64,000 bases of DNA, taken from Mobula hypostoma. Taxonomy: Eukaryota. Below are positions 1 to 64,000 of the stretch, one piece after another (the stretch's first letter is position 1; the number at the start of each line of letters is the position of its first letter). The notes under the pieces were generated by a model, which made no database searches, was not told the origin of the DNA, and was given only the letters and a program-made list of their open reading frames with translations. The position numbers and the translations under genes are program-made. The DNA is taken from NCBI RefSeq assembly GCF_963921235.1, contig NC_086097.1, forward strand, positions 35,094,001 through 35,158,000, written 5' to 3'.

Positions 1-93
1 GTGGATAGCCTATAGTAGCAGAAAACAATGAACATACACTCAGTGGCCACTTTAATAAGTACAGGAGGTACCTAATAAAATAATCACTGAGTG
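1..93 (+). mobile_element. 3' end of a Tc1/mariner-derived element with head-to-head TIR copies
   Basis: TACACTCAGTGGCCACTTTAATAAGTAC followed by GGTACCTAATAAAATAATCACTGAGTG (inverted). Shares ACAGGAGGTACCTAATAAA with the Tc1 relic end at ~49070-49095. Confidence 0.75.
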
Positions 94-699
94 ATTTTTT
101 AAAACTTTTCACTCAGTTTACTTTTTAAAACCATGCCTTGGAAACAATGTCAGTTTATCTACACATTTATCATTGATTGAATTAGAGCACATTTAAGAAC
201 ATCCAATTTCAGAAAATATTTATTTTTCTACACATGAAAGATAAACCAGTGATCCTTTGAATTAGTAAATTTTAATTACAGAATAATGCAGTAGAACTGT
301 TGTTTGAACCATGTTCTCAACATAGAGGAAAAGAATGGTATGGAAATACCTCTATCATGATTCATTGAACAAGCTATGTAAGAAATTATTGATCCTTATT
401 TCTACATGAAAAAGTTCAAAAATCTGGAGAGGAGAATCCTATGTTAAAATAATAACAATAATAAACATGAGTATGTATACCTAGTGAATTATTTGTTTTG
501 TTTTCCATGTTCCAAAAATCATGTTATGTTATTTCTCAATCATTCAATTCATAGAATTGCCAACAATTCATTAGGTTGCTCAAGCACAGTGTTCATTCCC
601 TATGATCAGCTTTCAGCTAATGACATTTTCCAATTAAACAATGGTACTGTTATCATGGTCTTCTGTCATTGATATTCTGACTGGTCACAGTTAATCTCA

Positions 700-1300
700 G
701 ATCATAGATGAAACAGCTAAGGATAATAGGGTCTGGGGCAATGGACTTGAGGAGCTCCTGAGGTGAAGCTTTGGTTTTATGGATGATTGACCTCCAACAA
801 CCTCAGGTGTCTTTTTTTTGTTTAAGGTGTAATGCCAGTGACTGGAGTGTTTACCACTGATGCCCAATGACATACTTCACTGGAGTTCCTTGGTGCCACA
901 TTTGGTAAGATGCTCCCTTGATGTCAAGGGTGATCACCTGACCTCAGCTCTGGAATCCTGCTCTTCACCCTATATCTATACCAAGGCTGTTCTGAGGTTT
1001 CGCAAAACTTAAAAGGGGCATTGGTAAGCAGCTTACTATAATGTGAGTATTAACTTCTTCCATCACTTTGCTAATGATTGGAAGATACTTAAATATTGTA
1101 ATTGCCCTGTTTTAATGAATATGGCAGCTCTAGGCTATTTAGTTTACAACACCAGAAAGATGCCAATGCTGTAATTGTTCTGGAACAGCTTGCCTAAAGG
1201 CATGGCTAGTTCCAGAGTAGATGATTTCAGTGCTACAACACGGATCTCTCTGGTTTCTTCACATTTACTACATTGAATAATTTCTGCTCTTTTTATGATA
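700..1300 (-). mobile_element. Ancient degraded LINE-like repeat, same family as ~55770-57120
   Basis: Colinear similarity by eye: 915-1000 (GATGTCAAGGG..CACCTGACCTCAGCTC..CCAAGGCTG) vs 56870-56935 (CTGTCAGGG..CTCACCTCAGCTC..CAAGGCTG). No ORF left. Confidence 0.35.
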
Positions 1301-1312
1301 TTATTGGCTGAA

Positions 1313-1385
1313 GACCATGAGATATAGGAAAAGAATTAGGCCAATCAGCAAATTGAATCTGCTCCAACATTCAATTATGGCTGTT
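1313..1385 (-). mobile_element. CR1 LINE 3' terminus (host copy, continues at 4365)
   Basis: GACCATGAGATATAGG..GAATTAGGCC..CTGCTCC..CATTCAATTATGGCTG matches the reverse complement of other CR1 3' ends in the window (e.g. 52320-52390). Confidence 0.65.
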
Positions 1386-1389
1386 CTGT

Positions 1390-4365
1390 GACAATTATAT
1401 CACATTACAGCATTGGTGGCATGAGTTACAGGGTAATAGAGGTGTGGTATAGTTAAAACCGAAAGCGACAAATACTGGACAGAGTGTGTTGTCTTTGAAT
1501 ACAAGCAGCATAAGGAATAAAATGGATGATCTTGAAATTCAGCTACAGATTGGCAAATATGACGATGTGGCCATCTCTGAAACTTGGCTAAAGGATGGCT
1601 GCTATTGGGAGCTGAACGTCCAAGGATATATGGTGTATCAGAAAGATAGGTTAGTAGGCAGAGGGGGTAGTGTGGCTCTGTGTATAAAAAATAATATTAA
1701 ATCATTAGAAAGAGATGACATAGGATTAGAAAGTGTAGATTCTCTATGGGTTGAGTTAAGAAATGGCAAGGGTAAAAGGACCCTAATGGCAGTTGTATAC
1801 AGGCCTCCAAACAGCAGCCGGGATGTGGATTACAAATTACAGCAGGAGATAGAAACGGCGTGTCAGAAGGCAATGTCTGATAATCGTTGGGGATTTTTAA
1901 CATGAAAATGGATTGGGAAAACCAGGTCTTTACTGGACCTCAAGAGAGAGAATTTGTAGAATGTCTAAGGGATGGCTTTTTAGAACAGCTTGTTGTTGAG
2001 CCCACTAGGGGATTGACTGTGCTGGATTGGGTGTTGTGCAATGATCCGGAGTTGATAAGTGAGCTTAAAGTTAAGGAACCCTTGGAGAATAATGATCACA
2101 ATATGATTGAGTTCACATTGAAATTTGAGAGGGAAAAAATAAAATCCAATGTGTTGGTATTTCAGTGGAATAAAGGAAATTTCAATGGCTTGAGAGGGGA
2201 ACTGGCCAAAATTGAATGGAAAGGGACATTTGCAGGAAGGACAGCAGAGCAGCAATGGCTGGAGTTTCTGTGAAAAATGATGGAAGTGCAAGGCAGATAT
2301 ATTCCAAATAAGAAGAAATTTTCAAAGGGAAGAAGGACACTACCGTGACTGACAAGTGAAGTCAGAGCCAAAGTAAAAGCAAAAGAGAGGGCATACAAGG
2401 AAGCCAGAGCTAGTGGGAAGATAGAGGATTGGGAAGCTTTTAAAAACTTGCAGAGAAACTAGAAAGGTCATTAGGAAGGAGAAGATGAATTATGAAAGGA
2501 AGCTAGTGACTAATATCAAAGAAGATACCAAAAGCTTTTTTAAGTATATAAAGGGTAAAAGAGAGTTGAGGGTAGATATAGGACCAATACAAAATAATAC
2601 TGGAGATATTGTAATGAGAGATGCAGAGATGGCAGAGGAACTGAATGTGAATTTTGCACCAGTCTTCACAGTGGAAGACGTCTGCAGTATACCGGACATT
2701 CAAGAGTGTCAGGGAAGTGAAGTTTGTGCAGTGAAAATTACAACTGAAAAGGTGCTCAGCTGAATGGTCTCAGGGGTGGATAAATCCCCTGGACCTGATG
2801 GAATGCACCCTCGGGTTCTGAAGGAAGTAGCTGGAGAGATGGTAGAGGCATTAACGATGATCTTTCAAGAATCGATAGACTCTGGCATTGTACCAGATGA
2901 CAAGAACATCGCAAGTGTTACTCTGCTATTTAAGAAGGGTGGGAGGCAGCAGAAAGGAAACTATGGACCTGTTAGCCTGACATCAGTGGTTGGGAAGTTG
3001 TTGGAATCGATTGTTAGGAATGAGATTATGGAGTACCTGGAGGCACATGACAAGATAGGCCAAAGCCAGCATGGTTTCCTGAAAGGAAAATCCTGCCTGT
3101 CTAACCTACTACAATTTTTTAATAAAATTGCAAACAGGGTAGACAAAGGAGATGCAGTAAACGTGGTGTACTTGGATTTTCAGAAGGCCTTTGACAAGGT
3201 GCTGCACATGAGGCTGCTTAGCAAGATAAGAGCCCATGGAATCAGAGGGGAGTTACTAGCATGGGTGGAGCATTGGCTGATTGGCAGAAAACAGAGAGTA
3301 GGAATAAAGGGATCCTATTCTGGCTGGCTGCCGGTTACCAGTGGAGTTCCACAGGGGCCAGTGTTGGGACCACTGCTTTTTAGGATGTATGTCAATGATT
3401 TGGTATTAATGGAGTTGTGGCTGAATTTTCCGATGATACAAAGGTAGGTGGAGGAGTGGGTAGTGTTGAGTAAACAGAAAGCCTGCAGAGAGACTTAGAT
3501 AGTTTAGGGAATAGGCAAAGAAGTGGCAAATGAAATACAATGTTGGAAAGTATATGGTCATGCACTTTGGTGGAAGAAATAAACGGGCAGACTGTTATTT
3601 AGATGGGGAGAGAATTCAAAATGCAGAGATGCAAAGAGAATTGGGAGTCCTTGTGCAAGATACCCTAAAGGTTAACCTGCAGGTTGAGTCGGTTGTGAAG
3701 AAGGCGAATGCAATGTTGGCATTCAATTCTAGAGGTATAGAATATAAGAGCAGGGATGTGATGTGGAGGCTCTATAAGGCACTCGTGAGATCATACTTGG
3801 AGTATTGTGTGCAGTTTTGTGCTCCCTATTTTAGAAAGAATATATTGACATCGGAAAGGGTTCAAAGGAGATTCACAAGAATGATTCCAGGAATGAAAGG
3901 GTTACCGTATGAGGAACATCTGGTAGCTCCTGGGCTGTATTACCTGGAGTTCAGGAGAATGAGTGGGGATTTCATAGAGACATTCTGAATGTTAAAAGGC
4001 CTGATCAGATTAGATATGGCAAAGTTATTTCCCATGGTAGGGGATTCTAGGATAAGAGGGCACAACTTCAGAATTGAAGGACATCCATTTAGAACTGAGA
4101 TGCAGAGAAATTACTTTAGTCAGAGGGTGGTATATCTGTGGAATTTACTGCCATGAACAGCTGTGGAGGCCAAGTCATTGGGTATATTTAAGGCAGAGAT
4201 AGGTAGGTTCTTGATCAACCCTGGCATGAAAGGGTATGGGGTGAAGGCAGGGGAGTGGGGATGACTGGAAGAATTGGATCAGCCCACGATTGAATAGTGG
4301 AGCAGACTTGATGGGCCAAATGGCCTGCTTCTGCTTCCATATATTATGATCTTATGGTCTATGGT
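1390..4365 (+). mobile_element. CR1-clade LINE, near-complete ORF2 (APE endonuclease + RT) with frameshifts and stops
   Basis: Motifs ISETWL, VVYRPP, DHNMI, KSPGPDGMHP, GPVSLTSVVGK, QHGF, YLDFQKAFDKV, GVPQG, LEYCVQF across ORFs 1486-3988. CR1 3' UTR with ATGGTCT tail repeats. Confidence 0.95.
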
Positions 4366-5195
4366 CTTTTATTTTCCTTCCCAGTTTCCTGTCTTCTTCC
4401 CATCATAATCTTTGACACTGAAGAACCTATCAACCTCCACTTTAAATATAACTCAATGACTTGATCTTCACAGCTGTTTGTGGCAATGAATTCCACAGAT
4501 CCACCATTCTCTAGACATCTGGCTAAAGAAATTCTTCCTTGTCTCTGTTCCTAAGGGACTTCTTAATGTTTTGAGTTTCACTGAGATCCTTCCCCACCCC
4601 CCCAATTCTTCGAAACTTCAGTGACTGCAGGCCCAGAGCCATCAAGCGCTCCTCATAACTAACCCTTTCATTCCTGGGATCATTCTAGTAAATCCCCTCT
4701 GGACTGTCTCCAATAGCAATACATCCTTTCTTAGATATAGGGCCCAAAACTGCTCACAATTCTCTAAGTATTGTCTATAAGTGCCTTATAAGCCTCAGCA
4801 TTACATCATTGCTTTTATATTCTTGTCCTCTTGAAATTGCATTGCATTTTCCTTCCCTATTACCAACTCAACCTGCAAGTTAACCTTTATGGAATTCTGC
4901 ATGAGAACGCTCAAGTCCCTTTGCACCCCTGATTTCTGAATTTGATCCCTGTTTAGAAAATAGTCTACACCCTTATTCCTTCCACCAAAGTGACTGACTG
5001 TACACTTCCCTACACTGTTTTCCATCTGCCAGTTCTTTGCCCATTCTATTAATCTGTCCAAGTCCTCTGTAGATTCCCTGCTTCCACAATATTTCATGTC
5101 CCTCCACCTATTATCAGCAAACTTGGTCACAAAGCCATCAATTCCATCGTCCAGGTCCTTAACATACCAACATGAAAAGCAGCAGATCCAATTTT
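4365..5195 (-). mobile_element. Degraded 5'-truncated CR1 LINE
   Basis: ORF 4801-5130 (KFAD, EWAKNWQM, QRDL) plus CR1 3' region. Confidence 0.85.
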
Positions 5196-5834
5196 ACAGA
5201 GAGGCTGCAGACGTATAATGAGCCCTGTCATCTTTGAGGATAAGGTGCCCTTGGAGCCTCTCCTCTGACCCTAATTATTTGTCCTGTGGCCAGACTATAG
5301 AACTGTGATATGATGTGTTAGTTATGCGATTGTTTAGCTTTTATAAATGATCATCAAAGCTGCTATAAAAAACCCACCTGCTTCACCTATATCTGTCAGA
5401 GAGAAAAATGTTACTACTAACTGGTCTGATCTACCTGAGACTTTGATTTCACACAACAGTATTGTCTGTTGATAGTTATTGTATGAGGAAATGAAAATAT
5501 GTGCTACATTCCCATTGTAAAATGTAAGCTGTTTAAGAACGGTATTGAGTGGTTACGCTACAAATGTGATTAGCATCAGGGTCCTTGATTTTTTTGTATG
5601 AAGCGAATCAAATTCCATTTTGACCAAGTTACAATCTGTATTTTTTTTGCTGGTACATTGGAGATAGAAGATTAACAAAGATATTTTTCTGTATTCGAAA
5701 GTGTAAATATAATATTTATTTGTTTATATATGCCTTATTCATTTATTATATTGTCCCGGCCTAATTCTCACAATGATAACACATTGAGAGATATTATTTT
5801 TGGCATTAATCAGCGATTACTGCACAATAAAATC

Positions 5835-5980
5835 AAAGTCAAACAAAGTTTATTATCAAATTACATATGTGTATGTTTCTATTTACTACCTTAAGATTTA
5901 TTTTCATTCAGGCAATTACAGCAAAATAAAGAAATGTAATAGACATAGATACATAAGCAAAGACTGACAAACAACCAATG
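5835..5980 (-). mobile_element. Rex/Babar-type LINE 3' tail fragment
   Basis: AAAGTTTATTATCAAA.TACATATG is the reverse complement of the tail ATGTACTTTGATAATAAATTTACTTTG seen at 40560-40590 and 31340-31370. Confidence 0.55.
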
Positions 5981-6165
5981 AATAAGACATAATGGGGCAT
6001 GGGCGGGGGGGGTTGAATTTCTTCTTGATAGTAATCAGGAGTAATCATCAGCAAAGAGACGAGTGGTAATAATTTATGCATTTTACAGACTTATGATGTA
6101 TATCTTGAAATAGAAGATATGACTGTGTTTGATCTGGTATCAAACAATTGAAGTTGCATAAGACA

Positions 6166-6358
6166 ACAAACACAGGAAAATCTGCAAATGCTGGAAATCC
6201 AAAGCAACACACACAAAATTCTGGAGGAACTCAGCAGTTTTGGCAGTATCTGTAGAAAGGAATAAACAGTTACCCTTCAAGGACCCCCAGCCGAAACGTT
6301 GACTGTTCACTCTTTTCCATAGATGCTGCCTGGCCTGCTGAGTTCCTCCAGCATTTTG
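6166..6358. mobile_element. Palindromic Penelope-like pLTR mini-insertion with 17-bp TSD
   Basis: Two PLE 3' tails in inverted orientation around a degenerate hammerhead (CCGAAACGTTGACTG). Flanked by TGAAGTTG(C/T)ATAAGACA at 6149-6165 and 6359-6375. Confidence 0.8.
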
Positions 6359-6431
6359 TGAAGTTGTATAAGACATTGGTGAGGCCTAATTTGGAGTATT
6401 GTGTACAGTTTTGTTCACCCTCCTATAGGAA

Positions 6432-6751
6432 GTGGGCACGTGGCCAAGTGGTTAAGGCATTGGACTAGCGACCTGAAAGTCGAGAGTTTGAGCCCCAGCC
6501 GAGGGAATGTGTTGTGTCCCTGAGCAAGCACTTAATCACACATTGCTCTGTGACGACACTGGTGCCAAGCTGTATGGGTCCTAATGCCCTTCCCTTGGAC
6601 AACATTGGTGTTGTGGAGAGGGGAGACTTGCAACATGGGCACTGCTGGTCTTCCATACAACCTTGCCCAGGCCTGCGCCCTGGAGAGTGAAGACTTTCCA
6701 GGCGCAGATCCATGGTCTCACAAGACTAGTGGATGCCTTTACTTTACTTTA
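6432..6751 (+). mobile_element. tRNA-derived SINE with 10-bp TSD
   Basis: tRNA-like head GGGCACGTGGCCAAGTGGTTAAGGC (A box) and GAGTTTGAGCCCC (degenerate B box). Tail (CTTTA)n. TSD CCTATAGGAA at 6422-6431 and 6752-6761. Confidence 0.85.
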
Positions 6752-6816
6752 CCTATAGGAAAGACGTAAATAAGATTGAAAAGGTACAGAGAAAGTTTAT
6801 AAGGGTGTTGCTGGGA

Positions 6817-7987
6817 ACATAGAATCTACAGCACATTACAGGCCCTTTGGCCCACAATGTTGTGCCAACCATGTAACCTACTCTAGAAACTGCCTGGAAT
6901 TACCACCCTACCACATAGTCCTCTATTTTCCTAAGCTCCATGTACCTATCTAAGAGTCTCTTAAAGTATCTGCCTCCACCACCGTCGCCAGCAGTGCATT
7001 CCACGCATTCACCACTCTGTGAAGAACTTACCCTGACATCCCCTCTGTACCTGCTTCCAAGCACCTTAAAACTATGTCCCTTCATGTTAGCCATTTTAAC
7101 CCTGGGAAAAAGCTTCTGGCTATCCACACAATCAACGCCTCTCATCATCTTATACACCTCTATCAGGTCACCTCTCATCCTCCGTCGCTCCAAGGAGAAA
7201 AGGCCAAGTTCACTCAACCTATTTTCATAAGGCACACTCTCCAATCCAGGCAACATCTTCGTAAATCTCCTCTGTACTCTCCCTATGGTATCCACATCCT
7301 TCCTGTAATGAGGTGACCAGAACTGAACATAGTACTCCAAGTGGGGTCTGACCAAGGTCTTATATAGCTGTAACATTACCTCATGGCTCTTGAACTCAGT
7401 CCTACGGTTGGTGAATGCCAACACACTATACACCTTCTTAACAACACTGTCAACCTGTGCAGCAGCTTTGAATATCCTATGGACCCAGACTTCAAAATCT
7501 CCGATCCTCCACACTGCCAGGAATCTTACCATTAATATTATATGCTGTCTGTAAATTTGACCTACCAATATGAACCACCTCACACTTACCTGTGTTGAAC
7601 TCCATCTACCACTTCTTAGCCCAGTTCTGTGTCCTATTGATGTCCTGTTGTAACTTCTGACAATCCTCCAGGCTATCAACAACACCTCCAACTTTTGCGT
7701 CATCAGCAAACTTACTAACCCACCATTCGACTTCTTCATCCAGGTCATTTATAAAAATCACAAAGAGGAGAGGTCCCAGAACAGATCCCTGTGGAACACC
7801 ACTGGTCACCATCCTCCAAGCAGAATATGAACCATCCACAACCATCCTTTGCCTTCTGTGGGCAAGCCAATTCTGGGTCCACAAAGCAAGGTTCCCTTGG
7901 ATTCCATGCCTCATTACTTTCCCAATGAGCCTTGCATGGGGAACCTTATCAAATAACTTATTGAAATTCATATACACTACATCCACT
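6817..7987 (-). mobile_element. 5'-truncated CR1 LINE (RT C-terminal half)
   Basis: ORFs 7606-7986 (DKVPH, GVPQGSVLGPLLF, KFADD) and 6900-7748 (LYKTLVRPHLEY, RRMRGDLIEVYK). Confidence 0.93.
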
Positions 7988-9929
7988 GAGTTATAAGGAC
8001 CTGAGTTAAAAGGAAAGATTGAATAGATTAGGACTGTATTCTATAGAACGTAGAAGATTGAGAGGAAGTTTGATAGAGGTATACAAAATTATGAGGGCTA
8101 TAGATAGGGTAAATGCAAACAGGCTTTTTCCACTGAGGTGGGGTGAGGCTACAACTGGAAGTCATGGTTAAGGGTGAAAGGTGAAATGTTTAGGGGAATG
8201 TGAGGGGAAACTGCTTCACTCAGAGGGAGGTGAGAGTGTGGGATGAGCTGCCAGTGCAAGTGGTGGAAGTGATTTTGATTTCAATGTTTAAGAGGAGTTT
8301 CAATAGGTACGTGGATGGGAGGAGTATGGAGGGCTGTGGACTGGATGCAGGTTGATGGTACCAGGCAGTTTAAATGGTTGGGCATGGACTAGATGGGCCA
8401 AAGGGCCTGTTTCTGTGCTGTAGTTTTCTATGACTCTATTAATTGGAAAACTACAAATTTAGTCAAATTACGACGGGTTGTAGGGTTGAATAACTGGTGA
8501 GTTCCTTTCATCAGCCAACCTAAGGATCGATCCCTGAACTGATTGAGCTAATCTGAACAAGTGACACCCTTTTTTACAGCTATCTGAAGAAACTCTGTAA
8601 GTTTTATGATTTTTATCTTGGTTTTAATACCACCTCATTAATAGCTGTAAAATAGAGCAGAGGTGAGATGAAAATCAAAGAAGGAAGGGAATGGAAGGCT
8701 GTTTTGTCCTAGACAGTTGTCTGCGCTGATATCAGGAGGACATTTATTTTGGGTATTTAGGTTTCTTGATGAAAATGTAACTGATTGGCTGACATACAAT
8801 TTTTTTAATCAGACAGTTATAATAATTTAAATGTTGACACTGAGGTAAGATAGATATTTTAGGAGAAAGGACAAAATTCTGGGTCAAAAAGTAAGTTTAA
8901 AGGAAGAAGAATTGGAAAAATGATCAAGTTTTCCAGAGAAAATTGATGCTGCGGCTGGTAATATTGTGTTGAAGAGTCAAAGCTGGAATTAGAATTGGTT
9001 CATTGTTGTTACATGTACAGAGATACAGTGAAAAAATTGTCTCTCAATCTGTTCATACAGATCATATCATTGCACAGTGCATTGAGGTAGAACAAGATAA
9101 AACAATAACAGAATGCAAAATAAAGTGTAAGGGCTACATTGAAAGTACAGTGCACGTAAAGTTGGAGAGGCTGTAGGGCAAAAGAAGTCCCAGAAACAAA
9201 GGCTAACAGAACCACCGAGGGACTTAGATATGAGGGTGAGAGTTTCCATTTGGTGGATTTGGAGCAACTACTGTAGATGGTGATGAAGTTCAGAAAGCTC
9301 AGTGCAGAATCTAATCTGCATAAATGACATTTACAAAGGTAGGAGGGTGGAAGGTATCATTGGAAAGACCTGATCTAGAAATACAAGGTCACGAATAAGG
9401 GTTTCAGTTACAGATGCCGGAGGCAGTGGTGGGGCAGAGAACGCTATAGAACCTCTCAGCAATTAGAATAGCAATCTCTAACAATGGATATGCTCTGTTC
9501 ACCTCTCAAAACTTGCACTCCCCCATTTTGCAGTAGTGTATGTCATGTATACAATGTACTGAATCAACTCGCCAAAAACTCCTTTGACATTATCTCCCAA
9601 AACCTACAACCTCTACCACTTAAAAATAAAGGCAGCAGACATAAGGGAATATTACCTTCTGGAAGTTTCCTTCAATGTCGCTCCCCGTGATGATATATTC
9701 TTGTTTCTTTGTGTAGTAGCTGTGTCTACATCCTCAAATATGTTACCAAGTGACCCTGTAGGACCAGATGGGTATGATGGATATCCACTACCACCTAATA
9801 ACTGGTGACTGGACATCCGTTTTAAAAGAATTAGAAAATAAACTACAGATGATAATCCTGCAATATTTTGAGGATTTTTTATTTGTTTTCAAAATTCAAC
9901 TTTGTTTTCAAGGAACCTGAATTAAGAAA

Positions 9930-10070
9930 AGTTTGGAGGAACTCAGCAGGCCAGGCAGCATCTATGGAAAAGAGTAAACAGTCGACATTTCGGACCGAGA
10001 TCCTTCATTAGGACTGGAGAAAAAAGATGAGCAGTCAGAGCAAGAAGGTGGGGGGAGGGGAAGAAAAGAT
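9930..10070 (-). mobile_element. Penelope-like pLTR fragment
   Basis: GGAGGAACTCAGCAGGCCAGGCAGCATCTATGG tail plus hammerhead motif, homologous to 14090-14225. Confidence 0.75.
9979..10016 (-). ncRNA. Degenerate minimal hammerhead ribozyme motif
   Basis: Reverse complement CAGTC-CTAATGA-A-GGATCTCGGTCC-GAAA-TGTC-GACTG. Core G5 mutated; stem II intact. Confidence 0.55.
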
Positions 10071-10349
10071 ATGCCCGTTGATTGTGATATTCAAGCTTCT
10101 TATGATTTGCAAAAGAAGTAAGTTTACTTTGTAGTAGAGCTGCTCGCCAAACAGATTTCTAAAAACTATATCGATTCTTTATTCTGAGTCGCGAAATGCG
10201 GTTGTTCTTCTCATCGTTATTGCTGGGCAATCACTGAAAGATATTAAAAAGTATTTTTCTTGCTTTAGTGAATGTTGGAGATTGAGCTGGTGTTAGAGTC
10301 TGGGTTGATGTGGATCTTATGGCTGAGAAATTAGTGCAAATATATCACA

Positions 10350-11125
10350 TAAGAACACAAGAAATAGGAGCAGGAATAGGCCATCTGGCCCATCGAGTCT
10401 GTTCTGCCATTCAATAAGATCATGGCATAACTGATCATGGACTCATCTCCACCTTCCTGCCTTTTCCCCATTACCCTTAATTCCCCTACTATGTGAAAAT
10501 CTATCCAACCTTGTCTTAAGTATATTTACTGAGGTAGCCTCCACTGCTTCATTGGGCAGAGAACTCCACAGATTCACCACCCTCTGGCAAAAGCAGCTCC
10601 TCCTCATCTCTGTCCTAAATCTACTCCCACAAATCTTGAGGCTATGTTCTCTAGTTCTAGTCTCACCCACCAGTGGAAACAACTTTCCTGCCTTTATCTT
10701 ATCTATCCCTTCCATAATTTTATGTTTCTATAAGATCTCTTCTCATTCTTCTGAATTCCAGTGGATGCAGTTCCAGACAACTCAATCTCTCTTTATGGTC
10801 TAATCTCCCTCATCCCTGGAATCAACCTGGTAAACCTCCTCTGCACCACCTCCAAAACCAGTATATCCTTCTTCAAGGAGACCAGAACTGTATGCAGTTC
10901 TCCAGGTGCGGCCTCACCAGTACCCTGTACAGTTGCAGCATAACCTCCCTAATCTTAACTTCAATCCCTCTAGTAATGGCCAACATCCCATTAGCCTTCT
11001 TGACAGCCTGCTGCACCTGCAAACCAACCTTTTGTGATTCATGCACAAGCACTCCCAAGTCCCTCTGCACAGCAGCATGCTGCAATTTTTTAATTATTTA
11101 AATAAAAATGGTTTCATTTTTCCTT
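10350..11125 (-). mobile_element. 5'-truncated CR1 LINE
   Basis: ORFs 10873-11085 (QRDLGVLVH, LVRPHLE) and 10443-10715 (RVVNLWSSLP), plus CR1 3' tail. Confidence 0.9.
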
Positions 11126-12930
11126 CCAACATAGATGACCTCACTAAGGGATTGGATTGTGACTGTGGTGTAGTGACATTTCACCAGCAAATCAGTCAGA
11201 TCAGAACTGAGACAAGATCATAGACCAATGAAGATACTAAATTAGTGTAAGTTGTGTTTTTTTGGTATCTATTATCTTTCAAACAATGAGTTACTTTAAA
11301 ACAGGTAACTCGTTTGAACAGTAAAAGAACTTAAATAATAAGCTCCATAGTGCATTGAATTCAGAATGTCTTCAAAGATTCTTGAGAAGAACACTACCTG
11401 TTAGTCCATTTCATTACAATGCAGCCCAATTAGTGGAGTCTTTAAACTAGAGCCATGTCACAGAAGCAATCCCATTTATTTAGTTACAGTGCCACTGATA
11501 CGCAGGTTATGAATTTGGCCAAGAATAACTGGGAGTATGTCAATTTGTCATAGGTTAATGTTATCCTTGGTCTTCAAAGGAAGGGGTAGATAAAGTTGTG
11601 GAATCCATATGTTTAAATGAGCCTGTTGGTTGTAGGTGCCCTCCCAAGTTCAACAACTTTTAGAGAAATTTATTTAGAGAAATCCACCTAGAAGCTGCTC
11701 AGTAAGTGCTTATTTCTCTGCAGCCAACAGAAATCTTCAGGCCTCTTTATAGCTGCTCAGTAGCTCCCTCTCCATGATATCGCTTTCCCTGACTTGTCTA
11801 GTAGCAATACGTTGGGAGAATCAGCAATGCTGATCTCACCCCACCTTATACAGTCTCTTGGCAACTCCTACCACACACTCAGACAGGGAAGATTCTGGTT
11901 GAAGACATTTAGTGGGGATAGACGCTGCTTCTCCATAATTTGCTCATTTAAACACTTCCTGGATCTGGTGATTTATAATGCTGGACGAAGCAAACAGTAC
12001 TCTGGACTAACAGCATCTGCAGAATCTCCTGTGTTTATGATACTTCTAATTCAGTAATATTAACTTTAAAATAAGTAATTTGGCTTCTTTGTTTGCCATG
12101 GTTGCTTACTGTTGACCAATAGCTTTTCCTCCATCTAGTAAATGGAACTGTTTATTGACTGATTTACCCTCAGAATTAGATATTAAACCTGTTCACTAAG
12201 CTTAACATCAGGTAGTGTTATCTGAGCCATTAGTAATTGCTATGCCCTACATATGGTCATTTTTGAAATTTGAATAATAAAGTTTTTATTCTTTTGTGAG
12301 GCTTGTAAATCAATAGCTCAATAGGTTCAATAGGTACATTTAATGTCAGAGAAATGTATACAATATACATACTGAAATTCTTTTTCAGCCTCATACTGGC
12401 ATTATCAGTTATTTTTATACGTATAGAGAGCTCAAGCAATAGGACACATTGAACGATGAACAAACAAACCAATACAAAGACATTCTTCATGTCTATTGTT
12501 AACATTTTGGCTTTAAAATATAACATCTTTCTTGTAGGTAGATGACCAAAACTGCACACAGTACTCTACCAGAAAAAGTGGGATCTCCCAGTGGCCACCC
12601 ATTTTAATTGCACTTCCCATTCCCATTCTGACACGTCTGTCCATGGCCTCCTCTACAGTCGCGACGGTTGGAGGAACAACACCTTGTATTCCTTCTGGGT
12701 AGCCTTCAACCCGATGACATGAACATCGATTTCTCGAACTTCCAGTAATGGCCCCCCACTTCACCATTCCCCATCCCCTTTTCCCTCTCTCACCTTATCT
12801 CCTTGCCTGCCCATCGCCTCCCTCTGGTGCTCCTCTCCCTTTTTCTTTCTCCATGGCCTTCTGTCCTTACCTATTAGATTCCCCCTTCTCCAGCCCAGTA
12901 TCTCTTTCACCAGTTAACGAATAGGGTTCC

Positions 12931-13542
12931 CTGGTCCTCACCTACCACCCCACCAGCCTCCGGGTCCAACATATTATTCTCCGTAACTTCCGCCACCTCC
13001 AATGGGATCCCACCACTAAGCACATCTTTCCCTCCCCGCCTCTCTCTGCATTCCGCAGGGATCGCTCCCTACACAACTCCCTTGTCCATTCGTCCCCCCC
13101 ATCCCTCCCCACTGATCTCCCTCCTGGCACTTATCCGTGTAAGCGGAACAAGTGCTACACATGCCCTTACACTTCCTCCCTTACCACCATTCAGGGCCCC
13201 AAAAAGTCCTTCCAGGTGAGGCAACACTTCACCTGTGAGTCGACTGGGGTGATATACTGCGTCCGGTGCTCCCGATGTGGCCTTTTATATATTGGCGAGA
13301 CCTGACGCAGACTGGGAGACCGCTTTGCTGAACATCTACGCTCTGTCCGCCAGAGAAAGCAGGATCTCCCAGTGGCCACACATTTTAATTCCACATCCCA
13401 TTCCCATTCTGTCATGTCTATCCACGGCCTCCTCTACTGTAAAGATGAAGCCACACTCAGGTTGGAGGAACAACACCTTATATTCCGTCTGGGTAGCCTG
13501 CAACCTGATGGCATGAACATCGACTTCTCTAACTTCCGCTAA
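12931..13542 (+). pseudogene. PLE ORF C-terminus: linker + Cys motifs + GIY-YIG endonuclease, one internal stop
   Basis: Manual translation: LVLTYHP..YPCKRNKCYTC..FTCESTGVIYCVRCSRCGLLYIGET*RRLGDRFAEH..VATHF..LEEQHLIFRLGSLQPDGMN. TGA at 13303-13305 is a CGA>TGA-type change. Frame not shown in the ORF track. Confidence 0.9.
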
Positions 13543-13836
13543 GGCCCCACCTCCCCCTCGTACCCCATCTGTTACTCATTTTTATGCACACATTCTTTCT
13601 CTCACTCTCCTTTTTCTCCCTCTGTCCCTCTGAATATACCTCTTGCCCATCCTCTGGGTCCCCCCCCCATTGTCTTTCTTCCCGGACCTCCTGTCCCATG
13701 ATCCTCTCGTATCCCCTTTTGCCTATCACCTGTCTAGCTCTTGGCTCTATCCCTCCCCCTCCTGTCTTCTCCTATCATTTTGGATCTCCCCCTCCCCCTC
13801 AAACTTTCAAATCCCTTACTCACTCTTCCTTCAGTT

Positions 13837-13872
13837 AGTCCTGACGAAGGGTCTCGGCCTGAAATGTCGACT
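13837..13872 (+). ncRNA. Minimal type-I hammerhead ribozyme motif in PLE pLTR
   Basis: AGTC-CTGACGA-A-GGGTCTCGGCCT-GAAA-TGTC-GACT. Core intact; two C>T changes at CpG positions. Confidence 0.75.
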
Positions 13873-15289
13873 GCGCCTCTTCCTACAGATGCTGCTTGGC
13901 CTGCTGCATTCACCAGCAACTTTGATGTGTGTTGCTTGAATTTCCAGCATCTGCAGAATTCCTGTTGTTTTCCAGTTAACTTACCAGCTCCCTACTTCAC
14001 CCCTCCCCCTCCCAGTTTCACCCATCACCTTTTGTGCTTCATCCTCCCCTCCACCCCACCTTTTAACTCTACTCCTCATCTTTTCTTCTCCAGTCCTGCC
14101 GAAGGGACACGGCCCGAAACGTCCTGTACTTTTTTTTCCATAGATGCTGCCTGGCCTGCTGAACTCCTCCAGCATTTTGTGCGTGTTTCTTGGATTTCCA
14201 GCAACTGCAGATTTTCTCTTGTTCACAATACTACAAGTTAGGTCTCACCAATATCTTATACAACATCAACATAACGTCCCAACTCCTGTTTTATTTATGA
14301 AGGCCAACGTGCCAAAACTTTTCTTTATAACCCTATCTACCTGTGATGCCACTTTCATGGAATTATGGATCTGTATTCCCAGATCCCTCTGTTCTACTAC
14401 ACTCCTCAGTGTCCTACCAGTCACCGTGTAAGTCCTATCCTGGTTTGTCCTCCCAAAGTGCAAAACTCACACTTGTCTGCATTAAATTCTACCTGCCATT
14501 TTCAGCCCATTTTTCCAGCTGGTCCAGAATACGTTGCAAGCTTGATAGTCTTCATCACTGTACACTACACCCCCGATCTTGGTGTCACCTGCAAATTTGC
14601 TGATCCACTTTGCCACATCATCATCCAGGTTGTTGATATAGAAGACAAACATCACTGGACTCAGCACCAATCCCTACAGCACACCACTAGTCACAGGCCT
14701 CCAGGTCAGAGAGGCAACCATCTACTACCACTCCCTGGCTTCTCCCACAAACCCATTGTCTAATCCAATTTACTACCTCATCTTGAATGCCAAGAAACTG
14801 AATCTTCTTGACCAACCTCCCATGTGGGACATTGTCAAATGCCTTGCTAAAGTCCATATAGACAACATCCACTGCCTTGCCTTCATCAATTTTCCTGGTA
14901 ACTTCCTCGAAAAACTCTAAAAGATTGGTTAGATGTGAACTACCACACTCACAGCCATGCTGACTTACCTAAATCAGTCCCTGTCTAACCAAATACTTAT
15001 ATATCGGGTCCCTTAGATCCGATTATTTTTTAGTTGAACCTGTATTTTAAAAAAGCTTTTTATCAGTGGCTTATAATGCAAAGAAAAACAGTAATTGAAT
15101 TAATACATTAAGTCAAATTCTCTAACCACACTGAGTATTTCCTGCATTTTCTCATTTTATTTTGGAAAATATGTCCACTGCGGACTTTGTGAACATTTAG
15201 TTACATGCTCTCAATGATATTTTTTGGACATAGCAAGTTCAGCAGCCATTTTGATTTAGGAATTGTAAATAATAATGGGAACTGATAGA

Positions 15290-15492
15290 GTTGTTGTTGT
15301 TCCTGTACATGCCTTGTGGCGCATCGGGTGCCAACCTTGCTGTTTTTTCAGCATTTGTCTGTTTTTTACGAGGCTGAGTTGCTAGCTTGACGCTCAACCA
15401 GCATGGATGAAAAGCGTGCGAGGAGCTGGCTGGATTTGAACTTGGGACCATTTGCCTCAAAGTCCGGTGCTGATGCCACTACACCACTGGCT
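15290..15492 (-). mobile_element. tRNA-derived SINE
   Basis: Reverse complement head AGCCAGTGGTGTAGTGG (A box) and AAGTTCAAATCC (B box), with an (AAC)n tail. Confidence 0.75.
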
Positions 15493-15656
15493 GTCTGAGT
15501 GATAGAGCAGATGGAGCATAATTTTTTCTGAAGATAGGGAAATCCAGAAAGGTAGATCACCAAAGAACATAAATAAGCAAGAATACTGTTCCAACAATTA
15601 TAGTTATAGAGCACTACAGCACATTACCAGGCCCTTAGGCCCATCTAGTCTGTGCT

Positions 15657-16145
15657 AGCTAGGTCTTCTGTTGTGTGCTGGGGCAGCAGGCTGAGGGTAG
15701 CAGACACCAACAGAATCAACAAACTCATTCGTAAGGCCAGTGAAGTTGTGGGGATGGAACTGGACTCTCTCACGGTGGTGTCTGAAAAGAGGATGCTGTC
15801 TAAGTTACATGCCACCTTGGACAATGTCTCCCATCCACTACATAATGTACTGGTTGGGCACAGGAGTACATTCAGCCAGAGACTCATTCCACCGACATGC
15901 AACACAGAGCGTCATAGGAAGTCATTCCTGCCCGTGGCCATCAAACTTTACAACTCCTCCCTTGGAGGGTCAGACACCCTGAGCCAATAGACTGGTCCTG
16001 GACATATTTCCTGGCATAATTTACATATTACTATTTAATTATTTATGGTTTTATATTGCTATGTTTATACTCTATTCTTGGTTGGGGCAACTGTAACGAA
16101 AATCAATTTCCCTCGGGATCAATAAAGTATGACTATGACTACTAT
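15657..16145 (+). mobile_element. Rex1/Babar-type LINE 3' fragment inserted in an antisense CR1 3' end
   Basis: ORF 15652-15990 (VVCWG..RINKLIRKA..HPLH..RHRKSFLPVAIKLYN) resembles a Rex/Babar ORF C-terminus. AATAAA and (CTATGA)n tail. CR1 sequence on both sides (15600-15656, 16146-16540). Confidence 0.8.
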
Positions 16146-17698
16146 GCATAGTCCAACCTACCTGAGTACTATAGCCCTTCATACCTCTCTCGTCCATGTA
16201 CCTATCCAACTTCCCTTCAGTGTTAAAATTCAACTTGCATTTCCACTAGCAGCTTGTTCCACACTCGCACCACACTCTGAGTGATGAAATCTCCCTCAGA
16301 TTCCCCTTAAGTATTTCATCTTTGACTCTAAACCTATAACTTCTAGTTCTAGTTTTAACTCAAATGGAGGGGAAAATTACCTAGAAGAATTCATCTTATC
16401 TATACCTCTTATAATTTTGCAAAACTCTATGTGATCTCCACTCATTCTCCTGTGCTCATGTGAATAAGGTCCTCATCTGTTCTAACATTTCCCTGCTTAC
16501 TTGGGCCCTCAAGTCCCGAAAGCATTATGTTAACTCTCTTCACAGGTATTGCCTGGCCCAGCTCAGAATCTTCTACATTTCAATATTTATCCAGATAAAA
16601 GGAAGCACTTCGACTTGTGTAAGACTGGCAAGATGCTGGAGTCTCTTAACCTGCCCATGGCCTCTGCATCCCCTCGCAGCTCACATTCCCACCCAGTCTT
16701 ATATTACCTGCAAACTATATTTCTCCCTCATCAATGTCATTCATATAAATGTGATTAGCTGGGGTTGAAATGCTGACCCTATGGTAAGCTGCTGGTTGCT
16801 GTTGTTAATCAGAAAAATATCTGTTTACTCCTACACTTGGATTCCAGGCTGCCAACTTCTTGTCTAATTGTAATTTACCACCAATCCATTGTCCTTTCGT
16901 CTCTGCACGCTGCTCTCTCATAAATAATCTCATTGAAAGCTTTCTAAAATACACCCTATTCACTGGTTTCACTTTATTGATTACATTCTCAAAAAATTAC
17001 AGTAAATTCTATAAAAATGATTTCCCTTTAATTAATCAATGCTGTTTTTGACTGTTCTTGTCACTGATTTACAAATTATTTCAGAATGGACAGGGATTTT
17101 CCTCATCATTGATACGAGGTTAACTGGTCCATAATACCATTTTTTCTCACTCCATATATTAGCTATCCTCTAATCAGTAAGAACTGATCCAAAGTCCAAC
17201 GAATGCTGGACACTGACTGCAAGCGCATCTGTTGTTTCTAGGGCCTCTTCCTTAAATATTCTGGGAAGCCGAGTTTTGGGCATTGGGGATTTGCAGTCTA
17301 CCCGTGGGATTCAACAGCTCTCCTTACACTGTTTTCCTCCTAATAGTGATTTTCATCAGCTCCTCAACTTTAGGCTCTAGGTTCCATAACGCTTCTGTGA
17401 GGAAATTTAAACAATAGGGAGGAAAGAAACAAACAAACTCTGGAGGAACTCAATGGGTCATTGAGTGTCTGTGGGGAAAGGAATTGTCAATGTTTCTGTT
17501 TGAAGCCCTATGTAAGGAATAAAAGTGGAGAAGAAAAGATAACTGATGTAGAGAGGAGATGGGTAGGGACGAGACTGAGAGGAATGAGGCCATAGAGAGA
17601 TTTGAAGACAAGGATAAGAATCAACTTAATGCTTATCATTACTAAGAGTCTTGTGGTGGGAGAAGGGGTATGATGCATTTTTGAACTGCTTTCAATGA

Positions 17699-17906
17699 TT
17701 GGCAGTAGTACCCGATAGAAATAGAAATATATAGAAATATAGAAAATAGGTGCAGGAGTAGGCCATTCGGCCCTTCGAGCCTGCACTGCAATGCTGTCTC
17801 GCTTGGCAGTAGTACCCGATAGAAATAGAAATATATAGAAATATAGAAAATAGGTGCAGGAGTAGGCCATTCGGCCCTTCGAGCCTGCACTGCAATGCTG
17901 TCTCGC
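17699..17906 (+). repeat. Perfect 2 x 104-bp tandem duplication
   Basis: TTGGCAGTAGTACCCGATAG...GCTGTCTCGC at 17699-17802 and 17803-17906, identical by eye. Contains a short antisense CR1 3' end. Confidence 0.92.
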
Positions 17907-18437
17907 TTAGTGAGTTCCCCCAGCATTTTGTGTGTGTTGCTTGGACTTCCAGCCTCTGCAGATTTTCTCTTGTTTGTGAATTGATTTCTATCTTTTTCCT
18001 TAGCTATCTTGAAACTATTATTTTTTATGATCACTGGTCCCAAAGTGTTCCCCCACTGGCACATCCACCATTTTCTCAGCCTTAATCCCTAAAAGAAGAA
18101 CAGGAAGCTTCATGGACAGATGTGGTCATTTTCACAGGCTGAAACCTGCCCTTTCAAGCTCTCAGATGAAGCCCCATCTCTTGAAAATTGGCTCCTTCAA
18201 GCCATCTGTTATTGAAAATGCCATCTATGCCTTTGTCACCTGTGTGCTTGACACTTACAGTGATTTCCTGGTCAGCCTCCTGCTCTCTATGATCAAAATA
18301 CTAAAGCTCGACTCTTTCATTACTTAGCTGAATACACTTACCATACGTCAAGTGCCCACACACCCATCACCACTCTTCTCACTGACCTACAATAGCTCTC
18401 AATCCCCAATGCCTCCAATTTAAATTTCCACAGTATC

Positions 18438-18660
18438 ACGCACAAAATCGGGGAGGAACTATGCATGTCAGGCAGCATCTATGGAAATGCATTAACTGTC
18501 AACGTTTCGGGCCGAGACCCTTCATCACCAGCCATACCCTTCGATGTTATGGGATGCAAGAGAGGACATCTTGAAAAAGTGCTTCCTGAGTTGCTGCGTT
18601 TTTCCAGCATTTTGTGTGTGTTGCTCTGGACTTCTGGCATCTGCAGACTCTCTTGTGTGG
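18438..18660. mobile_element. Inverted pair of PLE pLTR tails, hammerhead remnant at 18498-18527 (-)
   Basis: GTCAACGTTTCGGGCCGAGACCCTTCATCA followed by a sense tail CCAGCATTTTGTGTGTGTTGCTC..GCATCTGCAGA. Confidence 0.7.
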
Positions 18661-18909
18661 GTGATATGTGAAAGCAGCCATGGGGTGATGTAGGTAGGTG
18701 TGGGAGGGGTTGAAGTGAGAAGTTAAATTTCCCACACTTGCATTTAAAATCTTCCCTTAAGCATCTATAACTTTGCCATTGTTACCTTCTCCAAACCCAT
18801 GACTTAATCAGAGTTTCCTGATTCCAACTCTTGTGTGTCCCTCAGTCCTTTATACTTTTTAGGCACCAGAATTTTGATTTATCTCCCTTTGCTCACCTTC
18901 AGTAAATAA

Positions 18910-20420
18910 AGTAATTTGGTTTATTTTTGTCACATATACTGAGGTTGAGTGGAGAACTTTGTTTTGCATGCTATCCGCATTGCATACAGATCTTTTCATT
19001 GTAACAGTGCTTTGAGGCTGTAAAGGAAAAACTATAACAGAATGCAGAATAAAGCTTTACGGTTACAAAGAAAATGCAATGCAATTGCAAGGCCATAGCT
19101 AGGTAGACTATGAGGTTGAGAATTCATCTTGTACTAAGGAACAATTCAATAGCCTTAGAACAATGGGGAAGAAGCTGTCCTTGGGCCTAGTAGTAAGTGT
19201 TTTCAGGCTTTTGTATCTATTTCTTGTTGGTGGGTTGGGGGTGTTGGAGAAGAGAGAATGTCTGTGGTCAGTGGGGTCTCTGATTATGTTGACTGTTTTT
19301 CTAAGGCAATGAGAAGTTTAGACAGGATCCATAGATGGGAGGTTGGTTTCCATGATGTGCCGAACCATACAGTCTCGGGCAGAGCAGTTGCCATACTAAG
19401 CTATGATGCATCATTATAGGTGATGGTCAAAGAGTATCTCCCTCCTGAAGAGGTAGAGGCACTGGAGGGCTATAGTGGCTGTGGTGTCTATGTAGCTGGA
19501 CCAGGACAAGCTTATGATGATGTTCCGTCAGAAGAGCCTGAAGCTCTCGACCCTCTCAACATCAGTACTGTTGATGTAAACAGGAGCAGGTACACTGCAC
19601 CCTTTTGAAGTCAATGACCAGCATGTTGTTTTGCTAACATCGAGAGAAAAGGTTGTTGTGAAGACACTGTGCCAATAGTTTCTCTATCTCTTTCCTATAC
19701 TCCAATTCATCATTACTTGGGATTTGGTCTTCTGCAGTTTTGACATCTGCAAGTTTATTGATAGAGTTAGATTAGAGCCAAATGTGGCCACTCAGGGACT
19801 ATAGGGAGTAAAGCAAGGGGTTGAATACACAGGCTTGGGAGGCACCAGTGTTGAGGATAATTGTGGTGGAGGTGTTGCTGCCTAACATCACTGGTTGTGG
19901 TCTGTTGGTCAGGAAGTGAGGATCCAGTTGCAAAGGGAAATTTTTTGAGTCCCAAGTCTAGGTTTTCTGTATGTGTTTCCTTGGACTTATAGTATTGAAA
20001 GTGGAGTTGTAGTTAATCAGAGTCTAATGTGCTCCAAAGATTAGTGTTGGGCCAGGAAGATGGCATTTGTCTTTGACCTATTCCAGCAGCAGGTGAATTG
20101 CAATGGGTGGATAGAGTAGAGGTGTGCCAGGACCAGCCTCTTGAAGCACTTCATGATGATGGATATTAGAACTTCATCATGATGGTGATAGTCAGTAAGA
20201 TATGTTACCTTATTTTCCTTAGGTGCCAGGATGAGAGTGGTCTTCTTAAAGAAGGCGTGAGCCTCACATTGAAGTAGGGAGAAGTTAAAAATGTTTGCAA
20301 ATATCTCTCTCAGCTGATCAGTGTGGCATCTGAAGATACTGTCAAGGACACTATCTGGGCCAGATGCTTTTCATGGCTTTACCCTCTAGAAGCCTGATCT
20401 GTTATCTGCTACAATGACTG
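18910..20420 (-). mobile_element. Degraded Rex1/Babar-type LINE (RT region)
   Basis: Reverse translation near 19800-19870 gives STIILNTGASQACVFNPLLYSL (RT PQG motif region). MMKCFKRLV-like sequence at ~20130-20160. Confidence 0.75.
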
Positions 20421-20849
20421 TGTGTTTAGGTGTACTGAAGGTGTTTTCTTTCTCATTCCCTCCTTCCCTCCCTCTTTCAATGGCCCATCTGCCCATCCCA
20501 TCTGGTTCCCTGTCACCTTCCTGCCTCTGTCCCACACTCCCTCTCCACCCCGTTTCACCCGCTCATCGACATCTCTCCTTCAACCCACCATCCACCAACT
20601 TCTATTCCACTCCTCCCTTGCCGGCTCTTTTCTCTCAGACCCGATGCAGGGTCTGGACTGGAAACATTGAATTAAATCTTGTGCCTGCACGGATGCTCCT
20701 CAAACTTCCAGTATTCTGACCTTTGTCTGACTTATCTTCTCACTCTCTTTCCTTCAACTGGCTACTATGAGGGGGCACAATTTTAAGGAGATTGGAGGAA
20801 AGTATAGGGGGGGAGGTCAGAGAGTTTTTTTTTACGGAGAGTAGTGGGT

Positions 20850-24450
<3,601 letters not shown>

Positions 24451-24719
24451 GGGATTAAGGGATCCAAAGGCAAGGATTACTAGGGATAAATTATAATGAA
24501 CCTTTGGAAAACGAGTGTCTGTCCACGGTTCATTTCTAGGCATCATACTTAAGGAAAAATACAAAGGATTCAGAAACAGCACAGAACAGAAACTGCAGGG
24601 ACCCTTTAAGTACACTTCAATGGCTTTCCATGGAACAGAGGCTGAAGAAGAACCGAAATCATGAAGGGTGTGGATAGACTGAAACTGCTCCCATTGCTGA
24701 AGGAATCAACATCTAGTAA

Positions 24720-24990
24720 ACACGGAATACAAGAGATTCTGCAGATGCTGGCGATCCAGAGTAATGCACAGAAATTGCCGGAAGAACTCAGCGGGCCAGG
24801 CAGTATCTCTGGAGGGGGAAAATCAGTCAATGTTTCAGGCTGAGACCCTTCATCAGGACTGGAAAGGAAGAAGGATGAAGCCAGAATAAGAGGGTGGAGG
24901 GAGGGAAAGAGGAAGGAGTACAAACTGGCAGGTGATAGGTGAACCTGTGGGGTGGGAGTAAGCGGGAGGGGAGGGGAGGGGGTTATATAG
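24720..24990 (-). mobile_element. PLE pLTR fragment with hammerhead motif (24824-24861)
   Basis: Reverse complement CAGTC-CTGATGA-A-GGGTCTCAGCCT-GAAA-CATT-GACTG plus the conserved PLE tail. Confidence 0.8.
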
Positions 24991-26391
24991 AATGAAGGCA
25001 ACTAACAAAATAACCTCAATTAGCAAGGAAGCAGATTCAAATAAAGCAGTGGACAGGGAATTGGATAGGCATCTGAAAGGAAATAGTTTGCAGTGTTACA
25101 GGGAGAGGGCAAGTTAGTGGGTCTAGTTGCATTGCTCCTTTTGCAGAGCTAGTGCAGACTTGATAGGCCAAATGGCCACCCTCCTGTTTAGATCACGATT
25201 CTCCAACTGCTGCAAATTGCAAATAAACATGTTTCATGCCATTTAAATGAATCTAAATGCACATTTAAATATCAACACTTAGAGCTCCGTACAGCTTTAC
25301 ACTGTCCAAACTGGATCTAATTTAAGAACAGTTACAAAAAAAAAGTAGAAAATTCTGTAAACAATCAGTAGGTCAAACAGTATGTGTGGAAGGAGAGACA
25401 AAACTAATGTTTCAGTTCACAATAGGGTCTTCGAGTTGAATCACTTTCTGTTTTCATTTCTGGTCGCCAGAATCTGTAGTTCCCTATTATTATCATTTGC
25501 AATAAATATCTTTAATTTATGAAGCTGCACATGCAGCATCAATAAGGCATCATTGGTGAGTCAGGGTATAAGGAGGTCAGAAGGATTGTGCATTTAGAAA
25601 TGGGAACAGAAGATGCTGTGGAGGAATTTAAATGCAAGGATATCAATTTTAAGCTTGAAGTACTGTGCAATCAATGTAGTTCAGTAAGTCTAGGGAGACG
25701 AATGGTGGGAGTTGATTTGTGTTGGAGTTTTGAATGAATTGGAGCAGGTGAGTGAACAGCAAGGAGTTGGAGGAGCTTTGGACTAATTAGCAAGAGTTGA
25801 AATTTCTCCCCACAGCGGTTCAATATGTGTCCGCAATAAATAGCAGGTCTCTTTGCCTGTTTATTGAGGAATAAAATAACTATGCTGTGAAACATTTTGT
25901 TGATTTCCCCATGAATACATTTTGTACCACTGGATATCACCAGCTGAAGACTGAAGATAGAGAGGAATGGATGAAGGTTTCAGAACAGAAAGGACTGATG
26001 TTATAAAGTGAATGTTGCGAGGGATGATATATGGTCAGAAAACTGTCGATCATATATCAACTTATGGGGGCAAAAAGAGAAAAGCATTAGATTAGCTCTT
26101 CATCGTCCCCCTTACACATTGCATACCCAGTCCCACCTTTTGTTCTGCTGTTGTACAATTCACAGTTAGCAAACAGTTGATACAACATTAGGTAATGAAT
26201 AAAAAAATGTACAGTTGCTGGAAACACTCTGCAGATCAGGAAGCATCAGTAGAAAAAGAGACAGAGTTCAAGCTTCAGGATCAATATAAGCCTTATCCGA
26301 GAGATTTCTTTGTCCTATCCACCCCCTTATCCTCTCTAGAGTTTAAATTGTCTGCTCCCTCTTTTTTGCCAGGTCACTTTCTCTCTCGAGA

Positions 26392-26915
26392 TTGAATTGA
26401 CTTTATTTCTTACATCCTTCACATACATGAAGAGTAAAAATCTTTACATTACGTTTCCGTCTAAATGTGCAATGTGCAATCATAGTAATATATAATAATT
26501 TATAATATATAGAACAGTCAATGTAACATAGAAATACACTCAAACCAGTGTGAGTTAATCAGTCTGATGGCCTGGTGGAAGAAGCCTGTTGGTCCTGGCT
26601 TTTATGCTGCGGTACCATGTCCTGGATAGTAGCAGCTGGGATGATTGTGGTTGGGGTGACTCGGGTCCCCAATGGTCCTTCGGGCCCTTTTTACACACTT
26701 GTCCTTGTAAGTGTCCTGAATCATGGGAAGTTCACAACTACAGATGCACTGGGCTGTCTGACCACTCTCTGTAGAGTCCTGCGATTAAGGGAGGTACAGT
26801 TCCCATACCAGACAGTGATGCAGCCAGTCAGGATGCTCTCAACTGTGCCCCTGTAGAACGTTCTTAGGATTTGGGGACCCACACCAAACTTCTTCAAACT
26901 TTCCGTCTGAGGTGA
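26392..26915 (-). mobile_element. Rex/Babar-type LINE 3' fragment
   Basis: Reverse strand encodes FYRGTVESILTGCITVWYGN..LQRVV. AATAAAGTCAATTCAA tail. Confidence 0.8.
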
Positions 26916-29307
26916 AACTCATGCTGCCTGACTTGCTGAGAGCTTCCTGCACTTTCTTGCTTTATTTTATGTTTAGTTGTGTTTTGCCTAAGGCAAAGGT
27001 CAGGTGAAACATGAGACTAGGGTCTGTGCCACTGAAACAGCAATGGCTTCAGTCTCCCTGGTATTCAGCTGCAGGAAGTTCAGTTTCACCGGGAATAGAT
27101 GTCAGAGAAGCAGAGGACAGCCTGGGAGAAATAAAGGAAAATAGACTTGATAGATTTTGCAGAGTCCCACCACGTATAATGCTGGCATCACCAAAGTGTA
27201 GCATATGATTAAAATGCAATGGTTATAGATGGATCATTAGAGTGTATATAATGGCATAGAAGATTTGGAAATGAAACTATGGTTATAGCATAAATGCTCT
27301 TTTATGATTGGGCAGCCATGCTGAACTAAGCCAAGGTAGTCTCTATGGAAATGCATACTGCAGGAGTAATGTTAGAAGAAGGTTGTGTCAGGATTTAAGG
27401 GTCCCAGTGAAATTTACAACACTCACAACAGATCATGCAAGATGGTTGTAACCACAAGAGTCTATATGACAACTTGAAATGATACCTTGACACAAGTCAA
27501 CATCTTCAGGAGAGGAAGTGTGAAAATTGGCAAAAAAAATGTATTCACATATCCAAAAGAAGAAATTAAGATTTTGGGACTCATGTTCATTGTCCACTGG
27601 GGGGCACAAAGAGAAATGCATTTGATTCACTTACTATTGTTCCCCTTGTACATTGTGTACCCAAACTGTTCATTTTTGCACCGTTTACAATTCTGCCTTG
27701 TTTGCATCCTGACCAAAACTGTTTGTTAAGGAAGATATTTATATCATTTTATAAACTTAAACCTTTCTGGAAGGAAATGTTCCTGTAGTGAATTTTATTC
27801 TGTAATACAGTAATGATCCTTTGTACTGCACATGCCAATGTTTTGAACCTTGGTTGATTTGCATTAATGCTAATACATTATTGTGAGTTAACACTGACTG
27901 CTATACAGCTCTAAAAATGTTCATTACTGGCACAAAATATCCATATTCAGTTTAAACTAGGTGTAATAAATCAGTACACATTGATTAAAACATGAATACT
28001 GCCAAATACTATGGGTCTCGTCAGAAAAAAGGAAGCCAAGATATAATTTTCTGCACTTAATACCCTTGTATTCCCTGGAATGTGTTCATTTCAGCTGGAG
28101 ACATTTTAAATACTGTGGTTAGGAACAGACTTCTTTAACATCTTTGTAGAATCAAATCGCTCATGAGTAGAGCAGGGCATTTCTCTTGTAGCTTCTGATC
28201 AGCTGAATTATGAGGGAGCATAACAGTGACATTCTCCTTCTCAAGTGATAAACCAACAATGGTACCGAAACTGCAACGTGTCTTCATTGGTTTCATTCCT
28301 GTAGAAATACACTAATGGCTGACTCTTGTCTTATGTTGAATCCAATATGGAATCCTATTCCTAGATAGCAACTGACTTCATGGTAGGTTTGAAGATAATT
28401 GGAGCTATTGATTTTTATACAACTGGCACCTTGCAAGCACCTGGGAGAGTTACTCAGTTTACAATGTTCGACTATGTCTGGGAGGCTATGAATGCATCGA
28501 TTGTGCATCCAGGCATTTTCTCAAGGCAGAAGACACAAGTGTTCCTGACCCATTCCTGGGCTTTTAACAGCTTTAGTACCATGTCTGGAGTCTCTGCTCA
28601 TTTGTGTGATTTTTCTGATGTATATCTAATGATATACTGTAAGTAGCCTGGAATATGGCAACTTATATTCTGAATACTGTAATTTGAGTTTGTACAATCT
28701 TTTTGGAATTGCATGAAAAATGTTATGCTTGAAGTGAAGCTTGCACACAAAATTACAACTGTGCCCCATCAATCCACATCGGTGTTTACACTACCTCTAC
28801 TTACTTGCAGGTCCTCAAGAAACTATAAAAATAAAGATGGAATTTTTGGGTAACACAAGACAAATAGATATTCTTTCAAAGGGTAGGAATACTTCTAAGA
28901 AAAAAAATAATTTTAACGATGAACAGAACAGTTGATATTTCTATAAGTTATTTTAGCTATTTAAATTCACTTTACTCTCAAGCCACTGATTCAGAATGCT
29001 TTTTTATGACAAGAACAGTTTAGACAATATTAATCACACATTACATTTTACCAAGTTAACAGTTTTAAGTACATCAATGAATACACTTTTAAGTGTTTTA
29101 AACGTATCAACTTAACACATGATTGCACTTGTGAATAGATGTAGGGTTGGATGAAATGCCAAAGCAGAACAAGCACTGAAGACCTGTGCTTGTCAACTGG
29201 CTGGAGTGTTTCCTGATGTCTTTGACCTCTCACATCAGCAGTCTGAAATACTCACCTGCTTCAAGCAGGCTTCAAGTATACCAGTGCCCAAGAAGAACAT
29301 GGTAACC

Positions 29308-29627
29308 TCCTCTGGGTCCCCCCCCCCCACTTTTCCTTCTCCCTGGGCCTCCTGTCCCATGATCCTCTCATATCCCTTTTGCCAATCACCTGTCCAGCTC
29401 TTGGCTCCATCCCTCCCCCTCCTGTCTTCTCCTATCATTTTGGATCTCCCCCTCCCCCTCCCACTTTCAAATCTCTCACCAGCTCTTCTTTCAGTTAGTC
29501 CTGACGAAGGGTCTCGGCCCGAAATGTCGACTGTAGCTCTTCCTAGAGGTGCTGCCTGGCCTGCTGTGTTCACCAGCAACTTTGATGTGTGTTGCCTGAA
29601 ATTCCAGCATCTGCAGAATTCCTTGTG
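29308..29627 (+). mobile_element. Solo PLE pLTR, same family as 13650-13971
   Basis: Near-identical to 13650-13965 and includes a hammerhead. Confidence 0.88.
29497..29532 (+). ncRNA. Minimal hammerhead ribozyme motif
   Basis: AGTC-CTGACGA-A-GGGTCTCGGCCC-GAAA-TGTC-GACT. Confidence 0.78.
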
Positions 29628-30424
29628 TCCACTATGAAGGAGTGCTTTGAGAGGTTGGTGATGTAACATGACAACTCCTGCTTGAGGAGTGACATGGACC
29701 TGCTCCAATTTGCTTTGTGTCATGACAGATCAACAGCAGATGCCAATACATTAGGACTTCACTCAACCCTAGAAAATCTGGATAGTGAGATGCTCTTCAA
29801 TCAGAATGCTCTTCATTGACTACAGCTCTGCATTCAACAATATCATGGCCTCAGAACTAATCAATAAGGCCTTAATTGCTGTTTGTGAAACTAGATCCTT
29901 GATTTTCTTACTTGCAGACACCAGTCAGTTTGGAATGGCAAAAACATCTCCTCCAGAATCACCATCAGCACAGGTGAAGAAGGCTGTATGCATTGCCTCT
30001 TGCTCTACTTGCATTATACTTACGACTGTGACACCATGTACAGCTCCAATGCCATATTTCAGTGTGCTGATGACACCACTGTTGACTGAATCAAAGGTGG
30101 TGACAAATCAGCATATAGGAGGGAGAATGAATATCTGGCGGAATGGTGACACAACAATAATTTCTCACTCAACACCAGCAAAACCAAAGAGCTGATTATT
30201 GACTAGAGGAGTAGGAAACCAGAGGTCCACGAGCCAGTTCTCTTCAGGGGATCAGAGGTGGACAGGGTCAGTGATTGGAGATTCCTTGGCGTTATCATTT
30301 CAGAGAATATGTCCTCGGTCCAGCAAAGGAGGCTCAACAGCAACTTTACTTTCTTAGAAGTTTGCAAAGGTTTGGTATGTTATCTAAAACCTTGACAAAC
30401 TTCTATAGATGCGTGGTGGAGAGT

Positions 30425-30790
30425 ATACTTTTATACTTCATACTTTATACTTTATTGTCGCCAAACAATTGATACGAGAACGTACAATCATCACAGCGAT
30501 ATTTGATTTGGCGCTTCCCGCTCCCTGGAGTACAAATCAATAGTAAATATTAAAAATTTAAATTATAAATCATAAATAGAAAATGGAAAGTTAGGTTGTG
30601 CAAAAAAAAAACCGAGAGGCAGGTCCGGATATTTGGAGGGTTCGCCCCAGATCCGGGTCAGGATCTGTTCAGCAGTCTTATCACAGTTGGAAAGAAGCTG
30701 TTCCCAAATCTGGCCATATGAGTCTTCAAGCTCCTGAGCCTTCTTCCGGAGGGAAGAGGGACGAAAAGTGTGTTGGCTGTGTGGGTCATG
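30425..30790 (-). mobile_element. Antisense Rex/Babar 3' fragment nested in the Rex/Babar host
   Basis: Reverse strand encodes LFVPLPSGRRLRSLKTHMARFGNSFFPTVIRLLN, with an (AAAGTAT)n tail. Confidence 0.8.
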
Positions 30791-31150
30791 TTGGTTGCAT
30801 CATAGCCTGGTATGGAAACCAATGCCCTTGAGTGGAAAATCCTACAAAAAGTAGTTGATACCATCCAGTCCATCAGAGGCAAAGCCCTTCCCACCGTTCA
30901 GCACATCTGTAAGGAAAGCAGCATCCATCATCAAGGATCCCCACCATCCAGGCCATGCTCTCTTCTCACTGCTGCCACTAGGAAGGAGGTGCAAGCGCTT
31001 TAGTTCCCACACCACCAGGTTCAGGGTCAATTACTACCCTTCAACCATCAAGCTCCTGAACCAGAGTGCAGAACTTCACTCACCCTAACACTGAACTGAT
31101 TCCACAACCTATGGACTCACTTTCAAGGACTCTATAACTCATGTTCTCAA

Positions 31151-31159
31151 TATTTATTT

Positions 31160-31195
<36 letters not shown>

Positions 31196-31197
31196 TT
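31151..31197 (+). repeat. (ATTT)n microsatellite
   Basis: About 11 units, seen directly. Confidence 0.9.
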
Positions 31198-34100
31198 GGT
31201 ATTTGCATGATTTATTGTCTTTTGCACATTTGTTGCTTGTCCACCTTTGTGTGCCATCTTTCATCGATTCAAATGTGTTTCTCTATATTTACTGTACATG
31301 TCCTCAAAAAATAAATTTCAGGGTAGTATATGGTGACATATATGCACTTTGATAATATATTTACTTCATTGAACTTCGGAAGAAAATTTGAACAGGAACT
31401 TTAAAAGAAAATTAGCTCAACTTTCCTAAATAGGTGCAATTTTGGATACAGTTTGTACCGGAACTACTGAACATGCCTAAAATGTAAACTCTGGTCCCCA
31501 TGGTGAAGAAACTCCCTCTATTAGCCACAGTAATTCAGCTCATCAGGCAGTCTGCCCTTGGTCGTCAGATGTGGTCTTTCTTTGGGAAGCTGGGTGCCTG
31601 CTAATTAACGAGGCCCAGAACAGCCCAATGCTATTCTGAATGGCAAGCCTGCTCCCAAGGTGCTTTGCGAAGTTCTGTCCTACTTGTACGTTCACCAGAG
31701 GTTTGAGCTGTAAAGGAGATTGAGCATCTATGGATGTCTCTGAAGAAGTGTTAAAAATTAACAATACTGTTAATTTTTTATAAATGTTAAAATTTATTAA
31801 AAGCATTTAAGGTGCAATGAAACAATTAAATTCATTTATCAATTTAATTAAATAAAAATAGGCTATCATGTACGGCCCCCCTCTCTGGCTAATTATCTTC
31901 AGTAAATTCAATGGCCCTTGAGGGAGCATTCTTGGCCATAGTGCAAGCAAATCTGCAAAGGTTTGCACTCCCCAAATGGGTATTATAACGATTCCAGTGG
32001 TGGATCACAGTTGAGTCAATGGTTCCATCAGCTGGGTGGAAGTTTGAGACGCCTGCCAGCTTTCAGAAGCTCATTTTAACTTGGATGATCTGAACCCATG
32101 GCCACTTCTTGAAAGTGCAGTCAGATGGATGTTTCAGGATATTATATGCAGAGAGTGGCAGTAGCAGAATTAATGGACAATCTTTTCAGTTTGAGTCAAA
32201 CAAAGCCGTCAAACAGGTTTGGGGCAGGATGACTCCCATCACTTTTTGTTGACGCATCCCATTATGCTGAAGTTCCTGCTCAGCCCTTCGCTGTGGGATC
32301 AGCCAAGCCACAGGTTGGGCAGACAAACAGTTAGGACATGTGCAGGCAGTATTTTGGTTCTTTAGAAAAATTAAGCTGCTTTTCAAACAGTACTACAAAC
32401 AAAGGACACACTGACCTCTTTTAATTTGATGAATGTCGGTCAAAGCGAGCATTTCAAAACCTACAGCTGTTCCTCTCCATTTCCTGACACATCTTCATCA
32501 TCACCCACACCATCCATCATCCCAGCTCATTCTCTTCTTGAGAATTCAGGTATCTCTGTTAGACTTTACGTTGAAAAATATGCTTAATCAAAAATCCCAT
32601 GATTTTGAATTCTCACAATGGTTAAATATTTAAGTGTACTGCAACTCTTCACTCAACTTTGTGATAAGGACTTCCAAAAGAACGATAGACAGCCACTTAA
32701 AGTTTATTTCCATTTTGGTAAGAAAGGAACAGCCGATAAACCATCTCTAAACATAGAATATAGAATATAGAACATTATAGAACAGTACAGGTCCTTTGGC
32801 CCACGATATTGTGCTGACCTTTAAACTTTTGGGGAATGCAAACAGCAATCATAATTATTTTTGGCTTAATCTTAGCCATGGACAGGAACAAGGGAAAAAT
32901 TTAATGGGCACAATACTTAACTACAGAAGGGCTAATTTTGAAGGATGCAGGTATAATTTAGAATCAACAATGATTAGGTAGGATAAAAACGAAAAACTTT
33001 CAGAAAGCAGCTAGTTTGAGTGGAGGTGGGGGGGAGTTGCGGAATGCATTTAAAACAAGTTCACTGAATGTCAAAAGGTACAAAGATTAAAATGAAATAG
33101 AGAAAATGGGTTTGAGATTGATGTTGTGTTCATAGTTCATTAGAGTACTGAGCTGAATACAAAAAATGCAGAGATGAACTGAAAAAGGAAACAAGGAAGA
33201 CAAAGAAAATATACGAGGATAGATTGGAGAGCAGCAATAAGATCTTGTGGAAGCAGAGATCATGACTAAATTACTTAATGTGCACTTTGCATCTATCTTC
33301 ACTAAAGAAGAAGACAGTGCTAATGAGGCAGTTAAAGGAAGAGGCTGTAGAGAAATTGGTCTGAACAGAAATAGATAAATGGGAGATGTTAATACTGCTC
33401 TAAGTAGGAAGGTCACCTTTTCTAGGTAGGATGCATCCTGGGTTACCTCGAGAAGTAATGGTGCAAATTGGTGCAAATCAGGCCCCAACTTTCCAGTACT
33501 TCCGAAATATAGGAGTAGTGACATGAATCTGAAGAAATATTAATATTGGAGCGCTCTTCAAAACAACAACAACTTTTAACTATGTAGGACATTGCTTATT
33601 GTAAAATATCCCAAGGCAAAGCATTGGAGAACTTAAAAACAAAATCAAGTACCAAGCCACATAAAATGGAATCATTGAGGATTTCTGACAAAAATGGAGC
33701 AGGTTCTGTGCTGATTGTAAAAGAGCTACCCAGGCTGTTTCCTCTTTCTAATACAAGGTTCATAGTCCTGTAGAGCTCAGCTCAAGTAGACATCCCAGTA
33801 CTTGTTAAATATGATAAGGATTTCTGCTCAACCATCCCCTTAGACAGTTAATTCCAGAGTTTGACTGCCTTTTATGCAGACACTTTTCCTTGTATCTACT
33901 CTAATTCAGATATTGTAAATCTATGGCCCTTGGTTTTTGACCCCTCTGCTAAGTGAAATTAGTCCTTTCAATTTCCTCTCTCCAAGCATCTCATAATGTT
34001 ATATACTCAATTATGTCTCCACTAACCTCCTCCATTCCAAAGAAAATAACACAAGTTTAACCTTCCTTTCCTTATGGCCAAGATTTTCCAGTTCTGTCAA

Positions 34101-34549
34101 CATCCTCGTACATCCTCCTTGCATCTTCTAGCATGTAATCCCACCTTTCCAGTAATTTGGTTGTATGAACAACATGCATCACTCTAGCACTGGTGTATCT
34201 GGTGTTTTATGCAGTTCTATTATGATCTCCTTTCTCTCATATTCTTTGCTTAAGCTATTAAAGAGATTTGACCATACATGGCATAATCTCAAAGTTTGCA
34301 GTGGGTGCTAAAACGTGTGGGTTTATGACCACTGCTGCCTTAAAGAATCTGTAGTTATGTATCCCAGTATCGCTCTTTTACTACATAGTATACACTCATC
34401 TGTTGCACATTCTCATCTTGTTACCCCTCCCTAACTGCATTACATCACACATCACCTGAATAAATTTTATTGGGAACTACTAGGACTGATGACAAAAAGC
34501 CCGAGGAGTGAGAGGATATTAAAAGGAGTGGAGAGAGATGGAAAATTTC

Positions 34550-34897
34550 ATAAGATATAGGAGCAGAATTAGGCCACTTGGCCATTGAGTCTGCTCCACA
34601 ATTTCTTCATGGCTGATCCAATTTTCCTCTCAGCCACAATCTCCCGCTTTCTCCCTATATCCCTTCATGCCCCAACCAGTCAAGAATCTATCAACCTCTA
34701 CCTTAAATATACATAAAGATTTGGCCTCCGTAGCTGCCTGGTGGCAAAGAATTCCACAAATTCACCACTCTCTGGCTAAAGAAATTCCTCCTCATCTCCA
34801 ATCTAAAAGAATGCCCCTCTATTCTGAGGCTGTGTCCTCTAGCCATAGACTCCCCATCCAAAGGAAACGTCCTCTCCATATTCACTCTATCAAAGGC
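34550..34897 (-). mobile_element. CR1 3' fragment
   Basis: RGHSLRIEG..FFSQRVVNLWNSLP in ORF 34703-35101, plus CR1 tail. Confidence 0.85.
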
Positions 34898-35344
34898 TAA
34901 GGAGGAATTCCAGATCCGATAGACAAAAAATATAGGAATAAACTTGGCAAGTATTGGCGAGTTTCCTAAGATCAGTGACAGATTTACTGATTTTAATCTG
35001 TAACAAAATGAATTGGTATTTGGAAAAATATGGAGTATTAAATGAAAGTAGATTTCTGAACAGTCCATGAACACTACCTTATTATTCCTTTCTTTTTGCA
35101 CTATTTAGTGTGTGTCGACAAATTGTGTTTGTCAAACTGAAAGATTTCTCTGATGAAGTCATGAAAAAGCTGGGTGTTGGTATTGTGTTTAATGCTGATA
35201 GTTTGGAGTTTATCCAAGTGTTTGACCATATAAACCACAAAGGCATGATCAGCATTAAAGCTATTCCAATTAAAGAAGCAACTGTTGCATGGGTGTGAAA
35301 TTCAGTAAGAGGTAATAGGCAGAAAGTGTTAGGTCAGAAGGGAG

Positions 35345-36289
35345 GGAGTTCCCTCTAAGCTGCATGGGTGGTGCTGTTACCGAAATGCTCCCATGCTCAT
35401 AGTCTTTGTTGCTGCACAGCTGGAATTTTCTTTAAATAATGTTAATATAATTTTGAATTTTTGCTAATATAATTTAGATGTTTATATTAATATAACTGTG
35501 AAATACCTTGTAATTATTAATGTGTTAATGAATATAATCCATAAATTTTCTAAATAATAAACATACCACAACCTTCACCTTGAAACATTTTAGAGCTTTG
35601 ACGTATTTACATTGTTAGGGTTTTTCACAACACTGGGAAAAGAGAGTGTTGTATGACTGACAAAAAAAATACTGAGCTATTATTACAAACTATGAAGAAA
35701 ATATTGCCTCAAATATATCGCAGCGATATTGTGATTGCAAATTTGTGGTTTCTGAGAAACTTAAGACTGGTTCAATTAAGATGTTCACTGATATATTGAA
35801 CTACGTAAATACGAAGAACTGAATTTTTGTTGACATCATTTGAACATTACGCTCTTCTAGTGCTGACTGTGAATGTGGATTCCGTTTTGTGGATTCCGTT
35901 TTATGAATTCCATCATATGTAAATTGAGAAACAGACTTAGAAGTGGAACATTTGGATGATCTAATGCGGATTAAGATGTGACTTTCATCTGGATGTGAAT
36001 TTAATCTGGACAGTCTTTATAGACAATGGATTTGTAATGAAGAAAGATGAGAAAAAGCTTACGAAACGCGAAAGATTTTCTTGGTTGTACCGTATTTCAT
36101 TATACCCTTCAATTAATAAATAAAATAAAAAATACATGATTTTTCAATTTTCATTCTAAATATTCATAGTATGCTTATTACAAAAAAAAACATTAAAATG
36201 CCGTGCAGTTTTTAGGCCAGGTAAAGATCTCCTGCTTAGAGCAATGCCTGGCCGTCGCAACTGTACGAAAAAAATTAGAGGGAACGTTG
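35345..36289 (+). mobile_element. Internally deleted hAT DNA transposon (Tip100/ZNF862-like C-terminus)
   Basis: TIR cores GTTCCCTCTAA (35348-35358) and TTAGAGGGAAC (36275-36285). Decayed dimerization motif SSADCECGF..MNSIICKLRNRL..EHLDDLMRIK at ~35850-35975. Possible 8-bp TSD GTCAG(A/G)AG. Confidence 0.75.
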
Positions 36290-36619
36290 GTCAGGAGGCA
36301 GAGAAGAGTTTGGCAGGGGGCAGTTAGAGGGCAGAGAGGATTTGGCCATAAAATAGCTAGGGTTGGGTAATAGATACTGAGGGGTGGGGAGGGAATTAGA
36401 GATGGGATTGAATCAGGGGGGGAGGGCAATGTTCAGAAGGCAGAGGACAATGATTTAGGAGGGAGAGGGAACTGGGTAACTGGGGGGTGGAAGTAGGTCA
36501 ACAAGGAGAAGAGAGTAGGTGAAACAGGCTAAGCAGTAGAGGAAAATAGGTCAGGAGGTAGGGAGAAGTGGGTCCGGAATAGGAAATTAATGTTTTTTTA
36601 ACCGGGGAAAATATTTGGT

Positions 36620-37400
36620 TGATGAATCTGGATGTCATTTTTGGGAACATAAGGATCTGGATTTGATTGTGGACCACGTCATCTTAAAATTTGCAGGTGA
36701 CGCGGGCCTTAGATTTGTAATAAATAAAGTTGGAGAACGAAAGTGGCTTGCGGAGGATGGAAACAAAGTGGTGGGATGGGCAGATACAGTGTTGAAATTT
36801 TACGGAAAGAAGCATGAAGTGCGTCATTTTGTTCAAGAAACAGGAACATAAATTAATAAAGGATTTAGACGAGCAGAGAGATGTATAAAAGCAAACGAGA
36901 TTGGCAAGACAAATTGTGAAAGGTTTAAAAGAACTATGAACTTTATTAACAGGAAAAGAAAGTTCAAAGGGAAGGCACACTAAACCTTTATGCAGCCCTC
37001 ATTTCCATTTACAGCCTGCTGAAATATTGAGTTTTATTCTAGACAGTGGATTTAAGAGGGATGTCAACGCGTAAGACAGAGTGTAGATGAAAGACTTAAT
37101 TATATGGAGAGGCATCAGAAACTTGAGCTTTGTAAGTATGAGAACCAAAAGCTGCAAGCTGATAAAAGATAATTATGTAGCCAGATGTTATGATCTAAGT
37201 CGATTGCCTAAATGCTTTTAGAAGTATTTCAATAATGACTTTCGAAAGGGAATTACACAGAAGTTGTTTAAACACCTAGCAGAAAACATTGCATTAGTTG
37301 AGAGGAAGTGCAGGGGACTGGGATGAATTAATGAGGCGTTCAAAGAGCTAGCTCAGTCATGATGGGCTGACTGGCCTCCCTTCCTGCTGTATGGTTTCAT
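36620..37400 (+). mobile_element. Old CR1 fragment
   Basis: ILKFAGD in ORF 36615-36851 and a CR1-like 3' end GATGGGCTGACTGGCCTCCC..GCTGTATG. Confidence 0.55.
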
Positions 37401-38036
37401 GATTTTTTTAAAATTAGAAGTTCATTAGCTGTACGCCAGTCACTGGTACAATTTCCTTTTCTGCTGAATTTTCATATCTGTAACTATGCCTCTGGTATCT
37501 CTTCCCCTCATTGTTTAAAATTGCAGAAATGAATTCCATCCAGACCCAAGGCTTTATCTTCTCCAAGCTTGACTAATTTATCTTAAATGTCATAGATTTT
37601 TTTTTAAAAACATTCGTTTATTGTCACATCCATTCTTTTACTCCTGTTAGTAAACACAGAAACAAGGTAATTATTCAGTAATTCTGCTATTTCCCTAATT
37701 ACTGCTTTGTTATGCTACTTAAAGCACTGGAATGTATTTACATAAACTTTCCACCATCTAGTTGGAAAATGTTTGTAAGGAACAATTATCAACAGTGAAA
37801 CCTTTGGATTGGGTAAAAACCTAGTTCGGAAATGAGCAACCTCGGCCCAATCGCCGAAAGGAAGGGCAGTCAATCTAGGTACAAAACAGTCTCTGAGGGA
37901 AAGCATTTAATGCAGAAGATGTCAGAACAATTTAATACTGAATAAAAGATAAGAGTGCTTGGACTGGGGAGGCTTGAAATGAAAGGGCCACTTCACAAAT
38001 AATCTCTATTGTGTGACAGTTTGACAGAGTATGTAA

Positions 38037-38067
38037 ACACAAAATAATCTGCAGATGCTGTTGTCAA
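38037..38067 (-). mobile_element. 31-bp PLE terminal micro-insertion with 9-bp TSD
   Basis: CAAAATAATCTGCAGATGCTGTTGTCAA is identical to 50631-50658. TSD AGTATGTAA at 38028-38036 and 38068-38076. Confidence 0.8.
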
Positions 38068-38905
38068 AGTATGTAAGTGGAAGATGGTAGCATAGGATAG
38101 GGAGATATGTGGAAGAATAGATGCATCAGAGAATGTGTATGTGCGGGTGTATGTGTGTAATTAACTTATAGGACATCTGCAGTGCTGGCAACTCTAATTT
38201 TTTGCATATACTGAAATGCCTTATAGGAGGTGGTGGTGAGGCCTGTGCCTGTATTTATCAGAAATATTCTTTTTCCGTAAAAATACTTGAAACCTGTTGC
38301 ATCTTATTTTGTGTAAGTTTTCAGTTTTTGGAAGGCTCTTTAGTGGGAGAGAGGCAATCCACACATATCATTTTCCGTAAGTAAGTCATAAACTATTGTG
38401 CCTCGACGGGAGAAATATCAGTTTATAAAGAAGAGTGGGCACTGCGGCTCGCTGGGCCCACATTGATTATCAAGCATCCATCTTTACAGTAATGCCACCC
38501 TGTTCTAGTGACTCCCTTCAGGTTTGTCTGCTCTTCTAGTTACTCGTGTTTGTTTTACTAACAGAAAGAGTAAAAAAAAGAAATAATGCAGTGCAGTGAA
38601 ATTATCTTCCATATGTCATAATGTCTAAAATTTTGTTAATTCACCAAAGCAAAAGTAAAAGTGGCACATCTATATAAAACTTCAAAAAAAGTTACATGTG
38701 CTATTTTGTAGAAAGTGACAATTTTGTTTCTGTTAGTTATTGGTATGTGGCCTGTTGAAAGGGAGTTTATACAAGAAAATAAAATGGCAGTATGTGAAAG
38801 TCATTTGAGGCTCTTGACAGAAATTGGAATTTTATTTTAACATCTGATTATTTCAATTTGATTCAAATTGAATTTTAATTGAAACTGATTAACAAAATGA
38901 GGTAA

Positions 38906-39040
38906 ACAACAGGAATTCTGCAGATGCTGGAAATTCAAGCAACACACATCAAAGTCGCTGGTGAACGCAGCAGGCCAGGCAGCATCTGTAGGAAGAGGTG
39001 CAGTCGATGTTTCAGGCCGAGACCCTTCGTCAGGACTAAC
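38906..39040 (-). mobile_element. PLE mini-insertion (hammerhead + 3' tail) with TSD
   Basis: Direct repeat TAACAAAATGAGGTAA at 38890-38905 and 39037-39052. Hammerhead at 39002-39037 (reverse complement AGTC-CTGACGA-A-GGGTCTCGGCCT-GAAA-CATC-GACT). Confidence 0.88.
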
Positions 39041-39109
39041 AAAATGAGGTAATAGCTTCCTGGCTGTACATCTCCTGGACCTGAGTTCAATTCCAGGCAC
39101 TTGAGAAAG

Positions 39110-39365
39110 GATCAATGTACAAAGTTAAAGGTAAATTTATTAACAAAGTATGTATATGTCTCCATATACTACTCTGAGATTCATTTTCTTGCAGGCATTC
39201 ACAGTCAAACAAAGAAATGCAGTCAAATGAATGAAAAACTACACATACAACCAATGTTCAAAAGAAGACGAACTACGCAAATACAAAAAAAACAAATAAA
39301 CAGTACTGTGAACATGAATTGTAGAGTCCTTGAAAATGAGTCCATAGGTTGTGGAATCAGTTCCT
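39110..39365 (-). mobile_element. Rex/Babar-type 3' tail fragment
   Basis: AAAGGTAAATTTATTAACAAAGTATGTATATGTC, same tail as 5840 and 40560. Confidence 0.6.
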
Positions 39366-40019
39366 ATGGTTACAGGTTTCCTAGTCTTCAACAGAGTGCA
39401 GCACTGATTAAGAGAATGAGATTCAGATTAAATTGAAAGAATGTCTTTTAGAAACCTGTCTGTTATTCCTTGGTGTTCAGAATCTTAGAAGCTGTTTGGA
39501 ACATTCAGTGGATTTCACAGCAAAGAAACAGTGAAATGATCCCATTTGTTGGATGAAACAATTTGAGAAATCTTGAAATCAGAGTTTGACCATTTTATGA
39601 GTAGAATTTGGATGTATATTTCCATGTAAGTTTTATTGGAAATTTGATAAAGCCTTCCCAAATAGCTAAGGGTGCTGGATCAAACAAATGATCAAGGATG
39701 TGATCCAAAAACTCTGGTTAGTTAAGAAATCACAGGTAGATCACAGGTGTTCTAATGCAGAGCAGACAGAACCTAATTGAACTTGGAACAAGAACTGAAT
39801 GTCCTATTAGCTTGTTGATTATAGAAATTCCCCTTTTGTTATGCAAATTTAAGTTTTAGATAAACAGTTATCTTCATTTTCAAACAACATATATCATGAA
39901 AGGAATGTTCCAGTTTTTCTTTTTCTGAGCAAGTTACTTCCCTTGACGACTCCATTCCATTTTCTAGTTTTTTCCAGCCCCAGTGGTACCTCTTTTGATG
40001 ATATTTTTATGTCAGTACT

Positions 40020-40592
40020 TCACACAACCTGGTACGGAAACACTCATACCCTTGACTGGAAAATCCTACAAAAAGTAGTGGATTCGGTCCAGGCCATCAT
40101 GGGTAAAATGCACATCTACACGGAGCCCTGTCATAGGAAAGCTACATCCATCATCAGGGTTCCTCACCACCCAGGTCATGCTCTCTTCTCACCGCTGCCA
40201 TCAGGAAGAAGGTACAGGAGCCTCAGGACTCACACCACCAGGTTCAGGACTAGTTATTAACCCCTCATCCATCAGGCTCTTGAACCAGTGGGGATAACTT
40301 AACTAATCTTCACTTGTCACATCATTGAACTGTTTTCACAACCTATGGGCTCACTTTCAAGGAGACTTTGTCTCATGTTCTCAATATTTATTTCTTCTTC
40401 TTATTTCTTTCTTTTTGTATTTGCAGTTTGTTGTCTTTTGACCACTGGTTGTTTCTATGCCCTGTTGGGTGTAGTCTTTCGTTGATTTTATAATGGTTTT
40501 TGGATTAGCTGAGTATGCCCAAAAGAAAATGAACCTCAGGGTTATATGTGGTGACATATATGTACTTTGATAATAAATTTACTTTGAACTTT
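40020..40592 (+). mobile_element. Rex/Babar-type LINE 3' fragment
   Basis: WYGN..LQKVVD..HHPGHALFSPLPSGRRYRSL; colinear with 30805-31380. Confidence 0.85.
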
Positions 40593-40599
40593 GATATGG

Positions 40600-41720
40600 C
40601 TCCCTTTTTTCATCTTTAACAATAGATCCATCCTCACGACTACCATTCTTGATAAGACTCTCAACTGCATCTCTGCTTTACTTCCTCTGTTCTCAGCCTT
40701 CCTCCCTCTTCCAGAGAAAGGATAGGGTTCCATTTGTCCAATCCTTCACCCCATAGGTCTTCTTATTGAACAATAATCCCACGTAATTTCTTCTACAGTG
40801 TACTTTCACCACGGTCCTTCCAACACTCACTTCTTCTTCCCATTTAGCATTCTGACAGAATCACTCTCTCTGTGATTCACCTGATACAACTCTAATCAGC
40901 ACCAATGCCCCTCCATATGCCACTATCCCATAAACAGCAGGAGAGGCAACACCTACACTTCAGGTATTTTTTAAAACTATTTATCTTTCCACCATCTAGG
41001 GCACCAAATGTTCCTTCCAGGTGAAGTAGTGAATGACTTGTATTTCTTGTAATTTAACGTAATACATTTGATATTCATGAAGTGGTCTCCTCTACATTGG
41101 AGAAATCAAATGCCGATTGGATGATCACTTTGTAGAGCACCTTCCTTCATTCTGCAAGGGAGATCCTGAGTTTGCAGTAGTCTGTCACTTTAATTTCCTG
41201 TCCTTTTCCACTCTGATGACTCTGTCCTTGGCCTGTTACAATAAAGTCCAAAATAAAAATGAGGAAGAACACCTTCCCTTCTGAATTGGCACAGTATGTT
41301 TCAGCCCTCAGAATTCAACATCAAATTCAGCAATTTCAGATAACCAGCCTTTCCAGTCTGTAACAGAACTGTTACCTGAGCAACTGGGGTTTGCCAGTGT
41401 TCTCTGTCATTTCAGATTCCCAACAAATGCACTCACAGTCCTAACATTGTTTTCCGCTCTCTACTTTACTATTATCTCCCTCCTCAAATATTTCCTCAGC
41501 TGCAATAAACAAGCTGTTACCACTTTCTCTTCACTTGTGTCATTCATTCTCTCCTGACACAGGCATCTCCTTTATTTAGTTACACTGCTCCTTCTCTGCC
41601 AATTGAAACAAGCTTATTTTCTATTTTTCCCTCAATGTGATGAAACATTAACTCAGTCATCTTCTCCATTGATGCTGCCTGGCTTGCAAAGTATTTGTTT
41701 CTGATTCTAATTTCCAGTTT
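40600..41720 (+). mobile_element. Old degraded Penelope-like element (GIY-YIG region + pLTR)
   Basis: Colinear with 12919-13542: GATAGGGTTCC, CCTTCCAGGTGAAG, GGTCTCCTCTACATTGGAGAA (GLLYIGE), GAGGAAGAACACCTT. Confidence 0.75.
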
Positions 41721-43086
41721 GTGTACTTTTGTTTTGCTTTTTTATTCAGTACAACATTGATAGTCATTTTATTAATTTCAATTTTATTAAGTTTACTTTC
41801 TTCAGTTCTAATTATTATATTAAGTGGATTGCAGATGAAGTTAGTATTTATTGCCTATCTCCAGCTATCATAAGAACAGATGAATGGTTTGTTAGGAAAA
41901 TGCAGAAGACTGTTACAAGTCATCCATATTAATTTGGACTCGATGTCTCACTTAAGCCCAGCCAGCAGGTTCCTTCCCTGAAGAACATTAATAAACTTGC
42001 TATGTTTACCCCAAGCTTCATTGTCAGGTTCTAATAGACATCAGTATATTTGCTACTTGTCACTTTCAGAATTTTTATGAAGCATCCTTATTAAATACTC
42101 CAAGTTGAATAATTAGAATTTCAACAAATTATGTTTTAGTTTATATATACACACTGAAATCTGTAACTTAATTAACTTCTTAGATCAAATCTGCTAAAAG
42201 GTTGCAGTTAAAGTGGAAAGACTTTTAATTCTATAGGGGAGTTGCAGTGCAAATCTAGATTTGAGTCATGATGTATTGAATTGGATCTAGACTTCTTCCT
42301 CTTGTGATTTGCCAAGCATCAATGTTACAGATAGGTTGTGACACAGTCTAAATGCTGAATTTGCAATAAAAACAAACCTTTTTGTACACTTTTATTTAAT
42401 ATGTGTATTTTTAAATTTTATAATCCATTCAATTCTGTATTAATGATTCACTTGATTTTCATGCTACTACTCAACAATGATATTAAATGCTCTTTGCAAA
42501 TCCAATTGAATAAGATGGTTTATAAACAGCAGTTTATCTATTTTTGTGATGAAAACTAGATAATTAATTTGCTACAAAATCACACTGGGAAAAAAAAGAA
42601 AACATTTGCTGTCTAGCTGATATACAACAATACCTTGTTTTAAAAAAAGTAAGTTGTGAAAATAATTCTGCTGGTGTGCAATTTCTATTTGGTTCTAGTA
42701 TTTTTTTGACCAGGAGGAAGTGAGTACATGAAGGAAACATTGAACATGACATTTCTATTTATGTTAGCACATACTCGCAGAATTCTTAAAGAATCTCATG
42801 CATCTTTGATTAGAGATCCAGGCTGGTTATACCAATATAAAAAACCTTAGGGAAGTTTCTTTTGTATTACTATAAAAATCAATGATATGACACAGGTGCC
42901 GGTTCAAAATCTAATATGCACATCTATACAGAGAAATGAAACAATTTCAGCAAGTAGTTTCAATTCTCTTTGGTTTTACAAATGACTTGAGCCAAATATA
43001 AAACCACAGAGGTTTCTAATGAGTCTGTCTGGTCGTATTATAGATGTGTATACAGACTCATTAAGTAAAACATATACTGTATATTT

Positions 43087-43186
43087 TAGTCCTGATGAAG
43101 CATCTCGGCCCAAAACGTCGGCTGTTTACTCTTTTCCATAGATGCTGCCTGGCCTGCTGAGTTCCTCCAGCATTGTGTGTGTGTTC
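43087..43186 (+). mobile_element. 100-bp PLE mini-insertion (degenerate hammerhead + tail) with 10-bp TSD
   Basis: TSD CTGTATATTT at 43077-43086 and 43187-43196. Starts TAGTCCTGATGAAG. Confidence 0.85.
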
Positions 43187-44155
43187 CTGTATATTTACAG
43201 TGGGAGTTAGTACTTAGAGTTAAACATGGACTGTTGGGTACATGCGACAATGTTACAAGCCCTCATGAATAGTGATGTAAAATTGTAATGCAGTCTGGTT
43301 CCCTCTGTAAAGAGTTCCAATGAATCAGCTGAGAATTTTCAACAGCTTAATCCACATTAAAAAAAAATATATTCAAGCTTTTCTGGTGGATAGTTCAGTG
43401 GAGGAAGGTCAGACATATTTTCTATTATACTGGTCTGGAGATTGCACTTGAGCTGACCTTCTAGCTCGAATGGCAAAAAATACATAGGTTGTGTTGCAAA
43501 ACTAATTATCAAATAATAAGCAAGACAGCAATTAACATTAACGAGATCTTCATTTCACACCTTCTAGTCCTTGCCTCGCCCTTCACTCCCGTCTCTTTGA
43601 ACTGGTTCTCTCTACTCATGCAACCCCAATGTACAATTTCAACCTGAAGATCAACCATCCCTCTGTCTCCTAATGCTACCTGACCCACCAGGTTTCTTCA
43701 GCAGCTTAGATAATAAGACCATAGGACATAGAAGCAGAATTAGGCCATTCAGCCCCTCGAGTCTGCTCTGCCATTCCATTATGGCTGATTTATTATTCCA
43801 CTCAACCCCATTCTCCTGTCTTCTCCCCATAACCTTTCACACCTAACTTTTGTGTTTTTTGTTTGTTTTTTTCCCCCCTGCTCCAGATCTGTGGTCTCTT
43901 GAGTGCAATAGTATCTGGTTATCAAGATGTCAGTGATTGAAGAGGGGAAAAAAAATCCAAACATTCCAAATTACCAGTTACCTTTGTGGAAAGATATTGC
44001 TCCTTCGTAATGATGATATGTCAATTTAAAAAAGAAATCGATGATCAAAGGTTGTAAGGTATTGGCTGGCTGTTTTCTGGTATTGGACTAAACAGGAATT
44101 TTTGTATCTATCAGCAAAACACTTGGCTCATCAGAATTAAGACTGCATAAAAATC

Positions 44156-44312
44156 TACTACTACTACTTCATCGACTCAGGCCCAGGGGGCCGGCATCAG
44201 GCACGATGACAGACTCTCCACTTCTCCCTCTCCCTCATCTGTGTGTTCAGTTCATCTACATTAGCCGTGCCACTGTCTTCTAGGAGCGTGTTGACCATAG
44301 TCTTGGGAGTCT
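44156..44312 (-). mobile_element. Short LINE 3' end (RTE-like) with 14-bp TSD
   Basis: (TAG)n tail. TSD ACTGCATAAAAATC at 44142-44155 and 44313-44326. Family assignment tentative. Confidence 0.75.
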
Positions 44313-45097
44313 ACTGCATAAAAATCAGTAATAGAATATATTAAGAAAAGTATGTTGTCTGAGGTACTCGGACTGCTTTACTTAGCTGATAATAAAACTT
44401 TGTATAGAGTATAAAAAGGAAACTAATTTGGATTTACTCCCTATTAACAGTGAGCTATACTGTTTGAAAAAGAGTTTTGTTAAGGAGCCAATGGTAAGCA
44501 ACTTATAAATATTTTGCCAATATATGTTATAGATTGCACTATTATATGAGGTAACTTTTCAATATCTAGCCAATTATTTGACCTTGATAGAATCTGATAA
44601 GAGACTACGAGTTCAATGTAAAATCATCATAAGCCCTAAATATGTAATACTTCAGTTGAATTGCAAAGTTGTGGCCAAGCTGAAATTCAAACATGTACAT
44701 GATTGTTCAATCACCAAATCAAATAAAGTTCTGAACTCTTCAACAGGTTTAGCATTATGCTCTTTTTTGAAAGCAACATCCTTTGGGCCATTTTATATCC
44801 TTGGAAGAGAAAGGAAATAGCTGATCTGGTCCACGTTATGTTCTATTCAGATCATCAACCTGCAGTTCTGCTGTGATCAGTTTAAATATGAACATTCTTA
44901 TACAATTTTATAGAAGTTAAGCTTCAGTTATGGTACATAAAACTAGACCACACAATTTTTACACAAATCATTGCACTTACAAAGGGACAGAAAATCAAGT
45001 TAGTGGTTTTACAGCGTGATTGAATCATAAGCACGGAAACAGGCTTTATTAGCTCTTTGTGTCCAGAATGAGCCTCAAACAACCATTCATTTATTCT

Positions 45098-45236
45098 GAA
45101 CACAAAAGATTCTGCAGGTGCTGGAAATCAAGAGCAACACATACAAAATGCTGAAGTGACTTAACAGGTCAGGCAGCATCTATGATGAAGAATAAACAGT
45201 TGAAGTTTCAGTTTGATATCCTTTATCAGGACCTTA
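45098..45236 (-). mobile_element. PLE mini-insertion with decayed hammerhead and 9-bp TSD
   Basis: TSD ATTTATTCT at 45089-45097 and 45237-45245. Homology ends at ..CCTTTATCAGGAC (hammerhead 5' boundary). Confidence 0.7.
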
Positions 45237-45294
45237 ATTTATTCTCCCCACTTTCCTCTCAATTGTCCCCTGATTCCACCACCGGGCAGTCCAT

Positions 45295-45680
45295 TACTTA
45301 CTGCCTGTTGCACCACTGGACAGCAACAAAGGTCCTCCATCTCTGGTGGTGTTCAGGGCTTCCTTCATCATGTCGGTAGCTTCTTTTTCAATTTTCACTA
45401 CTGCCCCAGGTGGAGACTCAGGAATACTTTCGCACTCAGATGTAGAATGCTGTTTCTGTAACAATTTTGTTTTACCAGTCAGGGTTGTTAGCCCTGAGCT
45501 GAATCCCAGAACCTGAAGAACTGGTGGCCCACTCTTAGTCTGGCCTCTACCCTTTGACCTGTTTGTCAAGAGTGACCCTACCAAAAGCCAAAGCACAAGG
45601 CTCCAGCCAACATAGCTCTCTGGGTCTTTGAGGCATGCAAGCCTCCAAACCATGACTAGGTTGTGATCCTCTTGGAGGAG
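45295..45680 (-). mobile_element. Non-autonomous retroposon (probably RTE-derived), same family as 53460-53897
   Basis: The two copies are colinear (CTCCATCTCTG..GTTCAGGGCTT..GGCATGCAAGCCTCCAAACC). Family is inferred. Confidence 0.65.
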
Positions 45681-47029
45681 AGGCAATTTATAGGTGCCTA
45701 TTAATCCACCAACCCATGCATGTTTAGGAGGAAACTAGAGCATCTGGAAGAACTCCAAGCTAACACATGGAAAAAATAGGTCAATACAGATGCCATGGAG
45801 GTCAGGATTGAATCCTGTTGGCTAGAGTGTGATGCAGCAACCAAACTACCCGAGTTATTGTCCCATTGAATATTGTTCAGTCTGTTGTTTCATGCACTGT
45901 TGGAATTAATAGCTTTTGAGTGAAGGAACATTTCATGGAAGCAGATGCTAGGGCTTTCCTTGTATTTGAAAACTTGGTAAATGCACAAATTATATCTGAG
46001 AAGTAGAACATTTTAAACTGATTCTTTAAAGAACATACTCTGCATTTCATCCTGCCAACTAAGTAATTTATGTTAATTTAGTATTAATTTGTGCTTATTT
46101 TTAGGCACTATTTATGTTGGAGATAATGAGCTTGATTTTTAATTGTTGGCTTCTCTTTACTGTTGGAAATCAAATTGGATTGAAACCATAAACTGAAAGT
46201 TATTTCCACCAGTTAATTGTGGAAGATCTACTTCTGAAGTTCATAAAGATGGCTAGCATCACATTCTCAGTCAAAGTATTGAAACTGGGGCCTTTTGTTA
46301 GACATACTAGCTGAACAGAAGTTTCCTTCAGCACAATAATTGGGAAGATTGAAACCATGATCTCTCAGCAAGTTGACACACCTCAGCTGCAGGAATGTTA
46401 CTATACGAAGGAAAATGAGATACATTTTCAGCATGGTTAAATTAGAAGTACGTGAATTAGGAAGGAAATTCACATCATCAATGGTTATTGATTTCTGATA
46501 CAATTTCTGCATTCCTGGTTTTTGATTCATTTCCTTTCCCTGATAACTGTTTGAAAGTAAATCAAACAGTTTGTAACTTTGGCAAACTACCTGAACTCTT
46601 TTATCTTTGAGCTACTCATCCGTGCCACTTCAAAGGCTTCTTATTTCTGCCTTTATAACATCACGTAATGTTCTGCCTCATTCATTTGCTGCTGATATAA
46701 TCATCCACATCCTCATGTTATATTTAGATTTTATTTTTCCAACATATTATTCATCGGCTCCCTTTGTTTTACTTTCCATAAGCTGAAGGATTTTCAAAAT
46801 TCAACTATGATGTGAGCAGTTGGGAACTACCATTTGTCAAAATATTTATTGAAACCATTCACGGATGTGGTCCCAGTTTTTCACTAAAGCTATTGAGCTG
46901 GTATAGTGCATAAACTACCCCTTGACATGTATGAGCCGAACAAGCACTATATTGCCTTTAGAACTAACGTGTGCATATATAGATACTGTGTATATGAATA
47001 TAAAAGGAAGGGTGTAATGTTGAGGCTTT

Positions 47030-47512
47030 AAACTGTAAAGCGAGGCTGCATTTGGAGTATTGTGAGCAGTTTTGGGTCCCTTATCTAAGAAAGGATGTGC
47101 TGACATTGGAGAGGGTTCAAAGAAGATTCGCTGAAAATGATTCCATAATTGATAGGTTTATCATATGAGAACCGCTTGATGGCTCTAGGTCTCTACTCAC
47201 TGGAATTCAAGAAGATTGAAGAGGTACTGCAGTGAAACCTATTGAATGTTGAAAGGCCTAGATAGACTGAAGGTGGAGAGGATGTTTCATAGCCAGAGAG
47301 TGGTCAATTTGTGGAATTTATTGCCACAGGTGGCTGTGGAGGCCAAGTCATTGGGTATATTTAAGGGCAGAGGTTGTTAGATTCTTGATTTGTCAGGGCA
47401 GGAAGGGGTACAGGGAGAAGGCAGGAGATTGGGGCTGAGAGAGAAAATGGATCAGCCATGTTCAGACTTGATGGGCCAAACAGCCTAATTCTGCTCCTAT
47501 ATCTTATGGTTT
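47030..47512 (+). mobile_element. CR1 3' fragment
   Basis: HLEYCEQFWVPYLRKDVLTLERVQRRF-like sequence and CR1 tail. Confidence 0.85.
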
Positions 47513-48567
47513 TACTGTACCTTTACTTCAAACATGATTATTTCAGAGGAGAATCTGACCTCAAATTCTTCCACCCAATATGTTAGTTTTGTGCATCTTG
47601 CAATGGAGCATTTAGTGTAATGGTGTTGTATGTACTGTATATCTATCTATATTCCTGTTTCATCATACATATGGTGCACTTTGCATTGACGTAACTAGGC
47701 ATGCTTTGTAACAGCGAACAGCCAACAACAGATATTTTGACATTAGTTGTACAAGATTTTTATGTCAAAAGGAATCTATGAACAAGAGTGAACCTGCCAC
47801 ATGGAAGTGTCTCTTAAACCGAGGGTTACTTTGCCATTAATTGTAGGAAATATTGCTCTGGCTGGCTTGATCTTGTGTGTTCAGTGGCACCCATTTTCTA
47901 CCAGGTTGGTTTTCCTCTCAGTGGTATTCTCATTAATTGCTGTTACTGAGTCAGTATCTCCTTCTTTTCCTTCTTATCACCAAAAAAATCACCTTCCTGT
48001 GATTTGTCGTGAATGGCTCTATTTAATCCCACCCTACCACCATCAACCTGGCCTGCTTTTCCCCAGCCCAGCCCTTGCTCCCCTTTCAATCCTCTTGTGA
48101 TCCTCTCAATCACTTTCTCTGTAGGTTCCATGGTCCACCAAGCAGAGGTTGTTCTGTCTGGACATTGTGCAGCTACAGTAACACCACTGTGTGAATTTAC
48201 ACAAATCTGTTGTGGACCTTCTTTCACAATATTGTTTCCATGATTCAAATTTTAACCTTCTGTGTTTTTTGTGTTTGCGTGTATTTATTTTTGGAAGAAT
48301 TCACATCATTATGTCACAATGATTCAGAGCACCATCAGCAATGTAGCATGTTATATTATATACCATAAGACCATAAAGACATAAGAGCAGACTTATTTCA
48401 GAGGAGAATCAGAACTCAAATTTCTACCACACATTTGGCCCATTGTGTCTGCTCCACCATTCTACAATGGCTGAATAATTTTCCCTCTCAATCCCAATCT
48501 CTTGCCTTCTGCCAGTAACTTTTGACACCTTGACGAATCAAGAACCTATTAACCCCTGCTTTAAATA

Positions 48568-49095
48568 TACTGCCTTATTAGGTACACCTGTACACCTGCT
48601 TGTGAATACAAATATCTAATCAGCAATCATGTGACAGTAACTCAAAGCATAAAAGCATTCAGACGTGGTCACGAGGTTCAGTTGTTGTTCAGACCAAACG
48701 TTAGAATGGGGAAGATTTGTGATCTAAGTGACTTTGACTGTGGAATGATGGTTGGTGACAGGCAGGGTGATTTGATTATCTCAGAAACTTCTGAACTCCT
48801 GGGACTTTTGCACATAACAGTCTCTAATGTTTATAGAGAATGGTGAGATAAAAATAACATCCAGTGAGCAGCAGTCCTAGGCGGTGGGGGTGGGGGGGGG
48901 GGGAAATTGCCTTGTTAATGAGAAAGGTCAAAGAGTAGCCAGACTGGTTCAAGCAGACAGGAGAGCGACAGTAACTTATATAACCATGCATTACAACAGT
49001 GGTGTGCAGAAGAGCATCTCTGAACGCCCAACATGTTGAACCTTGAAGTGTATGGGCTACAGGAGGTACCTAATAAAGGGGCCACTGTGTGTATA
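48568..49095 (+). mobile_element. Internally deleted Tc1/mariner transposon
   Basis: TIR parts TTATTAGGTAC and GTACCTAATAAAGGGGCCACTGTGTGTA at a TA site. Transposase N-terminal HTH MGKICDLSDFDCGMMVG..ISETSELLG..TVSNVYREW. Confidence 0.85.
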
Positions 49096-49136
49096 CCCAA
49101 TAACGTGGCCTCCACAGGCATCTGTGGCAGTGAATT

Positions 49137-49402
49137 AGCACAATGTTTCACAGCACCAGAGACCCAGGTTCAATTCCTGCTGCTGTTTGTAAGGAGTTTG
49201 TACGTTCTCACCGTGACCGTGTGGGTTTCCTCTGGGTGCTCTGGTTTCCTCCCACAGTCCAAAGATGTAATGGTTGGTAGATTAATTGGTCATTGTGAAT
49301 TGTCCGGTGATTAGGCTAGGCATTAAACTTGGAGGGGCTGGGCGGCCGGGCTCGAAGGTCCGGAACAGACTATTCTGCGCTTTATCTCAATAAATAATAA
49401 AT
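49137..49402 (+). mobile_element. V-SINE (HE1-like) with tRNA head
   Basis: B box GGTTCAATTCC. V-domain GGGTTTCCTCTGGGTGCTCTGGTTTCCTCCCACAGTCCAAAGA. (AATA)n tail. Confidence 0.85.
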
Positions 49403-49644
49403 AATTCCCCATGTCCATCATCCTCTGGCTGAAGAAATTCTTCCTCATCTCTGTTCTGAACGGACACTGAGCCTGTGTCAATAATAGCTCCTGACCAAAG
49501 TAACGTAGAACAATCTCACTATCTCACTTTTCTACTCTTACCCACGCCTTTTATATATGTTTTTTCTTGATCCTTCGCCAGGTTGGCTTGTGATTGCTGT
49601 GACTGCCACAGCCAGTCATTGTTCTGGCAGATAGGGCTCTATAT

Positions 49645-49724
49645 CAGGGGTTCCCAACCTTTTTTATGCCATGGACTCCTACCAATAACCGAGTGGTCAG
49701 TGGATTCCAGGTTGGGAACCCCTG
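49645..49724. mobile_element. 80-bp hAT (Charlie-type) MITE
   Basis: Perfect 16-bp TIR CAGGGGTTCCCAACCT. Perfect 8-bp TSD CTCTATAT at 49637-49644 and 49725-49732. Confidence 0.93.
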
Positions 49725-50719
49725 CTCTATATACTGTCACTGTGATGACATTGTCTTTAGTTTATATGATAATTACATGATCCTTTGAAGCAATTTTTAA
49801 TTTTAAAAATATCACACCCTGCTTGCAATCTCTTAGCGCTTTACCTTCAGGCCTCATTTCACTAACACTCACATAACCTTCTCACCAGCAGCATGCAAAT
49901 GTCACTCCACTCTTTAAGAAGGGAGGAAGGCAAAACAAAAAAGAAATTATAGGCCAGTTAGCCTAACTGCAGTGGCTGGGTAAGTGTTGGAGTTGACTAT
50001 TAAGGATGAGGTTTTGAGGTACTTGGAGACTAATGATAAAATAAGTCAAAGTCAGCATGGTTTCTGTAAAGGGAAATCTTGCCTGATAAATCTGTTAGAG
50101 TTCTTCAAGGAAGCAACAAGCAGAGTGGATAAAGGAGAGGCAGTGGATGTCATTTACTTGAATTTTCAGAAGGTGTTTGATAAGGTGCCTCACATGAGAT
50201 GGCTTAACAAGATAAAATCCTATGGCGTTACAGGAAAGATACTGGCATGAGTAGAGGAATGGCTGACGGGCAGGAGGCAGCAAGTGGGAATAAAGTGGGC
50301 CTTTTCTGGTTGGCTGCCAGTGACTAGTGGTTTTTGTCAGGGGTTAGTATTGGGACCGCTACTTTTCACATTGTTTGTCAATGATTTGGATAGTGGAATT
50401 GGTGGCTTTGTGGCAAACTTTGCAGTTGATACAAAGATAGGTGGAGGGGTAGTTAGTGCTGAGGAAGCAATGCGATTGCGGCAGGACTTAGACAAGTTGG
50501 AAGACTGGACAAAAAAGTGGCAGATGGAATACAGTGTTGGGAAATGTATGATAATGCATTTTGGTAAAAGGAACAATAGTGTGGACTATTAACTAAATGG
50601 CGAGAAGGTTCAAATATCAAAAACTAAACTCAAAATAATCTGCAGATGCTGTTGTCAAAGGAGCACTCACAATGCGCTGGAGGAACTCAGCAGGTCAGTC
50701 AGCATCAGTTGAAAAGATT

Positions 50720-50755
50720 AGTCGACGTTTCGGGCCAAAACCCTTCGTCAGGACT
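50720..50755 (-). ncRNA. Intact minimal type-I hammerhead ribozyme motif
   Basis: Reverse complement AGTC-CTGACGA-A-GGGTTTTGGCCC-GAAA-CGTC-GACT. Confidence 0.85.
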
Positions 50756-51567
50756 GAAGGAAGAACTTTGGGGAGGGTTTGAAGAATGCTGGTAGTTGAA
50801 AAAAACAGTAACTTGAAAGACAAAGGGGTGGGGGACGGGAAGCAGAAAGGTGATTGGCAGGAGAACAATGCGCAGTAGTAGAAGGAGGCGGAACTATGAG
50901 GGAGGTGATGTGAAATAGGGATAGGGGAAGGGAAGGGGAGGGAATTACCGGAAGTTGGAGAATTCCATGTTCATACCAAGGGGCTGGAGACTACCTAGAC
51001 GGTATATGAGGTGTTGCTCCTCCAACCTGAGTTTAGCCTCATCATTGCAGTAGAGGAGGCCATGTATGGACATATATGAATGGGAATGGGAAGCAGAGTT
51101 GAAGTGGGTGGCTACCGGGAGATCCTGTCTGTTGTGGCGCTTATCCCTGTAAGCGTAAGTGCTACACCTGTCCCTACACCTCTTCTCTTGCCAACATTCA
51201 GGCCCCCAAACAGTCCTTCCAGGTGAGGCAACACTTCACTTGAGAGTCTGTTGGGGTCATCCATTGCATCCGGTGCTCCCGGTGTGGCCTCCTCTACATC
51301 GGTGAAACCAGACGCAGATTGGGGGACCACTTCATTGAGCCCCTTGGTATGAACATAGAATTCTCCAGCTTCCGGTAATTCCCTCCCCCTCCCTTCCTCT
51401 ACCTCTATTTCACATCACCTCCCTCATAGTTCCGACTCCTTCTACTACTGCGCATTGTTCTCCTGGCAATCACCTCCCTGCTTCCCCTCCCCCACCCCTT
51501 TGTCTTTCAAGTTACTGTTTTTTTCAACTACCAGCATTCTTCAAACCCTCCCCAAAGTTCTTCCTTC

Positions 51568-51603
51568 AGTCCTGACGAAGGGTTTCGGCCCGAAACGTCG
51601 ACT
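51568..51603 (+). ncRNA. Intact minimal type-I hammerhead ribozyme motif
   Basis: AGTC-CTGACGA-A-GGGT(TTCG)GCCC-GAAA-CGTC-GACT. Predicted GUC cleavage after 51599. Confidence 0.87.
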
Positions 51604-53459
51604 AATCTTTTCAACTGATGCTGACTGACCTGCTGAGTTCCTCCAGCGCATTGTGAGGGTTCAAACATCAGAGGTGCAGAGGGACTTGGGACTTCTCATG
51701 TACGACTCCCAGAAGGTTAATTTACAGGTTGAGTCTGTGGTAAAGAAGTCAAATGCAATGTTGGCATTTATTTCAAGGGGAATAGAATATAAAAGCAAGG
51801 AGATAATGCTGTGGTTTTATAAGACACTAGTTGGTCTGCACTTGGAGCATTGTCATCAGTTTTGGGCCCCATATCTCAGAAAGGACGTGTTATTATTGGA
51901 GAGTCCAGAGGAGGTTCATGAGGATGATTCTGGGAATGAAGGGGTAAATATATGAGAAGCGTTTGGCAGCTCTCGGCCTGTACTCACTGGAATTTAGAAG
52001 AATGCGTGGGGATCTCATTGAAACCTACCGAATGTTGAAAGCACTAGATAGGGTGGATGTGGAGAGGATGTTTCCTGTGGTGGGGAAATCCAGAACTAGA
52101 GGGCACAGCCTCAAAATTGAGGGATGTCCTTTTAGAACAGAGCGAAGGAGGATTTTTTTTTGCCTAAGAGTAGTGAATCTGTGGAATGCTCTGCCACAAG
52201 CTGCGGTGGAGGCCAAGTCCGTGGGTATGTTTATGTGGAAGTTGATTGTTTCCTGATCAGTCAGGGCATCAAAAGATATGGCGAGACGGAAGGTATATGG
52301 GGTTGAGTGGGATCCGGGATCAGCCATGATGGAATGGCGGAACAGACTCAATGGGCTGAATGGCCTAATTCTGCTCCTATATCTTATGGTTTTATGTCAG
52401 TTCATTGTGATTACTAATCTCAGTGTATGATACCAGAAGAAAACTGTATAGAATTTTTAAGAGAGTAAATATGAATTGTAAGGTTATTGTAAAGTCTTAA
52501 GCTGATGTTACTAGACAATCTGAATGAATTGATACCTTGCTGGAAGCTGGATAAATCCCGGAGAGGCAAGAATCTGCAAGGCTACAGAGAGCGAGCAGTG
52601 AAATGGGACTGTCTAGATTTCTCCTAGTTTGAGCTGGTATATAGTGTCAGTGGATGAAACTGTTTCCTTTTCAGTAGCAATTCCATGACTATGACTTTCT
52701 GTAAATTACTGTCAGCTCACTCACAACCTATTTATTGCAGGCAAGCATTAACTGTACAATATTTGGTTATAAATCTTTCATGTTCTCCTGGTATTTCCAC
52801 TATTTGGTTTGATGTACAAACCAAAAATTATAGAGAATACTTATTATTATTGATTTTGGCAGATTTCATAAACAGATGCGGCTTTTGCTTTTTATTTTAG
52901 TTTCTTTATGTAAGAAATGTAATTTCTGAAAAAAAAAATCCAGTGAATCTGTCCATAACTTAAAAAAGGTAGATTTCCAATTCAGGGAAAAATGCCATAG
53001 GTACAATCTGTCTTTCAAGAAAGACATGAAAAAAAATCAAATAATACTTCTTGTTAGTGTTAGTGCAGCTACGGACAGTAAAGTCTGCATGTACAGAAAT
53101 GGAAATGTCTGTGATCATTGATATTCTGTAATCTATGAAGTAAGCTTTGAAGTAAAAACTGGCTTATCAGGTCTCTCAGCTTTGCCTAAAATGTATTTCT
53201 TACTATGAATTTACAGTAGCAATTGTTGATCTTGGGACAGTGCTAATGCTATTTCAGCTAATAACCAGGCCTCACAAATATGATAAGATGTCATACATTT
53301 TGTGTTCCAGCATGGATGTTCTACATTTTACACCAAGCCTGGTTTGATTTCCTGATCTTCTGCATGTTGCTTGCCTTGACTCTGTCTCTCACCTGACTAG
53401 TCAATACCATCTTTAGAACTGAAATCGATGAATCCAGTGTGGAGGATTACAGACCATTG

Positions 53460-53897
53460 CCTTGCACTTTAAGTCTGCACTCATGCTGCACCGCTACACT
53501 GCTTGTGTTTAGGGCAGCAATGAATTTTCTCCATCTCTGTCAGTGTTCAGGGCTTCTTTCATCGTGCCAGAAGTTTGGTTTTCACTACTGTCGGTCATGC
53601 AAGTTCCGGGTGGAGACTGGGGAACACCATCACACTCAGTTGTGGAAGGATTCTTCATTGCTCTTTCTGTAACAGCTTTGTTTTACCACTTAGAGTCGTT
53701 CACCCTAAGCTGAACCCCTGAACCTGGAGGACTGGTGGACCACTGTAAGTCTGACCTCTACCCCTTGACCTGTTTGACTTGGGTGACCCCACCAAGAGCC
53801 AAAGCATAAAGCCCTGACTCCCGCCAACATAGCTCTCTGGGTCACTGAGGCATGCAAGCCTCCAAACCCTATGACAACATTGTGGTCCTTTTGGAGG
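53460..53897 (-). mobile_element. Non-autonomous retroposon, same family as 45295-45680
   Basis: Colinear similarity to 45295-45680. Confidence 0.65.
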
Positions 53898-54184
53898 ACA
53901 TGAGGTGAGGACTAAATGATAAATCATTTGAAACTGGAACATGAGGTATTCCAAGCTAGCACAGAATGTAGTGACTTTGTAAATAATTTTGAGCCATCAA
54001 TGATTTATTAATCTGTGCTCCATCAGGCACTACAAGAAGGAGACATCTGTTTAAAATCCACATACACCTGTATCAGATATAATTCTGTGTCATTGCAAAA
54101 GTTATAAGCTACCAGGATATGCATTTAGGAGACCTGATATTATACTTCGTGTAATATCTACTCTTCCTCCTCCTTGTCCATAAA

Positions 54185-54565
54185 ACCATAAGCCATCAGA
54201 GCAGAATTAGGCCATTCAGCCCATCGAGTCTGCTCATCATGACTGATTTATTATCTTTCTCAACACCATTCTCCTGGCATCTACCCATAACCTTTCACTG
54301 ATCTCCTGCCTTCTCCTGGTAACCTTACTAATCAAGAACCTATCAACCTCTGCTTTAAACATACCCAATGACTTGGCCTGCACAACCATCTGTGGCAATG
54401 GATTCCACAGATTCACCACCCTCTGGATAGGAAATTCTTCCTCATCTCTGTTCTAAGTAGATGTCCCTCTGTTCTGAGGCTGTGTCCTCTGCTCCTAGAC
54501 ACCCCCACGATAGGAAACATCTCTATGTCCACTGTATCCGGACCTTTTAATATTCGATGGGTTTC
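54185..54565 (-). mobile_element. CR1 3' fragment
   Basis: VNLWNPLP..FKAEVDRFL and CR1 tail. Confidence 0.85.
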
Positions 54566-55245
54566 TTTTTTTTTGTAATTTATTTTTTATTGAAGTTCAT
54601 CATCACACAAAACTTTCCATAAGATGTATTTCAGATACTGTACATATATATCATATAGTCATATTTGTCACAAATCTCCACATAATATTTATCTGAGGTA
54701 TACACTTATAGAAAGGAGAGGAAAGAAAGAACAATCAGAAGAAGAAAACTATGTACAAAGTAGGGAGTGATCTTTTTTTTACAATATATTCATTGACTTG
54801 TGAGAATATAATCAGGCCTATGAGGCGTTATGTAATTAAACCATTTTTCCCAGTATGAATCAAATTGTTCCAACTTATGATTAACAGATGCTGTTATCTT
54901 CTCCATTTTGTAAATGTCCATAGTAATTTCCATCCATACATCTAAAATTGGGCTCTCCTGAGGTAACCATTTCCTGGCAAGGGTCTTTTTATCAGCCACT
55001 AGCAGTATATTCATTAAATGTTTATCTCTTTTCAACCATTCTTGAGGTATATACCCAAACTATATGGTCTTACTCTCTAAGGGTATTTCACATTTAAAGA
55101 TGTCTTGTAGGGCATTATGTATCCCACTCCAATAGTCTTTGATAACGGGACATTCCCAGAAAATATGATAATGGTTTGCATTTTGATTTCCACAATTTCT
55201 CCAGCAAACAGGGAGGTTACTGTCATAATGGGATTTCTGAGAGAT
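54562..55245 (-). mobile_element. L1-clade LINE 3' fragment with poly(A)
   Basis: Cys-rich motif CWRNCG..HYHIFWECP..YW. Downstream KKTLARKW..W. T-rich tail on + at 54562-54575. Confidence 0.8.
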
Positions 55246-55769
55246 TGCTAAAAATTCTAGGTTATAGGATACAACCCACAACAGCAACACATTTTCTACA
55301 GGAGGATGAGCAATCGATCACATGTATACCTTAGATTGCAGAACTGATGATGTTTGATGCATAGATTAGTTGTGTTGAATGACCTGATTCAACAATGCAT
55401 ATTTTATGTTGAAAACCATTCTTTTTGATAAGATCACTCTTAACACCAAATCCAATTTAAAAACATATACATTGTTAACGTTTCAGTGGTCTTGTCCTGA
55501 AACTTGTCTCATGCCAACAATAAAGAAGGGAGGCATGTATACAGTACAGAAGAAAATATCCATGTGAAATGGAAATACTGCCAAAATGTGTGCTTTTTAA
55601 TGATCATAACCAATAACATCAATTTGTTACCAATTTGATCAATTATTAATCCAAAAAAACAAAAAGAATTGGTCAGAACATGCCAGTGTAATCCAACAAG
55701 ATATGCAACTCAGTAGTACATAAATTGGCAGAATCTTTTAAAGCTTTAAAAAATATTGACTTATTGGCA

Positions 55770-57120
55770 TGTGGACATCACTGACAAAGCCAACATTTTT
55801 ACCTGTTAAGAAATCCACTTGAGAGATGGGTGGTGAGCTATCTTTTAAAACTGCTGTAATCTTTCTGATGGAAGTACTCTATTAATTATGTTGATGAGAG
55901 AGTTCCATAATTTAGATTTGTTCATGGTGATGATGGATTGGGGATATATTTTCTATTCAACGTGTGGTCTGACTTCAACAGGAACCTGCATTTGATAATG
56001 TTCCTGTGTGTCTTCTGCTGTTGTCCTTTCTGATGGTGAAAGTTGTAAAACTGGGTGATCCTGTGAGAGTGAACTGAATGACTGAACACAGAATATATTA
56101 TTACTGGTACACAATGAAGCCACAAGGGGAGATACTTAATGTTTATAAGGTAGTTAAACAAAATCAAGCAGGCTCCTTTGTCATCAACAGTGTCAAGCTT
56201 AAGTGCTTTTGGAACTGCAGGCATTCAGCTAAATGAAGAGTAAATCACATTACTGATGTGCAGTTTGTTGATGGTGGAAAGAGTTTGTGGTGTCAGCGGA
56301 TGAATTACTTACTGGTGGATAACTCAGCCTCTAATCTGGTTTTGTAGTCAGTGTTTATGACTGCTCCGTTGGAACTCTTGATTAATGGTTTACCACGGGA
56401 TATTAATGGTGCACATCTTTGCAATGAGAACTGTATAGAAAGCAAGAGTAGATGGATGGACTTTGTGTTGTTGGAAGTGGCCATTAGCTTTCACTTTGGT
56501 GGTGCAACTGTTAACTACCTCTTCTCATCCTATGACTTACTGTTGTCTAATTCTTGCTGCATATTGTTAGGATAGGCTTCATTTGCTAGGGGCGATAAAT
56601 TGAACTCAGAGCTATGCAATCTTCAGTAGACATTCCAGGTTCTGAGGTAATGACAGAAGGAAGATGATTGTTGAAGATGATTGGGCCTATCTCCCTTCCC
56701 TAAGGAATTCCTGTTACAATGACTTGGGGCTGGGATGATGGCTCTACAGCAACTATGCCACTTTCCCTTGGGTGAAGTATGATCCAACCAACAGTGCATT
56801 ATTTCCTTAATACCCATTGACTTTAATTTTATAGTCACATTGGATGGGCTACGATGAGTCAAATTATGTCCTACTGTCAGGGCGAATTCACTCTCACCTC
56901 AGCTCTTTGGTCCATGTTTCGAGCAAGGCTGCGATGTGTTATAGAGTGTTCTGGTGAAGGTCAAACTTGGCAGTGTTGAGCAGGTTATTGTTGAGTGTTT
57001 GTCATTCAGTAGCACTATTAATAACAGCTCCATTAATAGCCACCAGTCATTGATTGATTGATTGCACAGTAATTAGTCCGATTGTCCTGATCCTGCTGCT
57101 CCCAGAGGAAAGTCCCTGCA
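55770..57120 (-). mobile_element. Ancient degraded LINE-like repeat
   Basis: Patchy similarity to 700-1300; no ORF. Confidence 0.35.
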
Positions 57121-57129
57121 TTCAAATGG

Positions 57130-57224
57130 TCTCTCTCTCTCACTCTCTCTCTCTCTCACTCTCACTCTCACTCTCACTCTCTCACTCTCACTCTCTCTCT
57201 CACTCTCTCTCTCTCTCACTCTCT

Positions 57225-57265
<41 letters not shown>

Positions 57266-58340
57266 TCTCACTCTCTCTCGCACTCTCTCACTCTCTCTCA
57301 CTCTCACTCTCTCACTCTCACTCTCACTCTCACTCTCTCTCACTCTCACTCTCACTCTCTCACTCTCTCTCACTCTCTCTCGCACTCTCTCTCTCACTCT
57401 CTCTCTCACTCTCACTCTCGCTCTCACTCTCTCTATCTCGCACTCTCTCTTTCTCACACTCTCACTCTCACTCTCTCTCACTCTCTCTCGCACTCTCTCT
57501 CACTCTCACTTTCTCTCTCTCCCCCACTCTCTCTCTCACTCTCACTCTCTCTCACTCTCTCTCGCACTCTCTCTCTCTCTCACTCTCTCTCACTCTCTCA
57601 CTCTCACTCTCTCTCTCACTCTCTCTCTCACTCTCTCTCACTCTCTCTCTCACTCTCACTCTCTCTCTCACTCTCTCTCACTCTCACTCTCACTCTCTCT
57701 CACTCTCACTCTCTCTCTCCCACTCTCTCTCTCTCACTCTCACTCTCACTCTCTCTCACTCTCTCTCACTCTCTCTCTCTCCCACTCTCTCTCTCTCACT
57801 CTCACTCTCACTCTCTCTCTCACTCTCTCCCACTCTCACTCTCTCTCTCCCACTCTCTGTCTCTCACTCTCACTCTCTCTCACTCTCTCTCGCACTCTCT
57901 CTCACTCTCACTCTCTCTCTCACTCTCACTTTCTCTCTCCCCCACTCTCTCTCTCACTCTCACTCTCACTCTCTCTCGCACTCTCTCTCTCACTCTCTCT
58001 CACTCTCTCACTCTCACTCTCACTCTCTCTCGCACTCTCTCTCTCACTCTCTCTCACTCTCTCACTCTCTCTCTCACTCTCTCTCTCACTCTCACTCTCA
58101 CTCTCTCTCACTCTCACTCTCTCTCTCTCCCACTCTCTCACTCTCACTCTCACTCTCTCTCACTCTCTCTCGCACTCTCTCTCTCTCACTCTCACTCTCT
58201 CTCTCACTCTCACTCTCACTCTCACTCTCTCTCTCCCACTCTCTCTCTCTCACTCTCACTCTCACTCTCACTCTCTCTCTCTCTCACTCTCTCTCTCACT
58301 CTCTCTCTCTCACTCTCTCTCTCACTCTCTCTCTCTCACT
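57130..58340 (+). repeat. ~1.2-kb compound (CT)n/(CTCTCA)n microsatellite
   Basis: Seen directly: CT runs punctuated by CA, with occasional CG/CC variants. Confidence 0.98.
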
Positions 58341-58344
58341 TAAT

Positions 58345-58775
58345 GCTGCCAGAGGATTGTGCCAGAGTCCTGGGTCTTGGGGGTAAGGTTTAACGGATGC
58401 AGTTTGTGGATAGGACTCTGTAATCCATGTTATGATGTGTTTCTGGCGTCTGGTTTCTCCTTTTTTGTTGCTATTTTGGTCATTTTTGATTGGGATGGCC
58501 TGCAGATAATGAATGATGCAGTGCTAGATTGAACTGAACTGAGCTGAAAATATTCCTGGACTCTTTTGACTTTGTGTTACATATTCTATATTTTTCATTC
58601 TTTTTTGCCGTTTGCATGATTGTTCTCTTTGTGCGTTGGAGTGGGTGTTGATTTTTTTTTCTTGGAACATGTTACATGGTTTTCTTTGTTCTGTAGCTGT
58701 CTGTGTGAAGATGAATCTCAGGGTTTGTATAGTGCATATATACTTTGATAATAAATGTACTTTGAATCTTTGAAT
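58345..58775 (+). mobile_element. Retroposon with Rex/Babar-like 3' tail
   Basis: Ends GAATCTCAGGG..TACTTTGATAATAAATGTACTTTGAATCTTTG, like 40530-40590. Confidence 0.6.
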
Positions 58776-59019
58776 CACTAAAGGCAGGAGAAATTCAAAC
58801 CTGTGAAGTTTCCATATTGTAGGTTAGATGACAGTTTTGTAACTGTATTGTCCGCTTTGAGTGTTTCTGTGAGCTATTCTGGCCGTTTTTGTGCATTGAT
58901 ATTTGTGCTTTACTTTACCAGGAAATTGTCTTTCCAGGGAAATGTGGACTCGGGAATATTTCAGCATTGCTCTTTTGCAGGACTCACTGCTCTGCTATGA
59001 ATGAACAATTAAAGCAGAT

Positions 59020-62000
59020 GAATTAGGAAGCATCAGGAACAATGGTGATGAACTGAGAGCTTGGATACGTACATGGAATTATGATGTAGTGGCCATTACA
59101 GAGGCTTGGCTGGCACCAGGGCAGGAATGGATTCTCAATATTCCTGGATTTCAGTGCTTTAAAAAGGATGGGGGGCGGGAGGGGAGGAGGGGTGGCATTA
59201 CTGGTCAGGGATACTATTACAGCTACAGAAAGGGTGGGTAATGTAGCAGGATCCTCTTTTGAGTCAGTATGGGTGGAAGTCAGGAACAGGAAGGGAGCAG
59301 TTACTCTATTGGGGGTATTCTATAGGCCCCCTGGTAGCAGCAGAGATACCGAGGAGCAGATTGGGAGGCAGATTTTGGAAAGGTGCAAAAATAACAGGTT
59401 TGTTATCATGGGTGACTTTAACTTCCTTAATATTGATTGGCACCTAATTAGTTCCAAGGGTTTAGATGGAGCGGAGTTTGTTAAGTGTGTCCAGGATGGA
59501 TTCCAGTCACAGTATGTTGGCAGGCCGACCAGGGGGAATGCCATACTAGATCTAGTACTAGGTAATGAACCGGGTCAGGTCACAGATCTCTCAGTGGGTG
59601 AGCATCTGGGGGACAGTGACCACCGCTCCCTGGCCTTCAGCATTATCATGGAAAAGGATAGAATCAGAGAGGACAGGAAAATTTTTAATTGGGGAAGGGC
59701 AAATTATGAGGCTATAAGGCTAGAACTTGCGCGTGTGAATTGGGATGATGTTTTTGCAGGGAAATGTACTATGGATATGCGGTGGATGTTTAGAGATCTC
59801 TTATAACCATATAACCATATAACAATTACAGCACAGAAACAGGCTATCTCGGCCCTTCTAGTCTGTGCCGAACTCTCACTCTCACCTAGTCCCACCAACC
59901 TGCACTCAGCCCATAACCCTCCATTCCTTTCCTGTCCATATAGCTATCCAATTTAACTTTAAATGACAACATCGAACCTGCCTCAACCACTTCTGCTGGA
60001 AGCTTGTTCCACACAACTAGCACTCTCTGAGTAAAGAAGTTCCCCCTCATGTTACCCCTAAACTTTTGCCCTTTAACTCTGAACTCACGTCCTCTTGTTT
60101 GAATCTCCCCCACTCTCAATGGAAAAAGCCTATCCATGTCAACTCTATCTATCCCCCTCATAATTTTAAATACCTCTATCAAGTCTCTCCTCAACCTTCT
60201 ACGCTCCAAAGAATAAAGACCCAACTTGTTCACCTTTCTCTGTAACTTAGGAGATGAAACCCAGGTAACATTCTAGTAAATCTTCTCTGTACTCTCTCAA
60301 TTTTGATGATATCTTTCCTATAATTCGGTGACCAAAACTGTACACAGTACTCCAAATTTGGCCTTACCAATGCCTTGTACAATTTTAACATTACATCCCA
60401 ACTCCTATACTCAATGCTCTGATTTATAAAGGCCAGCATACTAAAAGCTTTCTTCACCACCCTATCCACATGAGATTCCACCTTCAGGGAACTATGCACC
60501 ATTATTCCTAGATCCCTCTGTTCTACTGCATTCTTCAATGCCCTACCATTTACCATGTATGTCCTATTTTGATTAGTCCTACCAAAATGTAGCACCTCAC
60601 ATTTACCAGCATTAAACTCCATCTGCCATCTTTCAGCCCACTCTTCTAACTGGCCTAAATCTCTCTGCAAGCTTTGAAAATCTACTTCATTATCCACAAC
60701 TCCACCTATCTTAGTATCATCTGCATACTTACTAATCCAATTTACTATCCCATCATCCAGATCATTAATATATATGACAAACAACACTGGACCCAGTACA
60801 GATCACTGAAGCACACCACTAGTCATCGGCCTCCAATCTGACAAACAGTTATCCACCACTGCTCTCCGGTGTCTCCCATCCAGCCACAGCTGAATCCATT
60901 TTACTACTTCAATATTAATACCTAACGATGGAACCTTCCTAACTAACCTTCCATGTGGAACCTTGTCAAAGGCCTTACTGAAGTCTATATAGACAACTTG
61001 CAGGATGTTAGGGATAAATTTGTCCTGGTGAGGAAGGTAGGGTGAAGGAACCATGGGCAACAAGTGAGGTGGAAAATCTAGGCAGGTGGAAGAAGGCAGC
61101 ATACATGAGGTTTAGGAAGCAAGGATCAGATGGGTCTTTTGAGGAATATAGGGAAGCAAGAAAGGAGCTTAAGAAAGGGCTGAGAAGAGCAAGAAGGGGG
61201 AATGAGAAGGCCTTGGCGAGTAGGGTAAAGGAAAACCCCAAGGCATTCTTCAATTATGTGAAGAAAAAAAGGATGACAGGAGTGAAGGTAGGACCAATTA
61301 GAGATAAAGGTGGGAAGATGTGCCTGGAGGCTGTGGAAGTGAGCGAGGTCCTCAATGAATACTTCTCTTCGGTATTCACCAATGAGAGGGAGCTTGATGA
61401 TGGAGAGGACAATGTGAGTGAGGTTGATGTTCTGGAGCATGTTGATATTAAGGGAGAGGAGGTGTTCGAGTTGTTAAAATGTATTAAGATGGATAAGTCC
61501 CCGGGGCCTGATGGGATATTCCCCAGGCTGCTCCACGAGGTGAGGAAAGAGGTTGCTGAGCCTCTGGCTAGGATCTTTATGTCCTCGTTATGTCTACGGG
61601 AATGGTACCGGAGGATTGGAGGGAGGCGAATATTGTCCCCTTGTTCAAAAAAGATAGTAGGGATAGTTGGATAATTATAGACCAGTGAGCCTTACGTCTG
61701 TGGTGGGAAAGCTGTTGGAAAAGATTCTTAGAGATAGGATCTATAGGCATTTAGAGAATCATGGTCTGATCAGGGACAGTCAGCATGGCTTTGTGAAGGA
61801 CAGATCGTGTCTAACAAGCCTGATAGAGTTCTCTGAGGAGGTGACCAGGCATATAGATGAGGGTAGTGTAGTGGATGTAATCTATATGGATTTTAGTAAG
61901 GCATTTGACAAGGTTCCACATGGTAGGCTTATTCAGAAAGTTAGAAGGCATGGGATCCAGGGAAGTTTGGCCAGGTGGATTCAGAATTGGCTTGCCTGCA

Positions 62001-63030
62001 GAAGGCAGAGGGTCATGGTGGAGGGAGTACATCCGGACTGGAGGGTTGTGACTAATGCTGTCCCACAAGGATCAGTTCTGGGACCTCTATTTTCGTGATT
62101 TTTATTAACGACCTGGATGTGGGGGTAGAGGCGTGGGTTGGGAAAATTTGCAGACGACACAAAGGTTGGTGGTGTTGTAGATAGTGTAGAGGATTGTCGA
62201 AGATTGCAGAGAGATATTGATAGGTTGCAGAAGTGGGCTGAGAAGTGGCAGATGGAGTTCAATCCGGAGAAGTGTGAGGTGGTACACTTTGGAAGGACAA
62301 ACTCCAAGGCAGAGTACAAAGTAAATGACAGGATACTTGGTAGTGTGGAGGAGCAGAGGGATCTGGGGGTACATGTCCACAGATCCCTGAAAGTTGCTTC
62401 ACAGGTAGATAGGGTAGTTAAGAAAGCTTATGTGGGGTTAGCTTTCATAAGTCGAGGGATAGAGTTTAAGAGTCATGAGGTAATGATGCAGTTCTATAAA
62501 ACTCTGGTTAGGCCACACTTGGAGTACTGTGTCCATTTCTGGTCACCTCACTATAGGAAGGATGTGGAAGCATTGGAAAGGATACAGAGGAGATTTACCA
62601 GAATGCACCTGGTTTAGAGAGTATCGATTATGATCAGAGATTAAGGGAGCTAGGGTTTTACTCTTTGGAGAGAAGGAGGATGAGAGGAGACATGATAGAG
62701 GTGTACAAGATATTAAGAGGAATAGATAGAGTGGATAGCCAGCGCCTCTTCCCCAGGGCACCACTGCTCAATACAAGACGACATGGCTTTAAGGTAAGGG
62801 GTGGGAAGTTCAAGGGGGATATTAGAGGAAGGTTTTTTACTCAGAGAGTGGTTGGTGCATGGAATGCACTGCCTGAGTCAGTAGTGGAGGCAGACACACT
62901 AGTGAAATTTAAGAGAGTACTAGACAGGTATATGGAGGAATTTAAGGTGGGGGGTTATTTGGAAGGCAGGGTTTGAGGGTTGGCACAACAATGTGGGCTG
63001 AAGGGCCTGTACTGTGCTGTACTATTCTAT
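59020..63030 (+). mobile_element. CR1 LINE, near-complete ORF2 with frameshifts, interrupted by an antisense CR1
   Basis: GGGVAL, FYRPP, GDFN, DSDH, KSPGPDG, YRPVSLTS, YMDFSKAFDKVPH, KFADDTK, RGDMIEVYK, plus CR1 tail. Confidence 0.95.
59803..60997 (-). mobile_element. 5'-truncated CR1 LINE nested antisense
   Basis: IDFSKAFDKVPH, KYADDTK, LVRPNLEYCVQFW. (ATATGGTT)n tail. The host ..GATCTCTT|GCAGGATG.. is split here. Confidence 0.93.
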
Positions 63031-64000
63031 TTTATAATTAAACAGAGAGTTTAAATGTGCCACCAAAACTTCTGGTGTGGTTCATATTGGCCACTCAGTC
63101 TGGGGAAGGAAATGCATCGTGCTGCAATACTGGCACATGGCACTCATTGCAGACGACACTTCCATTCTGTGCTTTGCTTAGATAATATAAATGAAATCTT
63201 GTATTCTTCCAAGGATGTGAATAGAAAATCCCACAGCATTTGGTCAAAGACCTACTTTTAGGAAGAGTCCCAGAACATGGATGTTCTTGGTGTTAAGTAT
63301 TGTCACATGAGTGAATTTGTGTATGACATCTTTTTATTGGAACGAACACAGGGCTCATCATTGGCTGTACTTAGTAATAAGTATTATGTAATTTATGAGC
63401 TTAATAATGCACAAGAGTTTGAAGTTTAAGACTAAGAAATAATTTAGTGCACTTCCCAAATGCATGAATAATATACTGTTCTTTAAGAATGATAGAATTA
63501 GAAAAAGGTGTAAGCCTCCTGACTCTCTGAGCTTTGCCATCCATTCATCAGATCATGCCTGATCTTCAACTTCAGTCCTATTTTCGGTACTGTCCTCACA
63601 TCCCTTGATTCCTTTAGTATCTAGGTGTCACACATCTCTATTCTGAATTAATTCTATGACTTAACCTTTCAAACCCAACCACAAAATGGAGAAATTACTC
63701 CTCATTTCTATCCCAAAGTGGCCTACCCCCTACCCAGAAACTGTGACTACTGGATGTCGGAGTCAGGGTAAACATCCTCCATACATCCACCTCGTCACGC
63801 CCTTGTTAGAATTCTGTTAATTTTCCTGACACCATATCTTTCTTTATTCCCTTAACTAAGAACTCCAATGGATGAGTCAAATATGATTTCCTTTTCATAA
63901 GTCCATGCTATTTTCATAATTCTATTATTATATTGGAGGCACAAGAGATGCACTATCATGGTGCATGGTTTTGACCCAAAATAATCAACAATCCCTTTGT

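What the first reader, a model, noticed from the sequence alone, without database searches (positions are those of the whole stretch)
6166..51657. Dispersed hammerhead-ribozyme system carried by Penelope-like elements
Seen: about 10 copies of AGTC-CTGA(C/T)GA-A-[stem II]-GAAA-CGTC-GACT at 9979(-), 13837(+), 14091(+), 18498(-), 24824(-), 29497(+), 39002(-), 43088(+), 50720(-) and 51568(+). All lie in the pLTR that follows a GIY-YIG ORF or in solo copies of it. Helix III is reduced to the loopless palindrome ACGT, and there is an extra A between A9 and stem II. Established: PLE pLTRs carry minimal type-I hammerheads with palindromic helix III proposed to cleave as dimers. Inference: at this density the genome holds a very large ribozyme population from at least three pLTR subfamilies (their tails differ at 13873, 14124 and 51604).
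Basis: partly seen in the sequence, partly recalled or inferred. Interest (0 to 1): 0.8.

Follow-up and report, generated by a model that had tools for sequence, protein, structure and literature searches.

The report
Penelope retrotransposon tails with minimal hammerheads
The window is littered with the 3' ends of Penelope-like retrotransposons, each carrying a minimal hammerhead-ribozyme motif of an already described kind, and the surrounding genome holds tens of thousands of intact copies, which is unusual only for its scale.

Summary
All 10 listed sites carry AGTC-CTGAYGA-A-stem II-GAAA-CGTC-GACT. A profile search adds 3 decayed full-length motifs and several partial or tail-only fragments.

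The motifs lie about 300 nt downstream of a GIY-YIG endonuclease reading frame, or in 5'-truncated solo copies. A full-length relative elsewhere in the genome shows the expected layout: pLTR, then a 1043-aa RT plus GIY-YIG ORF, then pLTR, with a motif in each pLTR and a target-site duplication.

Only 2 of the 10 window copies are fully intact. The rest have CpG-decay or core mutations.

Genome-wide, CTGAYGA-N13-GAAACGTC occurs 85,855 times against 23 for the control. I estimate roughly 0.4-1.0 million relics in total.

This is therefore a new member of a known kind. It is notable for its abundance and for a young lineage with open ORFs. Cleavage itself remains untested.

The parts
13837..13872 (+). 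Hammerhead motif, subfamily A. Core boxes intact, ATGT instead of ACGT, T at 11.1. Its tail runs to about 13970.
12919..13970 (+). 5'-truncated subfamily A Penelope-like element: the last ~620 nt of the ORF plus the ~430-nt pLTR. It is 97.6% identical to full-length locus L021, is nested in the 3' UTR of an older B element, and is flanked by the 9-nt duplication CCAGTTAAC.
12925..13539 (+). C-terminal linker (C-x4-C-x2-C) and GIY-YIG endonuclease remnant, with one in-frame stop.
   Evidence: Pfam GIY-YIG E 1.3e-4, 22.7 bits against cutoff 22.6
12564..12745 (+). Endonuclease C-terminal remnant of the older B element that was split by the A insertion.
   Evidence: tblastn 71-85% identity; blastn to L021 83%
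14092..14125 (+). Hammerhead motif, subfamily B, dead: A6 changed to C, and the 3' strand of helix I lost by a 2-nt deletion. Tail runs to about 14226.
29497..29532 (+). Hammerhead motif, subfamily A solo copy. Homology begins at about 29374 and the tail ends at about 29628-29632. Core intact, ATGT.
   Evidence: (D12)
39002..39037 (-). Hammerhead motif, subfamily A solo copy truncated 4-6 nt upstream of the motif. Core intact, ACAT, T at 11.1.
9980..10015 (-). Hammerhead motif, subfamily B, dead (G5 changed to A; ATGT). The third pair of stem II is A-T instead of G-C.
18497..18532 (-). Hammerhead motif, subfamily B, dead (C3 changed to G, helix I lost). It lies head-to-head with a tail-only piece at 18575-18637(+).
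24825..24860 (-). Hammerhead motif, subfamily B. Core boxes intact, but ACAT and TTG in place of ACGT and TCG.
43088..43123 (+). Hammerhead motif, subfamily B solo copy that begins at the motif. Dead: G12 changed to A, and the 5' strand of stem II is broken.
50720..50755 (-). Intact hammerhead motif, subfamily C. Left arm of a head-to-head pair.
   Evidence: (I1)
51568..51603 (+). Intact hammerhead motif, subfamily C, with stem II GGGT/GCCC and a TTCG loop. Right arm of the head-to-head pair.
   Evidence: (I1)
50661..51662 (.). Head-to-head (divergent) pair of subfamily C 3' ends. The arms are 50661-50985 and 51338-51662 (325 nt, 96% complementary). Endonuclease remnants lie at 50954-51148(-) and 51112-51345(+).
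45119..45233 (-). Decayed subfamily B copy (motif plus tail).
6189..6361 (.). Head-to-head pair of tails whose junction lies inside the hammerhead motif. Only half motifs remain.
   Evidence: (I18)
40976..41296 (+). Endonuclease remnant of an older, more distant family (40% identity). About 350 nt downstream, at 41630-41692, lies a tail whose stem II is missing.
23723..23799 (+). Decayed partial motif plus tail.
17432..17518 (-). Strongly decayed motif plus tail.

Best explanation
**What it is.** These are the 3'-terminal modules of Penelope-like retrotransposons (PLEs). Each module is a 3' UTR of about 430 nt, called a pLTR when it is repeated. The PLEs are of the endonuclease-bearing, Neptune-like type.

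Each module carries a minimal type-I hammerhead motif, made of:
- a 4-5 bp helix I;
- the CUGAYGA box;
- one extra A;
- a 4-bp stem II with a tetraloop;
- the GAAA box;
- a helix III reduced to the self-complementary ACGU;
- the cleavage triplet GUC.

A tail of about 100 nt follows, and insertions end there.

**How the copies arose (shown or directly supported).** They were made by target-primed reverse transcription from the tail. This explains:
- the 5' truncation;
- the frequent head-to-head partners;
- the nesting of one copy in another;
- the target-site duplications.

Once inserted, the copies decay neutrally. Decay is fastest at the motif's four CpG sites.

**How the motif most likely works (inferred from published work on the family, not shown here).** A single copy cannot form helix III. 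Two copies, either the two pLTRs of one transcript or two RNAs, pair ACGU with ACGU and swap helix I strands. With help from the element's protein, they cut after GUC.

This would trim multi-unit transcripts and could allow circles to form. I put about 45% on cleavage being the selected function in vivo, and about 95% on the identity of the elements.
For: **Motif.**
- All 10 listed sites carry the motif.
- The core descriptor gives 85,855 genome matches against 23 for the control.

**Element context.**
- A GIY-YIG remnant lies upstream, with Pfam at 22.7 bits against a cutoff of 22.6.
- The full-length copy L021 has a 441-nt 5' pLTR that is 96.8% identical to its 3' pLTR.
- Each L021 pLTR holds a motif.
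- L021 has a 1043-aa ORF with RVT_1 (27.1 bits) and GIY-YIG (19.7 bits).
- L021 is flanked by a 13-14-nt duplication.

**Retrotransposition signatures.**
- A nested insertion has a 9-nt duplication.
- Among the first 100 genome matches there are 10 divergent pairs within 2 kb and 0 convergent pairs.

**Constraint on the motif.**
- Between subfamilies the motif is 78-92% identical, against 3-68% upstream.
- Core positions that no helix needs are 88-100% conserved in 36 copies: C3, U4, A9, the extra A, A13 and A14.
- The weak columns are all CpG sites.

**Recent activity.**
- The endonuclease peptide has 227,945 first-look candidates.
- The top 150 of these are 97-100% identical.
- Five of the 150 have open frames of 1021-1054 aa.

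**Literature.**
- PMC4209133 (parts 1-2 read) describes the same architecture, the dimer model and low in vitro activity.
- PMC11167929 (passages) shows protein-assisted cleavage in an Anolis PLE.
Against: - No cleavage data exist for these sequences.
- No RNA run was available.
- Thermodynamic prediction does not favour the active form. The monomer prefers a rod-like hairpin in which GACG of the core pairs with CGUC, at -12.7 kcal/mol. The swapped hammerhead dimer scores -16.3, which is worse than two such hairpins (-25.4) and worse than the best duplex (-30.3).
- The tail block is as conserved as the motif, 0.84 against 0.85. In one of five between-subfamily comparisons the tail (0.82) beat the motif (0.78).
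- The sample was ascertained with a profile that contains both the motif and the tail block.
- The commonest form has U at 11.1: 69 of the first 100 matches against 27 with C. This weakens the closing pair of stem II.
- The L021 insertion starts about 310 nt upstream of its 5' motif, so that template was not cut.
- None of 15 truncated copies begins at the cleavage site.
- In the Anolis PLE, ribozyme mutants did not affect insertion in vitro (PMC11167929).
- Stem II is nearly one sequence genome-wide, so there is almost no covariation support.
Confidence: 0.85

Rival explanations
1. The 37-nt block is kept as a structured RNA element, not for cutting. It would be a rod-like hairpin plus tail that the element's RT/EN protein binds, or that positions reverse-transcription initiation. 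On this reading the hammerhead-like boxes are a recognition surface.
For: - The predicted best fold of the monomer is the rod hairpin, -12.7 against -8.7 kcal/mol for the hammerhead-like fold.
- The motif and tail are conserved together as one module of about 135 nt.
- The k-mer depth of public contigs peaks on exactly these two blocks (descriptive only).
- The U11.1 form is the most prolific.
- Cleavage was dispensable for insertion in vitro in Anolis (PMC11167929, passages).
Against: - The positions that stay invariant are the ones a hammerhead needs, yet they sit in internal loops of the hairpin: CU, AA and GAAA, at 88-100%.
- Related PLE motifs do cleave, weakly as dimers (PMC4209133) or with protein (PMC11167929).
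- In that same work, ribozyme mutants did not change insertion. That also argues against a role in RT recognition.
Confidence: 0.25
2. The short solo copies are not truncated PLEs. They are a separate non-autonomous, SINE-like or retrozyme-like element (motif plus tail) mobilised in trans by PLE proteins.
For: - Several copies begin within a few nt of the motif: 39037(-), 43088(+), and sample copies in L008, L009 and L013.
- Profile start positions cluster at 44-65 in 15 of 48 hits.
- A 2026 preprint (abstract and Results part 1 read) argues that animal retrozymes derive from PLE pLTRs.
Against: - No tandem arrays of the unit occur in the window or in the 12 samples.
- 5' ends spread over the whole range, from inside the ORF to inside the tail.
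- Profile starts near 50-65 partly reflect subfamily divergence of the upstream sequence rather than true ends.
- The solo copies share subfamily-specific upstream sequence with ORF-bearing copies (D12).
Confidence: 0.12
3. The hammerhead is a selfish passenger of PLEs with no benefit to the element. This was raised as a possibility by Craig et al. 2021.
For: - PLE clades without canonical hammerheads proliferate well (PMC8557442, passages).
- The most prolific lineage here has a weakened 10.1-11.1 pair.
Against: - The motif stays nearly identical across three subfamilies whose upstream pLTR has diverged to 3-68% identity.
- It is universal in canonical PLEs according to PMC4209133 and PMC8557442.
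- A passenger of 37 nt has no means of its own to persist.
Confidence: 0.08
4. The resemblance to a hammerhead is due to chance, or to repeat-family identity alone.
For: Rfam's hammerhead models do not match. A 3-mismatch scan of the boxes is at chance level.
Against: - All 13 core nucleotides, the G10.1 position, the A15.1/U16.1 pair and the GUC triplet are in register.
- There are 85,855 matches against 23 for the control.
- The same variant architecture is documented for PLEs across animals (PMC4209133).
Confidence: 0.02

Closest known systems
Minimal hammerhead motifs (min-HHRs) of metazoan Penelope-like elements (Cervera & de la Peña 2014, PMC4209133; Lünse, Weinberg & Breaker 2017, seen only as a citation in PMC6765202)
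   Same: - Type-I topology with a short helix I.
- No helix III hairpin, only palindromic 15.2-16.2.
[quoted passage not shown]
- G at 10.1.
- Location in both pLTRs of PLEs.
- Mostly dispersed single copies from truncated elements.
- Pairs close together on opposite strands.
   Different: - Stem II here is 4 bp, against the 7-8 bp (Schistosoma) or 6 bp (D. virilis) given in that paper.
- The paper stresses extreme sequence variability within a genome. Here all 100 of the first 100 descriptor hits are one stem II sequence or single-step variants of it.
- The majority form has U at 11.1.
- The count is larger: 85,855 core-intact, against about 4,000 in coelacanth and about 9,000 in Xenopus tropicalis in that paper (different descriptors, so only roughly comparable).
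Hammerhead of the Poseidon element PAc of Anolis carolinensis (PMC11167929)
   Same: - A vertebrate EN+ PLE with pLTR-ORF-pLTR layout.
- The motif lacks helix III.
- Insertions end in a defined tail where reverse transcription starts.
   Different: - In PAc the ORF starts inside stem II. Here the likely start codon lies about 35 nt beyond the tail.
- PAc has biochemical data (protein-assisted cleavage, not needed for insertion in vitro). Nothing of the sort exists for these copies.
Dimeric type-I hammerheads of newt satellite 2, Schistosoma Sm-alpha and animal non-LTR retrozymes (PMC7229834; PMC6155905)
   Same: An unstable helix III with a palindromic end, so activity is expected only when two copies pair.
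   Different: - Those are canonical motifs with loop 1-loop 2 tertiary contacts, in tandem arrays of 150-450 bp, and they yield circular RNAs.
- The copies here have an open helix I with no loop 1.
- They are dispersed rather than arrayed.
- They sit at the end of an autonomous element.

Membership tests
Hammerhead ribozyme, minimal type-I variant of PLEs | Core boxes C3-U4-G5-A6-N7-G8-A9 and G12-A13-A14 in register | tested here: met
   Both boxes are intact in 6 of 10 window copies. Genome-wide, 85,855 matches keep both boxes and ACGTC, against 23 for the control.
Hammerhead ribozyme, minimal type-I variant of PLEs | Cleavage triplet N-U-H after an A15.1/U16.1 position | tested here: met
   T at 16.1 and C or T at 17 in 10 of 10 window copies.
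Hammerhead ribozyme, minimal type-I variant of PLEs | Stem II closed by G10.1-C11.1, preceded by one unpaired nucleotide | tested here: inconclusive
   The extra A is present in 10 of 10 and G10.1 is present. But 11.1 is C in 7 of 10 window copies and in only 27 of the first 100 genome matches; 69 of those 100 have T, giving G-U or a shifted A-U pair.
Hammerhead ribozyme, minimal type-I variant of PLEs | Helix III absent as a hairpin; positions 15.1-16.1 form a palindrome able to pair between two copies | tested here: met
   ACGT in 5 of 10 window copies; the other 5 have its CpG decay products. The domain-swapped dimer can be drawn, but scores only -16.3 kcal/mol.
Hammerhead ribozyme, minimal type-I variant of PLEs | Site-specific self-cleavage | not testable with these tools
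No RNA run on record, and only contigs could be laid.
Rfam hammerhead families (covariance models) | Score at or above the gathering threshold | tested here: not met
   0 matches at gathering score. No hammerhead family matches even at E<=10. The models expect a helix III hairpin.
Penelope-like element, endonuclease-bearing | A single ORF with a reverse transcriptase followed by a C-terminal GIY-YIG endonuclease | tested here: met
   The L021 ORF of 1043 aa has RVT_1 at residues 534-696 (27.1 bits, just under the 29.6 cutoff) and GIY-YIG at 946-1020 (19.7 bits). The window remnant scores GIY-YIG 22.7 bits against a cutoff of 22.6. An RT phylogeny against telomerase or other PLE clades was not done.
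Penelope-like element, endonuclease-bearing | Pseudo-LTRs from partial tandem copies, strong 5' truncation, and an inverted 5'-truncated partner | tested here: met
   - L021 has a 441-nt direct repeat, 96.8% identical.
- Window copies are truncated from inside the ORF to inside the tail.
- Head-to-head pairs lie at 50661-51662 and 6189-6361.
- In the genome list there are 10 divergent and 0 convergent pairs within 2 kb.
Penelope-like element, Neptune-type linker | CX2-5CxxC motif between RT and EN (as described in PMC8557442) | tested here: met
   The translation reads C-KRNK-C-YT-C just before the GIY-YIG domain. Clade assignment by phylogeny was not done.
Animal non-LTR retrozyme | Head-to-tail arrays of 150-450-bp units, each with a canonical type-I hammerhead with loop-loop contacts | tested here: not met
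   No such arrays occur in the window or the 12 samples. The one same-strand pair 255 nt apart (13837 and 14092) is a nested insertion of two subfamilies.

The most novel reading that the evidence does not exclude
This genome may hold the densest natural population of hammerhead motifs yet seen in a vertebrate, about 25 core-intact per Mb and perhaps half a million or more relics. They would come from a PLE lineage that is still mobile, since several copies have open frames over 1000 aa at 97-98% identity.

That lineage succeeded with a weakened ribozyme (U at 11.1) and with templates left uncut at the motif. Self-cleavage would then not be the step that drives PLE proliferation. Instead the motif plus tail would act as one 3' recognition or circularisation module.
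Probability: 0.25. Interest if true: 0.5.

Novelty: new member of a known kind. Interest (0 to 1): 0.3.

Why it matters
What hammerheads do in Penelope-like elements is an open question. They are universal in canonical PLEs but barely active in vitro, and they were not needed for insertion in the one reconstituted system.

A vertebrate genome with tens of thousands of intact motifs, three or more subfamilies and apparently young ORF-bearing copies is a convenient natural system for in vivo tests. These include end-mapping of RNAs, circle detection, and comparing the C11.1 and U11.1 lineages.

For annotation, these motifs are invisible to Rfam. They are better flagged as PLE 3' ends than as independent ribozyme genes.

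Tried and rejected
- **Rfam scans.** Gathering score and E<=10 both gave no hammerhead. The weak miRNA and snoRNA rows are below threshold and were disregarded.
- **3-mismatch box scan.** At chance level, so dropped.
- **RNA evidence.** No RNA holder is listed. The four runs laid are contigs of uncertain type, so they show nothing about transcription, ends or cleavage. They show only that k-mer depth peaks on the motif and tail blocks.
- **Larger unbiased genome sample.** I worked with 120 kb, so the copy-number estimate is rough.
- **5' ends by whole-genome DNA search.** Only the best 40 full-length matches are scored, so this is useless for truncation mapping.
- **PDB sequence search of the ORF.** No match.
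- **Earlier notes of this scan.** Nothing found.
- **Lünse et al. 2017.** Not held.
- **Older family at 40976-41692.** I hoped it would give a divergent motif with compensatory changes, but its stem II is deleted.
- **Same-strand pair 13837/14092 as a functional tandem dimer.** Rejected: it is a nested insertion of two subfamilies and both motifs are mutated.
- **pLTR start codon.** I considered that the ORF might start in the motif or tail, as in Anolis PAc. In L021 the frame is open through the tail, but the ATG there is copy-specific, and the likely start lies beyond the tail.

Full report
**Observation**

On the RNA-sense strand it reads AGTC-CTGAYGA-A-GGGTYTCGGCCY-GAAA-CGTC-GACT.

It is not a chance pattern:
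- The strict form CTGAYGA-N(4-34)-GAAAC occurs 4 times in the window against 0.43 expected, and 0 of 100 shuffles reach 4.
- A 35-place version occurs 22,500 + 22,582 times in the 3.48-Gb genome that holds the window, against 0 + 0 for the reversed control.
- A loose 3-mismatch scan is at chance level, 106 against 97.9 expected, and was not used.
- Rfam reports no hammerhead at its gathering scores or at E<=10. Its models expect a helix III hairpin, so this is not surprising.

**Inventory in the window**

A profile of the ten copies finds 20 hits at E<=1e-3 in the window. The additions are:
- decayed motifs near 45197-45233(-), 23723-23759(+) and 17466-17500(-);
- a weaker hit at 20627-20677(+), E 0.019;
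- a head-to-head pair at 6189-6361 whose junction lies inside the motif;
- tail-only pieces.

Of the ten listed copies:
- both core boxes are intact in 6;
- ACGT is kept in 5, and the other 5 have ATGT or ACAT, which are CpG transition products;
- the extra A is present in all 10;
- helix I is intact in 7.

Only 50720-50755(-) and 51568-51603(+) are intact throughout. The window therefore holds mostly dead relics.

**Context**

Translation upstream of 13837 gives a C-x4-C-x2-C linker and a GIY-YIG domain with one in-frame stop. Pfam scores it at E 1.3e-4, 22.7 bits against a cutoff of 22.6, read through with X.

tblastn with that peptide finds remnants at five places:
- 12564-12745(+);
- 12925-13539(+);
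- 40976-41296(+), at 40% identity;
- 50954-51148(-);
- 51112-51345(+).

The motif lies about 200-300 nt beyond the stop codon. No ORF of 90 aa or more gave a GIY-YIG hit in the first Pfam pass. The RT and AP-endonuclease hits there belong to unrelated LINEs.

The other copies are 5'-truncated solo copies. Three of them begin within a few nt of the motif.

The two same-strand motifs at 13837 and 14092 are not a tandem unit:
- A subfamily A element at 12919-13970, 97.6% identical to L021, is inserted into the 3' UTR of an older B element.
- The insertion is flanked by the 9-nt duplication CCAGTTAAC.

**A full-length relative**

I fetched one genomic copy, L021, to see the architecture:
- A 441-nt direct repeat, 96.8% identical, flanks a 1043-aa open frame.
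- Each repeat contains the motif and the tail.
- The 5' repeat starts in the last codons of a preceding ORF copy.
- The whole more-than-unit insertion is bounded by a 13-14-nt duplication.
- The ORF has RVT_1 (27.1 bits, just below the 29.6 cutoff) and GIY-YIG (19.7 bits).
- It has no sequence match in the PDB.
- It has 445 relatives at E<=1e-10 among 8000 scored candidates.
- The nearest named relatives are uncharacterised proteins of a bamboo shark, at 71% and 67% identity over 74% and 66% of the query part. The host is therefore probably a cartilaginous fish. This is an inference only.

This is the pLTR-ORF-pLTR layout of Penelope-like elements. Because the insertion begins about 310 nt upstream of its 5' motif, its RNA template had not been cut there.

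**Population size and age**

The descriptor CTGAYGA-N13-GAAACGTC matches 42,890 + 42,965 times against 10 + 13 for the control. All 100 listed matches have the same stem II or single-step variants of it. Position 11.1 is T in 69, C in 27 and another base in 4.

I took twelve arbitrarily placed 10-kb samples:
- The profile finds 28 hits, with 9 of the 12 samples having at least one.
- Of these, 23 include the motif region.
- That is about 0.19 per kb, or roughly 0.4-1.0 million relics genome-wide. The sample is small, so this is a rough figure.

The endonuclease peptide has 227,945 first-look candidates. The 150 that were scored are 97-100% identical, and 5 of them have open frames of 1021-1054 aa. 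At least subfamily A is therefore young.

**Is the motif under constraint?**

Between subfamilies A, B and C:

| Region | Identity between subfamilies |
|---|---|
| Motif | 78-92% |
| 120 nt upstream | 3-68% |
| Linker | 6-62% |
| Tail | 56-82% |

In one of the five comparisons the tail (0.82) exceeds the motif (0.78).

Over 36 copies, the mean frequency of the commonest base per column is as follows:

| Region | Mean frequency |
|---|---|
| Motif | 0.85 |
| Tail block | 0.84 |
| Linker | 0.73 |
| Upstream | 0.51-0.57 |

That sample was found with a profile containing the motif and tail, which inflates both values.

The weak columns in the motif are its four CpG sites. Core positions that no helix requires stay at 88-100%: C3, U4, A9, the extra A, A13 and A14. 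The caveat is that the motif and tail are conserved together.

**Structure**

The monomer's predicted best fold is a rod-like hairpin in which GACG of the core pairs with CGUC, at -12.7 kcal/mol. The hammerhead-like monomer scores -8.7. The domain-swapped dimer has helix III as ACGU with ACGU and both helix I stems between molecules; it scores -16.3. Two hairpins together score -25.4 and the best duplex scores -30.3.

Nearest-neighbour energies ignore the core's tertiary contacts. Even so, the result agrees with the low in vitro activity reported for this class, and with the need for protein.

**Arrangement**

Among the first 100 genome matches, 10 divergent (-,+) pairs lie within 2 kb, four of them 0-35 nt apart. 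No convergent pair and no same-strand pair lies that close (counted by hand).

The window pairs at 50661-51662 (325-nt arms, 96%) and 6189-6361 are of this kind, as are several pairs in the samples.

None of 15 truncated copies starts at the cleavage site.

**Comparison with what is known**

- **Cervera & de la Peña 2014** (PMC4209133, parts 1-2 of 4 read) describe minimal hammerheads in both pLTRs of PLEs.
  - They report dispersed single copies, pairs on opposite strands, a dimer model and low activity.
  - Their counts are about 4,000 in coelacanth and about 9,000 in Xenopus.
- **Craig et al. 2021** (PMC8557442, passages) describe truncation, partial tandems, inverted 5' copies and tails.
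- **The Anolis PAc study** (PMC11167929, passages) found protein-assisted cleavage that was not needed for insertion in vitro. It also found no RNA-seq ends at the cut site.
- **A review** (PMC6765202, passages) summarises the dimer idea and cites Lünse et al. 2017. I could not read that paper, and it may hold larger counts or close variants.
- **A 2026 preprint** (abstract and Results part 1 read) links animal retrozymes to PLE pLTRs and samples one cartilaginous fish. Its supplements were not seen.

A search for hammerhead ribozyme, Penelope and shark together found only a review, in which 'shark' refers to the shape of the motif. I do not claim that this species' motifs are unpublished.

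**Verdict**

The finding is real and correctly interpreted, but it belongs to a described class. What is particular here is:
- the scale;
- the near-uniform stem II;
- the predominance of U at 11.1;
- a lineage with open ORFs.

Whether the motifs cut RNA in this animal remains untested.

Noticed in passing
window 57006-58400: A 1.4-kb low-complexity array of CT-rich units with 8-12-nt period. It is open in three + frames only because of its composition.
   Followed up: no
window 59090-62976, also 2764-3444 and 7609-8040(-): Fragments of LINE-type retrotransposons (AP endonuclease plus RVT_1), unrelated to the Penelope-like copies. Several are repeated within the window (D6, D9-D11, I2-I7).
   Followed up: partly
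window 50954-51345: In the head-to-head subfamily C pair, the + arm lacks about 55 codons of the endonuclease. The - arm carries exactly that stretch in inverted orientation. This looks like a template-switch or twin-priming type rearrangement rather than two independent insertions.
   Followed up: partly
window 9980-10015(-): The third pair of stem II is A-T instead of G-C, with both sides changed. This is the only candidate compensatory change seen among the copies.
   Followed up: no
window motif positions CTGACGA / ACGTC: GACG of the core box is complementary to CGUC at the cleavage site. Each monomer can therefore lock itself into an inactive rod-like hairpin. The N7 = C or U variants both keep this pairing.
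   Followed up: partly
window 35186-35261(-): A hairpin with weak likeness to the mir-155 family (27.8 bits against a gathering score of 56, E 0.2). Most likely noise.
   Followed up: no
L021 1105-1118 and 5073-5086; window 12910-12918 and 13973-13981: The target-site duplications of two subfamily A insertions differ in length (13-14 nt and 9 nt) and share no obvious motif.
   Followed up: no
window 17840-17890: The tail-only copy at 17895 is preceded by GGCCATTCGGCCCTTCGAGCC-like sequence, which may belong to another repeat family.
   Followed up: no

What the first reader, a model, noticed from the sequence alone, without database searches (positions are those of the whole stretch)
38890..45245. 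Mini-insertions whose 5' ends coincide with the hammerhead boundary: possible ribozyme-headed non-autonomous retroposon
Seen: three independent TSD-flanked insertions (38906-39040, 43087-43186, 45098-45236), from different subfamilies or ages, consist only of hammerhead plus a 65-100 nt tail. Each starts within ~0-5 nt of helix I, and the 18498-18527 copy also breaks off at the CUGAUGA core. The ends are not at the GUC cleavage site. Inference: this is either a truncation/integration hotspot set by the ribozyme fold or a discrete short retrozyme-like RNA mobilised by PLE proteins.
Basis: partly seen in the sequence, partly recalled or inferred. Interest (0 to 1): 0.7.

Follow-up and report, generated by a model that had tools for sequence, protein, structure and literature searches.

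The report
Hammerhead-headed short Penelope retrocopies
These are very short dead-end copies of a Penelope-like jumping gene that begin right at its small hammerhead ribozyme motif far more often than chance allows, which suggests that the RNA being copied has a fixed start, or a fixed block, at that spot.

Summary
All three insertions are real, flanked by target-site duplications of 15, 10 and 9 bp, and start 0-3 nt before helix I of a minimal type-I hammerhead. Of 60 copies anchored on the tail, 25 have a cDNA end at the hammerhead's 5' edge. So do 21 of 100 copies of the youngest subfamily.

They are tail-end retrocopies of a very abundant, recently active Penelope-like element with a GIY-YIG endonuclease. 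Their 3' ends fall at two sites about 100 and 133 nt downstream. This matches the two internal reverse-transcription start sites and the "tail" described for an Anolis element (PMC11167929).

The 5' edge is not the ribozyme's cleavage site. It coincides with a splice acceptor that is demonstrably used. My best reading is run-off cDNAs on RNAs whose 5' end lies there. A roadblock to the reverse transcriptase is the main rival.

For the mini-insertions, a separate SINE-like lineage or a retrozyme (tandem or circular) is not supported. Only one head-to-tail junction exists genome-wide.

Earlier notes of this scan described similar hammerhead-headed repeats on other DNA.

The parts
38906..39037 (-). 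Mini-insertion 1: hammerhead motif (39037 down to 39002) plus tail, ending at the long 3' site (profile positions 1-133)
   Evidence: nhmmer 1-133, E 3.8e-38
38891..38905 (.). Target-site duplication of mini-insertion 1, left copy (aacaaaatgaggtaa). The right copy is at 39038-39052.
   Evidence: 16-nt exact flank repeat including one base of microhomology
39038..39052 (.). Target-site duplication of mini-insertion 1, right copy
43087..43186 (+). Mini-insertion 2: one extra T, hammerhead motif 43088-43123 (decayed: AAAA in place of GAAA, helix II broken), and a tail ending at the short 3' site (about position 100)
43077..43086 (.). Target-site duplication of mini-insertion 2 (ctgtatattt). The second copy is at 43187-43196.
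43187..43196 (.). Target-site duplication of mini-insertion 2, right copy
45098..45236 (-). Mini-insertion 3 (oldest): three extra nt (45234-45236), hammerhead motif from 45233 downwards (decayed: CUGAUAA), and a tail to the long 3' site
45089..45097 (.). Target-site duplication of mini-insertion 3 (atttattct). The second copy is at 45237-45245.
45237..45245 (.). Target-site duplication of mini-insertion 3, right copy
18427..18527 (-). Copy that begins at profile position 6 (UGAUGA). It is one arm of an inverted pair with 18572-18658 (+).
12925..13969 (+). Reference long copy of the same young subfamily as mini-insertion 1. It holds the Zn-linker and the GIY-YIG end of the ORF (12925-13539, one in-frame TGA), a 3'UTR (13543-13836) ending in a polypyrimidine tract plus CAG, the hammerhead motif (13837-13872), and a tail to 13969.
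29308..29628 (+). Ordinary 5'-truncated copy of the young subfamily. It carries about 189 nt of 3'UTR before the hammerhead motif, whose position 1 is at 29497.

Best explanation
The three insertions are dead-on-arrival by-products of a Penelope-like retroelement (PLE). They are not a separate element.

Proposed mechanism: the element's protein nicks the target, which gives 9-15 bp duplications. It starts reverse transcription inside the RNA, at one of two fixed sites about 100 and 133 nt downstream of the hammerhead's first base. The cDNA then runs off the 5' end of an RNA that begins 0-4 nt upstream of helix I.

Such an RNA could be:
- a transcript started by the pLTR's own initiator-type promoter; or
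- an RNA trimmed back to the protein-bound or folded hammerhead-to-start-site core.

Any copy that keeps the upstream 3'UTR, and the 5' pLTR of a full-length element, could supply such an RNA. The minis then arise whenever the enzyme engages the start site nearest the RNA's 5' end.

Shown here: the ends, the duplications, the peak at the hammerhead's 5' edge, the two 3' sites, and the PLE parentage.

Inferred: that the peak is an RNA 5' end, and how that end is made.
For: Peak of 5' ends at the hammerhead's first base:
- 25 of 60 tail-anchored copies have a cDNA end at -3..+3 (my reading of the printed sequences). These are 8 simple ends, 7 forward arms abutting an inverted arm, 9 inverted arms and 1 direct junction.
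- An automated check of the forward arms alone gives 14 of 60 at -7..+7.
- 21 of 100 young-family copies end at -7..+1.
- 4 of 19 copies that carry the 5'UTR have their upstream repeat starting at -10..+2.
- 5' ends elsewhere are spread thinly: 4 of 60 at -60..-10, and 4 of 100 at -13..-45.

Clean target duplications abut the boundary:
- AATTAATGAGCTTG in L117.
- GACAAATTGTGCAAG in L069.
- TTACGTATTTA in L123.

PLE parentage:
- The long copies continue upstream into a roughly 300-nt 3'UTR and a GIY-YIG ORF end. Pfam scores the GIY-YIG match at 22.7 bits against a cut-off of 22.6.
- In copies with the longest frames, the sequence runs 3'UTR, hammerhead, tail, about 40 nt, then ATG.

The 3' ends are bimodal:
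- Anchored set: 23 of 60 at profile positions 96-112 and 34 of 60 at 128-134.
- Young set: 21 of 40 and 14 of 40.

Published support, from PMC11167929 (I read parts 1-2 of the main text):
- An Anolis PLE starts reverse transcription at two adjacent internal sites downstream of its hammerhead, and the 30-40 bp 'tail' lies between them.
- Hammerhead cleavage is not needed.
- Shortening the RNA's 5' end shortened the product, so the enzyme runs to the RNA's 5' end in vitro.
- RNA-seq coverage is raised at the pLTR-ORF junction.

From PMC2377424 (passages): Drosophila Penelope has an internal TATA-less Inr/DPE promoter in the pLTR.

The bases around position 1 are YY-A-G-T-C-C in nearly all long copies. 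This fits the initiator consensus as I recall it.

Minis occur in all three spacer variants of the young family and in older families. That is expected of by-products.
Against: - No RNA data. No run on record as RNA holds the stretch, and the contigs laid show no starts or ends.
- Most 5'UTR-bearing copies have an upstream repeat that extends beyond position 1. That is 10 of 19, plus 2 of 3. So many template RNAs start further upstream, and position 1 is not the only start.
- The extra bases at the junctions (T, TAA, GAT, AAA) are not the extra G often seen at capped ends.
- In the young family many ends lie at -2/-1, which is the first base after a used splice acceptor. This fits a roadblock by acceptor-bound factors as well as it fits a start site.
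- The initiator match lies in a pyrimidine-rich stretch and could be fortuitous.
Confidence: 0.5

Rival explanations
1. The reverse transcriptase is blocked at this point rather than running off an RNA end. The template would be unspliced nuclear RNA that carries splicing factors, or the element's own protein, on the polypyrimidine tract and acceptor AG just upstream of helix I. The cDNA then ends at the first bases of the exon.
For: - The acceptor is real. Two TSD-flanked arrays join ...CAGCCAT to TTAGTCC.... The parent sequences read CAT|GTATCC at the donor and TTCAG|TTAGTCC at the acceptor, an exact GT..AG junction.
- Many young-family ends are TT|AGTCC, which is the exon's first base.
- The share of cDNAs ending there is similar whether they began about 100 nt away or about 3.8 kb away: 21-41% against 4 of 14. 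A position-specific stop would predict this.
- PLEs are known to retain introns (PMC2377424 and PMC8557442, passages).
Against: - In vitro, the Anolis enzyme copied templates through the hammerhead to 5' ends 126-145 nt upstream without a reported dominant stop (PMC11167929).
- In older families the ends are at AGTCC or GTCC. That is inside the presumed acceptor AG or before it, not after it.
- Folding predicts no strong RNA structure upstream: z-scores are -0.8 and +0.4.
- I know of no precedent for such a block.
Confidence: 0.25
2. The minis are a self-propagating SINE-like family: a short RNA with its own internal promoter, headed by the ribozyme and mobilised in trans by PLE proteins.
For: - The ends are discrete and the copy number is high. 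About 9 of 66 module hits in 264 kb are simple minis.
- The minis share the 3' end that the PLE enzyme uses.
Against: - Minis carry the same variants as the long copies of each subfamily instead of diagnostic changes of their own.
- They lack the upstream 3'UTR, where PLE promoters are thought to lie.
- By eye, I found no A/B-box-like pair.
- A TTTT run inside the tail of one family would stop Pol III.
- Only 20-40% of the copies that reach the motif end there. The rest continue upstream into PLE sequence.
Confidence: 0.08
3. The minis are retrozyme-type elements. Hammerhead self-cleavage and ligation would give a small circular RNA, which is then copied by rolling circle.
For: - Each unit holds a hammerhead motif.
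- Animal non-LTR retrozymes are reported to derive from PLE pLTRs (preprint 10.64898/2026.07.22.740005: abstract, Results and Discussion read).
- A rare 310-nt tandem derivative exists in this genome.
Against: - The insertions are single units with ends at position 1 and at about 100 or 133, not permuted around the cleavage site at 32/33.
- The head-to-tail junction (tail end, 0-8 nt, then position 1) occurs once in the genome.
- The window holds no such tandem.
- A single minimal hammerhead needs a partner to cleave (PMC4209133, passages).
- 13 of 42 copies have C at core position A6.
Confidence: 0.04
4. The boundary is an artefact. It would be either a chance set of ordinary 5' truncations, a border of homology between families that share only the hammerhead-plus-tail module, or solo repeats left by recombination between two pLTRs.
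For: - Upstream 3'UTRs differ between subfamilies.
- Half of the simple-ended copies lack an exact duplication of 8 nt or more.
Against: - Target duplications abut the boundary in 11 of 22 simple-ended copies, against 1.3% of controls.
- The peak appears within one 98%-identical family.
- The upstream repeats of 5'UTR-bearing copies start at many positions, from beyond -200 to after +60. Recombination between them would not give a fixed start.
Confidence: 0.04

Closest known systems
Insertion units of canonical endonuclease-bearing Penelope-like elements (Penelope/Poseidon/Neptune type): 5'-truncated copies, pseudo-LTRs, an adjacent inverted copy, and a 30-40 bp 'tail' (PMC8557442 passages; PMC11167929 main text parts 1-2)
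   Same: - GIY-YIG ORF end.
- Hammerhead in the repeat.
- Heavy 5' truncation.
- Inverted arms.
- Two 3' end sites about 33 nt apart.
- Target duplications of 9-15 bp.
   Different: - In this family a fifth to two fifths of the copies that reach the hammerhead stop within a few bases of its 5' edge. I found no report of such a fixed 5' end.
- The start codon lies about 170 nt downstream of the hammerhead, not inside it as in the Anolis element.
Minimal type-I hammerheads of metazoan PLEs (Cervera and de la Pena 2014, PMC4209133, passages)
   Same: - A core CUGAUGA...GAAA followed by GUC.
- A helix III reduced to a palindromic ACGU/GUCGAC stretch.
- A GC-rich helix II and a short helix I.
- Mostly found as dispersed single motifs, ascribed to truncated PLEs.
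   Different: Nothing about the motif itself differs. The paper does not say where the truncated copies begin.
Animal non-LTR retrozymes (review PMC7761336, passages; preprint 10.64898/2026.07.22.740005)
   Same: Short, non-coding, hammerhead-bearing, PLE-derived, and presumably copied by PLE enzymes.
   Different: - Retrozymes are head-to-tail tandem repeats thought to pass through circular RNA.
- The minis are single, TSD-flanked, linear units with fixed ends.
- Only the rare 310-nt arrays at two other loci resemble retrozymes.
HDV-like ribozymes at the 5' end of R2, L1Tc and other LINEs (PMC7761336, passage)
   Same: The 5' end of the mobile RNA coincides with the 5' edge of a ribozyme.
   Different: An HDV-like ribozyme cuts at its own 5' edge, so it creates that end. 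A type-I hammerhead cuts near its 3' edge (position 32/33 here), so it cannot create the end seen here.

Membership tests
Penelope-like element (endonuclease-bearing) | C-terminal GIY-YIG endonuclease domain in the single ORF | tested here: met
   P0001 (window:12925-13539, with the one TGA read as X) matches PF01541 at 22.7 bits, cut-off 22.6, E 1.3e-4. The two halves scanned apart gave nothing. A CX..C linker lies before the domain.
Penelope-like element (endonuclease-bearing) | Telomerase-like reverse transcriptase domain | not tested
   I did not fetch the RT part of the long frames. These frames reach 1043 aa in 3 of 150 scored matches. The RT fragments in the window (2764-3447, 6900-8040, 59090-62976) are LINE-type.
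Penelope-like element (endonuclease-bearing) | Pseudo-LTR: a partial upstream tandem copy of the 3' end, of variable length | tested here: met
   Copies that carry the 5'UTR are preceded by 3'UTR-hammerhead-tail sequence starting anywhere from beyond -200 to after +60.
Penelope-like element (endonuclease-bearing) | Optional 30-40 bp 'tail', reflecting two internal RT start sites | tested here: met
   3' ends are bimodal at about 100-112 and 128-133. The tail piece is found inverted at the 5' end in L021 (copy at 2008) and in L040.
Penelope-like element (endonuclease-bearing) | Adjacent inverted 5'-truncated copy | tested here: met
   21 of 60 anchored copies and 20 of the 40 fetched young copies have inverted junctions.
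Minimal type-I hammerhead ribozyme | Conserved core (CUGAUGA, GAAA, cleavage triplet NUH) with helices I and II | tested here: met
   Measured in 42 copies:
- Core positions are 76-100% conserved, except N7 and A6 (C in 13 of 42).
- Helix I pairs form in 30-42 of 42 copies and helix II pairs in 36-40 of 42.
- Variation is mostly CpG decay, with little covariation.
Among the three minis, only the copy at 38906 keeps the core.
Minimal type-I hammerhead ribozyme | Match to the curated Rfam hammerhead models | tested here: not met
   0 hits at gathering score and 0 hammerhead hits at E up to 10. This is expected for a motif without a helix III stem-loop.
Minimal type-I hammerhead ribozyme | Self-cleavage | not testable with these tools
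   Needs a transcription and cleavage assay, probably with dimeric constructs.
Non-LTR retrozyme | Head-to-tail tandem repeats of the hammerhead-bearing unit | tested here: not met
   The junction of tail end, 0-8 nt, then position 1 has 1 match genome-wide. No such tandem lies in the window. The 310-nt arrays at two other loci do meet this feature.
Non-LTR retrozyme | Circular RNA intermediate | not testable with these tools
   No RNA run on record.
SINE-like non-autonomous retroposon | Own source lineage (diagnostic changes shared by the short copies only) | tested here: inconclusive
   The minis carry the spacer variants of the long copies, and I saw no mini-only changes. No tree was built because the sequences are short.

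The most novel reading that the evidence does not exclude
The hammerhead sits at the head of an exon, and that exon (hammerhead plus RT start sites) is the smallest mobilisable module of this PLE.

A splice acceptor 2 nt upstream of helix I is joined to a donor about 125 nt into the ORF. This gives a 310-nt unit that was inserted at least twice as a TSD-flanked multimer. The simplest explanation is rolling-circle copying of a back-spliced circular RNA.

This would be a concrete route by which retrozyme-like tandem repeats are born from Penelope-like elements.

The same exon start would be the fixed 5' end of the mini-insertions.
Probability: 0.2. Interest if true: 0.75.

Novelty: new member of a known kind. 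Interest (0 to 1): 0.42.

Why it matters
Reviews still call the role of hammerheads in Penelope-like elements unknown (PMC7761336, passage).

Here a fifth to two fifths of the insertions that reach the motif end exactly at its 5' edge. This holds in a family with tens of thousands of near-identical copies. The edge is also a used splice acceptor.

This gives a precise, testable landmark:
- One 5'-end mapping experiment would tell whether the element makes a short hammerhead-headed RNA, whether that RNA is the preferred template, and whether the motif protects or marks that end.
- It also explains simply why dispersed single minimal hammerheads are so common in such genomes.

For genome annotation, these 100-135 bp units should be filed as PLE tails, not as a new SINE.

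Tried and rejected
- Rfam at gathering score and at E up to 10: no hammerhead or other ribozyme hit.
- RNA evidence: no RNA holder is listed.
- Read laying on window:12925-14000 with X1, X2, X9 and X13: contigs only, kind uncertain, no table of starts or ends, and no joint at the hammerhead boundary. This is uninformative.
- DNA search of the genome with the 63-nt tail: nothing, because very common words are skipped.
I then used short stretches of 231-271 nt.
- The RT ORF at 6900-8040 (-) next to a tail fragment proved to be a LINE, not the PLE.
- Pfam on the two ORF halves separately: nothing.
- PDB sequence search with P0001: nothing.
- Raw 25-mer counts across the boundary are not comparable, because of CpG decay and variants: 25,638 at -32..-8, 43,480 at -14..+11 and 43,857 at +1..+25. 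I used them only to pick places.
- A guessed small intron in the 3'UTR (donor GTATCC at about -128): the spliced-form 30-mer has 0 matches.
- Solo-pLTR recombination: rejected because upstream repeats start at many positions.
- Cleavage-defined ends: 3-4 of 60 forward arms end at positions 26-38, which is no more than the background.
- Folding of -80..+139 and of +1..+139: no significant structure.
- The paper by Lunse et al. 2017 is not held.
- Searches of our own notes by place and by sequence: nothing.


Full report
**1. The observation**

The window is part of a 3.48-Gb genome in 200 contigs.

| Insertion | Strand | Flanking repeat | Repeat coordinates | Note |
|---|---|---|---|---|
| 38906-39037 | - | aacaaaatgaggtaa | 38891-38905 and 39038-39052 | |
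| 43087-43186 | + | ctgtatattt | 43077-43086 and 43187-43196 | one extra T before AGTCC |
| 45098-45236 | - | atttattct | 45089-45097 and 45237-45245 | three extra nt before GGTCC |

An automatic search finds exact flank repeats of 16, 10 and 9 nt.

Read on the strand of the motif, each insertion has this layout:
- AGUC, or GGUC in one copy.
- CUGAYGA.
- A GC-rich hairpin.
- GAAAC.
- GUC, AUC or UUC.
- GACU-like bases that pair with the first four.
- A tail.

This is the minimal type-I hammerhead of Penelope-like elements (PLEs), with helix III reduced to a palindrome (PMC4209133, passages). Rfam does not find it.

Across 42 copies from my samples:
- The core is conserved.
- Helix I pairs form in 30-42 of 42 copies and helix II pairs in 36-40 of 42.
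- The variation is mostly CpG decay, so covariation adds little.
- 13 of 42 copies have C at the core position A6.

Of the three minis, only the copy at 38906 keeps an intact core.

**2. What the repeat is**

A profile of the 134-nt hammerhead-plus-tail module finds 66 hits in 264 kb, namely the window plus 20 random 10-kb regions. That is one hit per 4 kb. As a rough extrapolation, this is several hundred thousand copies in the genome.

In long copies the module is preceded by a pyrimidine-rich 3'UTR of about 300 nt. Before that comes the end of an ORF with a CX..C linker and a GIY-YIG endonuclease domain.

The 126-aa piece before the domain has 134,093 first-look candidates in the genome. 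All 150 scored matches are 95-100% identical. Three of them lie in open frames of 1043 aa. The family is therefore huge and young.

In copies that carry the start of the ORF, the order is 3'UTR, hammerhead, tail, about 40 nt, then ATG. The hammerhead therefore lies in the pseudo-LTR, about 170 nt before the start codon.

Only 417 places in the genome hold the tail-to-5'UTR junction. About 43,900 hold the young family's hammerhead 25-mer. This is the heavy 5' truncation known for PLEs (PMC8557442, passages).

**3. The 3' ends**

The 3' ends fall into two groups.

| Set | Positions 96-112 | Positions 128-134 |
|---|---|---|
| Anchored copies (n = 60) | 23 | 34 |
| Fetched young copies (n = 40) | 21 | 14 |

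The roughly 30-nt piece between the two sites sometimes sits inverted at the other end of the insertion. Examples are the copy in L021 at 2008 and L040.

This matches what Frangieh et al. showed for an Anolis PLE (PMC11167929, main text parts 1-2 read):
- Reverse transcription starts at two adjacent internal sites downstream of the hammerhead.
- The 30-40 bp 'tail' is the stretch between them.
- Both DNA strands are cut and extended.
- Hammerhead cleavage is not required.

**4.

I call the first base of helix I position 1.

(a) Unbiased 264 kb.
- By all-against-all comparison, 12 of 58 mapped copies have their 5' limit at -8..+6.
- The other limits spread from +10 to +99 and from -10 to beyond -460. 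Eight hits could not be mapped.

(b) Tail-anchored sample.
- A 46-nt tail core (positions 49-94) has 3,688 exact matches and none for the reversed control.
- I fetched 245 nt around the first 60 places listed and read them:

| Class | Copies |
|---|---|
| Continue upstream for at least 60 nt | 19 |
| Stop at -60..-10 | 4 |
| Stop at -3..+3 against unrelated DNA | 8 |
| Simple end at 4-12 | 4 |
| Simple end further in | 3 |
| Forward copy starts at about 1, next to an inverted arm | 7 |
| Inverted arm itself ends at 1-3 | 9 |
| Direct junction of a tail end to position 1 | 1 |
| Symmetric hairpin with axis at 22-36 (helix II and the helix III palindrome) | 5 |

- So 25 of 60 have a cDNA end at the boundary.
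- An automatic check of the forward arms alone puts 14 of 60 at -7..+7.

(c) Young family.
- Of the first 100 places of the 25-mer at +1..+25, 60 also have the exact 25-mer at -14..+11.
- I fetched the other 40:

| Class | Copies |
|---|---|
| Continue upstream with point changes | 9 |
| Stop at -13..-45 | 4 |
| Simple end at -7..+1 | 7 |
| Forward arm starts at -2..+1, against an inverted arm | 14 |
| Palindromic junction at -5..-9 | 6 |

- Three pairs among these 40 are the two arms of one locus.
- So 21 of 100 end at the boundary, or 27 if the palindromic junctions are counted.

(d) Copies with the 5'UTR.
- In 19 fetched copies the upstream repeat starts as follows:

| Start of the upstream repeat | Copies |
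|---|---|
| -10..+2 | 4 |
| -60..-146 | 4 |
| Beyond -200 | 6 |
| After +60 | 5 |

- Three more copies start at about -150, about -340 and +53.

(e) Target duplications.
- An exact flank repeat of 8 nt or more occurs in 11 of 22 simple-ended copies, against 1.3% of 4,400 pairings of flanks from different copies.

The peak is real, sharp and present in old and young families. Positions 26-38, around the cleavage site at 32/33, hold 3-4 of 60 forward-arm ends. That is no more than the background.

**5. What sets the boundary**

The hammerhead cannot cut there, because a type-I motif cuts near its 3' edge. A polymerase stalled by the fold would stop at the fold's 3' side, not after passing it.

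Three readings remain.

(i) An RNA 5' end.
- The pLTR of Drosophila Penelope holds an internal TATA-less Inr/DPE promoter (PMC2377424, passages).
- Here the bases around position 1 are YY-A-G-T-C-C in nearly all long copies. This fits the initiator consensus as I recall it.
- The ends scatter over -4..+2, as start sites do.
- The Anolis enzyme runs to the end of shortened templates (PMC11167929).
- Every copy that keeps the 3'UTR, and the 5' pLTR of a full element, could then make an RNA that begins at the hammerhead and contains an internal start site for the enzyme. Copying from the start site nearest the 5' end gives a 100- or 133-nt run-off product.
- Trimming by a 5'-to-3' exonuclease up to a folded or protein-bound core would give the same end.

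(ii) A roadblock.
- The stretch just upstream is a polypyrimidine tract ending in CAG (young family) or CCAG.
- That acceptor is used (section 6).

(iii) Artefacts. These are excluded by the duplications and by the peak within one family.

I favour (i) at about 0.5 and give (ii) about 0.25.

Points against (i):
- I have no RNA evidence.
- In most 5'UTR-bearing copies the upstream repeat runs past position 1. Position 1 is therefore at most one of several RNA starts.

**6. A used splice acceptor, and rare tandem arrays**

Four of the tail-to-5'UTR junctions listed lie 310 nt apart on contig C2. The locus (L154 and L155) reads as follows:
- Flank ...TTATCTAATTTT.
- A partial unit (position 76 to about +305).
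- Three units (from -2 to about +305).
- A last unit (from -2 to about 100).
- TTATCTAATTTT again.

This is one insertion event that brought in a multimer.

A second locus on C50 (L159) has its own duplication (about TCAGAAACT). It holds a short partial unit, one full unit, and a last unit ending at position 133.

The unit junction ...CAGCCAT|TTAGTCC... occurs six times in the genome, only at these two loci. In three long copies the donor side continues CAGCCAT|GTATCC (L156-L158). The acceptor side reads TTCAG|TTAGTCC. The skipped part therefore begins with GT and ends with AG.

This is a splice junction. The donor lies about 125 nt into the ORF and the acceptor lies 2 nt before helix I.

The multimers could come from:
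- rolling-circle copying of a back-spliced 310-nt circle;
- a spliced transcript of tandem elements; or
- a master array.

I cannot tell which.

The acceptor next to the hammerhead recalls Drosophila Penelope, whose hammerhead adjoins the 3' end of its intron (PMC4209133, figure legend).

A smaller intron that I guessed in the 3'UTR is not supported (0 matches).

**7. Comparison with known kinds, and verdict**

The three insertions are members of a known kind: tail-end copies of a PLE carrying the known minimal hammerhead.

They are not retrozymes:
- They are single units.
- There is one head-to-tail junction genome-wide.
- There is no such tandem in the window.

They do not show a lineage of their own. 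The same spacer variants occur in minis and in long copies.

As far as my searches show (Lunse et al. 2017 could not be read), two things are new. One is the fixed 5' end at the hammerhead's edge. The other is its coincidence with a used acceptor.

Earlier notes of this scan on other genomes described a minimal hammerhead 'at the head of a very abundant short repeat' and fold-back PLE tails in shark-type DNA. They agree with this report but did not measure the boundary.

Noticed in passing
L154+L155 (G000:C2:157816100-157817800, - strand) and L159 (G000:C50:58412100-58413050): TSD-flanked tandem arrays of a 310-nt unit: hammerhead, tail, 5'UTR and the first roughly 125 nt of the ORF. The unit junction is an exact GT..AG splice junction, with the acceptor 2 nt upstream of helix I. 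The junction occurs at only these two loci in the genome (6 junctions).
   Followed up: partly
Samples L029-L088 and window copies such as 14092-14230: A large subfamily has CUGCYGA instead of CUGAUGA (C at the invariant A6; 13 of 42 copies), yet it has many copies. If the usual rules hold, cleavage is dispensable for spread.
   Followed up: no
L027 (copy at 5068), L113, L119, and similar in L112: The same fold-back junction recurs at independent loci: an inverted arm ending ...GAGACCCTTCGTT joined to AGTCC.... This suggests either a templated snap-back at the cDNA end or copying of a hairpin-shaped source.
   Followed up: no
window 50624-50758 (-) and 51565-51655 (+): Two copies lie head to head and share about 230 nt of identical upstream sequence (96% over 320 nt). 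This is an inverted pair with tails pointing outwards.
   Followed up: partly
window 17699-17908: A perfect two-copy tandem of a 104-nt unit (100% match) directly precedes a tail fragment at 17895-17974.
   Followed up: no
window 35186-35261 (- strand): A hairpin resembles the mir-155 precursor (27.8 bits, E 0.2, below Rfam's gathering score of 56). The 5' arm starts UUAAUGCUGAUC.
   Followed up: no
window 2764-3447 (+), 6900-8040 (-), 59090-62976 (+), 57130-58337: LINE fragments lie at 2764-3447, 6900-8040 and 59090-62976. They hold reverse transcriptase, and the last also holds an AP-type endonuclease. A 1.2-kb (TC)n-type simple repeat lies at 57130-58337. At 6291-6360, a PLE tail fragment is fused to LINE RT-like sequence.
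   Followed up: partly
window 13825-13860 versus 13789-13824: The summed contig depth of four public runs rises 3- to 15-fold at the hammerhead's first base (table 2). This is in line with the extra copies that start there, but such depths are not a reliable measure.
   Followed up: no

What the first reader, a model, noticed from the sequence alone, without database searches (positions are those of the whole stretch)
50620..51657. Young fold-back PLE with two intact hammerheads on opposite strands inside KCNH5 intron 1
Seen: a ~320-bp near-perfect inverted repeat (50666-50985 / 51338-51657) with a 13-bp TSD splitting a CR1 ORF. Both hammerheads keep their CpGs. The spacer holds the endonuclease C-terminus in antisense (50985-51139) and the GIY-YIG N-part in sense (51140-51340); the sense arm has lost roughly the segment the antisense arm retains, at an AGC microhomology. 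Established: inverted pLTR arrangements occur in PLEs. Inference: KCNH5 pre-mRNA would form a long dsRNA hairpin (ADAR/Dicer substrate) that competes with folding of the sense ribozyme, and transcription in either direction yields one hammerhead.
Basis: partly seen in the sequence, partly recalled or inferred. Interest (0 to 1): 0.72.

Follow-up and report, generated by a model that had tools for sequence, protein, structure and literature searches.

The report
Dead two-armed Penelope insertion, buried ribozymes
A jumping-gene remnant in an intron of a ray's potassium-channel gene consists of two truncated copies joined head to head, a layout already described for Penelope-like elements, and its two small ribozyme motifs are predicted to be buried in the hairpin and likely inactive, so it is ordinary apart from a deletion in one arm that starts 14 bases from where the other arm begins.

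Summary
The structure is real. It has 320-nt inverted arms (12 mismatches), a 12-of-13 target-site duplication in a dead CR1-type copy, a 46-nt tail on the left arm only, and split GIY-YIG endonuclease pieces. It lies downstream of KCNH5 coding exon 1. It is a dead, head-to-head Penelope-like insertion. Inverted copy, one-sided tail, TSD, internal microhomology deletion and paired hammerheads on opposite strands are all in print. The scan has noted the layout elsewhere in this genome, and an older miniature lies at 6149-6375. Corrections: the left hammerhead has lost 1 of 5 CpGs. Both motifs are minimal, dimer-type hammerheads with no loop III. In either transcription direction the antisense arm is made first, so folding buries the motif. 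Cleavage at 51599 is therefore unlikely; incidental ADAR editing is plausible but untested. The residue of interest is mechanistic. The 171-nt deletion begins 14 nt before the other arm's 5' end, the miniature shows similar geometry, and 11 of 12 arm mismatches sit in the inner 150 nt. This suggests two templates and a deletion coupled to the fold-back during integration. No genome was held, so this rests on two loci.

The parts
22028..22100 (+). First coding exon of the host gene, KCNH5-type potassium channel, followed by a GT donor; sets the pre-mRNA sense as +
49900..50619 (+). Decayed RT-encoding LINE copy (CR1-type by recall), left part of the target; start approximate
   Evidence: RVT_1
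50607..50619 (+). Target-site duplication, left copy
50620..50665 (-). 46-nt 'tail': element 3' end present on the left arm only
   Evidence: described as a 30-40 nt optional tail in PMC8557442 and PMC11167929
50666..50985 (-). Left arm of the inverted repeat (end of EN frame, 3' region, hammerhead)
50720..50755 (-). Left minimal hammerhead; loop II UUUG (one CpG lost); nominal cut site after the C at 50724
50986..51139 (-). Endonuclease C-terminal part unique to the left arm (frame open down to 50948)
51135..51139 (.). Central head-to-head junction; 4-5 nt fit both arms (microhomology)
51140..51340 (+). Linker CX3CxxC motif and GIY-YIG N-part; premature stop at 51241-51243
51338..51340 (+). 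AGC microhomology at the 171-nt in-frame deletion
51338..51657 (+). Right arm of the inverted repeat; ends at the tail-less site
51568..51603 (+). Right minimal hammerhead; loop II UUCG; nominal cut site after 51599
51658..51670 (+). Target-site duplication, right copy (1 mismatch)
51671..52396 (+). Right part of the interrupted LINE copy

Best explanation
This is a dead insertion of two 5'-truncated Penelope-like copies joined head to head between target-site duplications, likely made when both nicked target strands primed reverse transcription on element RNA, and its two minimal hammerheads are predicted to be buried in the hairpin and inactive. Inferred steps: (1) The element's GIY-YIG endonuclease cut both strands 13 nt apart in an old LINE copy. 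(2) The top strand primed at the tail-bearing start site and was copied to 51139; the bottom strand primed at the tail-less site 46 nt further in and was copied to about 51135-51140. Since 320 nt were copied twice, two RNA units were needed: two molecules, or two units of one tandem transcript. (3) The two cDNA ends annealed through 4-5 nt and served as each other's template. (4) The new strands are self-complementary, so a stem formed whose inner end lies where the left arm begins. Synthesis stalled 14 nt short of it and resumed 171 nt on at AGC. Odds: ordinary dead two-ended insertion about 0.9; silent ribozymes in read-through RNA about 0.9; deletion coupled to the fold-back about 0.65, of which at integration about 0.45 and later about 0.2. 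In KCNH5 pre-mRNA the arms would form a 320-bp duplex that ADAR would probably edit as a bystander.
For: Anatomy. Both ends are element 3' ends. The right end (position 135 of the 181-nt end query) is matched by the tail-less end of a second head-to-head insertion at 6149-6375 (position 134), which has its own 16-17 nt TSD and a tail on one side only. Ten of 16 other 3' ends aligned in the window carry the tail; 6 of 16 stop between positions 117 and 145. The anole protein cleaves and extends both strands, starts at two sites that bound the tail, needs no homology to the target and is predicted to be a dimer (PMC11167929). The same layout with TSD and a microhomology deletion is reported in a rotifer (PMC3846280). 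Coupling of the deletion: a gap of 14 nt or less has a 1-10% chance if truncation is uniform over 3000-300 nt (rough, and chosen after seeing the data). The miniature appears to lack about 17 nt in one arm, the stretch with which its other arm starts. Two templates: 11 of 12 mismatches lie in the inner 150 nt (best-split permutation p=0.016; KS p=0.010). In run X1 the left-arm letter reaches 5% of laid depth at only 1 or 2 of the 12 positions (my match of tables 1 and 3). Silent ribozymes.
Against: No genome was held, so the geometry rests on 2 loci, and the miniature is about 80% diverged with an ambiguous alignment. Both arms share G at 51511 where the laid family depth is A (100% in X1, 99.8% in X2). 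That points to one donor, or later conversion, for the outer part and complicates a plain two-donor model. The asymmetry count is biased because contigs had to be 92% like the right arm. The rotifer paper reads head-to-head structures as self-priming on an antisense template, a published alternative. Junctions were not individually visible in the laid contigs. Folding is an equilibrium prediction without proteins or splicing kinetics.
Confidence: 0.72

Rival explanations
1. The right arm was copied from a donor element that already carried the 171-nt deletion; its closeness to the other arm's start is chance.
For: The N-part differs from the family majority at 3 or more near-fixed positions, one a stop codon (51183, 51194, 51243), as a defective donor might. 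The uneven arm divergence fits two different donors.
Against: It needs a coincidence of roughly 1-10%, apparently repeated at 6149-6375. In all 4 laid runs the commonly reported upstream neighbour of 51338 is the undeleted sequence (tables 5 and 7). None of 6 protein hits covered the fused junction (68-77% of the 44-aa query; weak).
Confidence: 0.2
2. The insertion began with arms of about 475 nt around a spacer of about 215 nt; a later hairpin- or cruciform-induced break near the loop was repaired at AGC, and gene conversion homogenised the outer arms.
For: It explains the deletion start next to the stem, the single mismatch in the outer 170 nt and the shared rare G at 51511. It is more natural for the miniature, whose spacer would have been very short.
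Against: Per a review (PMC7999016 passages), fork stalling at inverted Alus in eukaryotic cells was lost with a 52-bp spacer, and a 280-bp spacer was stable in wild-type yeast. G at 51511 is also seen in runs X2 and X9 at about ten times the depth of single contigs (summed depth is not a copy number), so it need not be a mutation private to this locus.
Confidence: 0.2
3. The hairpin or a ribozyme regulates KCNH5: editing, small RNA production or co-transcriptional cleavage of intron 1.
For: The element is in a long intron on the sense strand, with a very stable predicted duplex. Young repeats are the main ADAR targets across metazoans (PMC9989829 passages). Both catalytic cores are intact.
Against: The motif is dimer-type and buried. 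Even alone, its predicted fold pairs the core into an alternative stem (-11.9 against -7.9 kcal/mol for stems I+II). It lies 28 kb from exon 1 in a dead LINE, among at least 16 other such 3' ends in the window. No sign of conservation was tested or seen.
Confidence: 0.03
4. The inversion is an assembly or fold-back read artefact.
Against: An artefact would not make a TSD at both exact ends, restore the LINE frame on removal, leave a one-sided tail ending where another insertion ends, or give arms with 12 substitutions and no indels.
Confidence: 0.04

Closest known systems
Canonical EN+ Penelope-like insertion unit with an adjacent inverted 5'-truncated copy and a one-sided tail (PMC8557442 Fig. 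2 legend and passages; PMC3846280 passages)
   Same: Inverted arms with 3' ends outward, tail at one end only, TSD, C-terminal GIY-YIG with two cysteines inside, hammerhead in the end repeat; the rotifer example also has an internal microhomology-mediated deletion.
   Different: Tail is 46 nt rather than 30-40; no RT left; the deletion abuts the other arm's 5' end, a relation I did not find stated (one search aimed at it, plus passages).
Minimal hammerheads of metazoan Penelope-like elements (PMC4209133, Results and Discussion read)
   Same: Intact core, extra nucleotide between 9 and 10.1, G10.1-C11.1, 4-bp helix I, palindromic 15.2-16.2, no loop III; the paper reports pairs 100-700 bp apart on opposite strands.
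   Different: Helix II is 4 bp, not the 7-8 bp of the Schistosoma families; the two motifs here are about 810 bp apart.
Twin priming and the postulated dual priming of L1 (PMC2837659 passages)
   Same: TSD around two opposed pieces; the N-part and C-part do not overlap and miss 14 nt between them; microhomology at the internal junction.
   Different: 320 nt are present twice and both ends are 3' start sites of the element, which one unit of RNA cannot give; the enzyme is a GIY-YIG element, not L1.
Poseidon element of Anolis carolinensis, in vitro (PMC11167929, main text read)
   Same: Two RT start sites bounding the tail, extension of both strands, no homology needed at the target, protein-dependent hammerhead with no RNA-seq ends at the cut site.
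   Different: Different clade: this family has the CX2-5CxxC linker, which Penelope/Poseidon lack, and its hammerhead lies downstream of the stop codon.

Membership tests
EN+ Penelope-like elements | C-terminal GIY-YIG endonuclease | tested here: met
   The in-window relative hits PF01541 (22.8 bits, cut-off 22.6) and the finding's two pieces are 79-81% identical to it. The pieces on their own gave no GIY-YIG hit.
EN+ Penelope-like elements | [quoted passage not shown] | tested here: met
   CxxC before LLYIG in the sense piece; histidines in the antisense piece (definition). Which histidines complete the motif was not assigned.
EN+ Penelope-like elements | Telomerase-related RT in the same ORF | tested here: inconclusive
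   Absent from this truncated insertion. Ray proteins 82-90% identical to the C-part continue upstream into RT-like sequence (P0001, P0006; read by eye). No tree was built.
EN+ Penelope-like elements | Inverted 5'-truncated copy, one-sided tail, TSD | tested here: met
   tail 46 nt against 30-40 nt in print.
Neptune/Nematis-type (not Penelope/Poseidon) | CX2-5CxxC motif upstream of GIY-YIG | tested here: met
   CX3CxxC in the sense piece; definition from PMC8557442.
Neptune/Nematis-type (not Penelope/Poseidon) | RT phylogeny places it in the clade | not tested
   No named reference sequences were on hand.
Minimal hammerhead (min-HHR) | Conserved core, extra nucleotide at 9/10.1, G10.1-C11.1, palindromic 15.2-16.2, no helix III in the monomer | tested here: met
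   Both motifs, read from sequence against PMC4209133. Rfam gave 0 matches in the window at gathering thresholds.
Minimal hammerhead (min-HHR) | Self-cleavage (as a dimer or with protein help) | not testable with these tools
   Predicted buried in read-through RNA.
L1-type twin priming on one RNA unit | The two opposed pieces do not overlap | tested here: not met
   320 nt are present in both arms, although the two spacer pieces do follow the rule (14-nt gap).
Non-LTR retrozymes | Tandem units with two or more hammerheads on the same strand | tested here: not met
   One motif per strand; criterion from bioRxiv 10.64898/2026.07.22.740005 passages.

The most novel reading that the evidence does not exclude
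Two-armed Penelope insertions are made by a two-RNA particle, in which each target strand primes on a different RNA, possibly held together by the palindromic helix III of the minimal hammerheads. The self-complementary intermediate then routinely deletes from one arm exactly the stretch with which the other arm begins. 'Complementary deletions' and unevenly diverged arms would be a genome-wide fossil record of the second-strand and joining steps that no one has yet reconstituted.
Probability: 0.2. Interest if true: 0.55.

Novelty: new member of a known kind. Interest (0 to 1): 0.2.

Why it matters
As a locus it matters little: it is one of many dead copies in a family that is abundant in ray genomes. 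It is a clean specimen of how Penelope-like elements integrate, and the steps after priming are still unvalidated (PMC11167929). If the deletion-abuts-other-arm geometry proves general, thousands of such copies would make the joining step testable by computation alone, and would say whether two RNAs are used per insertion. It also shows why paired hammerheads of this layout should not be annotated as active intronic ribozymes.

Tried and rejected
Whole genome: none held for this window, so no genome-wide count, copy number or orthologue. Rfam at gathering thresholds: 0 matches in the window. Sequencing runs: 24 listed, no RNA holder listed; this is no evidence on expression. Four of the 24 runs were laid on 50986-52650, which holds the right arm only. 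The tables were swamped by family copies and capped, so none of the locus's own junctions was shown either way. Run X1 matches the unique flank with 0 differences in 283 nt and may not be independent of the window; X2 differs at 6 letters and 2 gaps in about 280. Contigs cannot show editing or RNA ends. A hammerhead pattern scan of the metagenome collection found 0 stretches; the second scan was not used. Pfam on the finding's own endonuclease pieces gave no GIY-YIG hit. A protein search for the fused deletion junction found 6 hits among 7 candidates, none covering it (weak). The earlier-findings look-up by sequence, near this place, and by the words for a complementary deletion returned nothing. 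A second candidate pair at 18427-18656 had no TSD and was not counted. ADAR marks in the donor RNA were considered and dropped: only 1 of the 4 near-fixed private changes listed inside the insert (51183, 51194, 51243, 51368) and 2 of the 12 arm mismatches are A/G. Fold-back copying of the first cDNA was rejected as the source of the right arm, because that arm ends at a family start site and differs at 12 positions. PMC9977147 (passages) and the shark-oriented search (listing only) added nothing. No supplements were read; Fig. S2 of PMC11167929 and Fig. S6 of PMC4209133 may bear on the tail and cleavage claims.

Full report
Observation. The insert runs from 50620 to 51657. Its arms, 50666-50985 and 51338-51657, align without gaps at 308 of 320 positions. 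It is bounded by a 13-nt duplication with one mismatch (50607-50619, 51658-51670), a pattern found at only these 2 places in the window. Taking out the insert and one copy leaves one open frame across the site, and the left flank hits Pfam RVT_1 (E 7.7e-08). The host LINE copy has several stops; calling it CR1 is my recall. An exon at 22028-22100 on + matches human KCNH5 at 23 of 23 aligned residues and is followed by GT. No exon-2 motif was found further on with short recalled motifs, so the insert most likely lies in the intron after the first coding exon. The closest named proteins come from Hypanus, Mobula and Hemitrygon (8 hits, 76-93% identity), which supports a ray host.

Anatomy. An unrearranged relative at 12925-13545 hits the GIY-YIG family (22.8 bits, cut-off 22.6, read with X at its stop) and gives the native order. 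The sense piece of the spacer corresponds to its 13125-13333 and the antisense piece to 13348-13547, so 14 nt are in neither arm. A closer protein, P0001, has five residues at that place, which agrees. The right arm therefore lacks 171 nt, in frame, between two AGC triplets. At the centre, 4-5 nt (51135-51139) fit both arms. The left arm runs 46 nt further than the right. The CX3CxxC motif upstream of the endonuclease points to the Neptune/Nematis type (definition in PMC8557442 passages); no tree was made. The sense piece has a premature stop that 98% of the laid family depth in X1 lacks. The element is dead.

How ordinary it is. Sixteen other 3' ends of related elements were aligned in the window: 10 of 16 carry the tail and 6 of 16 stop between positions 117 and 145 of the 181-nt end query. 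One pair, 6149-6375, is a second head-to-head insertion with a 16-17 nt duplication, a tail on the left only, and a right end at position 134 against 135 here. A further pair at 18427-18656 showed no duplication. In print: an inverted 5'-truncated copy and a 30-40 nt tail at one end are typical (PMC8557442 passages). A rotifer insertion has inverted repeats, a 10-bp TSD, an internal microhomology deletion and a stop (PMC3846280 passages). Pairs of minimal hammerheads 100-700 bp apart on opposite strands were reported in Schistosoma (PMC4209133 Results). Earlier notes of this scan describe the same layout elsewhere in this genome; they are unchecked AI notes and are not counted as support.

The ribozymes. 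Both motifs have an intact core, the extra nucleotide before helix II, a 4-bp helix I, a 4-bp helix II and a palindromic ACGU with no loop III. These are the features of the minimal, dimer-type hammerhead. Rfam does not detect them (0 matches). The left motif has lost the CpG in loop II, so the claim that both keep their CpGs is not exact. A single motif of this class showed no detectable cleavage. The anole motif needed protein, was dispensable for insertion in vitro and left no RNA-seq ends (PMC11167929 main text). A transcript of this locus holds only one motif. Because both 3' ends face outward, the antisense arm is always made first. Folding gives 317 in-register pairs on either strand, with mean pairing probability over the motif of 0.97 and 1.00. 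Truncated transcripts are zipped throughout (63 of 63, 157 of 163, 227 of 233, 260 of 267, 276 of 283). Alone, the motif prefers a fold that pairs its core (-11.9 against -7.9 kcal/mol). Editing of the duplex (163 A in 640 nt) is likely by analogy with other young repeats (PMC9989829 passages) but was not tested.

Mechanism. The anole protein cleaves and extends both target strands, starts at two sites that bound the tail and needs no homology to the target. That accounts for one tailed and one tail-less end within one duplication; here only 3 of 5 bases match at the right junction. Since 320 nt were copied twice, two RNA units were used, as in the dual priming postulated for L1 (PMC2837659 passages) or priming on two units of a tandem transcript. 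This is inference. The rotifer paper offers self-priming on an antisense template as another route.

The deletion. It begins 14 nt before the point where the other arm starts. If independent, that has a rough chance of 1-10%, a figure chosen after seeing the data. The miniature at 6149-6375 seems to lack about 17 nt in its left arm, the stretch with which its right arm opens, but it is old and the alignment is ambiguous. I favour a deletion made while the intermediate was single-stranded and folded back (about 0.45). A later break at the hairpin (about 0.2) is less likely, because spacers of 52-280 bp are described as stable in eukaryotes (PMC7999016 passages). A pre-deleted donor (about 0.2) found no support in the laid runs or in 6 protein hits, but those tests are weak. 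I did not find this relation stated in print; that rests on one aimed search (1 unrelated paper listed) and the passages read.

Uneven arms. Eleven of 12 mismatches are in the inner 150 nt and 1 is in the outer 170 (best-split permutation p=0.016, KS p=0.010). Matching the change counts of table 1 to the rows of table 3 for run X1, the left-arm letter reaches 5% of laid depth at 51368 and possibly 51466, and not at the other 10 positions. An even split would be expected from neutral decay (binomial p=0.04 or 0.006), but the 92% likeness filter favours the right arm's letters. Against two wholly separate donors, both arms share G at 51511 where the laid depth is almost all A. A mosaic left arm, two related donors or conversion of the outer part all remain open.

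Reality of the inversion. It was not shown directly: 4 of 24 listed runs were laid on one arm, and the capped tables showed no record across the junctions. The duplication at both exact ends, the restored frame, the shared tail-less end and 12 substitutions without indels argue against an artefact.

Verdict. A real, well-preserved but ordinary dead Penelope-like insertion; new member of a known kind; interest 0.2. The functional story for KCNH5 is not supported (about 0.03). The one lead worth a genome-wide test is the deletion that abuts the other arm.

Noticed in passing
window 6149-6375: Older miniature head-to-head Penelope-like insertion inside another repeat: 16-17 nt TSD, tail on the left arm only, right arm ending at the same tail-less site; the left arm seems to lack about 17 nt of the hammerhead core, the stretch with which the right arm begins.
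   Followed up: partly
window 12569-14225: Partial tandem of the same superfamily: an endonuclease C-terminal piece, then a longer RT-end/endonuclease frame with one stop, followed by two different hammerhead-bearing 3' ends in a row (13800-13970, 14070-14225). Used as the reference for native order.
   Followed up: partly
window 18427-18656: Two opposed Penelope-like 3' ends facing outward, about 50 nt apart, tail on the right one; no TSD found.
   Followed up: partly
window 38034-39040: A 36-nt tail-like piece 97% identical to this element's tail at 38034-38069, about 850 nt from a second minus-strand 3' end with an intact hammerhead core (core start 39033).
   Followed up: no
window 60139-62735 and 3445-5110: Two pairs of opposed RT-type LINE copies (68% over 869 nt, 72% over 525 nt); the first lies in the same intron and could also pair weakly in pre-mRNA.
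   Followed up: partly
window 51050-51062 / 51285-51297: A 13-nt perfect inverted match inside the spacer; it reflects a sequence that occurs twice in the endonuclease frame (both at GLLY).
   Followed up: partly
proteins P0001, P0002, P0005, P0007, P0008: Ray gene models named as unrelated host proteins contain this element's endonuclease sequence: read-through or exonised copies, or annotation errors.
   Followed up: no
window 49640-49729: 21-nt inverted repeat 48 nt apart (90%), like a small hairpin element just upstream of the LINE copy.
   Followed up: no
window 57001-59000: Extreme GC and AT skew (-0.87, -0.49), probably a long simple repeat.
   Followed up: no
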